Source of the DNA: Frankiaceae bacterium
GTDB taxonomy: Bacteria; Actinomycetota; Actinomycetes; JAFAQI01
NCBI GenBank assembly: GCA_025929315.1
Contig: JAICMI010000004.1
Location: forward strand, 1-53,250
DNA length: 53,250 nt
Direction: 5' to 3'
Part shown: positions 1 through 53,250 of the stretch, piece after piece
Layout of the letters: each line of letters opens with the position of its first letter
How positions within the stretch are numbered: the first letter of the stretch is position 1
The notes under the pieces: model-generated
The model's database searches: none
The model's input: only the letters and a program-made list of their open reading frames with translations
Told to the model about the DNA's origin: nothing
Translations under genes and position numbers: made by a program

Positions 1-2
1 CA

Positions 3-116
3 CCCATCGAGGACACGATCAAGACGATCGAGCTGCTCGGTGAGCATGTGATCCCCAAGATCGACAAGGACTCCGAGGTCTCGACGACGCGCTACCGCCG
101 CCAGGCCGCCGGCTAG
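3..116 (+). CDS. C-terminal fragment of a probable LLM-class flavin-dependent oxidoreductase (truncated by the window edge)
   Basis: Frame 3 reads PIEDTIKTIELLGEHVIPKIDKDSEVSTTRYRRQAAG*, resembling luciferase-like monooxygenase C-termini. Only 37 aa are visible. Confidence 0.5.
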   Translation, partial: PIEDTIKTIELLGEHVIPKIDKDSEVSTTRYRRQAAG

Positions 117-472
117 CCCCGGAGGGCTGCCACGCACAGCGCGCTGACGCCTGCTGTCGACAGGGCCGTCATCGCCGAGCTGCGCGCGCTCGTGCGGCCG
201 GTGACACCACTGAGGACGGCGCCCACGGCGTCGACCGCAGAGATCGCGCCCGCGACCTGCAGGACGAGCTCGCGGGTTGACGGCTCCTTGACGGCAAAGG
301 CAAGCACGCCCAGGCCGGCCGTCCGCGAGCCGTAGAGGCGCGTCAGCGCGTCCGTGTCACCGGTGCCTTTGAGCCCGTAGAGGTTGCCCAGCGTCCGGGG
401 CGTCAACAGGGCAGCTGCGCCGAAGCCCAGCGCGAGTCCGCCCGCCACCTTTGTCAGTTGGTCGTTGGCCAT
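113..472 (-). CDS. Small membrane protein (DUF4267-like)
   Basis: 119 aa with 3-4 hydrophobic segments and an RLYGSR motif. Its stop codon overlaps that of the convergent gene. Confidence 0.6.
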   Translation of the reverse strand: MANDQLTKVAGGLALGFGAAALLTPRTLGNLYGLKGTGDTDALTRLYGSRTAGLGVLAFAVKEPSTRELVLQVAGAISAVDAVGAVLSGVTGRTSARSSAMTALSTAGVSALCVAALRG

Positions 473-538
473 GCCTCATGACAACCGGTCACACCTGTTG
501 CGCGTCAACTTGCCGTCCGACGCACCTGGGAGGCCCTC

Positions 539-1090
539 ATGAACGTTCGTCCGATCTGTGGTCTTTGTCTGGCGGCTTCGACACTGGCCGGCTGCGGGGG
601 AGCTCACCCCTCGGCCGACCGAGTGGTCAACACGGGCGCGACGTCGAGCCCGCTCACCACCTGCCCGACGAGAGACCTCACGCTGACCCTCGGACCGAGC
701 CAGGGCACTGCAGGCAGCAGCTTTGAGTCCCTTCGTTTCACCAACAACGGTGCGAGCGCATGCAGGCTCTACGGGTATCCCGGTGTTTCGTTCGTCACCG
801 CAGGATCGGGCGACCAGGTCGGCGCGCCGGCGTCACGCAACCCGCAGCATCCAGCCAAGACCGTGATGTTGTCGCCGGGGGCGAGCGCTGCTGCCGTCGT
901 ACAGGTCGTCGACCACGGCAACTACGGACCCGATCAGTGCAAGGCCACTGCCGTCAGCGGTCTGCGCGTCTACCCACCGGGCAGCAAGGACGCCGCTTAC
1001 GTGCCGTTCCGCGACTCGGTGACCGCCTGCTCGACCGACGTCACACAGCTCACCGTCGAAGCGGTGGCCAAGTCGGCTCCTAAGAGGTGA
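539..1090 (+). CDS. DUF4232-domain lipoprotein
   Basis: Lipobox LAGC; GTAGS...LRFTN.G..C.LYGYPGV pattern; GGAGG RBS upstream. Confidence 0.75.
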   Translation: MNVRPICGLCLAASTLAGCGGAHPSADRVVNTGATSSPLTTCPTRDLTLTLGPSQGTAGSSFESLRFTNNGASACRLYGYPGVSFVTAGSGDQVGAPASRNPQHPAKTVMLSPGASAAAVVQVVDHGNYGPDQCKATAVSGLRVYPPGSKDAAYVPFRDSVTACSTDVTQLTVEAVAKSAPKR

Positions 1091-2936
1091 CCGTGAACTC
1101 GCGTGTCGAGGTGTGCTTGTCAACGTCCGCGTAGGAGAGCCGGAACGCGCCGGACATCCGTGCCGGAACTCGCCACTTCGCGTGAGCATTGGTCCGCTTG
1201 TCGACCTGCTTCCACTCGACCGTCGTCGTCCCGTCACCGTCGGCGGCGACGCTTGTCCAGCCGTCGCCGTCGCGAGATTCCACGAGCACGTACGACGGCA
1301 GCAGCGGACCACCGTCGCCGGTGACCGCGAAAGCGGCCTCGACGTCGTCACCGGCGACATAGGACTCGCGGGGCTGCAGGACTACTCCGATGCATCGGCA
1401 GGGGTCGTCGTTGCGTCGTCGAGACGGACGCGGTTGTCGCACTGCCGGGTTGTGCGCCGTCGTGTCGCTGGGGCGCCCGTCGCGCAGGTCACGGGCTAGC
1501 CGAGTGACCTCCTGCACATAGGCCGGCAGCTCCCACCGGCCGAACATCGTGTGGCCGCCTTCGTACCGCTGCGCGCCGTACTCCTCCGGCGTCGTCACAT
1601 AGCCCGCGTAGTCGTTGGCATAACCCTGGACGAGGACGTCGTCGAGCGGCAGATCGAGCACGTCGGCGACCGCCCGCCGCAGCCGCAGCCCCGCGACGAT
1701 CGTGACCTCTTGTGCCAGCGCGATGAGAACCAGCGGGCCGATGCGCACGAGCTGAACCGGTACGACGTCTGCGACCCAGCCGAGCGCGCCGGCCGGGATG
1801 AGCATCGCCTTTGGCCGTTGCGCATCCGACAGCACCGGGCGCAAGCGGTAGGGGACGGCGCAGCACCCGGCCAGCAGCCGGTTTCCTTCGACGCCCTCTC
1901 GAAACGCTCGCGCTCCTGGTCCTTCCTTGGTGCCGGCCGCGAATGCTGCGCCGAGGACGGCGCGTCCGGTGCGATGCGCCCGACCGTCGCCGGTGAACGC
2001 CGCAGCCACGTCGAGTCGGCTCAGGTTGACGTCGGACAGCCGGCTGTCGAGGCCGCCGTCGATCTCGATCGCTGTTGAGCTGGCAAGTGAGATCGCGGCC
2101 TCGTACTGACGCTCGCCGATGATGCGCGCGTTGTCCACCTCGTCGTCGGTGGGGCCCTGGGTTGCGTCCGGGACGTTGGGCGACATGTCGCCGGCGTTGG
2201 TCTGCGCGAAGGCGGCGACCAGGCCGGGCTCGTCGACCTCCCACTGGCGCGCGGCGTAGCCCTTGTTGTCGCCACTGATCAACGTGTTGCGGTTGGTGAG
2301 ACTCGTGCCATGGGTTGCGAACCAGTTGACGACCCCGACCGTTCGGCTGTCGCGTTCGAGGCGAAGCACTGTCGTCAACGGGTCCACGGCGTCCGGAAAG
2401 TGCCCGCGGTCACTCTGCGGATTGCGCGCGAACGCCATGGGCGAGCGGTTGACGCTGGCGTCGTGCAGCTCTCCGCGCGACAACATCAAACGGCCGGGCG
2501 CGAGGTCCGCTTCGGCCTGCTCGATCGATGCGACGACGCCATCGACGATCGCCTGGAACGTCCGGGGCCGAAAACCGTCGGTGGTCATGTTGTAGAGCCG
2601 GTAGCCGGCATAGCCCGCGACACCCGCGTGCGTGTGGGTCGCAGTGAGAACGACGTTGTGCTCGTCGTACTTCGTCGGGTCGAGCTTTGCCAGCACGGCA
2701 TCGCGGACATTGCGGAAGAACATGCCGATGTCGGCGACGACATAGATGAGTCGTTGACTCGTGACCCGGTCGACGAGGACGAATGCACGTGAGCGTTGAC
2801 GCAGCTGGATGCCGGAGCTGCGCTGGAAGCGCATGCCGTAACCCATCATCCCGACTCGCCACGGCTCCCCGGTGATGTCAGCGCTGCCGCAACCGACCAG
2901 CCAAGGGGTGTCCGTTGATGCTCGGGATCGCGCCAC
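1080..2936 (-). CDS. Neutral/alkaline ceramidase (mycobacterial Rv0669c-like), no signal peptide
   Basis: Motifs ADITGEP..GMMGYG, THTHAG, NRS, WFATHGTS, QTNAGDMSPN, YEGGHTMFG. The GTG start at 2936 is inferred. Confidence 0.9.
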   Translation of the reverse strand: MARSRASTDTPWLVGCGSADITGEPWRVGMMGYGMRFQRSSGIQLRQRSRAFVLVDRVTSQRLIYVVADIGMFFRNVRDAVLAKLDPTKYDEHNVVLTATHTHAGVAGYAGYRLYNMTTDGFRPRTFQAIVDGVVASIEQAEADLAPGRLMLSRGELHDASVNRSPMAFARNPQSDRGHFPDAVDPLTTVLRLERDSRTVGVVNWFATHGTSLTNRNTLISGDNKGYAARQWEVDEPGLVAAFAQTNAGDMSPNVPDATQGPTDDEVDNARIIGERQYEAAISLASSTAIEIDGGLDSRLSDVNLSRLDVAAAFTGDGRAHRTGRAVLGAAFAAGTKEGPGARAFREGVEGNRLLAGCCAVPYRLRPVLSDAQRPKAMLIPAGALGWVADVVPVQLVRIGPLVLIALAQEVTIVAGLRLRRAVADVLDLPLDDVLVQGYANDYAGYVTTPEEYGAQRYEGGHTMFGRWELPAYVQEVTRLARDLRDGRPSDTTAHNPAVRQPRPSRRRNDDPCRCIGVVLQPRESYVAGDDVEAAFAVTGDGGPLLPSYVLVESRDGDGWTSVAADGDGTTTVEWKQVDKRTNAHAKWRVPARMSGAFRLSYADVDKHTSTREFTVTS

Positions 2937-2942
2937 GGGGAC

Positions 2943-3716
2943 ATGATGGTCCTCGTGACCCCGGGACGCGTCGTCGACGCCGGCTCGGTGCGCACCGCGC
3001 ACGCGGACGCATGGGAGGCGCACGGGCTCTACCGCGCCTCAGCCGGCGGCGGCACAGCACGACTGCCGGGCATTCGGCTGATGGCCTCGGGTCTGCCGCA
3101 TCCGCAGTGGAACAGCGGGGACGTGCTCGACGCCGAGATCGTCGAAGTCGCGGCCGTGTCCTCCTGGTACGACGCCAAAGGCGTCCCGTGGGGCGTTCGG
3201 GTCCCGCGGGGCATGACGTGGCCGCATGGCCGGCGCCTGTTCGCGCTCCGGCTCATGGGCCTGGCAGCCGACGCCTTCCGCCCCGCGCCTGGTGTCGAGG
3301 GAGTGACGCTCCGGGTCGCCGGTCCGGTCGACGCCGCGGTGGTGCTGGGCGTCGACACGGCTGCTTTCGAAGAACCGGTCGAGATGCAGCGGCCCTGGGT
3401 GGAGCCGATGCTCTCCCAGCCGTCGCTCACGGTCTGCCTCGCCGAGCGCGACGGCGAGCCGGTCGGCTGCGGCTACTGCCTCGTGACGGACGGCGAGGCC
3501 GGTCCGGCCGTCTACGTCGCGGGTGTCGGCGTCGTACCCGCCGCACGCAGGTGTGGCATTGGTGCCGCAGTCTCGTCGTGGCTGGTACGACGCGGGCTCG
3601 ACGCCGGAGCGGAGCTCGCGCATTTGCACCCGGACACCGACGACGCTGAGCGTATCTATGCCCGACTCGGCTTCGTCGAGGTGGACGGGTTCGACATCTA
3701 CGTCGACCACATCTGA
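2943..3716 (+). CDS. GNAT-family N-acetyltransferase
   Basis: C-terminal VAGVGVVPAARRCGIG acetyl-CoA motif A and IYARLGF motif B. Start uncertain. Confidence 0.75.
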   Translation: MMVLVTPGRVVDAGSVRTAHADAWEAHGLYRASAGGGTARLPGIRLMASGLPHPQWNSGDVLDAEIVEVAAVSSWYDAKGVPWGVRVPRGMTWPHGRRLFALRLMGLAADAFRPAPGVEGVTLRVAGPVDAAVVLGVDTAAFEEPVEMQRPWVEPMLSQPSLTVCLAERDGEPVGCGYCLVTDGEAGPAVYVAGVGVVPAARRCGIGAAVSSWLVRRGLDAGAELAHLHPDTDDAERIYARLGFVEVDGFDIYVDHI

Positions 3717-3720
3717 TGTC

Positions 3721-4236
3721 TCAGGCCGGTTCGACACCGGCCGCGTGCCGTCGGGCGAGCTCCTGGTAGGCCGTCGGGTTGGTCTCGATCCAGAACCGCG
3801 CGCCTGTCGACAGCGCGCCGGCACTCTGCCCGGCCGAGCCGCGGAACAACGTCTCGGGCTCGATCACCGCGTTGGGCGGAACGAGCGAACCGGCCGCGAC
3901 CATCGCCCGGTCACCGACACGCGCACCGTCCTGGATCGTCGCGTTGTTGCCGATGAGCGCCTCCGCACCGACCGAGGCGCCGTGCATGATGACGCCGTGC
4001 GCGATCGTCGCGCCTGCACCGATCTCGACCGGGTCGGCGCCATGGACGACTGCACCGTCCTGAACGTTGGCGCCCGCGCGGACGACGATCGGTGCGAAGT
4101 CGGCCCGCAGGACCGTGGCGTACCAGACCGACGCGCCTGCCTCGACCGTTACGTCGCCGACGAGTGTCGCGGTCGGCGCGACGAATGCGTCGGGATGCAC
4201 GGTCGGTGACTTGCCTTCGAACGAGAACAGCGCCAT
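3721..4236 (-). CDS. Gamma-carbonic anhydrase family protein (hexapeptide repeat, PaaY/YrdA-like)
   Basis: Begins MALFSFEGKSPTVHPDAFVAPTATLVGDV; contains NVQDGAVVH and TIAHGVIMHG. True start is inside the longer 3721..4818 ORF. Confidence 0.85.
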   Translation of the reverse strand: MALFSFEGKSPTVHPDAFVAPTATLVGDVTVEAGASVWYATVLRADFAPIVVRAGANVQDGAVVHGADPVEIGAGATIAHGVIMHGASVGAEALIGNNATIQDGARVGDRAMVAAGSLVPPNAVIEPETLFRGSAGQSAGALSTGARFWIETNPTAYQELARRHAAGVEPA

Positions 4237-4247
4237 GGGGAAGGACG

Positions 4248-4991
4248 CTATCCCGCGGTCATGCCCCCGTCGCTCGAGACCACCGTGCCGTGGATGTTGC
4301 GGGCCTCGTCGCTTGCGAGAAACGCGAAGAGGTTGGCCATGTCGTCCGGTTTCGCCATGCCGCGGGCGCCCGTGTAGCGCATCACGAGGTCGAAGTCGAC
4401 GTCGGCCGGCATCTGGTAGTTGCGGAGCAGGCCCGTGTCGACTCCGCCCGGCGCGATGCCGACCACTCGCAGCGGTTGCTTGAGATACTCCATCGCCAGT
4501 GCCTTGGTCAGCTGTACGACGGCGCCCTTCGTCATGCAGTAGACGACGGTGTAGGCCTGCCCGATCAGGCCCGCATTGCTGGCCACGTTGACGATGACGC
4601 CGTTGTTCTCGAGCAGGTGCGGGATCGCGGCCTGAGCCATGAAGAAGTAGCCGTCGACATTGACAGCCATCATCTGCCGGTAGGCAGCCTCGGTGACCTC
4701 CGCGAAGTGCTCGCCACGCGCGATGCCGGCGATGTTGCCGAGGACGTCGAGTCGCCCGCCCTCGGTGACGGCGAAGTCGATCGCTGCTCGGCACTCGTCC
4801 GCCTTGGTGACGTCGCACGCACGGGTGATGACGTTGCCGGTGGCCTCGCCCCGCATGCCCTCCAGTCCGGCTGCGTCGAGATCGAGCGCGATGACGGTCG
4901 CACCCTCGCTCGCCAACCGAAGCGTCGTCGCCCGGCCGATGCCGGATGCGGCGCCCGTGATGATCGCGACGCGCCCCTCGTACCTGGTCAC
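4248..4991 (-). CDS. SDR family oxidoreductase
   Basis: TGAASGIG Rossmann motif, NIAG, catalytic YCMTK. GTG start at 4991. Confidence 0.9.
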   Translation of the reverse strand: MTRYEGRVAIITGAASGIGRATTLRLASEGATVIALDLDAAGLEGMRGEATGNVITRACDVTKADECRAAIDFAVTEGGRLDVLGNIAGIARGEHFAEVTEAAYRQMMAVNVDGYFFMAQAAIPHLLENNGVIVNVASNAGLIGQAYTVVYCMTKGAVVQLTKALAMEYLKQPLRVVGIAPGGVDTGLLRNYQMPADVDFDLVMRYTGARGMAKPDDMANLFAFLASDEARNIHGTVVSSDGGMTAG

Positions 4992-4995
4992 CGGC

Positions 4996-5637
4996 TCACT
5001 TCTTCTGGCCGAGGTGGACGAGATAGTCGACGTCATCGCGCGGGGCGATGAACAGCCCCTCGGCGTCGGTCACCTTCTCGTCTCCGAGATAGCACTCGCC
5101 CTTCACGACCCGTTTGCGCCGTTCGACGCTTTCGATCCAGGCGACGAGACGAAGCTCCGCATTGAGCGGCGTCGGCTTGCGGTAGTTGATGTGCAGGTAG
5201 GCCGTGAAGCCGGGGCTCAGCTGCGCAAAGCCAAGGAGCTCGTCGAACATCGCGGCAATCAGCCCGCCGTGCACGTGGCCCGGCGGTCCTTCGTACGCCG
5301 GACCGAACGTCACGCTGCCGGCGATGTAGTGCTCGGTGTCGATGTCCTCACGCGGGGACCCGCGCCTGACCGTCAACGTCACCGGCGGGGCCATGGGGTT
5401 GCTCTTGCCGCTCACCGGGCTGAAGCCGACGAAGTCACCCGGCTGCAGGCCGGCCTCGCTGACCTCCCAGGACTGGCCGCGCTCCGGCAACGCATCGAGC
5501 CTGTCGGCGAACACTGCTGCCGTCTCGGCTGCGCGTTCGAGCTCGTCGGCCGGCGGTCGCACGACCGCGAGCCGCGCGATGATGCGCCGCATCTCGTCGG
5601 CGAGGTGCTCGGATGCCTTGCGCGTCGCGTCGTCCAC
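4996..5637 (-). CDS. PaaI-family (hotdog) acyl-CoA thioesterase
   Basis: YEGPPGHVHGGLIAAMFDELLG motif. Confidence 0.85.
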   Translation of the reverse strand: MDDATRKASEHLADEMRRIIARLAVVRPPADELERAAETAAVFADRLDALPERGQSWEVSEAGLQPGDFVGFSPVSGKSNPMAPPVTLTVRRGSPREDIDTEHYIAGSVTFGPAYEGPPGHVHGGLIAAMFDELLGFAQLSPGFTAYLHINYRKPTPLNAELRLVAWIESVERRKRVVKGECYLGDEKVTDAEGLFIAPRDDVDYLVHLGQKK

Positions 5638-5650
5638 GGGGGTCCTTAGC

Positions 5651-6454
5651 TCAGTCTTTGAAGTGCGGCTTACGTCGATCCTTTCGTGCCGCCACGGCTT
5701 CCTCGAAGTTGCGGGTGGTGAGCCGCACGAACAGCTGTCCGAGCCCCTCGTGGTCCATGTGCGCGGCGAGCGAGCCGGCCTCGAGACTTGACCACAGCAT
5801 CCGCTTGGTCAGCTCGACGCCGGGACGGCTGAATCCGACGATCTGCTCGGCGGTCTCGAAACAAGCGTCGAGCAGCCCATCGCTGCCGACCACACGCGAC
5901 ACGAGCCCGAAGTGCTCGGCCTCGTCGGCGGGCAGGTCGCGGCCGGTCAGCATCAGCTCACCGGCGCGCGCTGAGCCGATCGCGCGGGGCAGCAGATAGG
6001 ACAAGCCGAGCTCGCTCGCCGTCAGCCCGTTGTTGATGCCGGCGGCGCGAAAGTAGGCCGCGTCGGCAGCGAACCGGATGTCGCACGCGAGCGCCAGGCA
6101 GAACCCTCCGCCGATGGCAGGACCATTGACGGCGGCGATCACCGGTTGGTGCATCCGGCGGATGGTGACGATCACGTCCTCGAGCAGCTCCATCGACCGC
6201 AACGCGATCGTCGGCAGGGTCAAACCGTCGATGCCTGGCACTCTTCCGGGGTTCTCGAGATCTGCTCCCGAGCAGAACGCGCCGCCGGCGCCGGTGAGGA
6301 CGACGACCCGGACGTCGTTGTCGCCGCTCACGTCGAGCAAGGCGTCGCGCAACGGCACCATCACGTCGAACGCCATCGCGTTCATCCGCTCGGGTCGATC
6401 GAGGGTGACGAGTGCGACGCCGTCTCGCGGTCGCTCGACTCGCACGAATGTCAT
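5651..6454 (-). CDS. Enoyl-CoA hydratase/isomerase
   Basis: LDRPERMNA, AFCSGADL and AVNGPAIGGG crotonase motifs. Confidence 0.9.
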   Translation of the reverse strand: MTFVRVERPRDGVALVTLDRPERMNAMAFDVMVPLRDALLDVSGDNDVRVVVLTGAGGAFCSGADLENPGRVPGIDGLTLPTIALRSMELLEDVIVTIRRMHQPVIAAVNGPAIGGGFCLALACDIRFAADAAYFRAAGINNGLTASELGLSYLLPRAIGSARAGELMLTGRDLPADEAEHFGLVSRVVGSDGLLDACFETAEQIVGFSRPGVELTKRMLWSSLEAGSLAAHMDHEGLGQLFVRLTTRNFEEAVAARKDRRKPHFKD

Positions 6455-6469
6455 CGGGTGGGCGTCATG

Positions 6470-6913
6470 TCAGCGCGGCCCGAGCGGGGTGTCCCGGAGG
6501 CCGATGACGCTGTAACAACGCTCCTGCTTGCGTGCGGTGAACCGCCACCCGTCCGCGGTGCGCTGGAACTCGTCGTCGTACCAAAGGCCGATCAACCACA
6601 CCTCGCGGTTGCCGTCACCCTTGTCGAGGATCATCGGGTTGTTGCACGACGTGCGCGAACGTGCGCGATCGCCTTCGAGCGTGATGTCGGGTAGCCCCAT
6701 CATGTGCTGGGACCGCGCGAACGCTCCCAGTGAGTCGCGCAGGAACTGCTTGATCGCGATGAGCGAGTCGGTCGGCCCGCCGAACGCCGAGAAGTCGATG
6801 CGTGCGTCGGCCGTGAACAGCTCGTCGAGCCGGTCGAACTCGCGCTCGTCGACGTACTGCGGATAGCGCGCGATGAGGTCGGTGATCGCTTGCTTGTCCT
6901 CGACGTCGCTCAT
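6470..6913 (-). CDS. SnoaL/NTF2-like protein (BaiE-like dehydratase family)
   Basis: MSDVEDKQAITDLIARY..VD, QHMMG, WYDDEF.RT.DGWRF. ATGA overlap with the upstream fadD. Confidence 0.85.
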   Translation of the reverse strand: MSDVEDKQAITDLIARYPQYVDEREFDRLDELFTADARIDFSAFGGPTDSLIAIKQFLRDSLGAFARSQHMMGLPDITLEGDRARSRTSCNNPMILDKGDGNREVWLIGLWYDDEFQRTADGWRFTARKQERCYSVIGLRDTPLGPR

Positions 6914-8535
6914 ACGCCGACGTTTTTCTCGGCGATCTCGCGGGCCCACTTGTAGTCCGGCTTGCCGGCAGGGGTGCGCTCGATCGTCTCGACGAGCACG
7001 AGCGCACGTGGCGCCTTGTAGCGAGCGAGTGAAGCGCGAACGTGCTCTTGCAGTGACTCCAGGGTCGGTGTCGCGCCCGCCTTTGCCTTGACGACCGCGA
7101 CGACGGTCTCGCCCCAACGCTCGTCCGGCATTCCCACCACGACGGCGTCCGCCACGTCGGGCGAGGTCATGAGTGCGGTCTCGACCTCCTCGGGATAGAC
7201 CTTCTCGCCGCCGGTGTTGATCGACGTCGAACCGCGGCCGAGCAGAACGACCGTGCCGTCCTCCTCGACGATTGCGTTGTCACCCGGCAGCACCCAGCGT
7301 TCGCCGTCGATCTCCAGGAACGTCGCCTTGGTCTTGGTCTCGTCCTTGTAGTAGCCCAGCGGCACGTGACCCTTTCGAGCGAGCCGACCGACGGTGCCGC
7401 TGCCGGGCTGGACGGGCCGGCCCTCGTCGTCGAGCACGTTGGTCTGGGCGTTGACGGTGAACTTCGGCTGCTTCGACTCGTCACCCGCTGCGTGCAGCTT
7501 GTTGCCGACGATGCCGGTCTCCGAGGAGCCGAACCCGTCGATGATCATCAGCGTCGGCAGCAGCTCGGCGAGCTTGCCCTTGGCCGTGCTCGACAGCGTG
7601 GCACCGCCCGATCCGATGACCATCAGTGACGAGACGTCGTAGGGCTTGCCGCTGTCCTTCGCCGCCGCAAATGCGTCGGCGAGCGGCCGCGCCATGGCGT
7701 CGCCGACGATGGTCAGCACGTTGATGCCTTCGCTTTGGACGAGGCCCCAGACGGTGTCCGCGTTGAAGGCGCCAGGAGGCGGGAAGACGATGCGGCCACC
7801 GCCGAACAGCTGGCTGAAGACTCCCCATTGCGCGCTGACGTGCATCAGCGGCGGCGTCGTGAGGATGGTTGCGCCGACCTCCGGAAGACGCTCGACGATC
7901 TCGTCCGGCGTCTTGATGAAGTTGCCGGACTGGAAGACGTCGCCGCCGCCCATCGCGGCGAAGAAGATGTCTTCCTGTCGCCAGACAACTCCCTTGGGCA
8001 GGCCGGTGGTGCCGCCGGTGTAGGCGATGTAGCCGTCGTCGCCGGTGCGATTGGATTCGTCCGGTCGGTCAGCACTCGCGCCGGCCAGCAAGTCTTCGTA
8101 GGCCGCGGCACCACTCGCTGTTGACGCTCCGCTGGTGTCGTCGACGACGATCAGCTGCTTGACCGCGGCGACGTCGGCCGCGGCCTCGCCGACGCGCGGG
8201 GAGAACTCCCGGTGATGAATGACGGCCACCAGGTCGGCGTCGTCGTACAGGTGCTTGAGCTCGGCCTCGACGTAACGGAAGTTGACGTTGATGGGGACGG
8301 CGCGGATCTTGAACGCCGCGAGCATTCCCTCGATGTATTCCGAGCCGTTGAGCAGCTGCAGCCCGATGTGGTCACCCTCGCCGATGCCCAGCCCGGTGAG
8401 CGCGTTGGCGAGACGGTTGGACCGCTCGTCGAGCTCGCGGTAGGTCAGCCGCCGCGCAGGAGAGACGATTGCCTCGCGGTCGGGCGCGGCGTCACTGATG
8501 CGCTCGAACAGGTCCGCCAGGTTGAAGCCGCTCAC
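6910..8535 (-). CDS. Acyl-CoA synthetase, FadD19-like
   Basis: YTGGTTGLPKG P-loop, NVNFRYVEAEL, GFGSSETG, INTGGEKVYPEEVE and GKPDY, all typical of FadD19-type ligases. Confidence 0.9.
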   Translation of the reverse strand: MSGFNLADLFERISDAAPDREAIVSPARRLTYRELDERSNRLANALTGLGIGEGDHIGLQLLNGSEYIEGMLAAFKIRAVPINVNFRYVEAELKHLYDDADLVAVIHHREFSPRVGEAAADVAAVKQLIVVDDTSGASTASGAAAYEDLLAGASADRPDESNRTGDDGYIAYTGGTTGLPKGVVWRQEDIFFAAMGGGDVFQSGNFIKTPDEIVERLPEVGATILTTPPLMHVSAQWGVFSQLFGGGRIVFPPPGAFNADTVWGLVQSEGINVLTIVGDAMARPLADAFAAAKDSGKPYDVSSLMVIGSGGATLSSTAKGKLAELLPTLMIIDGFGSSETGIVGNKLHAAGDESKQPKFTVNAQTNVLDDEGRPVQPGSGTVGRLARKGHVPLGYYKDETKTKATFLEIDGERWVLPGDNAIVEEDGTVVLLGRGSTSINTGGEKVYPEEVETALMTSPDVADAVVVGMPDERWGETVVAVVKAKAGATPTLESLQEHVRASLARYKAPRALVLVETIERTPAGKPDYKWAREIAEKNVGV

Positions 8536-8565
8536 CGGGCGAATATATGACGGGGCGTCAGATTC
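8536..8565 (-). promoter_or_regulatory. Leaderless promoter (-10 TATATT) with palindromic operator TGACG-N3-CGTCA
   Basis: Minus strand reads GAATCTGACGCCCCGTCA TATATT cgcccg GTG. Palindrome at 8548-8560. Confidence 0.65.
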
Positions 8566-8566
8566 G

Positions 8567-9091
8567 CTAGCAGCCCTTGGGAGCGACCTGGTTGTTGCCG
8601 AGGGTCACGAGGGTGCAGAACGTCAGCTTGCTGACCTTCCACTGGCCGTCGACGAACTTGGCCTGACCGCTCGCGTTGTCCAGCAGCTTGGTGGTCTTGT
8701 TGAACAGGATCCACGTCACGTTGGCCGTCGTCGCATCGAAGAACTTGATGAGCTTGACCTTGGCCCGGCGGTCGAGGTGGGTCTGCCGGTCCTCTTTCTG
8801 GGCGAGCTTCAGAGCTGCACCGAGCTGGTCGCCGTCCTCGAGCAGTGACTTCGCCTGGGCCGAGGGGGTCCCGCTGTTGAAGAACTTGACCCAGACCTTC
8901 TTGATCTCGGCCTTTGCCGCGGCCGGGTCCGCCGGGGCGTTCGCCGTCGCGGCCGGAGCCGATGACGGCTGCGAGCTGGGAGCGCTCGATGGCGGGGTGG
9001 TGTCGGCCCCACCACTGCTGCCGCCTCCGCAGGCTGCGGCGAGGACGGCAACGAGAGCAAGGGCGGCGGCCTTCACGGAAGAGGTCTGCAT
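8567..9091 (-). CDS. Lipoprotein of unknown function
   Basis: Lipobox LAAAC, a Pro/Ser/Ala linker, then a compact domain ending GQWKVSKLTFC. Confidence 0.7.
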   Translation of the reverse strand: MQTSSVKAAALALVAVLAAACGGGSSGGADTTPPSSAPSSQPSSAPAATANAPADPAAAKAEIKKVWVKFFNSGTPSAQAKSLLEDGDQLGAALKLAQKEDRQTHLDRRAKVKLIKFFDATTANVTWILFNKTTKLLDNASGQAKFVDGQWKVSKLTFCTLVTLGNNQVAPKGC

Positions 9092-9172
9092 GGGGCGACC
9101 GTAGCCAACAGGTGAGGCGGTTGTGGCCGAATTTGCGAACGTCGTTCGGATGCCGGCCGACCCGCTGCCGAC

Positions 9173-9203
9173 AAATCTGACGGGTCGTCACATAATGCGT
9201 CCC
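9173..9203 (+). promoter_or_regulatory. Leaderless promoter (-10 CATAAT) with palindromic operator TGACG-N3-CGTCA
   Basis: AAATCTGACGGGTCGTCA CATAAT gcgtccc ATG; 18 of 24 nt identical to the fadD promoter. Confidence 0.65.
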
Positions 9204-10670
9204 ATGACTGCAGTCACTCCCTCTTACGACCAACTCTTCATCGGTGGCGAGTGGGTCGCCCCGTCCAGCGGCCAGCGCATCGAGGTGCGCTCCCCGGCGA
9301 CGCTCGAGGTCGTGGGCACCGTGCCGGAGGCGCTCGAGGCGGACGTCGACGCGGCCGTGGCTGCAGCCCGGCAGGCGTTCGACCGGGGACCGTGGCCACG
9401 CAAGTCCCCGCAGGAGCGCGCGGCCGTCATCGCCAAGTTCACCGAGCTGTTGACCGAGCGCATCGATGACGTCGTCGGCATCATCACCGACGAGATGGGC
9501 GCGCCCAACGCGACCGTGCAGATGATGATGTGGACGCCGGCACAGTCGGTGCTGTCCACCTACTCGGGCCTCGTCGACACGTTCCCGTGGGAGGAGACCC
9601 GGACGGGCCTGTTCGGCGAGTCGAAGGTACGACGCGAACCGGTCGGCGTCGTCGCCGCGATCATCCCGTGGAACGTCCCGTTGTTCATCGCGATCAACAA
9701 GCTCGTGCCCGCACTGCTCGCCGGCTGCACGGCGATCCTGAAGCCGGCCCCCGAGACACCCATCGACGCGCTGTGGCTGGGCGGGCTGTTCGCCGAGGCC
9801 GGGTTGCCCGAGGGCGTGCTCTCGGTGCTGCCCGCAGGCCGCGAGGTCAGCGAATATCTCGTGACGCATCCGGGTGTCGACAAGGTGTCGTTCACCGGCT
9901 CGACGGCTGCTGGTCGTCGGGTCGGCTCGCTCGCGACCGAGCGCCTCAAGCGGGTGTCGCTGGAGCTCGGCGGCAAGAGCGCCGCGATCGTGCTCGACGA
10001 CGTCGACATCAATGCGGCCGGCTTCATGCTCGCCTACTCCGGTCTGATGAACAGCGGTCAGGCATGCGTGGCGCAGACGCGCATCCTCGCGCCGCGGTCG
10101 CGCTACGACGAGGTGACCGAAACGCTCGTTGCCAACGCCTCGCTGATGACAGTGGGTGACCCGAAGGACCCGTCGACTCAGCTCGGCCCGCTGGTGGCTG
10201 AACGGCAGCGCGACCGCGTCGAGAGCTACATCGACAAGGGCAAGTCGGACGGCGCTCGGCTCGTGCTCGGCGGCGGCCGCCCGGCCGGACTCGACGTCGG
10301 CTGGTACGTCGAGCCCACGGTGTTCGCCGACGTCGACAACAAGATGACGATCGCGCAGGAGGAGATCTTCGGTCCGGTGCTGTCCGTCATTCCTTACGAC
10401 ACTGTCGAGCAGGCGGTCGACATCGCCAACGACAGTGACTACGGACTCGCCGGGTCGGTGTGGACGCAGGACGTCGACCGCGGCTACGAGATCGCCAAGC
10501 AGATTCGCACCGGCACCTATGGCATCAACTGGTACGCCTTCGACATGGGCTCGCCTTTCGGCGGGTTCAAGTGCTCCGGCATCGGTCGCGAAGACGGTCC
10601 TGAAGGTCTGTCGGCGTTCTGCGAGCTGAAGAGCGTCCTCATGCCGATGGGTTACTCGTCGACCTCGTGA
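9204..10670 (+). CDS. NAD-dependent aldehyde dehydrogenase
   Basis: IIPWNVP, FTGSTAAG, LELGGKS, GQACVAQTR catalytic Cys, EEIFGPV. Start taken at ATG 9204. Confidence 0.93.
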   Translation: MTAVTPSYDQLFIGGEWVAPSSGQRIEVRSPATLEVVGTVPEALEADVDAAVAAARQAFDRGPWPRKSPQERAAVIAKFTELLTERIDDVVGIITDEMGAPNATVQMMMWTPAQSVLSTYSGLVDTFPWEETRTGLFGESKVRREPVGVVAAIIPWNVPLFIAINKLVPALLAGCTAILKPAPETPIDALWLGGLFAEAGLPEGVLSVLPAGREVSEYLVTHPGVDKVSFTGSTAAGRRVGSLATERLKRVSLELGGKSAAIVLDDVDINAAGFMLAYSGLMNSGQACVAQTRILAPRSRYDEVTETLVANASLMTVGDPKDPSTQLGPLVAERQRDRVESYIDKGKSDGARLVLGGGRPAGLDVGWYVEPTVFADVDNKMTIAQEEIFGPVLSVIPYDTVEQAVDIANDSDYGLAGSVWTQDVDRGYEIAKQIRTGTYGINWYAFDMGSPFGGFKCSGIGREDGPEGLSAFCELKSVLMPMGYSSTS

Positions 10671-10676
10671 GTCCGC

Positions 10677-11585
10677 TCAGCTGGCAACGAGCTCGTTGAG
10701 CTGACCTTCGCGCCCGAACAACGCCTGCCGCCACTCCGCGATGAGCGCGGTCGTGTCACGGTCGTTGGGGTGGAACCCCGGCCGGTGGTACTCGGCCAGG
10801 ATGCGCAGGGCCCGCATGGACACAAACGGAGACCTGCGTAGCCGAGCAAAGCTCTTGGCCAGCTTCAGCGGATGCCGACGGGCGTCGGGGTCCTTCGCGA
10901 CCGAGATCACGCCCATGACCCCTGTCTCGAAGATGAACAGCAGGTCCGTCAAGAACATGACGAAGATGCGCATGAGCTCGCCGCCACCCACGGCCTTGTA
11001 GACGTCGTAGGCCACCGCCTTGTGCTCGGACTCCTCGAGCGCATGCCAGGTGAGGATGTCGCGCGCTCCCGGCTGTCCGACCGCTGCTCGTGCGTCGTCG
11101 TCCGTGAGCAGCAGCTCGGCGAGCGTGGCCGTGTAGTGCTCGAGAGCCGCGGTGAACGCGAGGTTGACCTTCTTGCTCTGCATGCGCTCACGCACCCAGT
11201 AGAGGCCACGCACGTAGGCGTTGATGCCGCGTGTCGGATACCCGTGCTCGGCAAGGCGGTCGTTGAGCACCAGGTGCTCCCGCCCGTGCATCTGCTCCTG
11301 ACCTATGAACCCGTCGATGTCCGCTCGCAGCTGCGGATCCGTGATCTCGTCGCGGACCGCGGCGACCGATCGGACGAAGAACTTCTCACCTTCGGGAAAG
11401 GTCGAGGACAGCACACTGAGCACGTGGCTCATCACGATGTCGCCGTCGGCGGCGAAATACTTCGGCAGATCGGCGACGTAGCGCTCGAAGTCCATCCGTC
11501 GCACCGGGACGGTCGCGGAGCCCGTCCCGGCCTCGTATTCGTCGATCCAACGAGAGTGGCGCGGAACAGTCGTAGTCGTCGTCAC
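10677..11585 (-). CDS. Predicted metal-dependent hydrolase (ferritin-like di-metal family, PF10118-like)
   Basis: FPEGEKFF, QEQMHGREH, LEHYTA and WHALEESEHK metal-ligand motifs. Start uncertain. Confidence 0.8.
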   Translation of the reverse strand: MTTTTTVPRHSRWIDEYEAGTGSATVPVRRMDFERYVADLPKYFAADGDIVMSHVLSVLSSTFPEGEKFFVRSVAAVRDEITDPQLRADIDGFIGQEQMHGREHLVLNDRLAEHGYPTRGINAYVRGLYWVRERMQSKKVNLAFTAALEHYTATLAELLLTDDDARAAVGQPGARDILTWHALEESEHKAVAYDVYKAVGGGELMRIFVMFLTDLLFIFETGVMGVISVAKDPDARRHPLKLAKSFARLRRSPFVSMRALRILAEYHRPGFHPNDRDTTALIAEWRQALFGREGQLNELVAS

Positions 11586-11638
11586 CCTAGGGAGGTTCCC
11601 GACCTCTGGCGGGCCACACACGTTATCTTCCGTCGTCG

Positions 11639-13102
11639 ATGACAGAGTTGATCGCTCGAGTGCTGGACCGGCCGCTCCGGGAGCGGCCGGATGCCGAGGC
11701 TGTGGTCGGCCGGTCCGGCCGGCTCAGCTACCGCGAGCTCGACGTCGCGGCTGATCGCGCCGCGGGCGCGTTCGCGTCGTTCGGGCTGGCCACCGGTGAC
11801 CACGTCGCAGTCAGCCTCCCGAACGACATCGACGTCGTCGTCGCCTTCCACGGTGCGATGCGTCTCGGTCTCGTCTGGATCGGCCTCAACACGGCGCTTG
11901 CGGCGCCGGAGAAGGCGCACATCATCGCTGACAGCGGAGCCCGGTTCGTGCTCGACGACACCGTCGACTGGATGGCAGCGATGAAGGCCGCCTCGCCGAC
12001 GACAGCGGTCGACGTCGATCCGCATGCCCCTGCCGGCATTGCCTACACGAGCGGCACGACCGGGCTGCCACGTGGCGTCGTACACAGTCAACACAACCTG
12101 CTGCTTCCGGGCGAGGTCCTGGTCAGGACCCGCGGGTACGACGAGGCGTTGCGCAAAGGCGACTGCCTCCCCCTGACGATCCTCAACCTCATGGTGCTGA
12201 CGACGTTGCTCACCGCGCAGGCGGGTGGATGCTGCGTCGTCATGGACCGTCGTGATGCGGACGGCGTGCTCGACTGGATTCGCGACGAGCGGGTGACGGT
12301 CTGGAACGGTGTCCCGACCCAGCTCTTCGATCTCGCGCGCAAGCACGCGCATCGACGTGAGGACCTGGCGACGCTCACCGAGGTGTGGAGCGGCGGCGGC
12401 GACTGTTCGGATGCGCTGCGCCGGGAGTTCCACGAGGCGTTCGGGCTGCCGGTGCGGGCTACCTACGGCCTCACCGAGGCGCCGACGGTTGTCGCGATCG
12501 ATCCCGTCGGGGACGAGTGGCGGCCGGGCGCGAGTGGCCAGTCGCTTCCGCACCTGTTGGTCTCTGCGGCCGACGTGGACGGTGAGCTCGGCGAAGTCAG
12601 CGAGCTCGGCGAAGTCAGCGAGCTCGGCGAAATCAGTGTCGGGGCGGCGACGTCGGGCGAGTGGGCCGGAGCATGGACGCCGATGCTCGGCGAGTGGATG
12701 AACGGCGAGCTGCGCCCGAACGCCGACCCGGTCCTGCGCACCGGCGATCTGGGCACGGTGAGCGACGGATGGGTGAGCATTCGCGACCGGCGCAAGCTCG
12801 TCGTGGTCCGCGGCGGCGCCAACATCTATCCGGCCGAGGTGGAGCGGGTCCTGCTGTCGGTGCCCGGCGTCGCGGCGGCCGCGGCTTTCGGGCTGCCGAG
12901 CGAGCGACTCGGCGAGCAGCTGGCTGCTGCAGTCCAGCCGGCACCGGGCGCAACCGTGACCATCGACCAGCTCGAGGCGGTGTGCCGTGCGCAGCTGTCG
13001 CGCTACAAGGTGCCGGAGCGATGGGTGGTCGTCGACGCGTTGCCCGTCAACGCGATGGGCAAGGTCATCCGCGCTGAGCTGCCCGGTTTGCTCACACCGT
13101 GA
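11639..13102 (+). CDS. Class I adenylate-forming enzyme / acyl-CoA synthetase
   Basis: YTSGTTGLPRG, YGLTE, RTGDLG, RGGANIYPAEVE and MGKV motifs. Confidence 0.88.
   Translation: MTELIARVLDRPLRERPDAEAVVGRSGRLSYRELDVAADRAAGAFASFGLATGDHVAVSLPNDIDVVVAFHGAMRLGLVWIGLNTALAAPEKAHIIADSGARFVLDDTVDWMAAMKAASPTTAVDVDPHAPAGIAYTSGTTGLPRGVVHSQHNLLLPGEVLVRTRGYDEALRKGDCLPLTILNLMVLTTLLTAQAGGCCVVMDRRDADGVLDWIRDERVTVWNGVPTQLFDLARKHAHRREDLATLTEVWSGGGDCSDALRREFHEAFGLPVRATYGLTEAPTVVAIDPVGDEWRPGASGQSLPHLLVSAADVDGELGEVSELGEVSELGEISVGAATSGEWAGAWTPMLGEWMNGELRPNADPVLRTGDLGTVSDGWVSIRDRRKLVVVRGGANIYPAEVERVLLSVPGVAAAAAFGLPSERLGEQLAAAVQPAPGATVTIDQLEAVCRAQLSRYKVPERWVVVDALPVNAMGKVIRAELPGLLTP
12584..12637 (+). repeat. In-frame 18-bp tandem repeat x3 (ELGEVS ELGEVS ELGEIS)
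   Basis: GAGCTCGGCGAAGTCAGC twice, then GAGCTCGGCGAAATCAGT. Confidence 0.9.
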
Positions 13103-14135
13103 GTCGATGCTCCGGTGGGGCAGCGATCCCGTCGGCCGTGATGCCGGCAGCGTCCGCGAGGTCGCCGAGCAGCTGACGCCGCGTCCGCGGAACAGTCGGG
13201 TCCGCGATCGCGCGCGCAGACCACAGGTGCAGAGGACTGTCCAGCACGAACCCCATCCCGCCGTGCAGCTGGTGGGCGACCAGAGTCGCGGTGCGGAACG
13301 TCTCTGCTGCGGACAACGCAGCGATGTCGGCAAGCCGCCGGATCTCCGCCGCCGGCCGGCCGGCGGCGACGGCCCAGGCTGCTTGGGCAACCGCGAGCTC
13401 CGTTGCGTCGTGGTTGGTCGCGACGTCGGCCAGCTGGTGCTGGACCGCCTGGAACGTGCCGATCGCCCGACCGAACTGCTCGCGCGTCTTCACGTGCTCG
13501 ATGGTCCGGTCGAGCACCGCACGAGCACCGCCGAGCTGGCGCGCCGCAGCCAGAACTGCGGCCTCGGCGCGGAAGAGCTCGAGTCCGTCGGCGTCGATGG
13601 CGAGTCGTTCCTGAGCTGACGCCAGGTCGCCGGCGAACGTCCAGGCAGCGATGTCGCAACCGGTCGCTTCCTCTGACCATTGCACCGCCGCACCGGGCAG
13701 TACGACGACCGCGGAACCGTCGACGACGAGCACGTCGGTGACGTCGGGTCCGGCCGCGACACGGTATGCGCCCTGGACAACGGTTGCGGTTCGCGTGCCG
13801 TCGGCCAGAGCGGCGAGCAGCCCGTCGCGGCCGGCGCCGGAGCTACGCAGGAGCAGCCGGCCGGCCACTGTGATCGCCGTGAGCACCGGACCGGCGAGAC
13901 CGCGGCCGAGCTCCTCGTGCGCGGCTACCAGGTCGGCGAAGGTGCCGGCACCGCCGCTCTGCTCGGGCAGGCCCAGGCCAGGGATGCCGACCGCCAGACC
14001 GTCGGCCAGATCTCGGGCGGCATCGTGTGTCGGCGGTTCGGGCAGCGCGGCGACGAGCGCATCGATGCGCCGGTCGAACAACCGCCGCAGCGCGGCGCGG
14101 AGCTGTTGCTGCTCCTCGCTCGGGCGAAGATCCAC
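13092..14135 (-). CDS. Acyl-CoA dehydrogenase, short non-catalytic subunit (FadE27/FadE28-like)
   Basis: MDLRPSEEQQQL; KTREQFGRAIGTFQAVQHQLAD; QLHGGMGF. 347 aa, lacking the EPDAGSD FAD motif. Confidence 0.8.
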   Translation of the reverse strand: MDLRPSEEQQQLRAALRRLFDRRIDALVAALPEPPTHDAARDLADGLAVGIPGLGLPEQSGGAGTFADLVAAHEELGRGLAGPVLTAITVAGRLLLRSSGAGRDGLLAALADGTRTATVVQGAYRVAAGPDVTDVLVVDGSAVVVLPGAAVQWSEEATGCDIAAWTFAGDLASAQERLAIDADGLELFRAEAAVLAAARQLGGARAVLDRTIEHVKTREQFGRAIGTFQAVQHQLADVATNHDATELAVAQAAWAVAAGRPAAEIRRLADIAALSAAETFRTATLVAHQLHGGMGFVLDSPLHLWSARAIADPTVPRTRRQLLGDLADAAGITADGIAAPPEHRLTV

Positions 14136-14139
14136 GCGG

Positions 14140-15084
14140 TCAGGCTTGCCCGGACGACGGCACGGCCGCGGCCATCAGCTGCTGGAAGTCGTGCGATGAC
14201 ATGCCCTCGGCCGGAAGTCGGCCATCATCCCCGATTGTCAGGGCGGGATGACCGTCCAGCTTCGCGGCCAGATCGTCGATGCTCCACCGGTCGTCACCTT
14301 CGAGCAGCGGGGTCGTGGTCCAGCCGTTGAAGGCGGCAACCTGCGCACCGACGACGTGGAACACCGCACCGGTGACTGCGCAGTCAGCACTGGCGAGATA
14401 GCCGACCAGCGGCGAGACATTGCCGGGATGCCACGCGTCGAAGCCCGACTCGGGCGCGGCGAACATGTCGCCGAGACCCGGCGTGGCCGCGGTCATCTGC
14501 GTGCGCGCAAGCGGCGCGATCGCGTTGGCGCGGACACCGTAACGACCGAGCTCCTTGGCCGCGACGAGTGTGAGGGCGACGATGCCTGCTTTGGCGCTCG
14601 AGTAGTTGGCCTGGCCGGGGTTGTTGAGGATGCCCGCACCCGAGGTCGTACTGATGATGCTGGCGGTGACGGTGTTGCCCGCCTTCTGCTGGCCACGCCA
14701 GTGCACGGCAGCCCAGTGGATGGTGGCAGCGTGACCCTTGAGATGGACGCCCACGACGCTGTCCCAGGCATCTTCGGTGAGGTTGACGATCATGCCGTCG
14801 CGCACAATGCCCGCGTTGTTGACCAGCACGTGCAGGTCGCCGTAGGTCTGCACCGCCGTGTCGATCAGGCTCTGCGCGCCCTCCCAGCTCGTCACGTCGG
14901 CAGGGCAGGCGACCGCCGTGCCGCCGGTCGCGGCGATGTCGTCCACGACGCCTTGGGCCGCATCCGCGGACACGTCGTTGACCACGACTGCCGCGCCCTG
15001 GGCCGCGAGCAGCAGCGCATGTTCGCGTCCGAGTCCGGCTCCTGCGCCGGTCACGATCGCCGTCCGCCCGTCAAGCGTGGCCAT
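14140..15084 (-). CDS. SDR, 3-oxoacyl/hydroxyacyl-CoA dehydrogenase-like
   Basis: TGAGAGLG, NNAGIVRD, GQANYSSAK, and an extended C-terminus. Confidence 0.9.
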   Translation of the reverse strand: MATLDGRTAIVTGAGAGLGREHALLLAAQGAAVVVNDVSADAAQGVVDDIAATGGTAVACPADVTSWEGAQSLIDTAVQTYGDLHVLVNNAGIVRDGMIVNLTEDAWDSVVGVHLKGHAATIHWAAVHWRGQQKAGNTVTASIISTTSGAGILNNPGQANYSSAKAGIVALTLVAAKELGRYGVRANAIAPLARTQMTAATPGLGDMFAAPESGFDAWHPGNVSPLVGYLASADCAVTGAVFHVVGAQVAAFNGWTTTPLLEGDDRWSIDDLAAKLDGHPALTIGDDGRLPAEGMSSHDFQQLMAAAVPSSGQA

Positions 15085-15104
15085 CAACGAGGTCCCTTCC
15101 GCTG

Positions 15105-15122
15105 TCTTCTAAAAGATAATAT
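15105..15122. promoter_or_regulatory. Shared motif copy 1 (TCTTCTAAAAGATAATAT) overlapping divergent -10 boxes
   Basis: 17 of 18 nt identical to 25312-25329. TAATAT on the plus strand and TATCTT on the minus strand. Confidence 0.7.
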
Positions 15123-15164
15123 TCTCGACATTGTTAGCGTCGCTACACCGGTACGGAGGCCCAG

Positions 15165-15956
15165 TTGCCGACCCCAGCGCCCGGTCGACGCTCTGTGCTC
15201 ATCGCCGGAGCGATGCTGCCGGTCGTCCGCTATCTGCCGGCGCCGGCGCTCGCCTCGAGCAGCGGCGCGCCTGGTGCCGTGACGGCCTACCGGTTCCTGA
15301 CGGCGCACCAGGCGGCGACCGTCATCGAGGCAACTGCGCGCCTTGTCCCGGGGCCGCAGGACGACCCGCTCGAGGCCGGTCACCCCGGCGCACGCGAAGC
15401 AGGAGTCGTGCACTTCATCGACCGGTTGCTGTCGGCGTTCGAGGAGTCCCCGCCGGCGATTTTCGCCGGTGCCCCGTGGAGCAACCGGCACACGTCGGGC
15501 CCGGATCACATGAAGAAGTTCCTGCCCCTGGTCGAGCGGCAGGACAAGGCCTGGCACGAGCGCCTCAAGCAGCTGCGCAAGCAGGTTGCCGACGCCGTCG
15601 TCAAGCTCGACAAGGCGGCGGCCGCCGACGGTTACAAGGACTTCGTCGCTGCGCCGATGAGCGAGCAGGACAAGCTGCTGACCGACCTCGCCGACGTCCG
15701 CGACGTGCTGTTCAGCCTGACGATCGATGCGATGTACTCGGTGCCGGAGTACGGCGGCAACCACAAGCTCGCGGGGTGGCATGAGATCGGCTGGCCGGGC
15801 GACATCCAGCCGGTGGGCTACACCAAGGCGCAGGTCGAGAGGGACGACGGTCCGGACCCGGTCGGGACCAACGATCTTCCCGCTGTGCAGGAGCTGATCG
15901 ACGCGCTGCCGATCCTGACGCGCGCCCGCGCGGCTCGGAGCTCGACCGGTGGCTGA
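15165..15956 (+). CDS. Gluconate 2-dehydrogenase subunit-3-like (Tat-exported GMC partner)
   Basis: GRRSVL twin-Arg signal; PGAREAGVVHFIDRLL; YGGNHKLAGWHEIGWPG; GGAGG RBS before the TTG start. Confidence 0.85.
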   Translation: MPTPAPGRRSVLIAGAMLPVVRYLPAPALASSSGAPGAVTAYRFLTAHQAATVIEATARLVPGPQDDPLEAGHPGAREAGVVHFIDRLLSAFEESPPAIFAGAPWSNRHTSGPDHMKKFLPLVERQDKAWHERLKQLRKQVADAVVKLDKAAAADGYKDFVAAPMSEQDKLLTDLADVRDVLFSLTIDAMYSVPEYGGNHKLAGWHEIGWPGDIQPVGYTKAQVERDDGPDPVGTNDLPAVQELIDALPILTRARAARSSTGG

Positions 15957-17640
15957 CCGCGCAGTCGTTGTCGGCAGCGGCGCGGGAGCGAGCGTCGTAT
16001 GTCTCGAGCTCGCGCGCGCCGGCTGGGACGTCGTTGTGCTCGAGCGCGGTCCGGCCTACTCGCGTCACCCGGACAAGCCGTCGCACCGCTTCTCCAACGA
16101 CGAGCTCAAGGCCAACCGCTACTTCGAGATGCCCGACCCGCTGACCGAACCGCGTGCGTTCCGGGCAAGTCCGAGCGACAAGGACACGGTCGGCGAGGTC
16201 AACCAGCTCGCTGCCGTCGTGGGCGGTGGCACGGTGCACTGGGACGCCAAGGTGCCGCGGTTCTGGAACATCGACTTCAAGAAGAAGTCGTTGCTCGGCG
16301 CCTATCCCGGCACCGACGTGTGCGACTGGCCGTTCTCCTACGACGACATCGCGCCGTTCTACAAACGCGTCGAACATCTGCTCGGCGTGCAGGGTCCGGC
16401 CACGCTGCCGTCGGCGCCGACCCTGAAGCACGCTCCGGGCAAGCGCGGTTACGACATGCCGCCCGGGCCGCAGCAGTTCTCGTCGATGACGATCGCGTCA
16501 GGCTGCACGGCGGTCGGCATGCATCCCTATGCCTTCCCGATGGCCGCCAACTCCAGGGAGCACGACGGGCGACCGGCGTGCAACGACTGTGGCCAGTGCA
16601 GTGGCTACGGCTGTCCGAACAATGCGCGCATCGGCGCGCTGGCGGTGCTCGACGAGGCTTGCGAGACCGGTCGCGTGAAGATCCGCCCGCAGACGTTCGC
16701 GCATCGGGTCCGGCTCGACGGACGCAAGGCCAAACGGGTCGAGTGGATCGGACTGGGCGGTCGTCGCGGCAGTGATCGCGCAGATCTCGTCGTACTTGCT
16801 GCTTCTGCCATCGAGACGTCGCGCCTTGCCCTGCTGTCCGATCTGCCCGACCCGCACGACCGCATCGGCCGGGACATGATGTTCCACAACTTCGTCGACG
16901 GCTTCGGCATCTTCCTGGACCGGCGCATGCACGCCTATCGCGGGCGATCGACCACACAGTGCTGTGAGGACCTCGCTGACCCGGACTACCCGGGCATGCG
17001 CGAGGCAGCGCAAGCAGCGGGCCTGCCCTATGTGCGCGGTGGCATCATGGAGCTCGGCGGCTCGCAGGACCCCATCGCCGAAGCCAACATCTATCGCTTC
17101 CTGCTCGAGACGATCCACTCCGCCGACCAGACCGGTCAAGCAACGCCGCCGTTCGGCACCAGGTTCAAGGCGTTGATGCGGTCGAGCCCGCTGCGTGACC
17201 GGCTCGCGGGCGTGTCGATGGTCGGCGAGGACCTGCCCTACGCGACCAACCGCGTTGATCTGGCCGGGGTCAAGGACTACCGCGGTGTCCCCGTCGCGCG
17301 GCTGACCTACTCACCCGGTCAGCATGAGCAGGTGGCGGTGGCGTTCTGCGCCTCGCAGATCACTGCGCTGATGAAGGCAGCCGGTGCGACAGTGTCGGCG
17401 GCGGTGCCGGAGTCGCTCGGCAACATGACGGCAATCCCGCACGGCGCACACATCATGGGCGGGATGCGCATGGGCGCCGACCCCAAGACGAGCGTCACCG
17501 GCAAGCACGGCATGGTGCATCACTTGGACAACGTGCTGGTCGCCGACGGGTCCGTGTTCCCGACGTCCGGTGCTCAGAACCCGACGCTCACGATCATGGC
17601 GACCGCTCTCAGGAACGTGACGGCCCTACTGCACGGCTAG
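15949..17640 (+). CDS. GMC family FAD oxidoreductase (catalytic subunit)
   Basis: VVVGSGAGA, VGGGTVHW, Cys cluster CNDCGQCSGYGCP, AHIMGGMRMG, FPTSGAQNPTLT. Confidence 0.9.
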   Translation: MADRAVVVGSGAGASVVCLELARAGWDVVVLERGPAYSRHPDKPSHRFSNDELKANRYFEMPDPLTEPRAFRASPSDKDTVGEVNQLAAVVGGGTVHWDAKVPRFWNIDFKKKSLLGAYPGTDVCDWPFSYDDIAPFYKRVEHLLGVQGPATLPSAPTLKHAPGKRGYDMPPGPQQFSSMTIASGCTAVGMHPYAFPMAANSREHDGRPACNDCGQCSGYGCPNNARIGALAVLDEACETGRVKIRPQTFAHRVRLDGRKAKRVEWIGLGGRRGSDRADLVVLAASAIETSRLALLSDLPDPHDRIGRDMMFHNFVDGFGIFLDRRMHAYRGRSTTQCCEDLADPDYPGMREAAQAAGLPYVRGGIMELGGSQDPIAEANIYRFLLETIHSADQTGQATPPFGTRFKALMRSSPLRDRLAGVSMVGEDLPYATNRVDLAGVKDYRGVPVARLTYSPGQHEQVAVAFCASQITALMKAAGATVSAAVPESLGNMTAIPHGAHIMGGMRMGADPKTSVTGKHGMVHHLDNVLVADGSVFPTSGAQNPTLTIMATALRNVTALLHG

Positions 17641-18462
17641 GCGGGCTCGGGCGGCGCGAAGATGCGGGCCCTCGCGGTAGGACCGCGGCGCGAGTGCGGT
17701 GCCGGCGCGCAGCGCGCGAACACCCGCCGCAGCCGCGACTCCGGTCAGGGGCGGCGCGACGACGCCGTACATCCGCCGCGCCCACGACGGCAGCAGTCCG
17801 AGCGCAAGTCCCGCACCGGCCGCCCACGCCGGACGGGCCGGGGTCGCCCAGCGGACCCACCGCGGCATGGGTGGGGCGAGGACGTAGCGAGCCAGCTCGC
17901 GCGTGCGCCCGTCGGCGGTGAGGTCGGCACGAATCGTCGCGAAGTAGTCCGCCATCTCCGCGTTCGTGGCGGGCACGGTGTCCGGATCCAGTCCGACGAC
18001 GACCGCCGCGCGCGTCTGCTCGGCGTAGTAGCAGTCGATCTCCTCCGTGCTGAGCCGGCCGCCGGCGCGTTGGTAGGTCGTCAGGAACGACTCCACCTCG
18101 CTGCAGTGCACCCATCGCAGCAACGTCGGGTCGTCCGCTCGGTAGCGCACGCCGGACTCCGGGTCGACGCCCCGCACCTTGCCGTGGATGGCGCGGACGC
18201 GCGCTCCGATCGCGTCGACCTCGGCCGTGCTGCCGAACGACACCACGCCGACGTAGTCGGCCGTCCGGAGCAGCCGGCCCCAGGGATCGGCGCGGAAGTC
18301 GGAGTGGCGCAGCACGCCGGCCATCGCCGCCGGATGCAGTGCCTGGAGCAGCAGCGCCCGCAGTCCGGCGATCCACATCACGGGATCGGCGTGGACGCGC
18401 CACGTGACGCTGTCGGGACCGAACAGACCGGGGTCCGCTTCGGGGCGCGACGTCGTTGTCAT
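17626..18462 (-). CDS. Oxygenase MpaB / DUF2236 family protein
   Basis: GLFGPDSVTWRVHAD, LLLQALHP, Y.ADDP.LL.WVH motifs. Confidence 0.85.
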   Translation of the reverse strand: MTTTSRPEADPGLFGPDSVTWRVHADPVMWIAGLRALLLQALHPAAMAGVLRHSDFRADPWGRLLRTADYVGVVSFGSTAEVDAIGARVRAIHGKVRGVDPESGVRYRADDPTLLRWVHCSEVESFLTTYQRAGGRLSTEEIDCYYAEQTRAAVVVGLDPDTVPATNAEMADYFATIRADLTADGRTRELARYVLAPPMPRWVRWATPARPAWAAGAGLALGLLPSWARRMYGVVAPPLTGVAAAAGVRALRAGTALAPRSYREGPHLRAARARLAVQ

Positions 18463-18473
18463 CTCTGCCAGGG

Positions 18474-18731
18474 TCACACGTCGGCCGGTCGTCTGCTGCG
18501 CAGGGCCATGGCGGTACGACGGGCGAGGACGAGCCAGCACAGGAAGGCGACCGCCGACAGCAGCGCGGGGAGCCAGTGGCCGAGCAAGGTCGAGGCGGCT
18601 ATCGCGCACCCGAATGCAAGAAGATTCGCGACGGCGTCGTAGACCGGCGCCACGAACCGTCGGTTGATGACGTGCGAGACCGCAATCACCAGCCCGCAGG
18701 CGAACGTGACCGAGAGGAGAAAGCTCACCAC
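18474..18731 (-). CDS. Small hypothetical membrane protein (85 aa)
   Basis: Three hydrophobic helices; GAGGGGAG RBS-like sequence before the GTG at 18731; sits in operon position. Confidence 0.55.
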   Translation of the reverse strand: MVSFLLSVTFACGLVIAVSHVINRRFVAPVYDAVANLLAFGCAIAASTLLGHWLPALLSAVAFLCWLVLARRTAMALRSRRPADV

Positions 18732-18747
18732 AGCGGCAAGTCTCCCC

Positions 18748-19983
18748 TCAGGGCTTGATGGCCACCTTGACGGCGCCGCTGTTCGCCTGGTCGGCGATCG
18801 TGCAGAACGCGTCCCGCCACTGATCGAGTGAGAACACGTGGGTGAGCATGGGACTGAGGTCAACGCGGCCGGCAGCAGCCAGTTCGAGGTAGTGCTCCAT
18901 GGCGTGCTTGCGCACGCCGTTGACGGTTTCGATGCCGAACGCGTTGCTGCCGACCCAGCGCAGCTCTTTGAAGTCGAGCGGGCTCCACTCCCAGCGCGCC
19001 GGCGCATGCACGCCCGCCTTGACGATGGTGCCGCGGGTCGTCAGCAGGCGAGCCGAGATCGCGGCCGAGTCGGGCTTGCCCACGGTGTCGTAGGCCACGT
19101 CGACGAAGCCGGGATGACACATCGGCAGGCCCGGCTGGTCGGGATGACGACGCAGCACACCGCCGGACCACTGCGCCAGCGTCTCGAGGACCTCGTCGCC
19201 CGGCTCGTGAGCAGTGACCAGGTGCGCGCCGAGCTCCTTGGCGAGTGCGGCCTGGTGAGGGAAGCGGGCCACGACGGCGACGTCGACGTCTGGATAGAGC
19301 GTGCGGAGGAGCGCCACAGCGCACAGCCCGAGCGAGCCGGCACCCCACACGAGCGCCTTGCCGCCGGGCGGAGGCGGGTTGTGCGTCACGGCGTGCAGCG
19401 ACACCGAGAACGGGTCGGCAAACACAGCCCTGTCATCGGGTACGACGTCCGGCACCCGGTGCAGCATCGACGAGTGCGCCGGGAGCAGCTCGGCGTAGCC
19501 GCCGGTGGCGTCGGCCGCAACACCGGTGTGGATGCCGGCACTGATGTCGCCCGAGGTGAAGCTCCAACACAGGCTCAGGTCGCCAGCTTCGCACGACGGA
19601 CAGACCGGGTCGATGCCGCGCGGTCGGCACGACAGCCACGGGTTGAGGACGACGCGGTCACCCACGTCGAACCCCTCGGCTTGCGGCCCGAGCGAGACGA
19701 CCTCGCCCACCACCTCGTGGCCGAGCACCTGCGGGAACGAGCAGAACGCGATCATCGCGCTGTCCGCGCCGCCCTCACCGAAGTCGAGCAGCACCTGCTT
19801 GGAGTCCGAGCCGCAGATGCCGGTGAGCAACGGTCGGACGACGAGCCAGTCCGGTCGCAGCGGTGCGGCGTCGGGCACGTCACGCAGACCGACCGGCGAG
19901 ACGGCGAGATTGCGCATCAGCGCGGGGGCATCGGCGGGCGCTTTCCAGCCGTCCGGCTCCGTCCCGAAGACGAGCGCCTTCAT
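18748..19983 (-). CDS. Zinc-binding (MDR) alcohol/polyol dehydrogenase
   Basis: GICGSD, LGHE, structural Zn C..C..C..C, GAGSLG. Confidence 0.9.
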   Translation of the reverse strand: MKALVFGTEPDGWKAPADAPALMRNLAVSPVGLRDVPDAAPLRPDWLVVRPLLTGICGSDSKQVLLDFGEGGADSAMIAFCSFPQVLGHEVVGEVVSLGPQAEGFDVGDRVVLNPWLSCRPRGIDPVCPSCEAGDLSLCWSFTSGDISAGIHTGVAADATGGYAELLPAHSSMLHRVPDVVPDDRAVFADPFSVSLHAVTHNPPPPGGKALVWGAGSLGLCAVALLRTLYPDVDVAVVARFPHQAALAKELGAHLVTAHEPGDEVLETLAQWSGGVLRRHPDQPGLPMCHPGFVDVAYDTVGKPDSAAISARLLTTRGTIVKAGVHAPARWEWSPLDFKELRWVGSNAFGIETVNGVRKHAMEHYLELAAAGRVDLSPMLTHVFSLDQWRDAFCTIADQANSGAVKVAIKP

Positions 19984-20027
19984 GTGCGAGACCTCATTTG
20001 CGCCGCCCAAGCTCTGCCGCTTTACTG

Positions 20028-20053
20028 ATCTTCGCGGTTTCTTTTAGATCTTA
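20028..20053. promoter_or_regulatory. Shared motif copy 2 (core TCTAAAAGA on the minus strand, 20040-20048)
   Basis: ATCTTCGCGGTTTCTTTTAGATCTTA lies in the divergent MDR/SDR intergenic region. The core matches the other two copies; the flanks are degenerate. Confidence 0.55.
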
Positions 20054-20075
20054 ACCCTGATAGGAGTTCTCGCCC

Positions 20076-20861
20076 ATGGACGTGCAGGGGGCGACGGTCC
20101 TGCTCACCGGCGCATCGTCCGGCATCGGCGCGGCTACGGCGCGCATGCTCGCCAAGCGCGGAGCGGTGCTCGGGTTGGTCGCGCGACGCAAGGACAGGTT
20201 GGAGGAGGTGCTCGCCGACTGCCGGGGTGACAGCCCGGAATCGCGGATCTGGGCGGTCGACCTGTCCGACCTCGACGCCGCCGAACACGTCGTCCGTGAA
20301 GCCATCGAGCACTTCGGTCACCTCGACGTCCTGCTCAACAACGCCGGTGCGCCCAAGCGCCGCCACGTCCGCGACCTGACGCCCGCCGAGGTCGAGGACA
20401 CGATGCGAATCAACTTCTTCTCGCCGGTGCGGATGATGCTGGCGGCGCTGCCGTCAATGCTGGAGCGCCGTCGCGGCCTGATCGTCAACGTCGGCAGCAT
20501 GGCCGGACGCATCGGGGTGCCGACCGAGTCGGCCTACTCGGCGAGCAAGTTCGCCATCGGCGGATGGAGCGAGGCATGCGCCCTCGACCTTGCCGGGTCG
20601 GGCGTCGACATCCGGCTGATCTCGCCGGGCGCATTTGCCACCGAGATCTGGGACCAGCCCGGCAGTGACGACGCGTTCTACGACGGGCCGATGGCGCCAC
20701 CGGAGGAGTGCGCAGAAGCAATCCTCGCGGCCATCGAAGGTGAGACGTTCGAGACCTACGCGCCGGCCGGCTATCGCGACATCGTCGTCGACAAGACACG
20801 CGACTTCGACCAGTTCAAGTCCATGGTGCTGAGCCACTCGGATGCAGGAGCGACATCGTGA
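20076..20861 (+). CDS. SDR family oxidoreductase
   Basis: TGASSGIG, NNAG, YSASK; AGGAG RBS. Confidence 0.9.
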   Translation: MDVQGATVLLTGASSGIGAATARMLAKRGAVLGLVARRKDRLEEVLADCRGDSPESRIWAVDLSDLDAAEHVVREAIEHFGHLDVLLNNAGAPKRRHVRDLTPAEVEDTMRINFFSPVRMMLAALPSMLERRRGLIVNVGSMAGRIGVPTESAYSASKFAIGGWSEACALDLAGSGVDIRLISPGAFATEIWDQPGSDDAFYDGPMAPPEECAEAILAAIEGETFETYAPAGYRDIVVDKTRDFDQFKSMVLSHSDAGATS

Positions 20862-21493
20862 GCATGCACGACGAGGTTCTTGCCGCAGCAAAGGACATGC
20901 TGCGGCTCAACCTCACCGCAGGAACCAGCGGCAACGTGTCCGGGCGACTCGAGGACGGCTCGGTCGTCATCACGCCGTCGTCGATCGACTACGAGACGAT
21001 GACGCTGGCCGACCTCGTCGTACTCGATGCGTCGGGCGAGGTCATCGAAGGAACCCGTTCGCCGTCGAGCGAAAAGCTCGTGCACATCGCCTGCTACAAG
21101 CGTTTTCCGGAAGTCCAGTCGGTCATCCACGCGCATCCGGTCTATGCGTCGATGTTCGCGGTCGCGCGCCAACCGATCCCGTCGGCGATCGACGAGTTCG
21201 CCGTCTACGTCGGCGGTGACGTGCCGGTCGCGGACTACGCGATGACCGGTTCGTCAGAGCTCGGCGAGAACGCGGCCGACTGTCTCGTTGATGTCGGCTC
21301 GGCACTCCTCGCCAACCACGGCACGGTGACGGTGAGCGACTCGCCGGAACGCGCGATCCACCAGCTCGGCGTTGTCGAACGCGCAGCACAGATCGTGTGG
21401 GGTGCGCGCATCCTCGGCGGCGACGCCGAGTTGCCCTCGTCGACCAACGAGACCCTTGGCGGCTACTACCGAATGATGCGCAAGCCCTCGTGA
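20858..21493 (+). CDS. fucA: Class II aldolase (L-fuculose-phosphate aldolase-like; resembles M. tuberculosis Rv0727c)
   Basis: GTSGNVS, ITPSS, PSSEKLVH, IHAHP and LLANHG Zn ligands. Confidence 0.85.
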   Translation: MSMHDEVLAAAKDMLRLNLTAGTSGNVSGRLEDGSVVITPSSIDYETMTLADLVVLDASGEVIEGTRSPSSEKLVHIACYKRFPEVQSVIHAHPVYASMFAVARQPIPSAIDEFAVYVGGDVPVADYAMTGSSELGENAADCLVDVGSALLANHGTVTVSDSPERAIHQLGVVERAAQIVWGARILGGDAELPSSTNETLGGYYRMMRKPS

Positions 21494-22812
21494 CTGCGGC
21501 ATCCGACCAGATCACGGTCGGCGTCGACATCGGGACCACGTCGGTCAAGGCCGTCGCGGTGAACGCAGCCGGCGAAGTCGTTGCCCGCACGCGGGTGCCG
21601 CACAAGATCCAGGCAACGAGCGACCGGCTTCGACACGATGCCGATCAGGCCTGGCGCCGCGGGCCGCGTCGTGCATTGAAAGCCCTCGGCGGTCTAGCGC
21701 CGAAGGCGCTCAGCGTCACGGGCATGGTGCCGTCGATGGCGGCGGTGGATCGTCGCGGCAAACCGACAACGGACGGGCTGCTCTACGGCGACGCCGAGGG
21801 CCGACCCGCCGATCGCCACGGAATGCCGGATCTCGTCGGGGACGCCCCGGAGTTCCTGCGTGCACTCGTGCGCATGGCCCCGGAAGCCGCCGGCTACTGG
21901 TCGGCGCAGACGACGGCGACCGTCGCTCTCGGTGGGCCGCCTGTCCTCGCCGGCGACGTCGCGATGGTGTTGTGGCCGCTGTCAACCGGTGAGGCCTGGG
22001 ACCAGTCGGTGCTCGACGAATGTGGCGTCTCGGTCGACCAGGTGCCGCAGATCGTGCCGAGCCGTACGCCGGTCGCCGACGTCGACGGAATGCTGCTCGA
22101 CGGTGGCGCGATCGACGTTGCCTGCGAGCGGATCATCTCCGGCATCGAGGACGGCGACGCGCTCGTCATCTGCGGCAGCACGCTGATCGTCATGGCAGCT
22201 TTGCCGCCGGGGGCGACGCCTCCGGCGGAGATCATCGCCTACCCCGACGAGACCGGGGCGCAGACCGCGACTGCTGCCAGCAACGCCGGCGGATTGTTCC
22301 TCAACTGGGTGGATCGGACGACCGTGAAGTCGCGGGGTCCCGTCGACCCCGAGCAGGTGCCGGTCTGGCTGCCCTACATCCGCGGCGAGCGAACGCCGTG
22401 GAACGACCCGAACCGGCGCGCTGTCCTGGCTGACGTCCACCAGGGTCACGACGCCGCGGCAGTTCGACGGGGCGCGTTCGAGGCGAGCGCGTTCGTCGCG
22501 CGCCACTTGCTCGAGATGATGGATCTGTCGCCGAGACGCATCGTCGCGCTCGGTGGCGGCACTCAGGTCGACGGCTGGATGCAGGCACTCGCGGACGCGC
22601 TTTGCGCGCCGGTCGATGCAGCGACGGATCCCGAGACCGGCGCCATCGGCGCCGCGTTCTGTGCGCGTCTCACCGCCGGCCTCGAAGGCGACCTGCGCGA
22701 CGGTGCCCGGTGGGCGCGCTCCGCTCGACGCTTCGAGCCGAACGCCGACTGGACCGACCCGGTGAAGCGCCGCTACACCAGATTCCGCGAGCTCGCTCAG
22801 CAAGGTCGTTAG
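21490..22812 (+). CDS. FGGY-family carbohydrate kinase (resembles Rv0729 XylB)
   Basis: GVDIGTTSVK, LPYIRGERTP, GGGTQ..GWMQ. GTGA overlap with the aldolase. Confidence 0.85.
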   Translation: MTAASDQITVGVDIGTTSVKAVAVNAAGEVVARTRVPHKIQATSDRLRHDADQAWRRGPRRALKALGGLAPKALSVTGMVPSMAAVDRRGKPTTDGLLYGDAEGRPADRHGMPDLVGDAPEFLRALVRMAPEAAGYWSAQTTATVALGGPPVLAGDVAMVLWPLSTGEAWDQSVLDECGVSVDQVPQIVPSRTPVADVDGMLLDGGAIDVACERIISGIEDGDALVICGSTLIVMAALPPGATPPAEIIAYPDETGAQTATAASNAGGLFLNWVDRTTVKSRGPVDPEQVPVWLPYIRGERTPWNDPNRRAVLADVHQGHDAAAVRRGAFEASAFVARHLLEMMDLSPRRIVALGGGTQVDGWMQALADALCAPVDAATDPETGAIGAAFCARLTAGLEGDLRDGARWARSARRFEPNADWTDPVKRRYTRFRELAQQGR

Positions 22813-24299
22813 GCCGCGAAGCACCAGATGCCGGTGGCTTGGGGCGGCACGCGCGAGGACTGGTCGAAGTAGGTGCCGGTGCCGAACACGATGTTCTGGC
22901 CCGAGATGGCGACTCCGCCGGACGCGGCGGCGGCAACGGGCACGTGCCAGACCAGCAGGCCGTCCGTCGCGTCGTAAGCGTTGACGGCGAACTCCGTCGT
23001 GTCGGAGGCGAAGACGATGCCGCCGGCGACCGTGACCGGCGCGTAGGACGGCGCCTGCGCGGGCTGGTTCCACACGACGGCGCCGGTGACCAGATCGACG
23101 GCGTGCAGCGACGTGAGTCGTTCCGGGTCTGTGGTGGTGCCGGCCCCGCCATCGGGAGAGGCGGGGATGGCGCTGTCCCCGTAGAGCACTGGATGGTGTG
23201 AGGTCGGATCGGTTGCGACGGCGACCGATCCGATGAAGCCTCCGACGCTCGAGCCGACGGCGGCTTGCACGCTGCGTACGAGCCGGCCGTTGTCACGATC
23301 GATGGCGTAGACCCAGCCGGACTTGCCGGCTTGTACGGCGACGTCCTTGCCGCCGACCTCGGTGAGAACGACCGACGCGCCGAAGTCGTTGTCCTGACCA
23401 TGGTTGGCGGCAGGCTCGTGGAACGTCCAGACGGGTCGGCCGTCCGTGGCGCGCAGCGCCCATACGCGTTGCGTGTCCCTGCCCGACTGAAGGTTGCAGT
23501 TGCCCCCACCGAAGAAGAGCATCTGCCGCCGGGGGTCCAACGCAGGCGAGCTCCAGATGTCACCGCACGCCGTTTCCGGGTGCGAGCGTCTGCCCAGGTT
23601 GTGCACGACCTCGTCTTTTTCGGCGTCGTACTTCCAGCGCAGTGCGCCGGTGCGCGCGTCGATGGCGAGCATGCCACCGTCCGCGGAGTGGGGGTCCTCG
23701 TTGGAGTCCATCCCGACGAACACGACCGGATCGCGACCGTGTCCGCGGTTCCAGACCACGGGCGAGGACTCGACCTCGGTCGTGCTGGCGGGGTGCGACG
23801 GGTCGGCGTCGACGGCCCAGCGGGCGCGGCCGTTGTCAGCGTCGACCGCGTAGACCGTGCCACCTGCCGCGAAGACCACCGTCGGGCCCAGGGAGGGCAC
23901 CTCGACCGCACTCGCCGAGGCAGTGATGCGGCCATAGGAGACGTCGTGCCGGTCGACGTGCTCCGGGTTGTGGCCGGTATCGAACGTCCACGTGTCCTTG
24001 CCGGTGGCCATGTCGACCGCATGCATCCTGCCGGTGCCGTCACCGACGAAGGCGTGGCCCCAGGCAATGGCGGGTTCTGCGGTGACGGCGCCGTCCGTCT
24101 GAAGGAACCAGCGCGGCTGGAGCTTGGCGGCGCCGAGCGCCGTGAGGCTGCTGCACGTGGCATCGGCTGTTCGTGCTGGGTCGTGCTGGAACATCGGCCA
24201 GTCGGTGTTGCACGGAGCGGCGGCGTGTGTGACCGCCGGACTCACGACCGTCATCGCGGCGAGCGAGAGCCCGGCCCCGAGCAACGTCGCGCGCCGCAT
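22809..24299 (-). CDS. Secreted PQQ-binding-like beta-propeller (PVA-dehydrogenase-like, no haem domain)
   Basis: Signal peptide MRRATLLG; DWPMFQHD; repeated A.D..TG...W docking motifs; IWSSPALD; DNDFGAS. Confidence 0.8.
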   Translation of the reverse strand: MRRATLLGAGLSLAAMTVVSPAVTHAAAPCNTDWPMFQHDPARTADATCSSLTALGAAKLQPRWFLQTDGAVTAEPAIAWGHAFVGDGTGRMHAVDMATGKDTWTFDTGHNPEHVDRHDVSYGRITASASAVEVPSLGPTVVFAAGGTVYAVDADNGRARWAVDADPSHPASTTEVESSPVVWNRGHGRDPVVFVGMDSNEDPHSADGGMLAIDARTGALRWKYDAEKDEVVHNLGRRSHPETACGDIWSSPALDPRRQMLFFGGGNCNLQSGRDTQRVWALRATDGRPVWTFHEPAANHGQDNDFGASVVLTEVGGKDVAVQAGKSGWVYAIDRDNGRLVRSVQAAVGSSVGGFIGSVAVATDPTSHHPVLYGDSAIPASPDGGAGTTTDPERLTSLHAVDLVTGAVVWNQPAQAPSYAPVTVAGGIVFASDTTEFAVNAYDATDGLLVWHVPVAAAASGGVAISGQNIVFGTGTYFDQSSRVPPQATGIWCFAA

Positions 24300-24334
24300 G
24301 CGACAACGTTCGCCGCCGGCGGGCGGGGACCTGC

Positions 24335-25312
24335 CTAGCCGAGCACCTCGGGGTTGATGCAGTTGTTGGGCTTGTCGCCGGTCAAGATCGCGGCGATGCC
24401 GTCGGCCATCTGCTGCGCGTGGTTGGCCTCGACGTTGTAGGTCGCGCCGCCGATGTGCGGGGTGAGCACCACGTTGGGCAGCTGCGCCAGCGCTGAGTCG
24501 GGCGCGAGGACCTCACCGTCGAAGTGGTCAAGTCCTGCGCTCGCGAGATGCCCCGACCTCAGGGCGTCGACAAGTGCATCGACGTCGTGCAGCGCCGCCC
24601 GCGCCGCGTTGAGATAGATCGCGCCTTCTTTCATCTGCGCGAACTGCTTCTCGCTCATCATCTTCATCGTCTCGGGGACGACCGGGGCGTGCATCGACAC
24701 CACATCGGCCTCGGCCAGGAGGTCGTCGAGGGCGTAGGTCGCGTCGTCCGCGTAGGGGTCGTAGGCGATGACCCGCATGCCGAGCCCCTCGAGCCTCCAG
24801 GCAAGTGCGCGGCCGATCGCGCCGTACCCGACGATCCCCGCGGTGCGGCCGTTGACCTCCCAGCCGCGGAAGCGCTGATAGGGGATCGTGCCGTCGCGAT
24901 AGGTCTCACCGGCGCGGACGTCGTCGTCGGCGGGGACGATGTGACGGGCTGCTGCGAAGAGCAGACCGACCGTCAGCTCGGCGACCGCGTCGGCGTTGCG
25001 ACCGGGCGCGTGGAGCACCGGGATGCCCCGCTCGGTCGCCGCCGGCACGTCGACGTTGGTGGGGTCGCCCCGGGTCGCGCCGATGACGACCGGCTTGAGG
25101 TCAAGGGTGGCCGGGCCGACCCGGTCGCCCTCGCAGATCACGATCGTGGCGCCCTCGGCCTGCACTCGCTCCGCAAGCTGTTCGTCGTTGTAGAGCCGCA
25201 GCGGCTTCTGCTCGATGAAGGGCTCGTAGACGATGTCCGCAAGCTCTTTGAGCGCGTCAAAACCCGGTCCCCGCATGGGCGCGAGCACCAGCGCCCTCTG
25301 TTCCCTGCTCAT
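24335..25312 (-). CDS. D-2-hydroxyacid dehydrogenase (resembles Rv0728c SerA2)
   Basis: TRGDPTNVDV, PGRNADAVAE, GYGAIG, LNAAR, LTPHIGG. No ACT domain. Confidence 0.9.
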   Translation of the reverse strand: MSREQRALVLAPMRGPGFDALKELADIVYEPFIEQKPLRLYNDEQLAERVQAEGATIVICEGDRVGPATLDLKPVVIGATRGDPTNVDVPAATERGIPVLHAPGRNADAVAELTVGLLFAAARHIVPADDDVRAGETYRDGTIPYQRFRGWEVNGRTAGIVGYGAIGRALAWRLEGLGMRVIAYDPYADDATYALDDLLAEADVVSMHAPVVPETMKMMSEKQFAQMKEGAIYLNAARAALHDVDALVDALRSGHLASAGLDHFDGEVLAPDSALAQLPNVVLTPHIGGATYNVEANHAQQMADGIAAILTGDKPNNCINPEVLG

Positions 25313-25335
25313 CTTCTAAAAGATAGTATGGACGG
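25312..25335. promoter_or_regulatory. Shared motif copy 3 plus two overlapping leaderless divergent promoters
   Basis: ATCTTCTAAAAGAT has 5-bp arms. On plus, TAGTAT lies 6 nt before GTG 25336. On minus, TATCTT lies 7 nt before ATG 25312. Confidence 0.75.
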
Positions 25336-26853
25336 GTGAAAGAGCTCATCTACGCCCGGCTCTTCCTGCCGGCCGCGGAGCGGCACGCGCAACGAGCGGC
25401 CATCCACGACGGCACCTACTCGGCGACGTTCGGCGAGCACGCCACCCGCGCGCTGCAGCTGACCGACGCGCTCGGCTCCGGTCTCGGGCTCAGCCGCGAG
25501 GACCGGTTCGCGGTCGTCGCTCTCAACGGTCACCGCTACCTCGAGCTCTACCACGCCGCCTTCCTCGGCGGCGCCGTCATCAACCCCGTCAACTACCGCC
25601 TCGCCGACCGCGAGACCGCCCACGTCCTCAAGCACTCCGGCGCCCGAGTCGTGTTCGTCGACGCTGCTTTCGCCGAGCGGGTGCAGGCGATCGTCGACTC
25701 GGGCGAGACATCCGTCGAGCGGGTCGTGTCACTCGACGACGACTACGAGGATCTGCTCGCTTCTGGCAACGACGTCGTGCCGGCCGAGCCGGACGAAGAG
25801 TCGCTGCCGATGTTGATGTACACCGGCGGCACCACCGGCATGCCCAAGGGCGTCGCGAGCACGCAGCGCGCGCAGATGCTCAACCTCTACCACCTCGCAA
25901 TGGTGCAGGGACTTGCCTTCAACGAAGAAGCGGTCTACCTGCACCACATGCCGATGTTCCACTCGATGGGCGCCAACGCTGCACTCTCGGCGGCTGCGTT
26001 CGGCACCGAGGCAACTGTCATTCCGGCGTTCGAGCCGGGCGCGTTCATGACCGCGGTCGCGAAGCACGGCGTCACCGAGACGGTGCTCGTGCCGACGATG
26101 ATCGCGATGATCCTGCGGCATCCCGACTACGCGCCGGATCGGCTGAGCAGCCTCAAGCGCATCGGCTACGGCGGCATGGCGATGCCACATGCGCTGCTGG
26201 CCAAGCTGCAGGAGTCGTCGCCCGACATCCAGCTGCTGCAGGGCTACGGCATGACGGAGGCGTGCCCGACGCTGACGTTCCTGACGGCCGAGGATCACCT
26301 GCGCGGCGAGGACAAGCGGCACTCCGTCGGACGGCCGCTGCCCGGTGTCGATGTCGCGATCTTCGACGGCGACGGCAACAGGCTTGCCACCGGTGAGGTC
26401 GGCGAGGTCTGCGCGCGCGGCGGCAACATCATGACCGGCTACTGGGAAAACCCCGAAGCGACAGCCAAGGTGTTCCGTGACGGCTGGTATCGCACCGGCG
26501 ACCTCGGCAAGTTCGACGCCGACGGCTACCTCTACCTCGTCGACCGTGTGGACGACATGATCGTGACCGGTGGAGAGAACGTCTACTCGATCGAGGTCGA
26601 GAACGCACTGACCACCTATCCAGGCGTCGTGCAGGTTGCCGTTGTCGGCGTGCCCGACGAGGTCTGGGGCCAACGCGTGCACGGCATCGTCGTCCTCGCT
26701 CCCGACGCTGCCGGTACGACGGAAGAACAGCTCGCCGAGCACGCGCGGAAGTCGATCGCCGGCTACAAGGTCCCCAAGACGTGGGAGCTGCGCACCGAAC
26801 CGCTTCCGGTGTCCGGCGCGGGCAAGCCGCTCAAGCGCGAACTCCGCTCCTAG
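25336..26853 (+). CDS. Long-chain acyl-CoA synthetase
   Basis: YTGGTTGMPKG, GYGMTE, YRTGDLG, TGGENVYSIEVE and AGKPLK motifs. Confidence 0.92.
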   Translation: MKELIYARLFLPAAERHAQRAAIHDGTYSATFGEHATRALQLTDALGSGLGLSREDRFAVVALNGHRYLELYHAAFLGGAVINPVNYRLADRETAHVLKHSGARVVFVDAAFAERVQAIVDSGETSVERVVSLDDDYEDLLASGNDVVPAEPDEESLPMLMYTGGTTGMPKGVASTQRAQMLNLYHLAMVQGLAFNEEAVYLHHMPMFHSMGANAALSAAAFGTEATVIPAFEPGAFMTAVAKHGVTETVLVPTMIAMILRHPDYAPDRLSSLKRIGYGGMAMPHALLAKLQESSPDIQLLQGYGMTEACPTLTFLTAEDHLRGEDKRHSVGRPLPGVDVAIFDGDGNRLATGEVGEVCARGGNIMTGYWENPEATAKVFRDGWYRTGDLGKFDADGYLYLVDRVDDMIVTGGENVYSIEVENALTTYPGVVQVAVVGVPDEVWGQRVHGIVVLAPDAAGTTEEQLAEHARKSIAGYKVPKTWELRTEPLPVSGAGKPLKRELRS

Positions 26854-26855
26854 CA

Positions 26856-27983
26856 ATGGACTTTGCGCTCGACGAGCACCACCAGGCCTGGGTCAAGGAG
26901 GTCCGCGAGTTCCTGCGCGCCGAGTTCGACGTCGAAGCCGAGGAAGAGTCACGTCGACGTGGTGGTGAGGCGAGCGGCCCGGTGCTGCGCAAGTTCCGCG
27001 CCAAGATGGCGAAGCGCGGCTGGCTCGCCCTGACCTGGCCGGTCGGCTACGGCGGCTCCGGCCGGACCACGTTCGAGCAGTTCCTGCTCATGGACGAGTT
27101 CGCCTACTGGGGTGCGCCCGCCATCGACCTGACGGCGAGTGCGGTGGCGCCGACCATCATGCGGTTCGGCACCGACGCGCAGAAGAAGCGCTGGCTGCCC
27201 GCCATCTTGTCCGGCGAGGTGGAGTGCGCGATCGGCTACTCCGAACCTGATGCCGGCAGCGACCTCGCGTCCCTGCGCACGAGCGCTCGTCGCGACGGCG
27301 ATGTGTGGGTGGTCAACGGCGAAAAGCTCTGGAACACGGGAGCCGAGTTCGCCACGCATGAGTGGCTGGTCGTGCGCACGGACCCGGATGCGCCAAAGCA
27401 CAAAGGCTTGTCGGTGGTCATGGTGCCGATCGACGCGCCGGGTGTGACCGTGCAGCCGATCGTCACCTGGGGTGGGATCCGCACCAACGCGGTGCACTTC
27501 GAAGATGTCCGTGTCGATGCCGACGCATTGATCGGCGCCGAGAACGACGGCTGGCGTTACGTCACGACCGCGCTCGACTTCGAACGGGTGTCGATCGGCG
27601 TCACCGGCGGGCTGCGCCGCTTGTACGACGAGACGCTGCGCACGATCACGTCGTACGAAGTGGATGTCCGGCATGGGCTCGCTGAGCTGTCCGTCAAGAT
27701 CGAGAACGCGCGGCTGCTCAACTACCGCGCCGCCTGGATGGTCGACCAGGGGCTCATGCCCAACGCGGAAGCGTCGATGACAAAGGTCGTGACGACCGAG
27801 CTGCAGGCGTCGTTGTCAGCCGCGGTGCTGGAGCTGGTCGACCCGACGTCGTTCGCCGCTGAGCTGGCGCGGCACCTGTACCGGCAGGCGCCCTACCTGC
27901 GTTTCGGTGGCGGCACCAACGAGATCCAGCGCGACATCATCGCCCAGCGCGGCCTAGGCCTTCCGCGAGGCGCGTCCCGGTAG
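26856..27983 (+). CDS. Acyl-CoA dehydrogenase, catalytic subunit (FadE26/FadE29-like)
   Basis: GYSEPDAGSDLASL, NGEKLW, LDFER, FGGGTNEIQRDIIA. Confidence 0.88.
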   Translation: MDFALDEHHQAWVKEVREFLRAEFDVEAEEESRRRGGEASGPVLRKFRAKMAKRGWLALTWPVGYGGSGRTTFEQFLLMDEFAYWGAPAIDLTASAVAPTIMRFGTDAQKKRWLPAILSGEVECAIGYSEPDAGSDLASLRTSARRDGDVWVVNGEKLWNTGAEFATHEWLVVRTDPDAPKHKGLSVVMVPIDAPGVTVQPIVTWGGIRTNAVHFEDVRVDADALIGAENDGWRYVTTALDFERVSIGVTGGLRRLYDETLRTITSYEVDVRHGLAELSVKIENARLLNYRAAWMVDQGLMPNAEASMTKVVTTELQASLSAAVLELVDPTSFAAELARHLYRQAPYLRFGGGTNEIQRDIIAQRGLGLPRGASR

Positions 27984-27999
27984 AACGAGCGGCCCGACT

Positions 28000-28071
28000 C
28001 GTGATCTTGACGTTGGCGACGGTCTACGCGCGTGATCTCGACGTTCTAACGCCGAAAACGTCAAGATCACG
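28000..28071. repeat. 72-bp element with 15-bp perfect terminal inverted repeats and an internal near-copy (REP/MITE-like)
   Basis: CGTGATCTTGACGTT (28000-28014) and AACGTCAAGATCACG (28057-28071); internal CGTGATCTCGACGTT (28031-28045). Lies between convergent genes. Confidence 0.8.
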
Positions 28072-28083
28072 GGGCGTGACTTG

Positions 28084-29742
28084 TTAGCCGGTGGCGAGGT
28101 GGAAGGCTTGGATGCCGGACGCCGGCTGGAGCGGGTCGACCGCGTGACCGAACGCCTTGTACTCCAGGTCCGTCTCGCGCGTTCCTGAACCGACCACGAC
28201 GGTCGAACCGTCGACGACCGCCGTCGATGATGGCGGACCGAGCACCGGTGACTGCCACAGCGGCAGGCCCGTCCTCGTGTCGATGGCGATCACCGAGAAC
28301 GTCGTGGTGTCCGGGATGAACGCGACACCGTTGACGATCGACGTGTGCGCGTAGGACGGGCCCGCGAGTCGATAGGTCCAGTCGATGTGACAGGTCGCCG
28401 GGTCGAAGCCGCGCACCGAGACGGTGCTGTCGACGGCCTGGCCCGCTGAGTGCGGCACGGGGATGGCGGTGGTCCCGACGACCTGCACCTTGCCGCCCGG
28501 GAACGTCTCGACGGCAGGTGTCCCGAGGAAGCCACCGATCCCGAAGCCGCTCTGCAGGCCGCCTTCTTGCCCGACGTGGCAGACACTCACGTTGGCGCCG
28601 GTCATCTCGTCGCGGACGTAGTAGTCACCGCTCTTGCGTCCTTCGCCGACGACAGTGCGGCCGTTCAACGTGAAGATGTTGGGCGAGGCACCGAAGTCTG
28701 CGTCGCGATCAGCGTCGGCGATCTGGGCCTTCGGCGTCGCCAGAGCGTCGGCGGGCCGGAAACGCCACCGCAACCGGCCAGTGGTCGCATCCAGCGCAAC
28801 CATGCTCTCGGCGTAGTTCTCATGTGCGGCGTAGGCCTTGTCGGCGTATGAGCAGCTCGCCGTGCCAAACGCGACCACGTCGCGGGCGGCGTCGACAGCC
28901 GGGGACGACCAGACGCCGCCGCATCCCCAGCCCTGACCGGAGCCGATCGTCAGGCCGCGCTCGCCGGTGTAGGTGTCACCGGTCTCGACGTCGTACTTCC
29001 ACAACGGTTTGAAGTGCCACTGCTTGGCGCCCGGCTCGAGCCGAACCGCGATCAGTCCGGTGCGACCGACGTGCGGGTCGTTGTGCACATCGATGCCGAC
29101 GTAGATGCGGCGCACACCGTCGGTCGTCGCGACCGCCGGCGACGACTCCACCTCGGCGACCGGAGCCGCGTCGCTGCTGTCCTGCTGCTTCTGCAGCGCG
29201 GGAGTGCGTGGATCGAGGTCGATCGTGGCGAGCTCCTTGCCGGTCTTGGCGTCCAGCGCCCAGAGGCTCGACCCGCCACCGAACAGCACCACCTGCCGTT
29301 CGCGGCCACTGGCCGGGTCGCGGTAGGGCTCGATCGTCGCGCTGGACACGATGCGGCCGAACGCGGTTCGGGCGTGACTGCTGATCGCGAACGTCCAGCG
29401 CACGGCACCGGTAGCGATGTCGATCGCGTAGAAGGTGCCGTCCCAGGACCCGACGTAGGCCGTCCCGGCGGCGATGGCCGGTGAAGCGGTGATCGAGTCA
29501 GGGGTGTGCATCACCCACGCCGGCACCAGTGTCGACGCCGTCGTCGCGTCGATGGGTGAGCAGCCTGCTCCAACGTTGAAGCTGTGTACGACGCCGGCGC
29601 CGAACGATCGCCAATCCGGACTCGCGCACTTCTGGCCGGCGCCGGGAGTCGCGACGGCACACGTCGCGCCGACCAACGAAGCGGTAGCAACAACAGCCCC
29701 GACGAGACGTCGCCGAGACACGCCGAGTGGCCTGCCGGCCAC
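28084..29742 (-). CDS. Secreted (Tat-like SRRRL) PQQ-binding-like beta-propeller, paralog of 22809..24299
   Basis: DWRSFG, GSWDG, VESSPAV, GGVWSSPAVD, DADFGASP. GTG start overlaps the upstream TAG. Confidence 0.8.
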   Translation of the reverse strand: MAGRPLGVSRRRLVGAVVATASLVGATCAVATPGAGQKCASPDWRSFGAGVVHSFNVGAGCSPIDATTASTLVPAWVMHTPDSITASPAIAAGTAYVGSWDGTFYAIDIATGAVRWTFAISSHARTAFGRIVSSATIEPYRDPASGRERQVVLFGGGSSLWALDAKTGKELATIDLDPRTPALQKQQDSSDAAPVAEVESSPAVATTDGVRRIYVGIDVHNDPHVGRTGLIAVRLEPGAKQWHFKPLWKYDVETGDTYTGERGLTIGSGQGWGCGGVWSSPAVDAARDVVAFGTASCSYADKAYAAHENYAESMVALDATTGRLRWRFRPADALATPKAQIADADRDADFGASPNIFTLNGRTVVGEGRKSGDYYVRDEMTGANVSVCHVGQEGGLQSGFGIGGFLGTPAVETFPGGKVQVVGTTAIPVPHSAGQAVDSTVSVRGFDPATCHIDWTYRLAGPSYAHTSIVNGVAFIPDTTTFSVIAIDTRTGLPLWQSPVLGPPSSTAVVDGSTVVVGSGTRETDLEYKAFGHAVDPLQPASGIQAFHLATG

Positions 29743-30719
29743 TAGCAGCCGGTCTGAAGGACGAGCTGGCCCGACTTGTTGGTGATCGGCGACGCCGGGA
29801 ACGGTGGGGCCACGCCACCACCCGCGACGAAACCACACGTGCCGACGTAGATCGCCGGAAGCGGATAGGGACCCTCCGGTGACCCCTGCGGGTCCGGGTC
29901 CTCGTAGATCTGCAGGCCGGGCTCGACGTAGGTCGTCTGGTTGTGCTTGTGCCACCACGCCATGCTGTGACCGCCGCAGTCCTTGGTCGTGTCGGACGGG
30001 CCGGCGCACGACGGCGGGTCCCAGGTGTGGCCGTCGTAGTTGGCCGCGTCACGCGTCTTGGCGTGCTTGTCGCCGGCCTGGTAGGCCACGCGGCGTTGTG
30101 ACTGTGCGGAGAAGCACAAGCCGTCGGCGCAGGCTCCGAAGCCGGCGTCGGCGCCGGGCAGCGGGTGGGTGAGGAAGAACTGAGTGTCACCGCCGGCGAC
30201 CTGGGTCAGCCAGTCGACTGCGGACAGCGGCGTCACGTTCGCGACGATCGCTCCGCCGTCACTCGGGCCGTTGGAGATCTGCTCGGAGCCGTCGTGCTCA
30301 CCGCTGTCGAGGTTGTCGTCGGCGCCGAAGTAGGCGTGCAGCTCGCCGCTCTGCGGGTCGATCGGCGTGCCCTTCTGGTCGGGCAGCGGGGTGAAACCAT
30401 TCTTGTCGACGCGGGCGCACTTGGCGGTGCCGGTGAAGTCGAGGCAGATCACGACCGCGTTGGCGCTGGTGCCGTCGGGCGTCTGCGGAACCCCGACGAC
30501 CACGTAGCGGTGGTCCTTGCCGGCGATCTGGAAGGTCGCGGCGTAGCACCCGTCTTCGGTGTACTGCGGGTGAGCGCTGTCGTCGGCGCTGGTGCTGCAG
30601 CCCTGCTTGGTCGTGTCGTAACCACCGCCACTGACCGCGAGCGCGGGCACGCTCGCCGCGGCGAGGACTGCCAGCAGCGAGGGGATGACGATCGTGCGCG
30701 GACGAGTGCGGAGCTTCAC
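29742..30719 (-). CDS. Secreted Cys-rich hypothetical protein
   Basis: Signal peptide ending VPALA; GAGGAG RBS before GTG; translationally coupled to the propeller gene. No family recognised. Confidence 0.7.
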   Translation of the reverse strand: MKLRTRPRTIVIPSLLAVLAAASVPALAVSGGGYDTTKQGCSTSADDSAHPQYTEDGCYAATFQIAGKDHRYVVVGVPQTPDGTSANAVVICLDFTGTAKCARVDKNGFTPLPDQKGTPIDPQSGELHAYFGADDNLDSGEHDGSEQISNGPSDGGAIVANVTPLSAVDWLTQVAGGDTQFFLTHPLPGADAGFGACADGLCFSAQSQRRVAYQAGDKHAKTRDAANYDGHTWDPPSCAGPSDTTKDCGGHSMAWWHKHNQTTYVEPGLQIYEDPDPQGSPEGPYPLPAIYVGTCGFVAGGGVAPPFPASPITNKSGQLVLQTGC

Positions 30720-30937
30720 GGGGACTCCTCGCTGGCGGCCTGCTGGGCGCAGGTCTCCGGAGCGATTCGACGGGCGCCCGGAGAGTCCTGCTTTAGGCCA
30801 ATCTTTCAAACTTTTTCCAATAAGACAACAGTCCTCTGCGCCCAGTGAAACCGGGTTCTCCGGAAGTGATGCGATAGTGTTCTGCCACTGCATGTGAGGT
30901 TCTCTTTTGCCCAGCGCAGGCCGAGAGGGTGCGCGAG

Positions 30938-31621
30938 ATGACACAGCCGACCGGACTGTCTGCTCCGGACGCCGTCGCCAGCTGGCGCGAGCGGGCCGTC
31001 GAGAGGTCACTGCGCACCGCCCGAGCCAAGGCCATGTCCCGCAGCGACCGGTTCATCGAGGTCGCGATGGAGCTGCTGAGCGAGACCGGCCGCACCGACT
31101 TCACGGTGCAGGAGCTGGTCGAGCGGTCCAAGACCTCGCTGCGCTCCTTCTACCAGCACTTCGGCAGCAAGGACGAGCTGCTGCTGGCCTTGTTCGAAGA
31201 GGTCATCCGCATGTCGTCGGAGGACTGGCGGCGACTGGTCAAGGCACAGGACAACTGCGTCGCCGGGCTCGAGGCGCTCGTCCTGACCATGTATGCGCAG
31301 GCGATCGACCAGACGATGGGTGGCGTCAGTCGCGCGCTGACCTCTTACCACTTGCAGCTGGCCGAGTCGCGGCCGAGCGACTACGCGCGGGTCCTCGCAC
31401 CGATGCAGGACCTGATCCTCGAGCTGGTCGAAGCCGGGGTGCGCGAAGGCAAGTTCCGCGACGACATCGACGCCGAGACTCTCGCGATGATCCTCATGCA
31501 GACACTCGTCGCGGCCGCCCACATGCATGCGCTCGGCGCCTACCTGACCGGCGGCCCACTCGACGGCGAGCGGTTGTGGGCGTTCTGTCTTGGTGGGCTC
31601 ACCGCTACGAGGAAGTCGTGA
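30938..31621 (+). CDS. TetR/AcrR family regulator
   Basis: HTH FTVQELVERSKTSLRSFYQHFGSKDELL. Confidence 0.92.
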   Translation: MTQPTGLSAPDAVASWRERAVERSLRTARAKAMSRSDRFIEVAMELLSETGRTDFTVQELVERSKTSLRSFYQHFGSKDELLLALFEEVIRMSSEDWRRLVKAQDNCVAGLEALVLTMYAQAIDQTMGGVSRALTSYHLQLAESRPSDYARVLAPMQDLILELVEAGVREGKFRDDIDAETLAMILMQTLVAAAHMHALGAYLTGGPLDGERLWAFCLGGLTATRKS

Positions 31622-31812
31622 TGCAGCTCAAAGTCGATCGTGACCTGTGCGAGGCCAACGGCATCTGCTCCGGGCTCGTCCCGTCCGTGTTCGACCTCGG
31701 CGACGATGACGTGCTCACGATCAAGCAGCCGTCGCCGCCGGAGGACCTGCGTGAGCAGGTCGAGCTCGCGGTCGTGCGGTGCCCGCGTCAAGCGCTCTCC
31801 TTGACTGACTGA
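31621..31812 (+). CDS. [3Fe-4S]-type ferredoxin (P450-associated type)
   Basis: CEANGIC...CPRQAL in 63 aa; TGATG overlap with tetR. Confidence 0.88.
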   Translation: MQLKVDRDLCEANGICSGLVPSVFDLGDDDVLTIKQPSPPEDLREQVELAVVRCPRQALSLTD

Positions 31813-31821
31813 CGCGTCGGG

Positions 31822-32307
31822 CTAGTCGGCGTTGCTCGCTTCGGCGCCGGCCGCTGCGCGCACGGCCGCGATGATGCCCTGGTAGCCGGTGCATCTGCAC
31901 AGGTTGCCCGACAGCCCCTCCCGGATCTGTTCCTCGGTCGGGTCGGGGTTGTCGCGCAGCAGCGCCGTGACACTGACGATGAAGCCCGGCGTACAGAATC
32001 CGCACTGCAAGCCGTGATGCTCGCGGAAAGCCGTCTGCACCGGTGACAGCCCGCCGTCGGCGGCGCCGAGGCCCTCGATCGTCGTGACCTCACGACCATC
32101 CGCTTGTACGGCGAAGACCAGACACGCGCGGACGGCTGCACCGTCGAGCAGGACGGTGCATGCGCCGCACACACCGTGCTCGCAACCGAGATGCGTGCCG
32201 GTGAGACCGCATCGTTCGCGCAGAAAGTCGGCCAGCGTCAACCGCGGCTCGACCGTGCTGCGCCGGACCGTGCCGTTGACGGTGACCTCGACATCACGCG
32301 TGGGCAT
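31822..32307 (-). CDS. Molybdenum hydroxylase small [2Fe-2S] subunit (CoxS-like)
   Basis: GCEHGVCGACTV, QCGFCTPG, NLCRCTGY. Confidence 0.92.
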   Translation of the reverse strand: MPTRDVEVTVNGTVRRSTVEPRLTLADFLRERCGLTGTHLGCEHGVCGACTVLLDGAAVRACLVFAVQADGREVTTIEGLGAADGGLSPVQTAFREHHGLQCGFCTPGFIVSVTALLRDNPDPTEEQIREGLSGNLCRCTGYQGIIAAVRAAAGAEASNAD

Positions 32308-33175
32308 GAAGCGCCTCCTCGCTCGCCGCGCGCCAAGCGCGCGCCACGATCGCGGCTCCCACTCGGCGGCGGTAGGCAGCCGAGCCATGCAGATCCGACG
32401 GCACCGAGTCGAGCGAGGTGACGGCGAGCCGACCGATCTCGTCGGGGTCGACATCGGCGACGAGAGCGCCGACGCTCGCTTCCTCTGCTGAGGGTGCGCT
32501 TTCAGGTACGGAGCCGAGGCCGAGCAGTCCGATCTGGCACCGCCGCACCCGGTCATCGCCGTCGACCTCGAGTGCGACAGCTGCGCCGGCGATTGCGAAG
32601 TCCCCGTGGCGGCGGGCGAACTCCTCGATCGCGAATCCGCATCGTCCCGACCACCGGGGGAACGTGACGGCGGTCAAGACGTCGTCCTCCTGCATCGCCG
32701 TCGACCAGGGGCCCGTGAAGAACTCGGACGCTGGAATGCAGCGGGGGCCGGCAGGGGACAGCACCTCGATCTCTGCGCCAAGAGCGAGAGCGACGGCCGG
32801 GTATTCGGCTGCGGGATCCGCATGGGCGATGGAACCGCCGATGGTGCCGCGGTTGCGGATCTGGAAGTGGCCGATCAGTGGTGTCGCGCGTGCCAGGAGC
32901 GGAGCGGCTGACGCGACCTCGGGCGACCGTTCGATGCTCGACTGCGTGGTAATCGCACCGATCCGCAACGCACCGTCGCGCACCTCGACGCCGGCGAGCT
33001 CGGCGACCCCGCCCAGATCCACGAGGTGGTCGAAGCTGGTCAGCCGGAGCGCGAGCATCGGCACCAGACTCTGTCCGCCCGCCAGCAGCTTGGCCGTGTC
33101 GCCGTGTTCGGTGAGCAACGACAGCGCTTCGGCGGCCGTCGGCGGTGCGTGGTAGTCGAACGCGTTGGGCTTCAC
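32294..33175 (-). CDS. Molybdenum hydroxylase FAD subunit (CoxM-like)
   Basis: LAGGQSL, QIRNRGTIGGS, HADPAAE, RRHGDFA. Confidence 0.92.
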   Translation of the reverse strand: MKPNAFDYHAPPTAAEALSLLTEHGDTAKLLAGGQSLVPMLALRLTSFDHLVDLGGVAELAGVEVRDGALRIGAITTQSSIERSPEVASAAPLLARATPLIGHFQIRNRGTIGGSIAHADPAAEYPAVALALGAEIEVLSPAGPRCIPASEFFTGPWSTAMQEDDVLTAVTFPRWSGRCGFAIEEFARRHGDFAIAGAAVALEVDGDDRVRRCQIGLLGLGSVPESAPSAEEASVGALVADVDPDEIGRLAVTSLDSVPSDLHGSAAYRRRVGAAIVARAWRAASEEALHAHA

Positions 33176-35538
33176 TGCGTGTGCTCGACTCGGGCGCCAT
33201 CGACTCGGGGGCCATCGACTCGGGAGGAATCGATCAGCTCCACCACTCGCGCGGGCGTCAGCGGCAGCTGAGTGATCTCGACACCGAAAGGCGCGAGTGC
33301 GTCGGCGACGGCGTTGATGACCGCGGGGGGAGCACCGATCGCACCGCCTTCGCCCACGCCTTTGTAGCCACCGGCGCCCGGCGACAGTGTCTCCACGTGC
33401 CCGTACTCGATGACGGGCACGTCCGTCGCGGTCGGCAGCAGGTAGTCCATGAAGGTGGTCGTGAGCGGGTTGCCGGCGTCGTCGTAGGCGAGGTGCTCGA
33501 ACAGCACGCCGCCAATGCCTTGAACCGTGCCGCCCGCGATCTGTCCCTCGACGACGTCAGGGTTGATCATCGGTCCGCAGTCCTCGCTGACGACGTAGCG
33601 CAGCAACTTGACGGCACCGGTCGTGATGTCGACCTCGCACGTGCACACGTGGGACGCGTTGGCCCAGATGACCATGGCCGGTGTCTGGTAGCGCGCGCTC
33701 GCTTCCAGACCCAGGGGTACGCCGGCGGGCCGCTTGAACGGTTGGAAGTAGGCGGTGTCCGCGATCTGCGCCAGCGTGACCGCGTCGCTCGGGGAACCGC
33801 GGACGAACGCCCGGCTCTGCGACAGCTCGATGTCGTCCGCCGCCGCCTCGAGGAGCTCGGCGGCGATGGCGAGGAGGCGTGGACGAAGGATCTCCGCCGT
33901 CTCTGCGACCGCTCCCGCGATCATCGAGCCGCTTCGGCTGCCGCCGGTGCCCGCACCGAAGGGTGTGACCGCGGTGTCGCCCTGGATCGTGCGGACGTCG
34001 GCGATGTCGACACCCAGCGCGTCGGCGGTCAGCTGGACGACGGCCGTCTCGAGGCTGTTGCCGGTGGAACCACCCGACACGTAGACGTTGACCTTGCCGG
34101 ACGGCTCGATGCGGATGGTGGCGCCTTCGGTGCCGTAATAGGGCATGGCTGTCGCGGTGGGCTCGACATAGGTGCAGGTGCCGACGCCCAGACAGCGGCC
34201 CTCCGACCGTGCCTGCGCCTGTTCCTTTCGGAACGCCTCGTAGTCGAGGATGCCCAGTGCCTGTTCGAGCGTCTCGCTCGGTGTCATGTCGCTGTAGGGC
34301 ATGCCGTTGGCGTTGGCGCACGGCAGCTCGTCGGTGCGCAGCAGGTTGCGTCGGCGCAGCTCGACCGGGTCGAGCCCCATGCGCCGGGCAGCGATGTCCA
34401 GCACCACTTCGCGGGCAACGGACTCGAACTGCCAGGGTCCGCGGTAGGCCGCGCGACCGGAAGTGTTGGAGAACACCGACGTCGTACGAAACCCTGCGGC
34501 CGGCACCCGGTAGGGACCGGGGAACAACATGCCGACGGCCGCGGCGGTGCCGACCGGCCACGGCGTCGGGTAGGCGCCGATGTCCTGTACGTGGTCGATG
34601 TAGGCACCGAGCAGGTGTCCGTCGTCGTCGAGTGCGAACTTGGCGTCGCCGTGCTCATGGCGTGACATCCCGGCTGCGGTGAGGTTCTCGCGCCGATCCT
34701 CGATCCACTTCAGCGGAACGCGGAGCTTTGTCGCCGCGAGGGCGACGCACATGTCTTCGCGCATCGGCACAACTTTCTGACCGAAGCCGCCGCCGGTGTC
34801 GCGCATGATCACGCGCACTTGGTGTTCGCCGATGCCGAGCAGACGCGCGAGGAACATCCGGACCTCGTGCGGTGCCTGTGTCGCGGCCCAGACCGTGAGC
34901 TCATCGCCGGACCATTCGGCGATCAGCCCGCGGCTTTCCATCGGGACCGGTGCGTATGCCTGTTGGCGAACCGTCACCTCGACGCGATGAGCCGCTGACG
35001 AGAAGACGGTCGTGAGGTCGTCGGACATCTCTGCGCCGAGCGAGCCGGCGACGTTTGCCGGATAGCTCTCATGGACGAGAGCGTCGGACTCGCGCGCGGT
35101 GGCATAGTCCACCACCGGCGGCAACGGGTCGTAGTCGACGTCGACGAGGTCGGCGGCGTCCTCGGCGACGTAGCGGTTGTCCGCGACGACCAGTGCCACC
35201 GGATCTCCGACGAAGCGGACCTCGCCTTCGGCCAACGGTGGTCGCGGTGTGTCCGGGATGTCCTTGCCCATGGACGTGTACCACTGCTCGTGCACGCCAG
35301 GGTTCAGGTCGGCGGCGGTGAAGACGGCGTGCACGCCCGGGAGCGCGAGCGCGGCCGCGGCGTCGATGGCGCCGAGCCGGGCCCGCGCGAGCGGGCTCCG
35401 GACGAAGCAGACGTGCAGCATGCCCGGTCGGACGACGTCGTCGACGAAAACACCTCGCCCTTGCAGCAGGCGCGGGTCCTCGACCCGGCGTACCCGCGTG
35501 CCCGTGTAGCGAGCGGCGCCGGAGATCGGGTCGGCCAT
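33172..35538 (-). CDS. Molybdenum hydroxylase large subunit (CoxL/XDH family, not a CO dehydrogenase)
   Basis: GGGFGQK and KGVGEGG catalytic Glu are present; the active-site loop is AYRGPW. Confidence 0.88.
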   Translation of the reverse strand: MADPISGAARYTGTRVRRVEDPRLLQGRGVFVDDVVRPGMLHVCFVRSPLARARLGAIDAAAALALPGVHAVFTAADLNPGVHEQWYTSMGKDIPDTPRPPLAEGEVRFVGDPVALVVADNRYVAEDAADLVDVDYDPLPPVVDYATARESDALVHESYPANVAGSLGAEMSDDLTTVFSSAAHRVEVTVRQQAYAPVPMESRGLIAEWSGDELTVWAATQAPHEVRMFLARLLGIGEHQVRVIMRDTGGGFGQKVVPMREDMCVALAATKLRVPLKWIEDRRENLTAAGMSRHEHGDAKFALDDDGHLLGAYIDHVQDIGAYPTPWPVGTAAAVGMLFPGPYRVPAAGFRTTSVFSNTSGRAAYRGPWQFESVAREVVLDIAARRMGLDPVELRRRNLLRTDELPCANANGMPYSDMTPSETLEQALGILDYEAFRKEQAQARSEGRCLGVGTCTYVEPTATAMPYYGTEGATIRIEPSGKVNVYVSGGSTGNSLETAVVQLTADALGVDIADVRTIQGDTAVTPFGAGTGGSRSGSMIAGAVAETAEILRPRLLAIAAELLEAAADDIELSQSRAFVRGSPSDAVTLAQIADTAYFQPFKRPAGVPLGLEASARYQTPAMVIWANASHVCTCEVDITTGAVKLLRYVVSEDCGPMINPDVVEGQIAGGTVQGIGGVLFEHLAYDDAGNPLTTTFMDYLLPTATDVPVIEYGHVETLSPGAGGYKGVGEGGAIGAPPAVINAVADALAPFGVEITQLPLTPARVVELIDSSRVDGPRVDGARVEHTQ
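33186..33230. repeat. Imperfect 15-bp tandem repeat x3 at the coxL-like 3' end
   Basis: CGACTCGGGCGCCAT / CGACTCGGGGGCCAT / CGACTCGGGAGGAAT, encoding SSRVDGPRVDGARVE. Confidence 0.75.
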
Positions 35539-35556
35539 CCGGGGATCGTTTCCGAT

Positions 35557-35574
35557 ATTGACGTCGGTGTCAAT
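35557..35574. promoter_or_regulatory. Palindromic operator ATTGAC-N6-GTCAAT whose arms are the -35 boxes of two divergent leaderless promoters
   Basis: Plus strand: TTGACG-18-TACCGT-6-ATG 35594. Minus strand: TTGACA-17-AACGAT-6-ATG 35538. Confidence 0.75.
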
Positions 35575-35593
35575 TTTGGCTTACCGTCGGCTC

Positions 35594-36781
35594 ATGGCGA
35601 TCAACGGCATCCCGGTCATCGACGCGGACAACCACTTCTACGAGACCAAGGAAGCGTTCACCAAGTTCCTGCCGGACGCCTACAAGGGCGCCATCAAGTA
35701 CGTCGAGGTGGCGGGCCGGACCAAGATCGCCGTCCGCAACGTCATCAGCGACTACATCCCCAACCCGACGTTCGACGTCGTGGCCCGGCCGGGCGCGCAG
35801 GAGGAGTACTTCCGCCACGGCAATGCGCAGGGCAAGAGCCGCCGCGAGATCTTCGGCGAGCCGATGAAGGCGATCCCCGCGTTCCGCGAACCGCGGGCGC
35901 GCGTCGAGATGCTCGACGAGCTCGGCATCGACCGCACGCTGATGTTCCCGACTCTCGCGTCGCTGCTCGAAGAGCGGATGCGCGATGCGCCGGAGCTCAC
36001 GCACGTCGTCATCCACGCGCTCAATGAGTGGATGCACGAGACGTGGCAGTTCAACTATGAGGACCGGATCTTCTCGACCCCGGTGATCACCCTGCCGATC
36101 GTCGAGAAGGCCGTCGAGGAGATCGAGTGGGTCGCCGCGCGAGGCGCACGCGCCGTTCTCATCCGTCCCGCACCCGTGCCCGGTTTCAAGGGCCCGCGCT
36201 CCTTCGCGCTGCCGGAGTTCGACCCGGTCTGGGAGGCCGTCACCAAGCACGACCTCCTCGTCGCGATGCACTCGTCCGACAGCGGCTACTCGCGCTTCTA
36301 CGGCGAGTGGGTCGGCACCCAGGACGAGATGCTGCCGTTCAAGCCCAGCGCGGTCGCGATGGCGTGGTCATGGCGCCCGGTGCAGGACGCGGTGACTGCC
36401 TGGATCGTCGACGGCGCGCTGACGCGCTTCCCCAGCCTGAAGCTTGCGTTCGTCGAGAACGGCTCGAGCTGGATCGCGCCGCTCATGCGCGAGCTCAAGA
36501 GCATCTACAAGAAGATGCCCGGTGAGTTCCCGGAGGAGCCGGTCGCCGCGATCAAGCGCTCGATCCACGTCAGCCCGTTCTGGGAAGACGACTTCCGCGA
36601 GATCGCTGACCTGCTCGGTGAAGACAGGCTGCTTTTCGGCTCCGACTGGCCGCACCCCGAGGGGCTCGCTCACCCCAAGACCGCCGTCGACGAGCTGGTC
36701 GAGGAGTTCCCCGAGGAGACGGTCAAGAAGTTCATGGGCGGCAACCTGGCTCGGTTGCTGGGCGTCGCCACGACCCTCTGA
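35594..36781 (+). CDS. Amidohydrolase_2 family protein (metal-dependent hydrolase/decarboxylase)
   Basis: IDADNHFYE, LMFPT, AMHSSDSG, ENG, FGSDWPHPEG. Confidence 0.9.
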   Translation: MAINGIPVIDADNHFYETKEAFTKFLPDAYKGAIKYVEVAGRTKIAVRNVISDYIPNPTFDVVARPGAQEEYFRHGNAQGKSRREIFGEPMKAIPAFREPRARVEMLDELGIDRTLMFPTLASLLEERMRDAPELTHVVIHALNEWMHETWQFNYEDRIFSTPVITLPIVEKAVEEIEWVAARGARAVLIRPAPVPGFKGPRSFALPEFDPVWEAVTKHDLLVAMHSSDSGYSRFYGEWVGTQDEMLPFKPSAVAMAWSWRPVQDAVTAWIVDGALTRFPSLKLAFVENGSSWIAPLMRELKSIYKKMPGEFPEEPVAAIKRSIHVSPFWEDDFREIADLLGEDRLLFGSDWPHPEGLAHPKTAVDELVEEFPEETVKKFMGGNLARLLGVATTL

Positions 36782-36784
36782 TCC

Positions 36785-37441
36785 ATGTCGTCGCTAGCGG
36801 CGGAGCTGCCACCGGAACGTGCCCCTGGCGCGCGCTCCAGCAAGGGCGCACGCACCCGCGCGCGTCTGGTGTCGGCGGCGAAAGAGGTGTTCGAGGAGGA
36901 CGGCTTCCTCGAAGCGCGCATCACCGACATCGCCGAACGCGCCGGCCTGTCGCACGGCAGCTTCTACACCTACTTCGACTCGAAGGAGCAGATCTTTCGC
37001 GAGGTAGCGGCTGCCGTCGACGACGAGCTCGGCGCCCCGCTCAGTGACGTCATCCTGTCGCCGTCGTCGTCCGGACTGGCCCCGCAGGACCGGCTGCGCG
37101 AAGCCTTGCGACAGCACTTCGAGACCTACCAGAAGCACGCCCGGATCATGGGCATCATCGAAGAGGTCTCGCGCTACGACGACCACGTCAACGAGCTCTT
37201 GCTGGCGAGGCACCGCCAGTACACCGAGCAGGTCGCCGAGTCGATCAGGCAGATGCAGAAGCGCAAGCTCGCGGATCGGCGTCTCGACCCGACCGTCGCG
37301 GCCGCCGTCGTCGGCGCACTCACCGGCAGGTTCGCCGAGCTCTGGCTGGTACAGAACGCCGTCGACTGCTCGTTCGAGGACGCCGTCGAACAGGTGAGCC
37401 GGCTCATCGTCAACGCGCTCGGGGTGACGACCTCGACATGA
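36785..37441 (+). CDS. TetR/AcrR family regulator
   Basis: ARITDIAERAGLSHGSFYTYFDSKE HTH. Confidence 0.93.
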   Translation: MSSLAAELPPERAPGARSSKGARTRARLVSAAKEVFEEDGFLEARITDIAERAGLSHGSFYTYFDSKEQIFREVAAAVDDELGAPLSDVILSPSSSGLAPQDRLREALRQHFETYQKHARIMGIIEEVSRYDDHVNELLLARHRQYTEQVAESIRQMQKRKLADRRLDPTVAAAVVGALTGRFAELWLVQNAVDCSFEDAVEQVSRLIVNALGVTTST

Positions 37442-37794
37442 CCGTCACCGCTCCGCAGACGCAGCACCGCGTGGTCGCGCTCGGCGTGGCCGAGGACCTA
37501 CGCTGGTCGAAGCGGTCGGTTGTCGTGGTCGACGGCCGGGAGCTGTTGGTCCTGTGTGTCCGGCGCCGGTTCACGGTGGTCGAGAACCGGTGCCCGCACC
37601 TCGGACTGCCGCTCGACGACGGGCGCGTCGTCGGACGAACGCTCGTCTGCAGCGGACATGGTTACAAGTACGCCCTCGACGACGGCGCGAGAATCCCCGG
37701 CTGGCGCTGTTCGCCCTCACCTCGTGAGCGGCTGACCTTGGTCTCCTGCCGGGTCGACGACGGCGTGCTCTACGCCGAGCTGCCGGCCAGCTGA
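37438..37794 (+). CDS. Rieske [2Fe-2S] ferredoxin
   Basis: NRCPHLG...CSGHG ligands in 118 aa. Confidence 0.85.
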   Translation: MTVTAPQTQHRVVALGVAEDLRWSKRSVVVVDGRELLVLCVRRRFTVVENRCPHLGLPLDDGRVVGRTLVCSGHGYKYALDDGARIPGWRCSPSPRERLTLVSCRVDDGVLYAELPAS

Positions 37795-37803
37795 CACAAA
37801 GCG

Positions 37804-37835
37804 TCGTGGCCGGGACCTTTCGGTCCCGGCCACGA
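37804..37835. terminator. Perfect 14-bp GC hairpin between convergent genes
   Basis: TCGTGGCCGGGACC-TTTC-GGTCCCGGCCACGA. Confidence 0.8.
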
Positions 37836-37859
37836 GGTTCTGCTGTCGCGATCAGCGAG

Positions 37860-38957
37860 CTAGCTCACGGTGACGACCTTGCTGGCCGACCGCGGGTAGC
37901 GGGTGTTGCCGATCTGCTGGGCGGGGTGCTTCACCTTGTACTGCTCAGCGTGCGAGAAGTGCTTCAGGTGCTTGAACGCGAACGTGCCGTTGACGCCGGA
38001 CGTCTTCGTCGCGACGGAGTGCCACTTCTTCGTGCCCTTCGCCCGCTCGTAGAGCTTGAGCTTGAGGCCCTGGATGCCGGCGCTCTTCGCCGTGATCGAG
38101 CCGCTGACCTTGACCTCGCCGTGCTTCACCTTCGCGAACGGATAGATGGTGGTGTTGACCGTGGTCACCGTCTGCGTCGCGGCGAAGGTGAACGGAGCCG
38201 CGGTGGACGAGTCCGGCTGCGCACCGCTGAGGTCGGTCGTCGCGGTGATCAGGCAGACGTCACCGGCCTTGCAGTAGGTGGTCGAGTTGCCCCACGGTCC
38301 GGTGGTGACCGTCACCTTGGCGCCGGCGAACGTGCCGTTGGTGTCGGTGGTCGGCTGCACGTTGCTGGCGCCATTGCACGTGGTCGCGCTTGGTGGGTTG
38401 GCGCACTCGGTGACGTAAGCCGTCTTCGACGCCGGGAACCCGTAACCGTCCACGGTCAGCACGTCGCCGCTCTTGACGTTGCTGCTCGGAGTGACGCTGA
38501 TGACCGGTGCGAACGTCAGCACAGCCTCAGCTGCGTTCGTCGGGTCGTTGATGTTTGCCGCGATCAGGTAGCACTTGCCGCCGGCCACCTTTGACGGGCA
38601 GAAGTTGCCCTTTGTGCCGACCGCTCCGGAGGTCAGCGTGAACGCGACTCCCTTGAAGCTGCCGTCGGCGGCGGCTGCCGTGATCACTGCATGCGACGTG
38701 TCGCAATCAGCGTCGGGGTGCGCCGGGTCGGGGACCGGCGCTGAGCACTCGATGATGCCGATGGTGGCTCCGGACGCGTAGTTCGCGCCGTCGACGGTGA
38801 TCTTCTGCCCGCCCTGCAGGTTGTCCGTGGCGGACGGGGTGACTGTCGGGGTGCCGGCTGCACTCGCGCCCGTGGAGGCCACGAGCGGTACGACGCCGAC
38901 CGCCGCCGCAACCGCGACGGTCGCGAGGCGTGTCACGCCTTTGGTGAGGAACTGCAT
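37860..38957 (-). CDS. Secreted protein with two neocarzinostatin-apoprotein-like domains and a basic C-terminal beta domain
   Basis: Signal peptide, then two repeats of the form VTPS..L..G..V.G..(F/Y)......EC....C...G.F.....V..G....C....C..(I/A). Start chosen from the GGAGA RBS. Confidence 0.7.
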   Translation of the reverse strand: MQFLTKGVTRLATVAVAAAVGVVPLVASTGASAAGTPTVTPSATDNLQGGQKITVDGANYASGATIGIIECSAPVPDPAHPDADCDTSHAVITAAAADGSFKGVAFTLTSGAVGTKGNFCPSKVAGGKCYLIAANINDPTNAAEAVLTFAPVISVTPSSNVKSGDVLTVDGYGFPASKTAYVTECANPPSATTCNGASNVQPTTDTNGTFAGAKVTVTTGPWGNSTTYCKAGDVCLITATTDLSGAQPDSSTAAPFTFAATQTVTTVNTTIYPFAKVKHGEVKVSGSITAKSAGIQGLKLKLYERAKGTKKWHSVATKTSGVNGTFAFKHLKHFSHAEQYKVKHPAQQIGNTRYPRSASKVVTVS

Positions 38958-38991
38958 GTAGGTCTCCATCTCGTCAGCGACGACGCGCGTG

Positions 38992-39423
38992 TCAGAACGT
39001 GAACAGTCCGACGTTCCAGTGCGAGCGGTGGTTGGGATCAGCGAACGCCACTCCGCACTTCCAGCCGTGCGTCTTGTCCTTGTGGGTGGGTGGGCAGCTG
39101 TGCCCGTTGGGCGACTTGAAGCTGAGGAACACCTGCTGGCACTTCGCCACGCCCTTCTTGTTCGGGTGGACGTTGAGGACGGCGGAGTTGACGTTGGAGT
39201 CGCCCGCGGACAGCTTCACGCCCTTCTTGTAGGTCGTGAGGATGCAGACGTAGCCGACGCTCTTCTTGCCGCCGGTCATCTTTGCGTTCACCGTCTGGCC
39301 CTGGGCGGGCTTCGTCGGCGACACGGTGACGTGGAGTGACGTGTCCTGGGCGAGCGCCAGGGTGCCTGCGCCGCCGGCGAGGACGAGGCCGGTGACAACA
39401 CCGACAATTGCCGTCTTCTTCAT
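38992..39423 (-). CDS. Small basic secreted beta-protein with 4 Cys (possible neocarzinostatin-like fold)
   Basis: Signal peptide ending ALA; VTVSPTKPAQGQTV; four Cys (YVC, AKC, HSC, WKC). Confidence 0.65.
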   Translation of the reverse strand: MKKTAIVGVVTGLVLAGGAGTLALAQDTSLHVTVSPTKPAQGQTVNAKMTGGKKSVGYVCILTTYKKGVKLSAGDSNVNSAVLNVHPNKKGVAKCQQVFLSFKSPNGHSCPPTHKDKTHGWKCGVAFADPNHRSHWNVGLFTF

Positions 39424-39584
39424 CTGATGTGGGTCCCTCCCAGCGGCTGCAGGCTGCAGCGTCTTGACGTCGGACCGTACGGCAGGCGACACGGGCCGCG
39501 CAGGCGATTTGCAGAATTGGGGGATCGGCCTTCCATTTCAGAAATCGCCATTCTCATTCGCGAGATCCGTGTAGCCTCCGCCGC

Positions 39585-42455
39585 GTGACGGCTGGCTCGT
39601 GGGTCCTCGGGCTCCTCAACGGGCTGACGATCGGACTCCTCGCCGTCGGTCTGGTCCTCGTCTACAAGTCCAACCGGTTCCTCAACCTCGCGCACGCCCA
39701 GATCGGCACGGTCCCGGCGCTGCTGCTGGGCAAGTGGGTGCTGGACTCCGGCTGGAACTGGTGGCTCGCTTTTGCAGTGGCGGTCGTGCTGGGGATCGCG
39801 ACGGCGCTCTTGGTGGAGCGGGTGCTGGTCCGGCCGTTGCTCAACAAGACGCGATCGCCGATCCGGCTCCTGCTGCTGTCGCTCGCGGTGTCCCAGCTGC
39901 TCCTGGCGCTGACCTACATCCCGAAGCTGAGTCCGAGCGATTCCCACCAGGGCGCCTACCCGCAGCCGTTCCATTCCACGGTGAGCGTCGGCGGTGTCGT
40001 GCTGACCGGGATGTCGGTGTTGACCGCCATCGTCGTGCCGTTGCTCGTCATCGCGCTGGCCGTCTTCATGCGCTACTCGTTGATCGGCAAGCAGGTGCGA
40101 GCCGCCGCCAACAACCCGGACGAAGCACGGCTGTGCGGCATCCCCGTTCGGCGGGTCAGCGCGATCACGTGGGGGATTGCCGGTGCGTGCGCCGCGATCT
40201 CCGCCGTGCTGACGGCGCCGGACCAGCCGAGCTTCAACTACGCGTCGTTCGGCCCGTATCTGTTGATGCTGACGTTGGGCGCGGCCGCGTTGGGCGCGTT
40301 CCTGTCGCTGCCGCTCGCGCTTGTCGGCGGCCTGGCGCTCGGCTTGGTCAACCAGCTGGTCACGGCGCACACGTCCAACGGAGCCGACGGCGAGATCGTC
40401 GTCTTCCTGGTGATCCTTGCCATCGTGTTCGTCCGCGGGCGGGCGATTGCCAGGGTGTTCGACCTGCGCGGAGCCATTGCCGAAGAACGCACGGTCGTGC
40501 GGATCCCGCCTGCGCTACGCAAGACGGCCGTTGTCCGCTATCACAAGCTCGTGCCCGCGCTGGCGGCAATCGTCGCGCTCGTTGTGTGGCCGCAGCTTCC
40601 GTACTTCCACACCACGGGGCACGAGTTCCTGCTGTCGCTCGTCCTGATCTATGCGTTGCTCGGCATCGCGTTGACGATGCTGGTCGGCTGGGGCGGCCAG
40701 GTGAGCCTGGGTCACTTCGCCGTCGTCGGCCTCGGTGCCTACTTGACCGCGCGTTGGCAACCACATGGTCTGTCGCTGCCGGCACTGTTCGTCCTCGTCG
40801 GGCTGGTCGGTGCACTCGCGCTCGTCCTGATCGGGCTGCCCGCACTGCGGGTGAGCGGTTTCACCCTGGCGGTCACGACCCTTGGCTTCGCTGTCATCGC
40901 GACCGACTGGCTGTTCCGGCAGTCCTGGGTCGGTTCGAAGCAGTCCTTCGGGCTCGTCGTGAACGCACCCCACGTCGCACGCGGACTCGGTGCGCCGAGC
41001 TCACAGCTGGACGTCTATTACGCCGCCCTTGTGATGCTCGTACTGGCTTTTGCTTCCGCGACGCTGCTGCGCCGCTCCGGCCCAGGACGGTTGATGTTCG
41101 CCGTTCGTGACAACGAACGCGCAAGTGCTGCCTTCGGGGTCATGCCGGCCAACGTCAAGCTCACAGTGCTTGCGGTGTCGGGCTTCTTTGCCGGGACAGC
41201 CGGCGTGCTCTGGGCCGATGCATGGAAGTCGGTGGCCCCGTCGCAGTTCGGGGCGGACGTGTCGATCGCCCTGATCGCCATCCCGGTCATCGGCGGGCTG
41301 GGATCGGTCAGTGGCGCGGTCGTCGCCGCGGTGCTCATCTACGGCGGCACGTTCTTCATCGGCCCGCACTTCTCCTCCGTGTTCGGCGACCTCGGCAACA
41401 ACCTCGGGTTCAGCCTGTTCGTCGCAGGCATCGTGCAGATCGCCGTGCTGGTCCGCTATCCCGGCGGGATCGCCGGCGCCGTGCAGTCGCGCTGGCAGGC
41501 CTATCTCGACGGGCGCGCGCCAGCACACATCACGGAGACCGAGGAGGAGCTCTTCGACGACCTTGCCGACCGCGCCGCGCACGAGCCCTACGCCGGTCCG
41601 CACACGTCCGGGGAGCTGAGCGGAGTCCCGCTGCAGGTCCGCGGCGTCAATGTGCGGTACGGCGGGATCGTCGCGCTGGACGGGCCCGACATCGAGGTCC
41701 GTCCCGGCGAGATCGTCGGTCTGATCGGGACCAACGGTGCCGGCAAGACCACGTTGATGAACGTCATCTCCGGTCTGGTCAAGCCGGCACAGGGGTCGGT
41801 GCGGCTGTTCGACAAAGAGGTCGTCAACCTGCCGGCGGACATCCGCGCGGCGGGTTTCGGCCTCTCCCGCAGCTTCCAGGACGCGACGCTGTTCGGCAGC
41901 TTGACCGTGACCGAGACGGTGCAGGTGCCACTGACCGCTGCGCACAAGGTCGGTGTCGTGCCCGCGTTGCTCGGCGCGCCTTGGGTGAGTGCCATCGAAC
42001 GTCGTACCCGGCGTCAGGCGCGCGACATCGTCGACAGGTTCGGGCTCAGCGAGTGGGCCGACGTTCGCACGAGCGAGCTCTCGACCGGGACACGTCGGAT
42101 CTGCGACATCGCTGCCCAGGTCGCGGCGAGTCCGCAGTTGCTGTTGCTCGATGAACCGACCGCCGGTGTCGCGCAGCGCGAAGCAGAGGCGTTCGGGCCG
42201 ATGCTTCGCCGGCTCCGCGACGAGATGGACTGCGCGATCCTCATCGTCGAACACGACATGCCGCTGTTGATGAGCGTGTGCGACCGCGTCTACGCAATGG
42301 AAGCGGGCAGCGTGATCGGCGAAGGAACGCCGGCGGAGATTCGCGCCAACCCACGGGTCATCGCGAGCTACCTCGGCAGCGAGGAAGCCTCGATCATGCG
42401 TTCCGGAAACGGCAACGCAGCGACCCCCGACAAGACGCCGAGGCGGAAGCGATGA
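39585..42455 (+). CDS. Fused HAAT-type ABC transporter: LivH permease + LivM permease + LivG-like ATPase
   Basis: Two permease domains (NLAHAQIG; GQVSLGH), Walker A GTNGAGKTT, LSTG signature, LLLDEP, VEHD. Confidence 0.88.
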   Translation: MTAGSWVLGLLNGLTIGLLAVGLVLVYKSNRFLNLAHAQIGTVPALLLGKWVLDSGWNWWLAFAVAVVLGIATALLVERVLVRPLLNKTRSPIRLLLLSLAVSQLLLALTYIPKLSPSDSHQGAYPQPFHSTVSVGGVVLTGMSVLTAIVVPLLVIALAVFMRYSLIGKQVRAAANNPDEARLCGIPVRRVSAITWGIAGACAAISAVLTAPDQPSFNYASFGPYLLMLTLGAAALGAFLSLPLALVGGLALGLVNQLVTAHTSNGADGEIVVFLVILAIVFVRGRAIARVFDLRGAIAEERTVVRIPPALRKTAVVRYHKLVPALAAIVALVVWPQLPYFHTTGHEFLLSLVLIYALLGIALTMLVGWGGQVSLGHFAVVGLGAYLTARWQPHGLSLPALFVLVGLVGALALVLIGLPALRVSGFTLAVTTLGFAVIATDWLFRQSWVGSKQSFGLVVNAPHVARGLGAPSSQLDVYYAALVMLVLAFASATLLRRSGPGRLMFAVRDNERASAAFGVMPANVKLTVLAVSGFFAGTAGVLWADAWKSVAPSQFGADVSIALIAIPVIGGLGSVSGAVVAAVLIYGGTFFIGPHFSSVFGDLGNNLGFSLFVAGIVQIAVLVRYPGGIAGAVQSRWQAYLDGRAPAHITETEEELFDDLADRAAHEPYAGPHTSGELSGVPLQVRGVNVRYGGIVALDGPDIEVRPGEIVGLIGTNGAGKTTLMNVISGLVKPAQGSVRLFDKEVVNLPADIRAAGFGLSRSFQDATLFGSLTVTETVQVPLTAAHKVGVVPALLGAPWVSAIERRTRRQARDIVDRFGLSEWADVRTSELSTGTRRICDIAAQVAASPQLLLLDEPTAGVAQREAEAFGPMLRRLRDEMDCAILIVEHDMPLLMSVCDRVYAMEAGSVIGEGTPAEIRANPRVIASYLGSEEASIMRSGNGNAATPDKTPRRKR

Positions 42456-43876
42456 TGACCCCCTCCCAGGAGTTCCGGCTGTGGGCGCGACAGGCTCCCA
42501 ACCAGCAGCGAGTGCCTGCCGCCATCGTGGGTCTTGCGCTGCTCGGCTTGTTGGTGTGGGCGTTCATCCCGATCACGAGTTCCGGCAGCGACGCGTCGGC
42601 GACGACGTCGGCGCAGGCCACTCCGGTGGCGGTCAGCGGCACGCCGCCGAGCCCCGCCCCCAAGCCGGCCAAGTGCACCAACCCGACCGGTGCGGTTCCC
42701 GGAGTCACCGCGACTCAGATCCGGGTCGGCGTGATCATCGTCAACATCACGGGGCTCGCGACCAACGCCAGTCTCGGCGTTCTCCCCGCGGCCATTCAGA
42801 AGGCCGGCTTCGCCGCTGCGATCAAGTCCATCAACGCCGACGGGGGCGTCAACTGTCGCCAGCTGGTCCCGCAGTACTTCAACGCCAACCCGGCCGACCA
42901 GAGCAACCTGCAGAAGACCTGTCTCGACATCGTGCAGTCCGGTGTCTTCGCGACGATCGATGCGGGGGCGTATGCGCAGTTCCCGATCGTGAACTGCTTC
43001 GGCCAGCACAAGGTGCCCTACTTCGGTGGCTACCTGCTGGCCAACAGCCAGATGGCGCAGTTCTATCCCTACCTGTTCGAGCTCAACTCGCAGGACGTCG
43101 TCTACCACGACATGGTGGCGGGGTTGCAGCAGTACGGGTTCTTCAAAGCGGAGAACGGCTTCACCAAGCTCGGCTACGTCTACAACGACTGCCATCCGGA
43201 GATCCACACCGAGGTCGTCAAATGGCTCGCGGACGCAGGGGTGCCCGCGGCGCAGACCGTTGGCTTTGACACCGGATGCACCACCGCGTTCACGTCCGCC
43301 GTCGCGCTGCAACAGGCGATCCTGAAGTTCAAGCGCGCTGGGGTGACCAACCTCATCGCGACCGGCATCGTCGGCGACATCCCCACGTTCACGCAGCTCG
43401 CTGAGGTGCAGAAGTTCCGGCCGAAGTGGGGCCTCGGCGACGACTCGCTCATCACGACCAGCTACGGCACTCATCGCCCGGACCCGCACAACCTCGACGG
43501 CGCGATCGTCATCACGTCGAGTCGCAACGGTGAGGAGCGCACACCGGGCGTCACGCCGACGGCAGAGACACAGAAGTGCAGCACGCTGATCGGTCAGGAC
43601 GTCTACAAGCTGCCCAACGCGGCGGGCAACCTCTGCGACCAGATGTGGATGTTCGATGCGGCGGTGACTTACGCGCCGACGTTCGATCGCGCGTCACTCG
43701 CGGCCGGCCTCAAGGCGGCGCGGTCCGTGCCGTTCTCCTATCCGCAGGGTCCCAACGACTTCGTGCCGGGGAGCAAGGTCACCTACGGAGGCCAGTACTG
43801 GCGCACCACCCAGTTCCACGCGAGCTGCGCCTGCTACCAGCTGGTCAGCCAGACCTTCCACCCCACGCCGCGGTGA
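42452..43876 (+). CDS. ABC substrate-binding protein (type-1 periplasmic-binding fold) with an N-terminal TM anchor
   Basis: PGVTATQIRVG, INADGGVNCRQL; hydrophobic N-terminal helix without a lipobox; ATGA coupling. Confidence 0.8.
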   Translation: MMTPSQEFRLWARQAPNQQRVPAAIVGLALLGLLVWAFIPITSSGSDASATTSAQATPVAVSGTPPSPAPKPAKCTNPTGAVPGVTATQIRVGVIIVNITGLATNASLGVLPAAIQKAGFAAAIKSINADGGVNCRQLVPQYFNANPADQSNLQKTCLDIVQSGVFATIDAGAYAQFPIVNCFGQHKVPYFGGYLLANSQMAQFYPYLFELNSQDVVYHDMVAGLQQYGFFKAENGFTKLGYVYNDCHPEIHTEVVKWLADAGVPAAQTVGFDTGCTTAFTSAVALQQAILKFKRAGVTNLIATGIVGDIPTFTQLAEVQKFRPKWGLGDDSLITTSYGTHRPDPHNLDGAIVITSSRNGEERTPGVTPTAETQKCSTLIGQDVYKLPNAAGNLCDQMWMFDAAVTYAPTFDRASLAAGLKAARSVPFSYPQGPNDFVPGSKVTYGGQYWRTTQFHASCACYQLVSQTFHPTPR

Positions 43877-44595
43877 CCGCGCCGCTGTCGGTGCAGGGCA
43901 TCGACTTCTCCTACGGTCACCTGCAAGTCCTGTTCGGCGTCTCTCTGCACGTCGATCCCTGCGAGGCGCTCGGTCTGCTCGGCACCAACGGGGCCGGCAA
44001 GTCCACGCTGCTACGCGTCGTCGCGGGCCTCGAACGACCGACCGCGGGCACCATCACGCTCGATGGCCGCGACATCACCGGTGTCCCGGCCGAAGGGCTG
44101 GGTGCCCAGGGACTTGTCCTGGTCTCCGGGGGTCGAGCCGTGTTCACCGACATGACGATCGAGGAAAACCTGCAGATGCAGGCGCTGGCCATTCGTCACC
44201 AGCCGGCGCTTCTCCAGGAACGGCGCGACAAGGTGCTGACGAAGTTCCCGCAGCTAGGTCGCCGGCTGCATCAGCCGGCCGGTCGGCTGTCCGGTGGTGA
44301 GCAGCAGCAGCTCGCGCTCGCCAAGGCCATCCTCCTCGACTCGCGGGTGCTGTGCATCGACGAGCTGTCACTCGGCCTCGCACCGGTCGTCGTCGGCGAG
44401 CTCATGGAGACCGTCCGTGAGATCAACGACGAGGGTGTGGCGGTCGTCATCGTGGAGCAGAGTCTGAACATCGCGGCGCAGCTGTGCCAACGGTCGATCT
44501 TCCTCGAAAAGGGCGAGGTCAGGTTCGAGGGTCGGACCGCCGACCTGCTCGAGCAGGACGACATCGCGCGTGCGGTGTTCTTCGGCGCCGGCTGA
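43873..44595 (+). CDS. ABC ATPase (LivF-like)
   Basis: GTNGAGKST, LSGGEQQ, IDELSLGLAP, VEQS. Confidence 0.92.
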   Translation: MTAPLSVQGIDFSYGHLQVLFGVSLHVDPCEALGLLGTNGAGKSTLLRVVAGLERPTAGTITLDGRDITGVPAEGLGAQGLVLVSGGRAVFTDMTIEENLQMQALAIRHQPALLQERRDKVLTKFPQLGRRLHQPAGRLSGGEQQQLALAKAILLDSRVLCIDELSLGLAPVVVGELMETVREINDEGVAVVIVEQSLNIAAQLCQRSIFLEKGEVRFEGRTADLLEQDDIARAVFFGAG

Positions 44596-44601
44596 CCCGA
44601 C

Positions 44602-45384
44602 TCAGCGGGACGCACGCTTTGCGTTGAGGGCGTCGACGGCCGCCCAGTGCGCATCCTCGACCCAGAGGTTGGCGAACGCGTCGGCGGCGACCGCTTCGTG
44701 CGCCCGATGCAGAGCCGGTGCGGCCGGGGATATCACCGACTTGATCGCCCGGGTGGCACCGGGCGCCTGCTCAGCAAGTGTGCGTGCCAGCGACCGCCAG
44801 GTCGCGTCGAACTCGGCGCGTGGCACGACGAGATCGACGAGACCGAAGTCGTTCGCGGTCCGGGCGTCGTAAAGCTCGCCGGTCGTGACGGCGAGCAGCG
44901 CACGACTGCGTCCGACTGCCTGAGCCAAACGCTCGGCACCGCCCCACGCCGGCATGATGCCGAGTGAGACCTGGTTGAAGCCGATCTTGATGTCGTCGGC
45001 GGCGATGCGAATGTCGGCGGCGATGGCCACCTCCGCCCCGCCGCCCAGCGCATGGCCGTTGAGCGCGGCGATGACCGGGGCGGGAAAGTCCGCGATGCGG
45101 TCGAGCAGCCGCCGTACACGCGTCGCCATCGCGACCGCGTCCGCATGAGTGCGCACTGCGCTCAGCTCTTTGAGGTCGCCGCCGGAGACGAACGCACGGT
45201 CGCCGCCGCCGGTGATGACGAGCACCGCGATGTCGCTGCGTTCGAGCTCCGTCAGCGCGTCCTCGAGCTCGCTCGTCGTCGCGAACCCGATCGCGTTGCG
45301 CGCGGACGGCCGGTCGATCGTGACGACAGCAGACCGGTCGTCCGTCTCGAGGCGGACGCCCCCCGGCGAGGCTGGCGTGGACAC
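44602..45384 (-). CDS. Enoyl-CoA hydratase/isomerase
   Basis: [28 protein letters not shown]. -10 TATTCT lies 6 nt upstream. Confidence 0.9.
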
Positions 45385-45440
45385 CGGATGAGAATAGCCC
45401 TCTCGTCGCGCAGAAGGCTGTTCTCCACTACGCTCGGGGC

Positions 45441-47026
<1,586 letters not shown>

Positions 47027-47027
<1 letters not shown>

Positions 47028-47431
47028 TGCCGACCCGCGTTCTCATCGCCAAGCCGGGGCTCGACGGGCACGACCGCGGTGCAAAGCTCGTCGCCCGCGC
47101 CCTGCGTGACGCCGGCTTCGAGGTGATCTACCTGGGGTTGCGGCAGCGCCCCGACGCCATCGCCAGCGTCGCGGTGCAGGAAGACGTGCAGGTGGTCGGC
47201 CTGTCCATCCTGTCGGGTGCCCATGTGCCACTGACGGCCAAGACGGCGGAGGCCCTACGCGCCGCCGGTGCCGACGACATCAAGCTCGTCGTCGGCGGAA
47301 CCATTCCGTCGAAGGACGTCGCCCGCTTGCAAGCGGCGGGCGCGGCCGCAGTGTTCCCGACCGGCACTGACCTGGATGTTGTTGTCGACGCGATGCGCGC
47401 GCTGGCACAGAACATGGACTCTGTCTCTTAG
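47027..47431 (+). CDS. Stand-alone cobalamin-binding small subunit of the acyl-CoA mutase
   Basis: KPGLDGHDRG (DxHxxG), GLSILSGAH, VGGTIP; TGATG coupling. Confidence 0.93.
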
Positions 47432-47443
47432 GGAGCTGCGGCA

Positions 47444-48721
47444 ATGTCTACGTACGAGACGATCGACTTCTTCAGCGACCCGTCGCTCGTCGCAGATCCG
47501 TACCCCTATTTCGACGACCTTCGCGACGTGGCCCCGGTGCTGCCGTTGCCACATCTCGGTGTGGTGGCGATCACGGGTTATGACGAGGCGGTCGAGGTCT
47601 ACCGCGACCCGGACACCTTCTCCTCCTGCAACTCTGTCGTCGGGCCCTATGCGACCTTCCCGGTGCCGCTCGAAGGTGACGATGTCGGCGACGTGATCGA
47701 CCAGTACCGCGACAAGCTGCCGATGTTCGAGCACATGGTCACCATGGACCCGCCGCAGCACACCCGCGAGCGAGCGGTCCTCATGAAGCTGATCACGCCG
47801 AAGCGGCTCAAGGAGAACGAAGACTTCATCTGGCGCGCGGCCGACCAGCAGCTCGACGAGTTCATCGCCGAGGGCAAGTGCGAGTTCATCCGCGCCTACA
47901 CCCAGCCGTTCGCGATGCTGGTCGTCGCCGACCTGCTCGGCGTGCCGGAGTCCGACCACGAGATGTTCCGCCAGGGGTTCGGGCTGAGCGCGTCGCCCGG
48001 CATGATGGGTGCCGGCGACCAGCACGGCGACAACCTCAACGCACTGTCCTGGCTGGACGACACATTCATCCGCTACGTCGAAGAGCGGCGCCGCGAGCCG
48101 CGCGACGACTACCTCACCCACATGGCCCTCGCGACCTACCCGGACGGAACGCTGCCCGACGTCGAGTCCGTCGTCCGGACCGCGACCTTCCTCTTCGCGG
48201 CGGGACAGGAGACCACCGCGCGGCTGCTCGCGGCAGCGCTGAAATACCTCGCCGAGAACCCGGCGGTGCAGGACGAGCTCCGCCAGCACAAGGAGCGCGT
48301 TCCGGAGTTCATCGAGGAGACGCTGCGGGTCGAGAGCCCGGTCAAGACCGACTTCCGGCTGGCCCGGCGTACGACGACGATCGGCGGAGTCGAGATCAAG
48401 GCGGGCATGCCGGTGATGCTGCTCAACGGCGCCGCCAACCGCGACCCGCGCCAGTTCGAGTGCCCGGCCAAGTTCGACATCGACCGCGCCGGCATCCGCA
48501 CTCACATCGCCTTCGGGCGCGGCACCCACTCCTGCCCGGGCGGTCCGCTGGCCAGGGTCGAGGGCCGCATCAGCGTCGAGCGGATCCTCGACCGGATGCG
48601 TGACATCCGGCTGTCCGACGAACATCACGGCCCGGCCGGTGCGCGTCGCTTCGACTACGAGCCGACCTGGATCCTGCGCGGCCTCAGCAAGCTGCACCTG
48701 GAGTTCACTCCGGTGGGGTGA
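47444..48721 (+). CDS. Cytochrome P450 (CYP150-like)
   Basis: PMFEHMVTMDPP, LITPKRLKENEDF, AAGQETT, ETLR, FGRGTHSCPG. Confidence 0.9.
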   Translation: MSTYETIDFFSDPSLVADPYPYFDDLRDVAPVLPLPHLGVVAITGYDEAVEVYRDPDTFSSCNSVVGPYATFPVPLEGDDVGDVIDQYRDKLPMFEHMVTMDPPQHTRERAVLMKLITPKRLKENEDFIWRAADQQLDEFIAEGKCEFIRAYTQPFAMLVVADLLGVPESDHEMFRQGFGLSASPGMMGAGDQHGDNLNALSWLDDTFIRYVEERRREPRDDYLTHMALATYPDGTLPDVESVVRTATFLFAAGQETTARLLAAALKYLAENPAVQDELRQHKERVPEFIEETLRVESPVKTDFRLARRTTTIGGVEIKAGMPVMLLNGAANRDPRQFECPAKFDIDRAGIRTHIAFGRGTHSCPGGPLARVEGRISVERILDRMRDIRLSDEHHGPAGARRFDYEPTWILRGLSKLHLEFTPVG

Positions 48722-49556
48722 GCAGCGCCTTCGGCACGTGGTTGAGCCAGCCTTCGTCCGGCCAGTTGAACCAACCGGCCGAGGCATGCGCCCCGCCGTC
48801 GGGATGCAGCGTCTGCCCGGTGACGTAGGCCGAGAGCTTCGAGGCGAGAAACACGACGCTGCTGGAGACATCGCTGACCAGGCCCGGCCGTCCCATCGGG
48901 ATGGCGATGCGGATCGCGGCCTCGCTCGACATGGCGGAGGCGTCACCGGCGATACGCGCAAGATTCGGTGTCGGCACATAGTCGGGTGCCACGTTGTTGA
49001 CCCGAATCCCGTGCGGCGCTTCCTCGAGGGCGAGCGTGCGGGCGAACTGCTCGATAGCGGCCTTGGCGGCCGAGTAGACGGCAAAGCCGGGCGCGGCACG
49101 ATGCGCCTCGATCGTCGTGATGTTGACGATGCTGCCGCCGCCACCCGCGCGCATCCGCGGGATCGCGAGCGCGCAGGCATGAAGGACCGGGAACAGGTTG
49201 GCGCGCAGGAGGGCGTCCCAACCCTTCGGTCGGGTCTCGACGAACGGTGCCCGGAAGGTGCCGCCGACGACGTTGACCAACGTGTCGAGCCGTCCCCACC
49301 GGTCGTCGACCTCGGCGAACAGCGCGGTCAACGCGGTTTCGTCCCGGCCGTCGCCGTCGTGGACCACCGCATCGATGTCCCGCTCGCGCAACGTGTCACG
49401 CAGGTCGGCAGTCGCGGTCTGGTCGATGTCGATGACCGCGGGTCGCACGCCGTTGGTGACGAGGTCTTCGACGATGCCGAGGCCGAGCCCGCCCGCCCCG
49501 CCGGTCACGACGGCAACTGACCCGGCCAGGCCGCTGCGCTCGTCGAACCACGTCAT
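48705..49556 (-). CDS. SDR family oxidoreductase
   Basis: TGGAGGLG and YSAAK motifs. Confidence 0.88.
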   Translation of the reverse strand: MTWFDERSGLAGSVAVVTGGAGGLGLGIVEDLVTNGVRPAVIDIDQTATADLRDTLRERDIDAVVHDGDGRDETALTALFAEVDDRWGRLDTLVNVVGGTFRAPFVETRPKGWDALLRANLFPVLHACALAIPRMRAGGGGSIVNITTIEAHRAAPGFAVYSAAKAAIEQFARTLALEEAPHGIRVNNVAPDYVPTPNLARIAGDASAMSSEAAIRIAIPMGRPGLVSDVSSSVVFLASKLSAYVTGQTLHPDGGAHASAGWFNWPDEGWLNHVPKALLTPPE

Positions 49557-49569
49557 CGCCTGCTCATCC

Positions 49570-50472
49570 TCACGTGATGTAGGTGGCACCGAAGTCGTCG
49601 AGGAAGCGGAAGGTCGTCTCCGGTGTCCGGGTGTCGCCGCCGCCGACGATGAGCCAGGTGACTCCTGCGGCTTCGAGCGCGCTGAAGGCTTCCCGGTGCC
49701 GATCCGCATCGGTGGTGGGATCGGCGAGCGTCGGGTCGGTGTAGCTGCTGAGGATGTCGATCGGCTGCCGACGTGAGGCGCGCGCCCACTCCTGCGTCTG
49801 TGCGATCAGCTCGGCAAGCTCAGACTCGGACTCGATGTGCCGGGTGCGTGCGGTGACGGAGAGCTGCGGCGGACCGAGCATCGGCATCCATCCCTGGGCG
49901 CGCTCCGCGGCGCGGCGGCGACTCAGCGTCGAGTTGCCGCCGATCCAGATCGGGATCGGTTGCTGCACCGGACGCGGGAGCGCGATCACCTCGCGCGCCG
50001 CGAAGTGCTTGCCCGCATAGCTGAAGGGCTCTCCCGCCCAGTGCAGTGGGAGCACGTCCAAGGCTTCGTCGAACAGCTCGTTGCGCTCGTCGATGTCGAC
50101 GCCGAGAGCGCGAAACTCCGTCTTGTTGTAGCCGGTGCCGAGACCGAGGATCATCCGGCCGCGGGACAGCTTGTCGACGGTGGCGGCGGTCTTCGCCAGG
50201 AGGAGCGGGTTGCGGTACGGCGCGACGGCGAGGTGGGTCAAGAGCCGGATCCGACTTGTCGACGTCGCGACCGCGCCGAGCGCGACGAACGGATCGAGAC
50301 TCTGGTGCCCGCCCGACTCCAGCCACCGGGCGCCCGGGGCCGGATGGTCGGTGAGGGCGAAGGCGTCGAAGCCGGCTGCTTCGGCACGCGCCGCGACGTC
50401 TGCGGGTTGTCCGGGTTCGAGCAGGTCCCGGTCGCCTCCGTCGGTCTGCGGGTAGTGGAAGACGAAGCGCAT
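49570..50472 (-). CDS. LLM-class F420-dependent oxidoreductase (Rv2161c-like)
   Basis: LTDHP, DPFVAL, YRNP.LLAK.AATVD.LS.GR, IWIGGNS. Confidence 0.85.
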   Translation of the reverse strand: MRFVFHYPQTDGGDRDLLEPGQPADVAARAEAAGFDAFALTDHPAPGARWLESGGHQSLDPFVALGAVATSTSRIRLLTHLAVAPYRNPLLLAKTAATVDKLSRGRMILGLGTGYNKTEFRALGVDIDERNELFDEALDVLPLHWAGEPFSYAGKHFAAREVIALPRPVQQPIPIWIGGNSTLSRRRAAERAQGWMPMLGPPQLSVTARTRHIESESELAELIAQTQEWARASRRQPIDILSSYTDPTLADPTTDADRHREAFSALEAAGVTWLIVGGGDTRTPETTFRFLDDFGATYIT

Positions 50473-51255
50473 CTACTTGGGCTGCAACCGGGCGCCGCCG
50501 TCGACGCGAAGCGTCTCGGCGTTCATGTAGGAATTGGTCAGCAGCTCCACGATCATCGTGGCGAGCTCGTCGGCCGTGCCCAGTCTCTTGGGGAAGAGCA
50601 CGTCGCGCTTGAGCGTGTCCTTGAAGGCCTCGCTGGCCGGACCCTCGCCGTAGATCGGTGTGTCGAACAGACCGGGCGCCACGCAGTTGAGACGTACACC
50701 GACGACCGCGAGATCGCGCGCGATCGGCAACGTCATGCCGACGACCCCGCCCTTGCTCGCGCTGTAGGCGGCCTGTCCGATCTGCCCGTCGAACGCTGCG
50801 AGAGAGGCGAGGGTGACGATCGCCCCGCGCTCGCCTGACTCGCCCACCGGTTCGGTGCGACCCATGGCCGTGGCCGCGAGACGGATCGTGTTGAACGTCC
50901 CGACGAGGTTGACCGTGAGCACCTTCTGGAAGGCACCGAGGTCGTGCGCCGAAGCGAACTCGCCGTCCTTGCCGATCGTGCGACCGGCCCAGCCGATGCC
51001 GGCAGCTGTCACGCATGTCCGCAGCGGCCCGAGCCGCTCTGCGGCGGTGACCGCGTCGACCACCTGGTCGGTGTCCGTGACGTCGGCGCGGACGTAGTCC
51101 CCGCCGATCTCCTGTGCGACGGACTTGCCGCGGTCGTCGTTGAGATCGGCGACGAGCACCTTGGCGCCGCGGGAGGCGAGCAACCGTGCGGCGGCCTCAC
51201 CGAGACCGGAGGCACCGCCGGTCACAAGGGAGGAGGTGTCTGTGAGGTCCAGCAT
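50473..51255 (-). CDS. Type II 3-hydroxyacyl-CoA dehydrogenase (HSD17B10-like SDR)
   Basis: TGGASGLG, AFDGQIGQAAYSASKGGVVGMTLP. Confidence 0.92.
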   Translation of the reverse strand: MLDLTDTSSLVTGGASGLGEAAARLLASRGAKVLVADLNDDRGKSVAQEIGGDYVRADVTDTDQVVDAVTAAERLGPLRTCVTAAGIGWAGRTIGKDGEFASAHDLGAFQKVLTVNLVGTFNTIRLAATAMGRTEPVGESGERGAIVTLASLAAFDGQIGQAAYSASKGGVVGMTLPIARDLAVVGVRLNCVAPGLFDTPIYGEGPASEAFKDTLKRDVLFPKRLGTADELATMIVELLTNSYMNAETLRVDGGARLQPK

Positions 51256-51267
51256 GCGGTTCTCCGC

Positions 51268-51306
51268 TCATGGTCGGGGTTCCGCAGTCTGCCACGCCGA
51301 CCATGA
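51268..51306. other. Intergenic stem-loop (10-bp stem, 19-nt loop)
   Basis: TCATGGTCGG...CCGACCATGA between co-directional genes. No U-tract. Confidence 0.55.
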
Positions 51307-51308
51307 CG

Positions 51309-51644
51309 TCACGGCTTCAGTTCGAGGATGCAGTCCATGCTGGCCGCCCCGCTGTCCGGCACCCGCGCCTGCCGCCACACCTCGACCGGGAACGACACGT
51401 TGACCAGCGAGCAGTAGAGGTAGAGGAGGTTGTTGGCCTCCGCCGGCAACGAGTTGAGCTCGTGCTGGTCGAGGTAGCTCAAGGCGTCGTCGAGACGCGG
51501 GAACGCTGCGTCGTAGAACTCCTGCATGTCGTCCATCGAGCTGGCGAGACGCTTGGCGTAACGCTCACCCTCGCTGAACAGCACCCAGTCGCTGAACTGC
51601 TCGAGATCCTTGAACTCCGGAGGCAATGTCGTCGACATGCTCAT
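51309..51644 (-). CDS. Conserved acidic hypothetical protein coupled to the Rieske oxygenase
   Basis: MSMSTTLPPEFKDLEQFSDW..ERYAKRLASSM..MQEFYDA; ATGA overlap. Confidence 0.75.
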   Translation of the reverse strand: MSMSTTLPPEFKDLEQFSDWVLFSEGERYAKRLASSMDDMQEFYDAAFPRLDDALSYLDQHELNSLPAEANNLLYLYCSLVNVSFPVEVWRQARVPDSGAASMDCILELKP

Positions 51645-52897
51645 CCCTTCTGCCGCAGGTAGTCGTCGACGAACCCGTGCGCGGTCTGGTGCAGGTGCCT
51701 CAGCAGCACTTCTTGGTCGTTGAGCGGGAACTCGCGTACGGCTTGCGACTCGAGCATCGTCTGCGTCGCTTCGAGAGTGTTGCCGTCCTGCAGTGCGTAT
51801 TCCTTGAACGTCACAGCGGCAAGCTCCTGCCCGAGTCGCTCGCGAGCGTTCTTGGGAGGTACGAAGTAGAGCGCGCCTTCGAAGATGTGGGTGTTGTAGG
51901 ACGTCGGCCAGTAGTGGTAGGTCAGCACCCAGTTCGGCGCCCAGAGCAGCAGCATGAAGTTGGGGAAGAACAGGAACGAGTCGATGCCCCATGCCTTGTG
52001 CCGCACCGGGTTGACGCCTGAGGGGAGCTCGAACTCGATCGGCCGGTCCCACGGACCGAACAGGCCGCTGCGCAGCTTGCGCTCGATCGGCTTGACCATG
52101 CTCTCGTCCTTGGGCGGCGCCATCCCACCCCAGGAAGACTGCATGGAGTGCGGCCCGTCGATGTCGTAGTGCAATGACTCGTAGCCGACGTCCATGAGCT
52201 TGCGCGACTCGTCCTGGACCGCTTGCTTCGCGTGCAGCACAGGTGCGTGGTAGAACTCCGCGAACGCGTCGATGAACAATTTCCAGTTGCTGCCGACGTT
52301 GGCGCGGTATTTCGTCACCTGCGTCATCTGGTCGAACGGATAGCCCTCGATCCCCTTGGCGAAGCGGCCGAGGTAGTCGTGCAGCGGCTGCGCGTCCGGG
52401 TCGAGGTTGACGAAGATGAACCCCTCCCAGATCTCGCAGCGCACCGCCTTCAGGCCGTACTGGCTCTTGTCGACCCCGAAGAACTCGTCTTCCTGCTGGA
52501 TGAAGGTCAGCTCGCCGTCCAGGCCGTACCGCCAGGCGTGGTACTTGCAGGTGAACTGGCGGCAGGTCCCCGCCGTCTCCGCGGCCGGGAAGTCGTTCCA
52601 CACCAGCTTGTTGCCGCGGTGCCGGCAGATGTTGTGGAACGCGCGGATCTGCCCGTCCTTGCCGCGGACCAGGATCAGCGACGTGTCCGCGACCGCCAGT
52701 TCCCTGGTGAAGTAGCTGCCGGTCCTGGGCAGTCGTTCCACCCGCCCGACGTTGAGCCAGGTCCGTTTGAATACCGCCTCCCGTTCGGCCTCGTAATAGG
52801 CGGGATCGACGGAATCGCGGTAATCCACCGGGCTGGTGCCGAGCTCGGGGTAGTGGGCCGTCCAGCTCCCCTCGGCGGGCTTGGCGAAGTGGGGCAC
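51641..52897 (-). CDS. Rieske non-haem iron (ring-hydroxylating-type) oxygenase alpha subunit
   Basis: CRHRG...CKYHAW Rieske ligands; EFYHAPVLH and QD mononuclear-Fe ligands. Confidence 0.92.
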   Translation of the reverse strand: MPHFAKPAEGSWTAHYPELGTSPVDYRDSVDPAYYEAEREAVFKRTWLNVGRVERLPRTGSYFTRELAVADTSLILVRGKDGQIRAFHNICRHRGNKLVWNDFPAAETAGTCRQFTCKYHAWRYGLDGELTFIQQEDEFFGVDKSQYGLKAVRCEIWEGFIFVNLDPDAQPLHDYLGRFAKGIEGYPFDQMTQVTKYRANVGSNWKLFIDAFAEFYHAPVLHAKQAVQDESRKLMDVGYESLHYDIDGPHSMQSSWGGMAPPKDESMVKPIERKLRSGLFGPWDRPIEFELPSGVNPVRHKAWGIDSFLFFPNFMLLLWAPNWVLTYHYWPTSYNTHIFEGALYFVPPKNARERLGQELAAVTFKEYALQDGNTLEATQTMLESQAVREFPLNDQEVLLRHLHQTAHGFVDDYLRQKG

Positions 52898-52902
52898 GAC
52901 AT

Positions 52903-53250
52903 CTACCTCTCGTCTTCTGGCTCGACACCAAAGCTGTTAAAGGCCATCGCCAGCATGAAAATAAGCGCCAACGGTAAACACCAGATCCATCAACTGCCGC
53001 TCGTCCAGATGCCCGGCCAGCGTGCTCCAGGTCCGATCGGACAGGTTGCTGTCCTCGGCCAGCTCGTCCACAGCCGCCAGGACAGCCCGGTCCAGCCTGC
53101 TCCCGTCCAGCCTGCCCCGGTCCGGGCCGCTCTGGTCGAGCTCACCCGCACCCACCGCGCTGACCACACCAGGCGTACTAGCCGCACCATCCGCATCCGG
53201 CCCGATGACCTTGCCGTCCCCAGCAGCCTCGATCTCGGTCTCGGACAGGC
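52903..53250 (-). pseudogene. Carboxymuconolactone decarboxylase/AhpD-like gene, partial and frameshifted (pseudogene or sequence error)
   Basis: Family-like segments fall in three different frames: LSETEIEAA / LDRAVLAAVDEL..LSDRTW..L...QLMDLVFTVGAY / MLAMAFNSFGVEPEDER*. Confidence 0.6.

What the first reader, a model, noticed from the sequence alone, without database searches (positions are those of the whole stretch)
13092..27983. Candidate undescribed catabolic system: six operons under three divergent promoters sharing one motif
TCTTCTAAAAGATA(A/G)TAT occurs at 15105 and 25312 (17/18 identical), and its core TCTAAAAGA recurs at 20040-20048 on the minus strand. All three sites are divergent promoter regions. 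A rough estimate at ~68% GC is about 0.03 chance copies of this 9-mer per window (post hoc). The three sites front SDR+FadE-beta, Tat GMC pair, MDR+membrane protein+MpaB-like oxygenase, SDR+class II aldolase+FGGY kinase, SerA2+PQQ propeller, and FadD+FadE-alpha. Exported oxidases, a ketose kinase/aldolase route and steroid-type acyl-CoA enzymes in one putative regulon match no pathway I know. It suggests a substrate with a polyol/sugar-like head and a hydrophobic acyl body (inference).
Basis: partly seen in the sequence, partly recalled or inferred. Interest (0 to 1): 0.85.

Follow-up and report, generated by a model that had tools for sequence, protein, structure and literature searches.

The report
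Shared two-way promoter cassette, catabolic cluster
Two gene-start regions in a soil actinobacterial gene cluster carry the same conserved 18-base AT-rich cassette, a pair of back-to-back promoters that probably also binds a repressor, so several operons of an uncharacterised sugar-plus-lipid breakdown cluster are probably switched together.

Summary
TCTTCTAAAAGATA[A/G]TAT lies at 15105 and 25312, and its 9-mer core lies at 20040 (minus strand). All three are in divergent intergenic regions. The 9-mer occurs only four times in the 2.65 Mb MAG, and the fourth copy precedes an ABC-transporter operon.

Sites 1 and 2 are invariant in orthologous loci (G015 and soil metagenome contigs), although only 37-44% of third codon positions are invariant there. 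The cassette is absent from 34 other family genomes.

The 18-mer is mostly promoter. It holds two back-to-back -10 hexamers sharing TA (TATCTT leftward, TA[A/G]TAT rightward) plus the leftward start region. At site 2 both genes appear leaderless. With three more bases it forms an imperfect 7-4-7 dyad, CTRTCTT-N4-AAGATAG, which is perfect in one ortholog. That suggests an unidentified dimeric repressor.

Site 1 looks like a copy of the site-2 cassette that arrived with the G2DH3-GMC insertion. Site 3 has a similar "-10 + YTAR + AAGA" layout but no dyad, and its 9-mer match holds only in close relatives.

The core genes co-occur widely. The GMC pair, PQQ propellers and MpaB are accessory. Substrate and regulator remain unknown.

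The parts
15102..15122 (.). Site 1 cassette. Dyad CTGTCTT-CTAA-AAGATAA lies at 15102-15119. The leftward -10 TATCTT is the complement of 15113-15118. The rightward -10 TAATAT lies at 15117-15122.
   Evidence: It is identical in G015 and L035 and differs at one N position of the -10 in L063.
25309..25329 (.). Site 2 cassette. Dyad TCATCTT-CTAA-AAGATAG lies at 25309-25326. The leftward -10 TATCTT is the complement of 25320-25325, 7 nt before the SerA2 ATG (25312-25310). The rightward -10 TAGTAT lies at 25324-25329, 6 nt before the FadD GTG at 25336. The whole intergenic region is 23 bp.
   Evidence: 18/18 positions are invariant in five near-clade sequences. AAAGATAG is invariant in ten lineages.
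20036..20053 (.). Site 3 conserved block GGTTTCTTTTAGATCTTA. The -10 TAAGAT for MDR is the complement of 20048-20053 and is followed by CTAA-AAGA. The 9-mer core is at 20040-20048. The block sits at fixed spacing from the SDR Shine-Dalgarno AGGAG (20062-20066) and ATG (20076).
   Evidence: TTTCTT.T..ATCTTA is invariant in 13 lineages. There is no dyad.
13092..14135 (-). ACAD beta-type subunit. No middle domain was detected.
   Evidence: Pfam. The best solved relatives are 6WY8_A and 4X28_D.
14140..15084 (-). SDR, close to NCBIfam PRK07791. It is the first gene leftward of site 1 and is missing in L035, L063 and L072.
15165..17640 (+). G2DH3 small subunit with Tat-like RRSVL (15165-15956) plus GMC flavoprotein (15949-17640). 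It is an accessory module, absent from L067 and L072.
   Evidence: The GMC protein is closest to the FAD-glucose dehydrogenase alpha subunit 6A2U_B and to the fructose dehydrogenase large subunit.
17626..18740 (-). MpaB/Lcp-type oxygenase (17626 to about 18462) and a small hydrophobic ORF (about 18474-18740). This slot is variable and holds other genes, or nothing, in the orthologous loci.
18748..19983 (-). MDR polyol-type Zn dehydrogenase. The true start is the ATG at 19983 (MKALVFG).
20076..22812 (+). Operon of SDR (20076-20861), class II aldolase (20858-21493) and FGGY kinase (about 21397/21505-22812).
   Evidence: The aldolase is closest to FucA structures.
22809..25312 (-). SerA2-like D-2-hydroxyacid dehydrogenase (24335-25312, leaderless) and exported PQQ-type propeller (22809-24299).
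25336..27983 (+). FadD-type acyl-CoA ligase (25336-26853, leaderless) and ACAD alpha-type subunit (about 26856-27983).
   Evidence: The best solved relatives are 6WY8_B and 4X28_A.

Best explanation
The 18-mer is the core of a bidirectional promoter cassette that most likely doubles as a repressor operator.

Shown by sequence:
- It contains two back-to-back -10 hexamers of the actinobacterial TANNNT type. They share a TA: TATCTT for the leftward gene and TA[A/G]TAT for the rightward gene.
- At site 2 the SerA2 ATG lies 7 nt, and the FadD GTG 6 nt, after their hexamers. Both transcripts are therefore read as leaderless.
- With three more bases on the left the element is an imperfect 7-4-7 dyad, CTRTCTT-N4-AAGATAG. 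It covers the leftward -10 and start site and abuts the rightward -10.

Inferred:
- An unidentified dimeric regulator binds this dyad and blocks both divergent promoters.
- SDR-ACADbeta, G2DH3-GMC, SerA2-PQQ and FadD-ACADalpha would then be switched together, with an unlinked ABC-transporter operon on contig C145 that has the same dyad.
- Site 1 is a duplicate of the site-2 cassette. It came in when the G2DH3-GMC pair was inserted into what relatives keep as one MDR-SDR-ACADbeta operon.
- Site 3 is a separate two-way promoter. Its MDR-side layout (-10, YTAR, AAGA) resembles the others, but it has no dyad, so its two operons may or may not answer to the same factor.
For: - Rarity and clustering. 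The 9-mer has 4 copies in 2.65 Mb, 3 of them within 10 kb. The oriented pattern TANNNTNYARAAGA has exactly 4 genome hits, each pointing at a downstream gene.
- Constraint. The 18-mer is invariant at site 2 in 5 near-clade sequences, whereas only 37-44% of third codon positions in the flanking genes are invariant. AAAGATAG is invariant in 10 lineages reaching down to 74% SerA2 identity.
- -10 behaviour. All changes seen in the rightward hexamer fall on N positions (TAGTAT, TAATAT, TAGAGT).
- Leaderless reading. Orthologs L063, L066, L067, L068 and L069 keep the hexamer but have an inserted 25-35 nt leader with a Shine-Dalgarno before the same FadD start.
- Dyad. Arm complementarity is 4-7/7 in all site 1, site 2 and C145 copies and 7/7 in L066. 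The left arm is not explained by any -10.
- Duplication. L067 and L072 have MDR-(SDR)-ACADbeta unsplit, with no GMC pair and no site 1. Site 1 also shares the leftward leader GAAGACAG..CGGAAGG with leadered site-2 orthologs.
- Lineage specificity. The cassette core is absent from 34 of 36 family genomes. Family members with the usual serA2<->FGGY layout carry a different operator, CTGACRCGCGTGTCAG.
- Other promoters of this island have GC-rich stretches after the -10 and other palindromes.
Against: - No regulator has been identified. The adjacent TetR has its own operator, GAGAAC-N3-GTT, which is not present at sites 1-3.
- The left arm of the dyad is only moderately conserved (4-7/7). It could instead be constrained as initial transcribed sequence.
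- Sites 1 and 2 may be alike simply by descent, as a duplicated promoter.
- No transcription start or expression data could be obtained.
- A simple sigma-70 consensus scan finds no full -35/-10 promoter, although weak -35 elements are usual in Actinobacteria.
- The C145 binding protein is only 23% identical to the transporter protein that sits next to the cluster in L067.
Confidence: 0.5

Rival explanations
1. Plain promoter cassette with no dedicated regulator. The 18-mer would be two overlapping -10 elements plus an AT-rich stretch before the start site, giving a strong housekeeping-sigma promoter. Sites 1 and 2 are alike because one was copied from the other. Co-expression would follow only from equal promoter strength.
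For: Ten of the 18 bases are the two hexamers. Substitutions in the rightward hexamer fall only on N positions. There is evidence for duplication. No regulator was found.
Against: The N positions of the leftward hexamer TATCTT, and the base after it, never vary in 14 sequences. The left arm keeps 4-7/7 complementarity to the right arm and is perfect in L066. That is not needed for sigma binding. The same dyad occurs at the unlinked C145 site.
Confidence: 0.3
2. One regulator recognises TCTAAAAGA at all three sites and controls six operons that together degrade one substrate with a polyol head and an acyl body.
For: The exact 9-mer is at all three divergent regions. Site 3 is a strongly conserved block. 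The kinase/aldolase/SerA2 genes co-occur with MDR, SDR, FadD and ACAD genes across many Actinomycetota.
Against: At site 3 the 9-mer lies in the opposite orientation. It is changed in G015, L067, L068 and L072 (TCTTCTAGA, TCTTCTACA, TCTTCTGCA), and the dyad is missing (2/7). The tetramers AAGA/TCTT are direct repeats at site 3 but inverted at sites 1 and 2. Three of the six operons contain accessory genes that are lost in relatives.
Confidence: 0.15
3. Chance similarity, or a remnant of a mobile element. Under the second reading the 18-bp direct repeats would flank a 10.2 kb segment as att sites or a target duplication.
For: The two copies are direct repeats 10.2 kb apart.
Against: Shuffles expect 0.00 copies. 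Both copies sit exactly at gene starts and are conserved across lineages with different gene content between them. No integrase or transposase was seen among the annotated genes between or next to them.
Confidence: 0.03

Closest known systems
KstR/KstR2-type regulons of actinobacterial steroid catabolism (TetR repressors with one operator repeated in many divergent promoter regions)
   Same: A short operator-like dyad is repeated in divergent intergenic regions of a lipid-type catabolic cluster. It overlaps the -10 and start site. The cluster includes ChsE4-ChsE5-like ACAD subunits and FadD19-like ligases.
   Different: The sequence is unrelated to TnnAACnnGTTnnA. No such site is present at sites 1-3. 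The only KstR-like palindrome, GAGAAC-N3-GTT, belongs to the neighbouring TetR/PQQ2 promoter. The regulator here is unknown. The KstR consensus is quoted from memory.
Back-to-back divergent promoters giving leaderless mRNAs in Actinobacteria (TANNNT -10 about 7 nt before the start codon; known from Mycobacterium and Streptomyces start-site maps, quoted from memory)
   Same: TANNNT hexamers lie 6-7 nt before the ATG and GTG at site 2. Relatives have the same hexamer followed by a Shine-Dalgarno leader.
   Different: The two hexamers overlap by two bases within a 23-bp intergenic region. The whole unit is kept letter for letter and is re-used at a second locus.
Conserved fucA-serA2-xylB-like trio of Mycobacteriaceae (M. 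tuberculosis Rv0727c-Rv0729; locus numbers from memory)
   Same: The class II aldolase, SerA-like dehydrogenase and FGGY kinase are orthologous. They are 61-67% (SerA2), 44-60% (aldolase) and 38-49% (kinase) identical to copies in Mycolicibacterium agri, Mycobacterium MAGs and Acidimicrobiia.
   Different: In those genomes serA2-fucA is divergent from the kinase, with the palindrome TGACACGCGYGTCA between them. Here the trio is rearranged (SDR-aldolase-kinase, and SerA2-PQQ), the palindrome is gone and the AT-rich cassette takes its place.
E. coli L-fucose-type route (FGGY ketose kinase plus class II ketose-1-phosphate aldolase)
   Same: A kinase plus a FucA-like aldolase. The closest solved structures are FucA, at 114 bits against 73 for the AraD epimerase.
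   Different: No sugar isomerase or sugar permease is present in the cluster. It is embedded among acyl-CoA ligases and ACADs. All NCBIfam equivalog scores are below cut-off.
FAD-glucose/fructose dehydrogenase complexes with a Tat 'hitch-hiker' small subunit (Burkholderia cepacia FAD-GDH, Gluconobacter FDH)
   Same: The GMC protein is closest to 6A2U_B and 7W2J_A. The partner is a Gluconate_2-dh3 protein with a twin-arginine motif.
   Different: No cytochrome c subunit is adjacent. The pair is an accessory insertion in this cluster.

Membership tests
Actinobacterial housekeeping-sigma promoter driving leaderless mRNA | A TANNNT hexamer ending 6-8 nt before the start codon or start site | tested here: met
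   TATCTT + 7 nt + ATG (SerA2) and TAGTAT + 6 nt + GTG (FadD). Substitutions among orthologs fall only on N positions of the rightward hexamer.
Actinobacterial housekeeping-sigma promoter driving leaderless mRNA | A mapped transcript 5' end at the start codon | not testable with these tools
Transcription-factor operator shared by a regulon | Recurrence upstream of several operons, rare elsewhere in the genome | tested here: met
   There are four genome copies, all directly upstream of genes. The cassette is absent from 34 of 36 family genomes.
Transcription-factor operator shared by a regulon | Conservation in orthologous promoters beyond the neutral expectation | tested here: met
   18/18 positions are invariant, against 37-44% of third codon positions.
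Transcription-factor operator shared by a regulon | Dyad or repeat symmetry common to all sites | tested here: inconclusive
   A 7-4-7 dyad scores 4-7/7 at sites 1, 2 and C145 (7/7 in L066), but only 2/7 at site 3.
Transcription-factor operator shared by a regulon | An identified cognate regulator | tested here: not met
   There is no regulator gene in 13-28 kb. TetR 30929-31621 has a different conserved operator.
Transcription-factor operator shared by a regulon | Co-induction of the operons | not testable with these tools
   No expression data could be reached.
KstR regulon | Operator TnnAACnnGTTnnA at the promoters | tested here: not met
   The sequences of the three sites do not contain it. 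The only AGAAC..GTT match in the window is at 30859.
alpha2beta2 steroid-type acyl-CoA dehydrogenase (ChsE4-ChsE5-like) | Two distinct subunits homologous to the alpha and beta chains | tested here: met
   ACADalpha matches 6WY8_B (271 bits) and 4X28_A (248 bits). ACADbeta has 6WY8_A as its best hit and also matches 4X28_D. No middle domain was detected in beta.
alpha2beta2 steroid-type acyl-CoA dehydrogenase (ChsE4-ChsE5-like) | Adjacent co-transcribed genes and a physical heterotetramer | tested here: not met
   The genes lie 12.7 kb apart in different operons, here and in L035, L063 and L067. Complex formation is not testable.
L-fucose/rhamnose-type kinase-aldolase pathway | FGGY kinase plus class II ketose-1-phosphate aldolase | tested here: met
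   Pfam. FucA is the nearest solved structure.
L-fucose/rhamnose-type kinase-aldolase pathway | A sugar isomerase and a sugar transporter in the cluster; equivalog-level scores | tested here: not met
   Neither is among the genes of 1-39 kb. The scores for fucA (244 against a cut-off of 308) and xylB (118 against 380) are below cut-off.

The most novel reading that the evidence does not exclude
The cluster would encode an undescribed route that strips a polyol head from a bulky lipid. Candidates are a bacteriohopanepolyol side chain, a phytosphingoid base freed by the neighbouring ceramidase, or a glycolipid.

The proposed steps are:
1. Exported or cytoplasmic dehydrogenases (GMC, PQQ, MDR, SDR) make a terminal ketol.
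2. The FGGY kinase phosphorylates it.
3. The FucA-like aldolase releases DHAP and a lipid aldehyde.
4. The aldehyde is oxidised, CoA-activated by the FadD enzymes and dehydrogenated by a split alpha/beta steroid-type ACAD.

The AT-rich dyad would be the operator of a new regulator for this pathway. The same chemistry would explain the unassigned fucA-serA2-xylB trio of mycobacteria.
Probability: 0.12. Interest if true: 0.8.

Novelty: new variant of a known kind. Interest (0 to 1): 0.45.

Why it matters
The cluster is common in uncultured soil Actinomycetota. Its core (SerA-like dehydrogenase, class II aldolase, FGGY kinase, polyol dehydrogenases) extends to Mycobacteriaceae, where I found no assigned function in the literature searched.

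The conserved cassette gives a concrete, testable handle in three ways:
- It defines which operons are probably switched together.
- It gives a bait for pulling down the regulator.
- It gives a reporter for screening inducers, which is the most direct way to find the substrate.

It also shows how a regulon can be kept intact when an operon is split. The inserted module appears to have arrived with a copy of the cluster's own two-way promoter.

If the element is only a promoter, it is still a neat but ordinary example of promoter re-use.

Tried and rejected
- A genome-contig scan with the FGGY protein alone confirmed no relative. The SerA2 alignment worked.
- Rfam found no RNA family anywhere in the window. 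The E. coli-type promoter scan found no full -35/-10 match.
- TetR 30929 as the regulator was rejected. Its divergent region carries a conserved GAGAAC-N3-GTT(C/T) palindrome that occurs nowhere near sites 1-3.
- The ancestral trio operator CTGACRCGCGTGTCAG is absent from the cluster.
- A 12-bp palindrome TCTTCT/AAAAGA was considered and dropped. Its left half drifts in relatives, and the 7-4-7 reading fits better.
- Orthology of the C145 binding protein with the transporter next to the cluster in L067 was rejected (23% identity). However, C145 does carry the Amidohydro_2 + aldolase pair that neighbours the cluster in L067.
- A genome scan with the dyad at up to 2 mismatches gave three extra hits (C18 inside a gene, C5, C56). 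They were judged not distinguishable from chance.
- The other 9-mer-sharing loci (C34, C167) and the 8-mer-sharing locus C15 show no link.
- The repeat search of 13-28 kb gave only GC-rich chance pairs and one terminator-like hairpin.
- Literature searches for the trio, for hopanepolyol degradation and for phytosphingosine degradation returned no described pathway of this composition. The library is incomplete.

Full report
**Observation**

The 18-mer is at 15105-15122 (TCTTCTAAAAGATAATAT) and 25312-25329 (TCTTCTAAAAGATAGTAT). Nothing else in the window matches within 3 mismatches, and shuffles expect 0.00. The exact 9-mer TCTAAAAGA occurs at those two places and at 20040-20048 on the minus strand: 3 found, 0.01 expected.

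The window is contig C156 of a 2.65 Mb, 68%-complete, 68% G+C MAG. In that genome the 9-mer occurs four times. The fourth copy is at C145:6619. Only four further loci share any 9-mer with the 18-mer.

- ACAD beta-type subunit 13092-14135(-) and SDR 14140-15084(-).
- Tat-motif small subunit 15165-15956(+) plus GMC flavoprotein 15949-17640(+).
- MpaB-type oxygenase and a small hydrophobic ORF (17626 to about 18740, -).
- Polyol-type MDR 18748-19983(-).
- SDR, class II aldolase and FGGY kinase (20076-22812, +).
- Exported PQQ propeller 22809-24299(-) and SerA-like dehydrogenase 24335-25312(-).
- FadD 25336-26853(+) and ACAD alpha-type subunit (to 27983, +).

All three sites lie between divergent genes.

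**Anatomy of sites 1 and 2**

At site 2 the intergenic region is only 23 bp. Read leftward it is TATCTT-TTAGAAG-ATG (SerA2). Read rightward it is TAGTAT-GGACGG-GTG (FadD). These are two TANNNT hexamers that overlap by TA, each 6-7 nt before a start codon.

This is the layout of leaderless transcripts in Actinobacteria (established knowledge, quoted from memory). Orthologs support the reading. L063, L066, L067, L068 and L069 keep the hexamer but have a 25-35 nt insert with a Shine-Dalgarno sequence before the same FadD start. Site 1 has the same two hexamers, but both of its genes have leaders with Shine-Dalgarno sequences.

Ten of the 18 bases are therefore -10 elements. The other eight are the stretch between the leftward -10 and its start site.

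**Conservation**

I collected orthologous loci from several sources:
- a family genome (G015);
- a metagenome scan with the MDR protein (L034-L061, including a 263 kb soil contig, L035);
- SerA2 homologs with their contigs (L062-L069);
- a species-genome scan (L070-L149).

In L035 and L063 the cluster is syntenic and all three sites are present. L062 is also syntenic and keeps sites 2 and 3, but the locus ends before site 1.

Anchored comparisons show the following:
- Site 2 has 18/18 positions invariant in five near-clade sequences.
- AAAGATAG is invariant in ten lineages, down to 74% SerA2 identity.
- Site 1 is invariant in four sequences except one N position of the -10.

In the same five sequences only 37-44% of third codon positions of the flanking genes are invariant, so the element is under strong constraint. 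The changes in the rightward hexamer (TAGTAT, TAATAT, TAGAGT) all keep T1, A2 and T6, as expected of a -10.

The cassette core AAAGATARTAT occurs in only 2 of 36 species genomes of the family, this one and G015. It is not a generic promoter element.

**A dyad**

With three more bases to the left, the element reads CTRTCTT-N4-AAGATAG. The two 7-nt arms are complementary at 4-7 of 7 positions in every site-1, site-2 and C145 copy, and at 7 of 7 in L066.

The right arm is the leftward -10. The left arm lies at the leftward start site and is not a -10 for anything. Such a dyad over -10 and +1 is the usual form of a repressor operator. This is an inference, because no protein is known.

The nearest regulator, the TetR at 30929-31621, is conserved next to the cluster in L062, L064 and L066. 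Its own divergent region carries a different conserved palindrome, GAGAAC-N3-GTT(C/T). That palindrome occurs nowhere near sites 1-3.

**Site 3**

The block GGTTTCTTTTAGATCTTA (20036-20053) is conserved in 13 lineages as TTTCTT.T..ATCTTA. It sits at fixed spacing from the SDR ribosome-binding site. It contains a -10, TAAGAT, for the MDR gene.

Read in the direction of transcription, the three leftward promoters align as follows:
- TAAGAT-CTAA-AAGA at site 3;
- TATCTT-TTAG-AAGA at sites 1 and 2.

The pattern TANNNTNYARAAGA has exactly four hits in the genome, the three sites and C145, each pointing at its gene.

Two things weaken the link to sites 1 and 2. The exact 9-mer shared with them exists only in the closest relatives; the other orthologs have TCTTCTAGA (G015), TCTTCTACA (L068) or TCTTCTGCA (L067, L072). 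Site 3 also has no dyad (2/7). Its AAGA/TCTT tetramers are direct repeats, whereas those at sites 1 and 2 are inverted. Site 3 is a real conserved promoter block, but it is not shown to be the same binding site.

**Origin of site 1**

In L067 and L072 (74-75% SerA2 identity) the site-3 promoter drives (ALDH)-MDR-(SDR)-ACADbeta as one operon. There is no GMC pair and no site 1.

In the near clade (window, G015, L035, L062, L063) the G2DH3-GMC pair sits between MDR and SDR/ACADbeta. Site 1 lies at the junction in the four loci that reach it; L062 ends before that point. Site 1 also shares the leftward leader GAAGACAG..CGGAAGG with the leadered site-2 orthologs.

The simplest reading is that the site-2 cassette was duplicated together with the inserted module. 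The copy gave the cut-off SDR/ACADbeta genes, and the new GMC pair, the cluster's own promoter.

**The gene set**

The stable core across lineages is:
- FadD-ACADalpha <-> SerA2;
- FGGY-aldolase-SDR <-> (ALDH)-MDR-(SDR)-ACADbeta;
- plus a second FadD.

The GMC pair, both PQQ propellers and the MpaB slot are variable.

The SerA2-aldolase(-kinase) unit is widespread in Actinomycetota, including Acidimicrobiia, Mycolicibacterium agri and Mycobacterium MAGs. It often sits with MDR and SDR orthologs, GMC pairs, or FadD and ACAD genes. There the intergenic operator is TGACACGCGYGTCA, which the window lacks.

The closest named records are MAGs labelled Frankiaceae or Actinomycetes bacterium.

Nearest relatives of the enzymes:
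- ACADalpha and ACADbeta are nearest to the two chains of the Thermomonospora (6WY8) and M. tuberculosis (4X28) steroid side-chain ACADs.
- The GMC protein is nearest to the FAD-glucose and fructose dehydrogenase catalytic subunits.
- The aldolase is nearest to FucA rather than AraD.
- The MDR is nearest to polyol dehydrogenases.

No NCBIfam equivalog cut-off is reached for the cluster genes. I found no described pathway of this composition in the searchable literature.

**Verdict**

The element is best described as a conserved, lineage-specific two-way promoter cassette that probably also serves as a repressor operator. It is duplicated within the cluster and has one more copy in front of an ABC transporter.

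It supports coordinated control of four operons. It leaves the two site-3 operons open. It does not by itself define a six-operon pathway.

Noticed in passing
L025-L031 (serA2<->FGGY intergenic); L080, L087, L096, L103, L112, L113, L129: A palindrome, TGACACGCG(C/T)GTCA, lies between the serA2-like and FGGY genes, next to a -10-like hexamer in the family genomes L025-L031. It occurs in distant family members and in Mycobacteriales/Mycobacterium MAGs. It also occurs elsewhere in several Acidimicrobiia loci. It looks like an old operator of the fucA-serA2-xylB-like trio and is absent from the window.
   Followed up: partly
window 30846-30862 and 30720-30937; L062 2851-3074; L064; L066: The TetR 30929-31621 is divergent from the orphan protein + PQQ2 operon. 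The shared region carries conserved GAGAAC-N3-GTT(C/T) palindromes (KstR-like half-sites with 3-nt spacing) and an AT-rich promoter, TTGTCTTATTGGAAAAAGTTTGAAAGATT.
   Followed up: partly
window 8546-8560 and 9178-9196: TGACG-N3-CGTCA palindromes abut -10 hexamers: TATATT before the leaderless FadD19-like gene, and CATAAT before the ALDH. This is a third operator type in the same island, as another first-reader note also said.
   Followed up: no
window 19980-19997 (-): A 5-codon upstream ORF (ATG AGG TCT CGC ACA TGA) has a stop that overlaps the MDR start codon (ATGA). The same 5-codon arrangement is present in L034, L035, L039 and L040, but not in L037 or L063.
   Followed up: partly
genome contig C145:6616-6634 and C145:1-14200: The fourth copy of the cassette (CTATCCT-CTAA-AAGATAA) lies upstream of a Peripla_BP_6 binding protein / permease / ATPase operon. 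The same contig carries an Amidohydro_2 + class II aldolase pair whose ortholog (75%) lies beside the cluster in L067.
   Followed up: partly
window 27995-28076: A 27-nt inverted repeat (81% complementary, 28-nt loop) lies between the convergent ACADalpha and PQQ2 genes. It is probably a two-way terminator.
   Followed up: no
window 1080-3023 (-): A neutral/alkaline ceramidase (Pfam E = 1.7e-153) lies at the edge of the lipid-catabolic island.
   Followed up: no
L024 (G015:C422) about 275-325: Three tandem copies of GTGGGTATCTGG lie in the leader of the SDR_14140 ortholog, immediately left of site 1. They are absent from the window.
   Followed up: no
window 24299-24335 versus L035 3963-5239, L062 11093-12229, L064 11142-12326, L069 4083-5261: Relatives have a 378-394 aa protein with no Pfam match between SerA2 and the PQQ1 propeller, in the same kind of pairing as the orphan protein that precedes PQQ2. 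The window lacks it.
   Followed up: no
L033 (G003:C36:8929): CATCATCTAAAAGATAA sits in front of an apparently leaderless FadD-like gene that is divergent from an MDR, in a family member lacking the rearranged cluster. It is a weaker relative of the cassette (arms 4/7).
   Followed up: partly

Follow-up and report, generated by a model that had tools for sequence, protein, structure and literature searches.

The closest described counterpart of the genes analyzed here is the Mycobacterium tuberculosis cluster Rv0727c (fucA)-Rv0728c (serA2)-Rv0729 (xylB), which holds the same three families in a divergent arrangement common to Mycobacterium loci; no published function for this trio was found in the searchable literature. 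The Escherichia coli L-fucose/D-arabinose route (FucK, FucA and FucO) likewise has a FucA-like Zn enzyme acting after an FGGY kinase. In myo-inositol degradation a 5-keto-aldonate is phosphorylated and split by the IolC-IolJ pair into DHAP and a C3 acid semialdehyde, and in the 2-ketogluconate route of Pseudomonas (Gad flavoprotein, KguK and KguD) one sugar acid is acted on by a GMC/gamma-subunit dehydrogenase that is exported, by a kinase in the cytosol and by a reductase of the D-2-hydroxyacid dehydrogenase family. In the DHAP shunt for 5-deoxyribose/methylthioribose (DrdK/MtnK, DrdI/MtnA, DrdA/Ald2), 5-substituted D-ribulose-1-phosphates are split into DHAP and an aldehyde by a class II aldolase resembling FucA. 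In the acid-sugar route Ltn3D/LtnD-OtnI-3OtnK-3OtnC (E. coli ygbJKLM), a keto sugar acid formed by a dehydrogenase is phosphorylated terminally by a kinase, and the C-C step of a class II aldolase-family enzyme gives DHAP or a pentulose phosphate; the cluster includes a 2-keto-aldonate reductase (PMC12994016).

The window analyzed here, a 53,250-nucleotide stretch from a Frankiaceae bacterium, contained eight genes between positions 18748 and 27983, five of which form what is termed below the module: a Zn-dependent alcohol/polyol dehydrogenase (Zn-ADH; 18748-20010, minus strand; Pfam ADH_N and ADH_zinc_N; likely start at ATG 19983), a classical SDR which is the first gene of its operon (20076-20861, plus; adh_short, 185 bits), a class II aldolase-family Zn enzyme resembling Rv0727c/FucA (20858-21493, plus; PF00596, 162 bits), a short divergent FGGY kinase resembling Rv0729/XylB (21490-22812, plus; FGGY_N and FGGY_C; true start GTG 21490, 440 aa) and a D-isomer-specific 2-hydroxyacid dehydrogenase (HADH) resembling Rv0728c/SerA2 (24335-25312, minus; 2-Hacid_dh_C, 179 bits). 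The SDR, aldolase and kinase genes were translationally coupled through overlapping stop and start codons (ATGA and GTGA, respectively). Co-transcribed downstream of the HADH gene was a secreted PQQ-like beta-propeller with an N-terminal signal peptide (22809-24299, minus; PQQ_2 and PQQ), which the close relative L057 lacked at this site and which is a lineage-specific insertion. Divergently from HADH, across a 23-bp gap, an AMP-binding acyl-CoA ligase of the FadD type (25336-26853, plus; AMP-binding, 261 bits; NF004837, 460 bits) was followed by an acyl-CoA dehydrogenase (ACAD; about 26856-27983, plus; Pfam N, M and C domains). Thus, every enzyme class named for this region in the initial annotation was recovered by Pfam and NCBIfam, although its gene list had omitted the PQQ-like protein and left HADH without a role.

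Other families that it had listed as neighbors were also found in the window outside this region, namely an MpaB/Lcp-family protein (17626-18747, minus), an ALDH (9105-10670, plus), a methylmalonyl-CoA-mutase family protein, the reported B12 mutase (45324-47027, plus), and a P450 (47432-48721, plus). Next to the MpaB-like gene, a gluconate-2-dehydrogenase-subunit-3-like (G2DH3) Tat protein with an RR signal and a GMC flavoprotein (15138-17640, plus; PF13618, GMC_oxred_N and GMC_oxred_C) probably constitute an extracytoplasmic sugar/polyol oxidase linked to Zn-ADH. On the opposite strand, an Hsd4A-like SDR (14140-15108, minus; NF005861, 372 bits, cut-off 373) and a small ACAD subunit (13092-14174, minus; best match IpdE2, 94 bits) form a beta-oxidation-type unit under an 18-mer shared with FadD. 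The best NCBIfam match of the ACAD at 26856-27983 was the PimC large subunit (177 bits), and it is the probable large partner of a split pair with the small subunit at 13092-14174.

The grouping of the five module genes exceeded chance, and the module is kept across Actinomycetota. Of 97 related loci, 87 had HADH next to the aldolase, 69 the FGGY kinase and 31 Zn-ADH, and almost all of a set of 80 loci, drawn from Mycobacterium, Acidimicrobiales and other groups, contained the trio in the order FGGY|HADH-aldolase. The Zn-ADH and SDR pair joined the trio in about a third of the loci: Zn-ADH orthologs with 65-69% identity were located, together with SDR, 0.1-6 kb from it in about 30 of the 80, and adjoined it in about 24 Mycobacterium-like loci, where they were paired with SDR orthologs of 53-57% identity. 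In about 45 Mycobacterium-like loci the module was kept without lipid genes, as it was in Acidimicrobiia, one separate lineage of which had an HADH-FGGY-aldolase operon with another FGGY subfamily. The density of ACAD and FadD genes around the module was 0.3-1.4 per 100 kb, compared to a background of about 1.0 in the source MAG (G000), and a FadD ortholog (67%) occurred only in L057, the other loci having only paralogs of about 30% at background density. The FadD and ACAD genes at 25336-27983 are co-regulated neighbors outside the conserved module. In the source MAG and L057 the module physically lies among FadD, Hsd4A-like SDR, heteromeric ACADs and P450s. One unrelated Acidimicrobiales locus had a CoA-transferase, an ALDH, a P450 and an ACAD next to the module, which would suit a product entering CoA metabolism. 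Neither a sugar-type regulator nor a sugar ABC/PTS transporter was present beside the module in Mycobacterium.

At the enzyme level, the nearest relatives of the module proteins are enzymes of small polyols, ketoses and hydroxy-acids, including glyoxylate/glycerate. Zn-ADH matched RspB, a ketose reductase and xylitol, sorbitol, arabinitol and idonate dehydrogenases among solved structures (about 70 bits), and HADH matched glyoxylate reductase, glycerate DH and PGDH (about 165 bits) with its Arg, Glu and His positions aligned. Among structures, the aldolase-family enzyme came closest to FucA, scoring 114 bits when searched as a single sequence and 195 bits when the A1 profile was used; against NF004527 it reached 244 bits, short of the cut-off (308). 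The residues E72, H91, H93 and H154 were invariant, and the Zn ligands, the Glu and the phosphate-site residues were retained. However, an invariant D112-E113 occupied the position of Tyr113-Met in FucA, and Thr or Ser that of Phe131. Because this Asp-Glu replaces the catalytic Tyr113, the enzyme is not a canonical FucA, and C-C aldol cleavage by it is only assumed. The FGGY kinase scored 118 bits against TIGR01312 (cut-off 380) and 35 bits against the fuculokinase model. Its AF2 model (pLDDT 89.5) had the FGGY fold (TM about 0.8; no more than 22% identical to any solved kinase) in a compact canonical form, smaller than other FGGY kinases and with no added domain. The catalytic Asp (D209) and the ATP motifs were retained, and a family-invariant loop G-M-V-P-S replaced the G-Q-M-H-G of XylB, making the substrate loop unlike that of every characterized FGGY kinase. 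None of the five module proteins had hydrophobic segments; all are soluble and cytosolic.

On balance, the likely function of the module is to phosphorylate a small polar polyol or keto-sugar (acid) and then split it into DHAP and a short fragment; by synteny, its kinase/HADH/aldolase core corresponds to xylB-serA2-fucA of M. tuberculosis. The order of dehydrogenase, kinase and aldolase proposed in the initial annotation stands, being the most natural reading of the coupled SDR-aldolase-kinase genes; its lipid substrate does not agree with the conservation of the module without lipid genes. Zn-ADH and/or SDR would oxidize the polyol or sugar acid to a keto compound, possibly, in the family of the source MAG, after the Tat-exported GMC flavoprotein has carried out a first extracellular oxidation. 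The FGGY kinase would phosphorylate the terminal CH2OH beside the keto group, and the Zn enzyme would split the C3-C4 bond to yield DHAP and a short (C2-C3) oxo or hydroxy-acid fragment. Since HADH is universally linked, this small fragment would bear a carboxylate, and HADH may interconvert it (glyoxylate/glycolate, or the hydroxypyruvate/tartronate semialdehyde/glycerate type). The FadD-ACAD (25336-27983) and SDR-ACADsmall (13092-15108) genes would represent a separate beta-oxidation-type unit brought under the promoter motif of the module in this lineage. C4-C6 sugar acids offer a precedent for a set of dehydrogenase, 2-keto-aldonate reductase, kinase and class II aldolase-family enzyme (PMC12994016).

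The Asp-Glu replacement also agrees with a different role of the Zn enzyme: with a phosphorylated keto sugar acid or pentulose as substrate, it may be an OtnC-like beta-keto-acid decarboxylase or an AraD-like epimerase, so that an acid-sugar or pentitol pathway would lead into the pentose-phosphate route instead of to DHAP and an aldehyde. NCBIfam matches to a 4-epimerase subfamily (155 bits) and to OtnC (91 bits against a cut-off of 250) point in this direction, and pentitol pathways resemble the set of Zn-ADH, SDR and 'xylulokinase'. The combination of SDR, HADH of the 2-keto-aldonate-reductase type, kinase and aldolase-family enzyme resembles, in turn, the Ltn3D/3OtnK/3OtnC route (PMC12994016). 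Nevertheless, the enzyme has the Glu metal ligand of FucA and not the Asp of AraD, the scores are far under the OtnC and AraD cut-offs with the FucA models and structures matching best, and the kinase is FGGY and not DUF1537, which makes such a role unlikely in our opinion.

The promoter motifs shared by the module, the GMC/Tat dehydrogenase, FadD, the Hsd4A-like SDR and the split ACAD indicate that co-regulation of the module with beta-oxidation-type genes is real in the source MAG and its family. The 9-mer TCTAAAAGA (20040-20048, minus) in the divergent gap between Zn-ADH and SDR occurred three times in the window, where 0.01 sites were expected, and only four times in the 2.65-Mb assembly, three of these in the three divergent promoters of 15-25 kb, and the related word TTTCTTCTAGATCTTAG preceded SDR in the relatives L056 and L057. 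In the HADH|FadD gap, the 18-mer TCTTCTAAAAGATAGTAT (25312-25329, plus) overlapped a -10-like TAGTAT 6 bp ahead of the FadD GTG and was kept ahead of FadD in L057. The divergent gap between the SDR(14140)-ACADsmall and G2DH3-GMC genes contained the 18-mer TCTTCTAAAAGATAATAT (15105-15122, plus), identical in L056. Both 18-mers fit the pattern TCTTCTAAAAGATARTAT, differing only at the R position, with 0 such matches expected from shuffling. In a wider set of loci the palindrome TGACAC-N4-GTCA was located at most 160 bp upstream of HADH in 37 of 85 cases, which accounted for 37 of all 53 sites in 1.63 Mb. In sister genera, a single palindrome preceded the trio, GMC-ZnADH operons, FadD, Hsd4A-like SDR and ACAD pairs, and the family-wide palindrome also joined the trio with P450s and a DUF35 protein. 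G2DH3-GMC-ZnADH formed a single operon behind it in G002 and G014; the motifs were shared by such operons, one of which began with an EamA permease gene, and by a Liv-type ABC importer.

At the regulatory level, the claimed link of FadD and ACAD with the module is supported by shared promoter motifs within this lineage; elsewhere these genes occur near the module at background density. The co-regulation of sugar-type and beta-oxidation-type units in the source MAG and sister genera, the exported GMC/Tat and PQQ-like proteins within these units and the ability of the module to work alone in other taxa also fit a regulon for the degradation of an amphiphile (for example a glycolipid, an acylated sugar acid or a polyol ester), which would first be oxidized or hydrolyzed outside the cell. 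Its polar head would then enter the module as a small soluble molecule, and its acyl part would pass to FadD, the Hsd4A-like SDR and the heteromeric ACAD. We consider this quite unlikely: the motif-controlled units of the window contained no esterase or glycosidase, and the palindrome regulon in G011 and G002 included adenylate cyclases, a cNMP-binding protein and a response regulator, so that it could be a global regulon of the cAMP type and not a single pathway.

The same motifs, the small ACAD directly after Zn-ADH in L057, the Thr/Ser in place of Phe131, expected to make the aldehyde site wider, and the soil origin of the organism are compatible with a terminal-polyol lipid (bacteriohopanetetrol, alkyl-tetrols or a phytosphingosine-like compound) that would be oxidized at the penultimate carbon, phosphorylated terminally and cleaved to DHAP and a lipid aldehyde for degradation by ALDH, FadD and the heteromeric ACAD. 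The chemistry is coherent: the bacteriohopanetetrol side chain is a 5-substituted 5-deoxy-D-ribitol, therefore the keto-phosphate would be a D-ribulose-1-phosphate analogue with the configuration cleaved by FucA-type enzymes, and C32 hopanoic acids are common natural products. Yet the removal of a hopanepolyol tail, as originally suggested, found no support and is very improbable, given the many Mycobacterium-like loci keeping the module with ACAD and FadD at background, no part for HADH, the gene most tightly tied to the aldolase, five soluble proteins with a small kinase lacking an added domain, characterized relatives that all work on C2-C7 polar substrates, motif-linked transporters of the small-solute Liv-type ABC and EamA types and not Mce/MmpL, no squalene-hopene cyclase found in the source MAG (68% complete) and a different operator at the ALDH at 9105.

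Compared to the M. tuberculosis cluster, the gene order in the window was rearranged, with SDR-aldolase-kinase on one strand and HADH-PQQ on the other, the Zn-ADH and SDR pair was attached and beta-oxidation genes flanked the module, while a new motif took the place of the ancestral palindrome conserved upstream of serA2. NF004527 scores exceeded the cut-off in the Mycobacterium loci, and the M. paraense trio was flanked by SecY, LCM methyltransferases, GNAT and an S49 peptidase, which we take to match the Rv0724-Rv0732 order of H37Rv. E. coli FucA shared about 31% identity with the window enzyme, including the Zn ligands, Glu73 and the phosphate-site residues, with Tyr113 replaced by Asp and Phe131 by Thr/Ser; the isomerase, permease and FucO of the fucose route were absent, and HADH was always attached. 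The Ltn/Otn route differed in having a DUF1537 kinase and OtnI, and its YgbL was 27% identical to the Zn enzyme. With IolC-IolJ and the 2-ketogluconate route the likeness was one of reaction logic, the kinase (PfkB) and aldolase (FBA-type) families being different. The DHAP shunt is the nearest precedent for the initially proposed chemistry on a 5-substituted ribitol chain, but it uses different kinase and isomerase families and its substrates are small and soluble.

The source MAG (2.65 Mb, 68% complete, 68% G+C) comes from soil, and its relatives are MAGs deposited under 'Frankiaceae' or 'Mycobacteriales bacterium'. Eight genes were confirmed with Pfam and NCBIfam at 18748–27983 of its contig C156, and the enzyme classes which the initial annotation had named for this region are present: a Zn-ADH (minus strand), an SDR (plus), a class II aldolase-family protein (plus), an FGGY kinase (plus, GTG start at 21490), a PQQ-like beta-propeller (22809–24299, minus), a D-2-hydroxyacid dehydrogenase (HADH, minus), a FadD-type ligase (plus) and an ACAD (plus, from the ATG at 26856 to 27983). 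The ALDH, MpaB-like protein, P450 and B12 mutase genes cited in the initial annotation are real, but lie outside this region. The SDR and aldolase genes each overlap the start of the next gene with their stop codons (ATGA at the aldolase start, GTGA at the kinase start) and only 3 nt separate the FadD stop from the ACAD start, and the genes therefore form four transcription units: ZnADH-MpaB (minus), SDR-aldolase-kinase (plus), HADH-PQQ (minus) and FadD-ACAD (plus). The MpaB/Lcp-family gene of the first unit (17626–18747, downstream of the Zn-ADH) is best read as a recent insertion outside the conserved set, since it is missing at that position in both closest relatives (loci L056 and L057).

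The secreted PQQ-like beta-propeller at 22809–24299 has one paralog in the window, at 28084–31052, whose homologs are found 2–4 kb from the HADH gene in three Acidimicrobiia loci (L039, L041 and L044). Export signals were found on both of these proteins and on the gluconate-2-dehydrogenase-subunit-3-like (G2DH3) protein. Between the ACAD gene and the second PQQ-like gene, which converge, lies a perfect 14-nt inverted repeat (GTGATCTTGACGTT ... AACGTCAAGATCAC; 27990–28075) with an inner partial copy; the repeat exceeds an ordinary terminator stem in length. The second PQQ-like gene is followed by an orphan without a Pfam match, whose homolog (37%) in the sister-genus genome G011 (locus L140) lies at a palindrome site of the kind described below, ahead of an ADP-forming acyl-CoA synthetase.

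The conservation of the region was followed by tblastn searches of the window proteins against family relatives, 20 phylum loci and 80 named loci taken from genomes of GTDB species, with neighborhoods reconstructed from GC3 gene calls and tblastn. The aldolase, HADH and FGGY kinase genes, located within 4.5 kb of one another in the window, formed a core with the nearly universal order FGGY(-)|HADH(+)-aldolase(+) in the related loci. When a coverage filter was applied to 97 loci, 87 were found to carry the HADH, at least 69 the FGGY kinase and 31 the Zn-ADH; in about 30 loci, mainly of Mycobacterium, the Zn-ADH (65–69% identical) and SDR (53–57%) followed 0.1–6 kb downstream, completing a five-gene module. 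Acidimicrobiia of another family had an HADH-FGGY-aldolase operon with a different FGGY subfamily. In M. paraense the locus included SecY, LCM methyltransferases, GNAT, the core trio, Zn-ADH/SDR, further LCM methyltransferases and an S49 peptidase, presumably the same order as Rv0724–Rv0732 of M. tuberculosis, whose trio comprises fucA (Rv0727c), serA2 (Rv0728c) and xylB (Rv0729). The literature search found neither a functional study of these three genes nor anything relevant on clusters of FGGY, class II aldolase and hydroxyacid dehydrogenase. Lipid-type genes did not travel with the module: within 10 kb of it, ACAD-like genes occurred at 0.9–1.4 and FadD-like genes at 0.3–1.1 per 100 kb, compared to a genome-wide background of about 1.0 per 100 kb for each in the source MAG, the M. 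paraense module locus contained no ACAD or FadD genes, and true orthologs of the window FadD genes were found only in the close relative L057 among the relatives searched. A search for longer or fused forms of the aldolase returned a single unrelated 433-aa protein, and a 1108-aa open frame in locus L045, considered as an aldolase fusion, was rejected as three separate genes.

The closest structures to the aldolase-family Zn enzyme are those of FucA. Its E72, H91, H93 and H154, invariant in 12 family members, align with Glu73 and His92/His94/His155 of the E. coli FucA, and Asn and Ser of the phosphate site are kept. However, the position of the catalytic Tyr113, supplied in FucA by the neighboring subunit, is taken by an invariant Asp112, followed by an invariant Glu113, and that of Phe131 by Thr/Ser. 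The protein scored 104 bits on the FucA equivalog TIGR01086, well below the cut-off of 400, and no fucose isomerase, fuculokinase or permease was found among the window genes. It came closest to the Rv0727c-type model NF004527/PRK05874 (244 bits, just short of the cut-off of 308; 440–465 bits for the Mycobacterium orthologs, to which it is 53–55% identical), and the linkage typical of Rv0727c, to a SerA2-like HADH and a XylB-like FGGY kinase, is present in the window. Membership in two other families was rejected: AraD by the fourth metal ligand (Glu, not Asp) and 95 bits on TIGR00760 (cut-off 389), and OtnC/YgbL by 91 bits (cut-off 250), 27% identity to the E. coli YgbL and the kinase being of the FGGY and not the DUF1537 type. 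An equivalence of the AraD Asp120 with the family Asp112 was dropped, as the alignment places Asp120 four residues further on. With Tyr113 missing, a decarboxylase or epimerase reaction, instead of the aldolase one, is possible for this enzyme.

The kinase is short (440 aa) and consists of the Pfam domains FGGY_N and FGGY_C, two actin-like ATPase domains. Its AF2 model (pLDDT 89.5) has the canonical FGGY fold, with a TM of about 0.8 to glycerol, xylulose and gluconate kinases, while the identity to any solved structure does not exceed 22%, the nearest solved relative being the uncharacterized 3IFR. The catalytic Asp and the ATP motifs are kept (invariant D13, T16-T17, D209 and G355–G357). It scored 118 bits on the XylB model TIGR01312 against a cut-off of 380, and 35 bits on the fuculokinase model. 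The substrate loop reads G-M-V-P-S compared to G-Q-M-H-G in XylB, with M79-P81-S82 invariant in the family, and the kinase homologs carry only the automatic names 'xylulokinase' and 'FGGY-family carbohydrate kinase'. The Zn-ADH falls into the polyol-dehydrogenase subfamily. The HADH (179 bits for its NAD domain, PF02826) groups with glyoxylate, glycerate and phosphoglycerate dehydrogenases, and its catalytic Arg/Glu/His positions align with those of the Pyrococcus glyoxylate reductase. None of the five module proteins contains a hydrophobic segment.

The most economical scheme for these enzymes would start with the formation of a keto compound, followed by its terminal phosphorylation and by C-C cleavage yielding DHAP, the remaining C2–C3 acid fragment being handled by the HADH. 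FucK/FucA, IolC/IolJ and the 2-ketogluconate route provide precedents for such a sequence. Another is the Ltn3D/OtnK/OtnC acid-sugar route (PMC12994016). A small polar substrate is favored because the module is found conserved by itself, because its obligatory partner, the HADH, belongs to a family acting on 2-oxo/2-hydroxy acids, and because the module proteins are soluble, they are most closely related to enzymes of small polar compounds and the associated carriers are of small-solute types.

A lipid substrate draws its strength from the co-regulation of the module with acyl-CoA genes in this lineage, and the gene grouping proposed in the initial annotation holds to the extent of this regulatory link to beta-oxidation-type genes; against it, the lipid genes are not co-conserved with the module across genomes, where ACAD and FadD stay at background density. 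A division of labor, with a head group going to the module and an acyl chain to FadD/ACAD, is an unlikely arrangement. Less probable still is the hopanepolyol route put forward initially, here spelled out as a 'DHAP shunt' in which bacteriohopanetetrol (BHT) would be oxidized at C34, phosphorylated at C35 and cleaved in the FucA manner to DHAP and a C32 hopanoid aldehyde, passed on to the co-regulated FadD, heteromeric ACAD and Hsd4A-like SDR. The BHT side chain is a 5-substituted 5-deoxyribitol, and this ribitol origin makes the chemistry stereochemically sensible, but the HADH stays without a role, and soluble sugar-type enzymes would have to handle a membrane triterpenoid. No match to squalene-hopene cyclase was found in the source MAG, which carries little weight, since the MAG is 68% complete and the degradation of hopanoids from other organisms could do without such an enzyme; the literature search returned no enzymology of hopanepolyol side-chain degradation. 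None of the results puts the hopanoid reading ahead of ordinary small-molecule chemistry.

The regulatory link involves two candidate regulator targets, the sequence motifs TGACAC-N4-GTCA and TCTTCTAAAAGATARTAT. The palindrome TGACAC-N4-GTCA occurred at most 160 bp upstream of the HADH gene in 37 of 85 loci, accounting for 37 of its 53 sites in 1.63 Mb, and its position upstream of the serA2-like gene is kept from Mycobacterium to Acidimicrobiales; a regulator of the Rv0727c-29-type trio probably uses it as its operator. Examples upstream of HADH or of the first gene of the operon are L134:8955, L066:7439 and L009:11420, besides 34 other loci; the Mycobacterium form is GTGACACGGGCGTCAC. Genome-wide, the 14-mer was not above the control frequency in Mycobacterium, and a second site in the Mycobacterium genome G295 was not beside any module gene. 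In G011, G002 and G014, representing three sister genera, 11, 6 and 2 regulon sites were found, with about zero in the controls. They precede the trio, (EamA-)G2DH3-GMC-ZnADH operons, an Hsd4A-like SDR-FadD, ACAD pairs, P450s and a DUF35/amidohydrolase pair. The functional set found clustered in the window is thus under common regulation in other members of the family. The regulon further includes genes for adenylate cyclases, a cNMP-binding protein and a response regulator (sites L138, L139 and L010 in G011/G002); these signaling genes suggest global control by a cAMP-type regulator rather than a single substrate-specific pathway.

In the window, TCTAAAAGA was present three times, compared to 0.01 expected, the three divergent promoter gaps having one site apiece (15108, 20040 and 25315); two of the sites are 18-mers that differ in one position. 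The whole assembly contains four sites, the fourth (TCTAAAAGATAA) at 6619 of contig C145 (L136) before a Liv-type ABC importer, upstream of 5137–6570(-), with a Peripla_BP_6 binding protein, permease and ATPase; its neighbors are amidohydrolase_2, SDR, fused ACAD, a second class II aldolase-like gene and CoA-transferase III. The TCTAAAAGA/18-mer motifs are conserved in L056 and L057. The module and acyl-CoA genes share these sites in this lineage, as they share the palindrome in G011, G002 and G014. In this MAG, a new motif has taken the place of the ancestral operator, while the genes of the same set have come to lie in one cluster. One ancestral copy may be kept at 35559–35574, where TTGACGTCGGTGTCAA resembles the family palindrome; it lies between a xanthine-dehydrogenase-type large subunit gene (minus) and an amidohydrolase_2-TetR operon (plus). 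The small (IpdE2-like, 13092–14174) and large (PimC-like, 26856–27983) ACAD genes are 12.7 kb apart, each behind one 18-mer copy; such pairs adjoin each other in the relatives L009 and L010.

Soil metagenomes of at least ten studies contain the stretch in almost intact form. All of its units are also covered, at about 97% likeness, by contigs in two rhizosphere RNA libraries; these weakly hint at expression, without being proof of it, since they are assembled contigs which may include DNA and do not allow genes to be ranked. If true, the BHT reading would be of geochemical import: it would be the first description of enzymes that break down hopanoid side chains, and would give the C32 hopanoic acids of soils and sediments a biological origin. 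The regulatory rewiring has, in one soil family, brought the module and beta-oxidation-type genes under one regulon. The trio itself is kept from relatives of M. tuberculosis to soil Acidimicrobiia, with no function assigned in the literature searched. New here are its membership in a five-gene module with a conserved operator of its own, the HADH as obligatory partner and a 'FucA' without the canonical catalytic tyrosine; together, these three points narrow the search at the long-unannotated M. tuberculosis locus to phosphorylated keto-sugar (acid) chemistry.

Follow-up and report, generated by a model that had tools for sequence, protein, structure and literature searches.

Orthologues of the mycobacterial genes named fucA, serA2 and xylB beside acyl-CoA genes in a Frankiaceae bacterium, and their possible role in polyol breakdown

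The pairing of a kinase with a class II aldolase, as at the locus described here, is also that of the L-fucose and L-rhamnose routes (FucK–FucA, RhaB–RhaD) and of the dihydroxyacetone phosphate (DHAP) shunt/5-deoxyribose salvage (DrdK–DrdI–DrdA), and such a pairing would release DHAP and an aldehyde. In the glycerol kinase/glycerol-3-phosphate dehydrogenase system and in Brucella EryA/EryB, an FGGY kinase acts on a terminal CH2OH and the adjacent secondary alcohol is subsequently oxidised, which yields a DHAP-type keto-phosphate. The Lsr processing of autoinducer-2 (LsrK, LsrG, LsrF), in which an FGGY kinase leads through a phospho-diketone to DHAP and acyl-CoA, is a precedent for a connection of this type of kinase with CoA chemistry and with a thiolase-type step, LsrF itself being a class I aldolase-fold protein and not a thiolase-fold one. 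The same enzyme families occur in Mycobacterium tuberculosis as Rv0727c (fucA), Rv0728c (serA2) and Rv0729 (xylB), for which no functional paper was found in the literature searched.

The stretch of DNA analysed here, referred to as the window, comprises 53,250 nucleotides from a Frankiaceae bacterium and holds the following features of interest:

15108–15117, plus strand: third copy of a candidate operator site, between an SDR/ACAD-beta operon (minus strand) and a gluconate-2-dehydrogenase-small-subunit/GMC oxidoreductase operon (plus strand)
18748–20010, minus strand: Zn-dependent MDR dehydrogenase, polyol-dehydrogenase-like, 420 aa (Pfam ADH_N/ADH_zinc_N), divergent from the SDR–aldolase–kinase operon
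20039–20048, minus strand: candidate operator site TCTAAAAGAA, one mismatch against the core, located between the gene of the Zn-dehydrogenase and that of the SDR
20076–20861, plus strand: SDR oxidoreductase, first gene of the SDR–aldolase–kinase operon (Pfam adh_short, 185 bits)
20858–21493, plus strand: class II aldolase-fold metalloenzyme, orthologue of mycobacterial 'fucA' (Pfam Aldolase_II, 162 bits)
21490–22812, plus strand: divergent FGGY kinase, 440 aa, orthologue of mycobacterial 'xylB' (Pfam FGGY_N and FGGY_C)
22809–24299, minus strand: secreted PQQ/BamB-type beta-propeller protein (Pfam PQQ_2/PQQ) with a signal-peptide-like N-terminus
24335–25312, minus strand: D-2-hydroxyacid-dehydrogenase-family enzyme, orthologue of mycobacterial 'serA2' (Pfam 2-Hacid_dh_C, 179 bits)
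25315–25324, plus strand: candidate operator site, exact TCTAAAAGAT, within the 23 bases that separate the dehydrogenase gene from FadD
25336–26853, plus strand: acyl-CoA ligase of FadD type (Pfam AMP-binding, 261 bits), divergent from the dehydrogenase
26781–27983, plus strand: acyl-CoA dehydrogenase (ACAD) with all three ACAD Pfam domains, 3' of FadD

The aldolase, kinase and dehydrogenase are real genes, with an in-frame GC3 of 0.82–0.90 and strong Pfam matches. The SDR stop and the aldolase start overlap by 4 bases. The kinase begins not at 21397 but with the GTG at 21490, which overlaps with the stop codon of the aldolase (GTGA). FadD scores 460 bits on NF004837 (cut-off 476), and the true start of the ACAD gene probably lies later than 26781. 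The propeller gene, downstream of the dehydrogenase, separates it from the kinase, and the trio is not contiguous in the window; this propeller, which has a paralogue at 28084–30009 and no counterpart in any related locus compared, is outside the conserved module. The best PDB relatives of the Zn-dehydrogenase are a ketose reductase and threonine, xylitol and sorbitol dehydrogenases, all of them weak (~70 bits); in many loci of Mycobacterium, a gene lying 0–4 kb away from the trio encodes a protein 62–70% identical to it, and its G015 counterpart is 83% identical. The SDR, whose only close copy in genome G000 is that of the window, is 49–57% identical to the trio-adjacent SDR in Mycobacterium and same-family relatives. 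These conserved partners, a Zn polyol dehydrogenase and an SDR, would fit the catabolism of soluble polyols just as well, which is a point against the reading favoured below.

The proposal of an earlier note on this DNA that the trio is orthologous to Rv0727c, Rv0728c and Rv0729 was borne out by reciprocal best hits, with wide margins, to an adjacent trio in five named Mycobacterium/Mycolicibacterium species, the comparison being one of positional orthologues in these species; it holds in both directions, and the reverse search from M. shimoidei recovers the window genes. The mycobacterial order is rplO-sppA ... aldolase, dehydrogenase, kinase, GNAT, methyltransferase, secY-adk, and this place between rplO/sppA and secY/adk is presumably that of Rv0727c–Rv0729 in H37Rv. 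Each of the three genes is single-copy in G000; identities are 51–57% for the reciprocal best hits of the aldolase, 44–50% for the kinase (46–50% for the one match that each mycobacterial genome gives) and 58–65% for the dehydrogenase, whose reciprocal best hits score ~405–447 bits against ~157 for a SerA1-type paralogue. The motifs on which the proposal had been based are present as RGDPTNVD and DGTIPYQRFRG in the window dehydrogenase and HDADQAWRRGP in the window kinase; among mycobacterial counterparts, RGDP.NVD occurs in 37/37 dehydrogenases, DGT[IV]PYQRFRG is exact in 6/37, and HDA..AWRRGP is found in 31 of the 67 kinases.

None of the three proteins reaches the curated XylB, FucA or SerA cut-off: the kinase scores 118 bits on the XylB model TIGR01312 (cut-off 380), the dehydrogenase 203 bits on the PGDH model TIGR01327 (cut-off 454), and the aldolase 104 bits on the FucA model TIGR01086 (cut-off 400) and 244 bits on NF004527 (cut-off 308). 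In addition, FucA Y113 is replaced by D112 in the aldolase, FucA F131 is also replaced, and the invariant E61 of the dehydrogenase stands at a position occupied by Arg in 92% of the SerA-like outgroup. It is hardly credible that the database names are right, with an L-fuculose-phosphate aldolase, a D-3-phosphoglycerate/glycerate dehydrogenase and a xylulokinase as unrelated enzymes and chance neighbours; the top NCBIfam models bear those names and sources label homologues 'xylulokinase', but the cut-offs are missed by a wide margin, the specificity residues just named are changed, fucI, fucK and xylA are not nearby, and co-occurrence, adjacency and fusion in a sister family argue for one pathway. 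On sequence grounds, the enzymes are thus taken not to be a fuculose-phosphate aldolase, a phosphoglycerate dehydrogenase and a xylulokinase, and the names to be family labels; the missed cut-offs and the literature searched both agree with the earlier view that the names are not established functions. The further suggestion that the context could reassign the mycobacterial genes is justified as far as questioning the names goes, but they are not yet reassigned.

The reading tentatively favoured here, which falls a little short of probable, is that the kinase, the 2-dehydrogenase and the aldolase would turn a polyol end into DHAP and an aldehyde feeding acyl-CoA catabolism. The FGGY kinase would phosphorylate the terminal CH2OH of the polyol end in the manner of glycerol and erythritol kinases, after which the 2-hydroxyacid-dehydrogenase-family enzyme would grip the anionic phosphate and oxidise the adjacent secondary alcohol to a ketone; the class II aldolase, which has a metal and a phosphate site, would split the resulting ketose-1-phosphate-like head into DHAP and an aldehyde. 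The SDR and the polyol-type Zn-dehydrogenase may serve in substrate preparation or aldehyde processing. In this organism the remaining carbon skeleton probably enters acyl-CoA catabolism, because the module lies under the same candidate operator as FadD–ACAD and other oxidoreductase operons, and such feeding would favour, over a free pentulose, a polyol that is linked to or derived from lipid; a lipid-linked polyol is possibly the substrate. The orthology, the missed cut-offs, the intact catalytic residues, the co-occurrence, the common motif, the operon-like arrangement with beta-oxidation genes in relatives and the sister relationship to SCP2-containing fusions are observations, from which we infer the order of the steps, DHAP as the product and a lipid-type substrate.

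The metal ligands H91/H93/H154, E72 and the phosphate-site residues N26/S41/S70-71 of the aldolase are invariant, and matches of the protein to solved structures of FucA and DrdA type have E values of 1e-27 to 1e-32, with the Zn ligands and E73 kept; in the kinase, the motifs DIGTT and GGG are conserved, as is the D of GAIDVACE. Among NCBIfam models, one for L-ribulose-5-P 4-epimerase ranks second for the aldolase (155 bits), and this 'aldolase' might epimerise, because D112 recalls what we take to be the acid/base Asp of that epimerase. The dehydrogenase keeps the catalytic R238/E267/H286, a triad typical of 2-hydroxy-carboxylate enzymes that makes a sugar-acid substrate possible, together with three further invariant, clade-specific arginines (R81, R105 and R133). 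These residues would suit a tetronate-pathway-like route in which the kinase acts on a C4–C6 aldonic acid, the dehydrogenase oxidises its 2-OH or 3-OH, and the aldolase-fold protein, as a beta-keto-acid decarboxylase comparable to OtnC/3OtnC, yields DHAP or pentulose phosphate and CO2. A precedent exists in the kinase/decarboxylase pair 3OtnK/3OtnC, which converts oxidised gluconate into ribulose-5-P in vitro (PMC12994016). This route is nevertheless improbable: the aldolase does match the OtnC model, but at 91 bits, far below the cut-off of 250, OtnI-type isomerase and acid-sugar transporter are missing, and it is left unexplained why the module should be coupled to genes for thiolase, ECH and ACAD. 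To our knowledge, moreover, tetronate kinases belong to the DUF1537 family, whereas the kinase of the module is of the FGGY family.

The polyol-end pathway draws on the gene neighbourhoods, and the earlier description of the trio as embedded in lipid catabolism proved more than a one-off, since this context recurs in relatives. The description stands for the window, same-family relatives and Acidimicrobiia, but not for Mycobacterium, where the trio has no acyl-CoA neighbours, is surrounded by ribosomal/secY and methyltransferase genes, and has an SDR and a polyol-type Zn-dehydrogenase as its only conserved partners. In same-family relatives, the dehydrogenase, the aldolase where present, and a thiolase form one same-strand run with overlapping ends, which at L094 also takes in an enoyl-CoA hydratase, and these runs are flanked by ACAD, SDR and fused double ACAD genes; the run in Acidimicrobiia comprises a thiolase, an IMPase (phosphatase), the kinase, a fused ACAD, MaoC and an SCPx thiolase, and in G047 the dehydrogenase–aldolase pair has an ECH, an ACAD and a thiolase of TLP1 type as neighbours. 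The chance of a location within 3 kb of such a gene in G000 is 0.14, a figure in favour of the lipid link; the abundance of acyl-CoA genes in these genomes (~30 per Mb) and the non-independence of related loci weigh against it.

A conserved fused double ACAD adjoins the kinase in same-family relatives, Acidimicrobiia and L081, an arrangement that would agree with phosphorylation of a hydroxyacyl-CoA by the kinase and elimination of the phosphate by the adjacent ACAD, as in the Lva pathway and ACAD10/ACAD11, with the dehydrogenase and aldolase serving a side reaction. FadD, SDR, ACAD and thiolase are all there, as in 4-hydroxy-acid catabolism (PMC12440821, PMC11342911). This explanation is very improbable, since it leaves the co-occurrence and adjacency of kinase and dehydrogenase and the FGGY–dehydrogenase fusions unexplained, the phosphate site of the aldolase suits a small phospho-ketone, and no ACAD lies near the mycobacterial loci. 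The 4-hydroxyacyl-CoA kinases known to us are furthermore of APH type and not FGGY.

A further tie between the trio and acyl-CoA genes, on which the favoured polyol-end pathway leans, is the shared promoter motif, and the claim of such a motif in the earlier note is supported by three sites, each in a promoter region. With up to one mismatch, the 10-base core TCTAAAAGAT occurs at 3 sites in the window against 0.14 expected, and these precede SDR–aldolase–kinase, dehydrogenase/FadD–ACAD and a third divergent pair. Beyond these, the genome contains the exact core only once more. At 25315–25324, the core lies within ATCTT-CTAA-AAGAT and abuts a TAGTAT -10-like box, and one candidate operator may serve both the dehydrogenase and FadD genes. 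In locus L092 of G015, the site at 20039–20048 is kept at the same place with one core base changed, and that at 15108–15117 is identical.

Among the 151 genomes of the Mycobacterium sample, the kinase and the dehydrogenase each occur in 66 and 63 carry both, the two genes being adjacent in every shared genome with both coordinates listed. Five MAGs (Microthrixaceae and unclassified Actinomycetes), whose kinases cluster with those of Acidimicrobiia, keep the dehydrogenase–aldolase pair elsewhere in the genome than the kinase. The aldolase orthologue is absent in four 91–100% complete relatives that keep kinase and dehydrogenase; therefore, DHAP release by aldol cleavage cannot be universal. 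The core of the module is taken to be kinase and dehydrogenase, with the aldolase a frequent third member. About 80 proteins of about 1,250–1,300 aa (e.g., in M. kansasii, M. persicum and M. simiae) fuse FGGY, dehydrogenase, SCP2 and aldolase, thereby holding the three catalytic families of the trio in one polypeptide. Their dehydrogenase module is, in most, 38–48% identical to the window protein over nearly its full length (45% in P0126), and the window-type dehydrogenase forms its sister clade (SH-aLRT 98–99, quick tree); as points against the favoured reading, the window kinase is not close to the fusion kinase module (34% identity over 134 residues), and the window aldolase resembles the fusions (36%) no more closely than it does FucA proteins of solved structure. 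In Mycobacterium, the neighbours of the two fusion genes inspected are ERG2-like, SDR, ALDH-like, 3-beta-HSD-like, WS/DGAT and FadD genes.

A serious rival for the role of substrate is a small soluble polyol or sugar acid. Catabolism of a small soluble polyol or deoxy-sugar (a pentitol, a tetritol or a 5-/6-deoxy sugar), which we regard as somewhat less likely than the polyol-end pathway, would proceed through the Zn-dehydrogenase or SDR, the kinase and the dehydrogenase to a ketose phosphate, followed by cleavage into DHAP and a C2/C3 aldehyde or by epimerisation to xylulose-5-P, with the lipid neighbours coincidental or reflecting glycolipid head-group use. All five conserved families are classic polyol/sugar enzymes, and the epimerase-like traits of the aldolase, the lipid-free setting of the mycobacterial trio with its two oxidoreductases, the lack of an SCP2 domain in the trio, and the GMC oxidoreductase with gluconate-2-dehydrogenase small subunit under the same motif all speak for it. 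However, no sugar transporter, isomerase or sugar-type regulator was found in the window or in ~90 related loci, most of which are supplied by Mycobacterium; by Pfam, no sugar transporter or isomerase lies within ~15 kb of the trio, and a LIV-type ABC system at 39.6–43.9 kb is the sole transporter that the window encodes. The overlapping same-strand packing with thiolase/ECH in two separate lineages, the candidate operator common to the trio and FadD–ACAD, and the fusion of the dehydrogenase's sister clade to SCP2 likewise count against it and fit the polyol-end pathway.

Compared with the M. tuberculosis genes and their slow-grower orthologues, the window has the signature motifs and the SDR and Zn-dehydrogenase partners in common, whereas its gene order is rearranged, with SDR, aldolase and kinase in one operon and the dehydrogenase on the opposite strand behind the propeller gene, and its context is lipid-catabolic instead of the rplO–secY region. 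With the fusion proteins, the trio shares clade-specific dehydrogenase residues and, in the aldolase, the metal and phosphate sites and an invariant E113, but it is unfused, has no SCP2 or other lipid-binding domain, and has a kinase of a different FGGY subfamily, the fusion kinase module being labelled AI-2 (LsrK-type) by one source; because fusion and trio coexist in some Mycobacterium genomes, their substrates probably differ. In contrast to the fucose, rhamnose and 5-deoxyribose routes, the module has no isomerase, has a 2-hydroxyacid-dehydrogenase-family enzyme as an obligate partner, and has an aldolase that departs from FucA at Y113 and F131 and misses the family cut-offs. In contrast to Lsr, the module comes with neither LsrG nor an Lsr transporter, and its kinase reaches just 37 bits on the LsrK model. 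The glycerol and erythritol systems follow the same logic as that proposed for the module, namely phosphorylation and then oxidation; the module differs from them in that its dehydrogenase is of the D-2-hydroxyacid-dehydrogenase family, rather than a GlpD/EryB flavoprotein or of GpsA type, and in that an aldolase follows.

G000, the actinobacterial MAG from which the window comes as contig C156, is 68% complete and has a size of 2.65 Mb and a high GC content. The genes around the trio of aldolase ("fucA"), D-2-hydroxyacid dehydrogenase ("serA2") and FGGY kinase ("xylB") were defined by codon-position GC and Pfam as follows:

18748-20010, minus strand, Zn-dependent MDR dehydrogenase
20076-20861, plus strand, SDR
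20858-21493, plus strand, class II aldolase
21490-22812, plus strand, FGGY kinase, GTG start
22809-24299, minus strand, secreted PQQ/BamB-type propeller
24335-25312, minus strand, D-2-hydroxyacid dehydrogenase, 325 aa
25336-26853, plus strand, FadD-type acyl-CoA ligase
26781-27983, plus strand, acyl-CoA dehydrogenase (ACAD)

The SDR, aldolase and kinase genes follow one another on the plus strand; the dehydrogenase gene is 1.5 kb off and has the opposite orientation. Both junctions among the first three genes overlap (the end of the SDR gene with the start of the aldolase gene, and the aldolase stop with the kinase GTG at 21490, as GTGA), so that these three genes are translationally coupled; a kinase start at 21397 was rejected. 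The kinase has more than 2,500 homologues, and judged by it the nearest named relatives of G000 are Frankiaceae/Frankiales MAGs. The propeller at 22809-24299 (minus strand) has a paralogue of the same secreted PQQ/BamB type at 28084-30009 (minus strand; 31% identical), and the related loci examined contain a counterpart of neither. A sigma-70 consensus scan of 14.9-28.2 kb returned no promoter, this consensus being uninformative for an actinobacterial host.

The earlier note had regarded the trio as orthologous to Rv0727c, Rv0728c and Rv0729 of Mycobacterium tuberculosis, and reciprocal best hits with the adjacent trio at the corresponding position in other mycobacterial genomes bear this out. 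In forward searches of five named genomes (M. shimoidei, M. ahvazicum, M. europaeum, M. scrofulaceum and Mycolicibacterium vulneris), the adjacent trio furnished the best match of each window protein in all five, and the reverse search from M. shimoidei led back to the window genes. In these genomes the kinase had one match each, the best aldolase match scored about 230 bits against at most 59 for the next, and the best dehydrogenase match reached 405-447 bits against about 157 for a SerA1-type paralogue; in G000, all three genes are single-copy. The three sequence motifs on which the orthology had been proposed are all present in the window proteins, RGDP.NVD recurring in 37 of 37 dehydrogenases and HDA..AWRRGP in 31 of 67 kinases. 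A scan of species-representative genomes with the kinase alignment yielded 80 loci, about 57 of them from Mycobacterium or Mycobacterium-like MAGs, in which aldolase and dehydrogenase are co-oriented, the kinase is divergent, and identities to the window proteins are 51-57% (aldolase), 58-65% (dehydrogenase) and 44-50% (kinase). According to neighbour clustering and Pfam, the mycobacterial order starts with rplO, sppA, often SDR and Zn-dehydrogenase genes, and LCM-type methyltransferases, and ends with the trio, GNAT, methyltransferase, secY and adk, an arrangement that we take to be the Rv0723-Rv0733 order of H37Rv. The synteny of the core did not hold: the layout with aldolase and dehydrogenase on one strand and the kinase divergent, called ancestral, is retained both in same-family relatives and in Mycobacterium, and is rearranged in the window.

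The H37Rv annotation labels Rv0727c-Rv0729 as fucose, serine and xylose enzymes. A literature search on Rv0727c/28c/29, serA2, or FGGY with SCP2 found no functional study, and one genome-scale study has taken serA2 as a serine-pathway gene (10.1101/555763). The names fucA, serA2 and xylB are not functions, because the trio misses every curated definition behind them, and they are therefore unsafe in metabolic reconstructions. The kinase scores 118 bits against the XylB model TIGR01312 (cut-off 380) and 63 against NF011601 (cut-off 912), and its Pfam FGGY_N match spans only profile positions 2-98 of 245. It belongs to the FGGY carbohydrate kinase superfamily by both FGGY domains (Pfam) and the key motifs, with D11/G13/T14/T15 of the DxGTT phosphate loop, the catalytic aspartate D210 and G357-G359 of the GGG adenosine motif all invariant (alignment A1); the ESM Atlas returned only actinobacterial clusters named "xylulokinase" for it.

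Similarly, the aldolase remains below the cut-offs for FucA (TIGR01086, 104 bits of 400; NF004527, 244 of 308), for the 3-oxo-tetronate 4-phosphate decarboxylase OtnC (NF043034, 91 of 250) and for the L-ribulose-5-phosphate 4-epimerase AraD (TIGR00760, 96 of 389; NF005123, 155 of 251). Aligned with solved FucA, 50 trio aldolases keep H91/H93/H154, E72, N26, S41 and S70/S71 unchanged or with conservative substitutions, and these residues correspond to the Zn ligands H92/H94/H155, the catalytic E73 and the phosphate site N29/T43/S71/S72 of FucA. In E. coli FucA, Y113 acts as the acid/base and F131 forms a hydrophobic wall, both of which set the aldehyde specificity. The first is replaced by D112 in the window aldolase (D in 46 of 50, E in 4 of 50) and the second by S or T, and E113, the residue after D112, is invariant. 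The dehydrogenase scores 203 bits against the D-3-phosphoglycerate dehydrogenase model of SerA (TIGR01327, cut-off 454) and shows no ACT domain match in Pfam. Its E61 is invariant at a position where the SerA-like outgroup has Arg in 92%, and R81, R105 and R133 are clade-specific arginines. Its place in the D-isomer-specific 2-hydroxyacid dehydrogenase superfamily is given by a 2-Hacid_dh_C match of 179 bits (Pfam), with G159/G162/G164 of the GxGxxG NAD site and the R238/E267/H286 triad universal in the alignment.

Comparison across genomes shows that the trio genes form a single, conserved unit of function. Its kinase family is uncommon: of 300 Actinomycetota genomes sampled, 3 have it, and these belong to a single genus. 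In a sample of 151 Mycobacterium genomes, kinase and dehydrogenase each occur in 66, with 63 shared, and the two are adjacent wherever both coordinates are listed; in three genomes of 4.0-4.4 Mb from this sample, the dehydrogenase had no better match than a weak, SerA1-like one (about 148-151 bits), and in another the orthologue sits at a contig edge. In five MAGs (Microthrixaceae and unclassified Actinomycetes), an Acidimicrobiia-clustering kinase stands apart and the dehydrogenase-aldolase pair is adjacent elsewhere. Four same-family genomes that are 91-100% complete (G003, G022, G006 and G016, at loci L093, L096, L097 and L098) keep dehydrogenase, thiolase and kinase, and an aldolase orthologue is absent genome-wide in all four, the best match being 31-34% identical.

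A search for longer relatives of the dehydrogenase retrieved about 80 proteins of 1,250-1,300 residues that combine FGGY, 2-Hacid_dh, SCP2 and Aldolase_II domains, together with shorter dehydrogenase-SCP2-aldolase and FGGY-dehydrogenase forms. The window dehydrogenase matches the fusion module at 233 bits and 45% identity over its full length, compared with at most 155 bits for the best SerA-like protein in that search and at most 165 for solved 2-hydroxyacid dehydrogenases. In a quick maximum-likelihood tree with SerA-like long proteins as the sole outgroup, trio dehydrogenases and fusion modules form sister clades (SH-aLRT 99 each, 98 together). The same tree nests the window dehydrogenase among its family's sequences (97), unlike the kinase: in a FastTree of kinases, those of the window and of its closest relative (G015) branch near an Acidimicrobiia clade, apart from other same-family kinases, a placement that could reflect replacement by transfer or a long-branch effect. 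Identity to the fusion is low for the window kinase (34% over 134 residues) and aldolase (36%), so the fusion is a paralogous system built along similar lines and not the same system. When longer relatives were sought with the kinase, a mis-started 778-aa ORF was all that came up, and the fusions surfaced through the dehydrogenase alone. The window has no SCP2 match, and its trio consists of three separate genes and not a single polypeptide. Five of the six Mycobacterium genomes that carry the fusion also carry trio genes. Of two mycobacterial fusion genes examined for their neighbourhood, one (L113, genome G466) adjoins SDR, ERG2/sigma-1-receptor-like and P450 genes, and the other (L112, genome G442) adjoins ALDH-like, 3-beta-HSD-like, WS/DGAT and FadD genes.

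Outside Mycobacterium, the trio is repeatedly built into beta-oxidation operons. Among eight same-family genomes with the ancestral layout, seven have it embedded in beta-oxidation genes: dehydrogenase, aldolase (4 of 8), thiolase and, in L094, enoyl-CoA hydratase (ECH) form a same-strand run whose gene ends overlap, and ACAD-alpha/beta, a TLP1-type thiolase, the conserved SDR and a fused double ACAD flank it. In Acidimicrobiia, the kinase follows a thiolase and an IMPase-family gene; after it come the same fused ACAD (55-61% identity with the family-f1 copy), MaoC, CMD and a thiolase of the SCPx type; in the Acidimicrobiia-type loci L060-L080, the inositol-monophosphatase-family gene lies between thiolase and kinase with overlapping ends (e.g., L065:7207-7992). 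In genome G047, the dehydrogenase-aldolase pair stands beside ECH, TLP1-type thiolase and ACAD genes. For any point in G000, the probability that an ACAD, FadD, ECH or thiolase gene is no more than 3 kb away is 0.14. Some four separate associations are therefore unlikely to be due to chance, even though related loci are not independent. The window ACAD at 26781-27983 was rejected as an orthologue of the conserved fused ACAD, to which it is about 33% identical; G000 has three true fused copies elsewhere.

The window also holds genes suited to complex-lipid catabolism (a ceramidase, an ALDH at 9123-10670, an MpaB/Lcp-like oxygenase, several FadD, ACAD, ECH and SDR genes, and TetR regulators), none of which is conserved with the trio. 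The neutral/alkaline ceramidase (Pfam Ceramidase_alk, 512 bits) is encoded at the start of the window (1080-3023, minus strand), at a distance of 18 kb from the trio, and hints at sphingolipids among the substrates of the island. The oxygenase (17626-18609, minus strand) has a rubber-oxygenase catalytic domain (229 bits) and lies downstream of the Zn-dehydrogenase gene on the same strand; at L092, the corresponding locus of G015, GMC oxidoreductase and Zn-dehydrogenase genes abut with no ORF between them.

Against a lipid-linked substrate stand the mycobacterial loci, which contain no lipid genes, the lack of an SCP2 domain in the trio, the ordinary polyol-type dehydrogenases that are its conserved partners, and the four nearly or fully complete relatives that keep kinase and dehydrogenase and have no aldolase orthologue. 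As a substrate, a lipid-linked polyol has just a modest lead over a sugar acid or a small, soluble polyol; what the earlier note had observed is confirmed, and its interpretation is supported in part.

The core TCTAAAAGAT, allowing at most one mismatch, occurs at three sites in the window against 0.14 expected:

15108, operator-like site in a divergent promoter region
20039, operator-like site in a divergent promoter region
25315, operator-like site in a divergent promoter region

The core lies inside the palindrome ATCTT-CTAA-AAGAT, abutting TAnnnT boxes, and the sites are conserved in G015. From these shared sites, the SDR-aldolase-kinase genes and the dehydrogenase are probably co-regulated with the FadD-ACAD genes, the SDR/ACAD pair and the GMC oxidoreductase operon. 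The motif is missing from the other same-family loci and so marks a regulon particular to this lineage; the module as such does not carry it. That GMC operon (15165-17640, plus strand), under the trio's operator motif, encodes a gluconate-2-dehydrogenase small subunit and a GMC flavoprotein; the latter is 85% identical in G015, where an upstream ORF occupies the small-subunit position. TetR-family regulators at 30929-31621 and 36785-37441 (both plus strand) are candidate binders of the palindromic operator. The exact core has one further copy genome-wide in G000, at about 6618 of contig C145 (L100), upstream of a LIV-type binding-protein gene. That island, judged to be a different one from the trio's, also encodes a fused double ACAD, a class II aldolase that is a 24%-identical paralogue, amidohydrolases, a sulfatase and a family III CoA-transferase.

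The most economical scheme that we infer runs from kinase to dehydrogenase to aldolase. The FGGY kinase would phosphorylate a terminal primary alcohol, the dehydrogenase, with its extra arginines, would oxidise the neighbouring secondary alcohol, and the class II aldolase, whose metal and phosphate sites are intact, would split the ketose-1-phosphate-like head into DHAP and an aldehyde. In lineages without the aldolase, the keto-phosphate would need some other fate, and one conceivable but purely speculative route is a thiolytic split like that of the Lsr system. A rather doubtful extension is that the trio and its SCP2-fused sister family represent a pathway, so far undescribed, that clips the head group off polyol-terminated lipids, with a hopanepolyol side chain, an oxidised phytosphingoid base or another alkyl-tetrol as candidate substrates. 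In such a pathway, the lipid would acquire a DHAP-like head through kinase and dehydrogenase, the aldolase (or a thiolase in lineages without it) would free DHAP, and a fatty or isoprenoid aldehyde or acyl-CoA would be left for beta-oxidation; if this held, the M. tuberculosis genes Rv0727c-Rv0729 would belong to lipid catabolism and not to sugar or serine metabolism. The testable question is which polyol, possibly lipid-linked, slow-growing mycobacteria and soil actinobacteria split to DHAP. Set beside the kinase-aldolase design that releases DHAP, the trio is a new variant in which a 2-hydroxyacid-dehydrogenase-family partner is obligate, and this dehydrogenase has, as its fused sister, the module in a widespread kinase-dehydrogenase-SCP2-aldolase protein.
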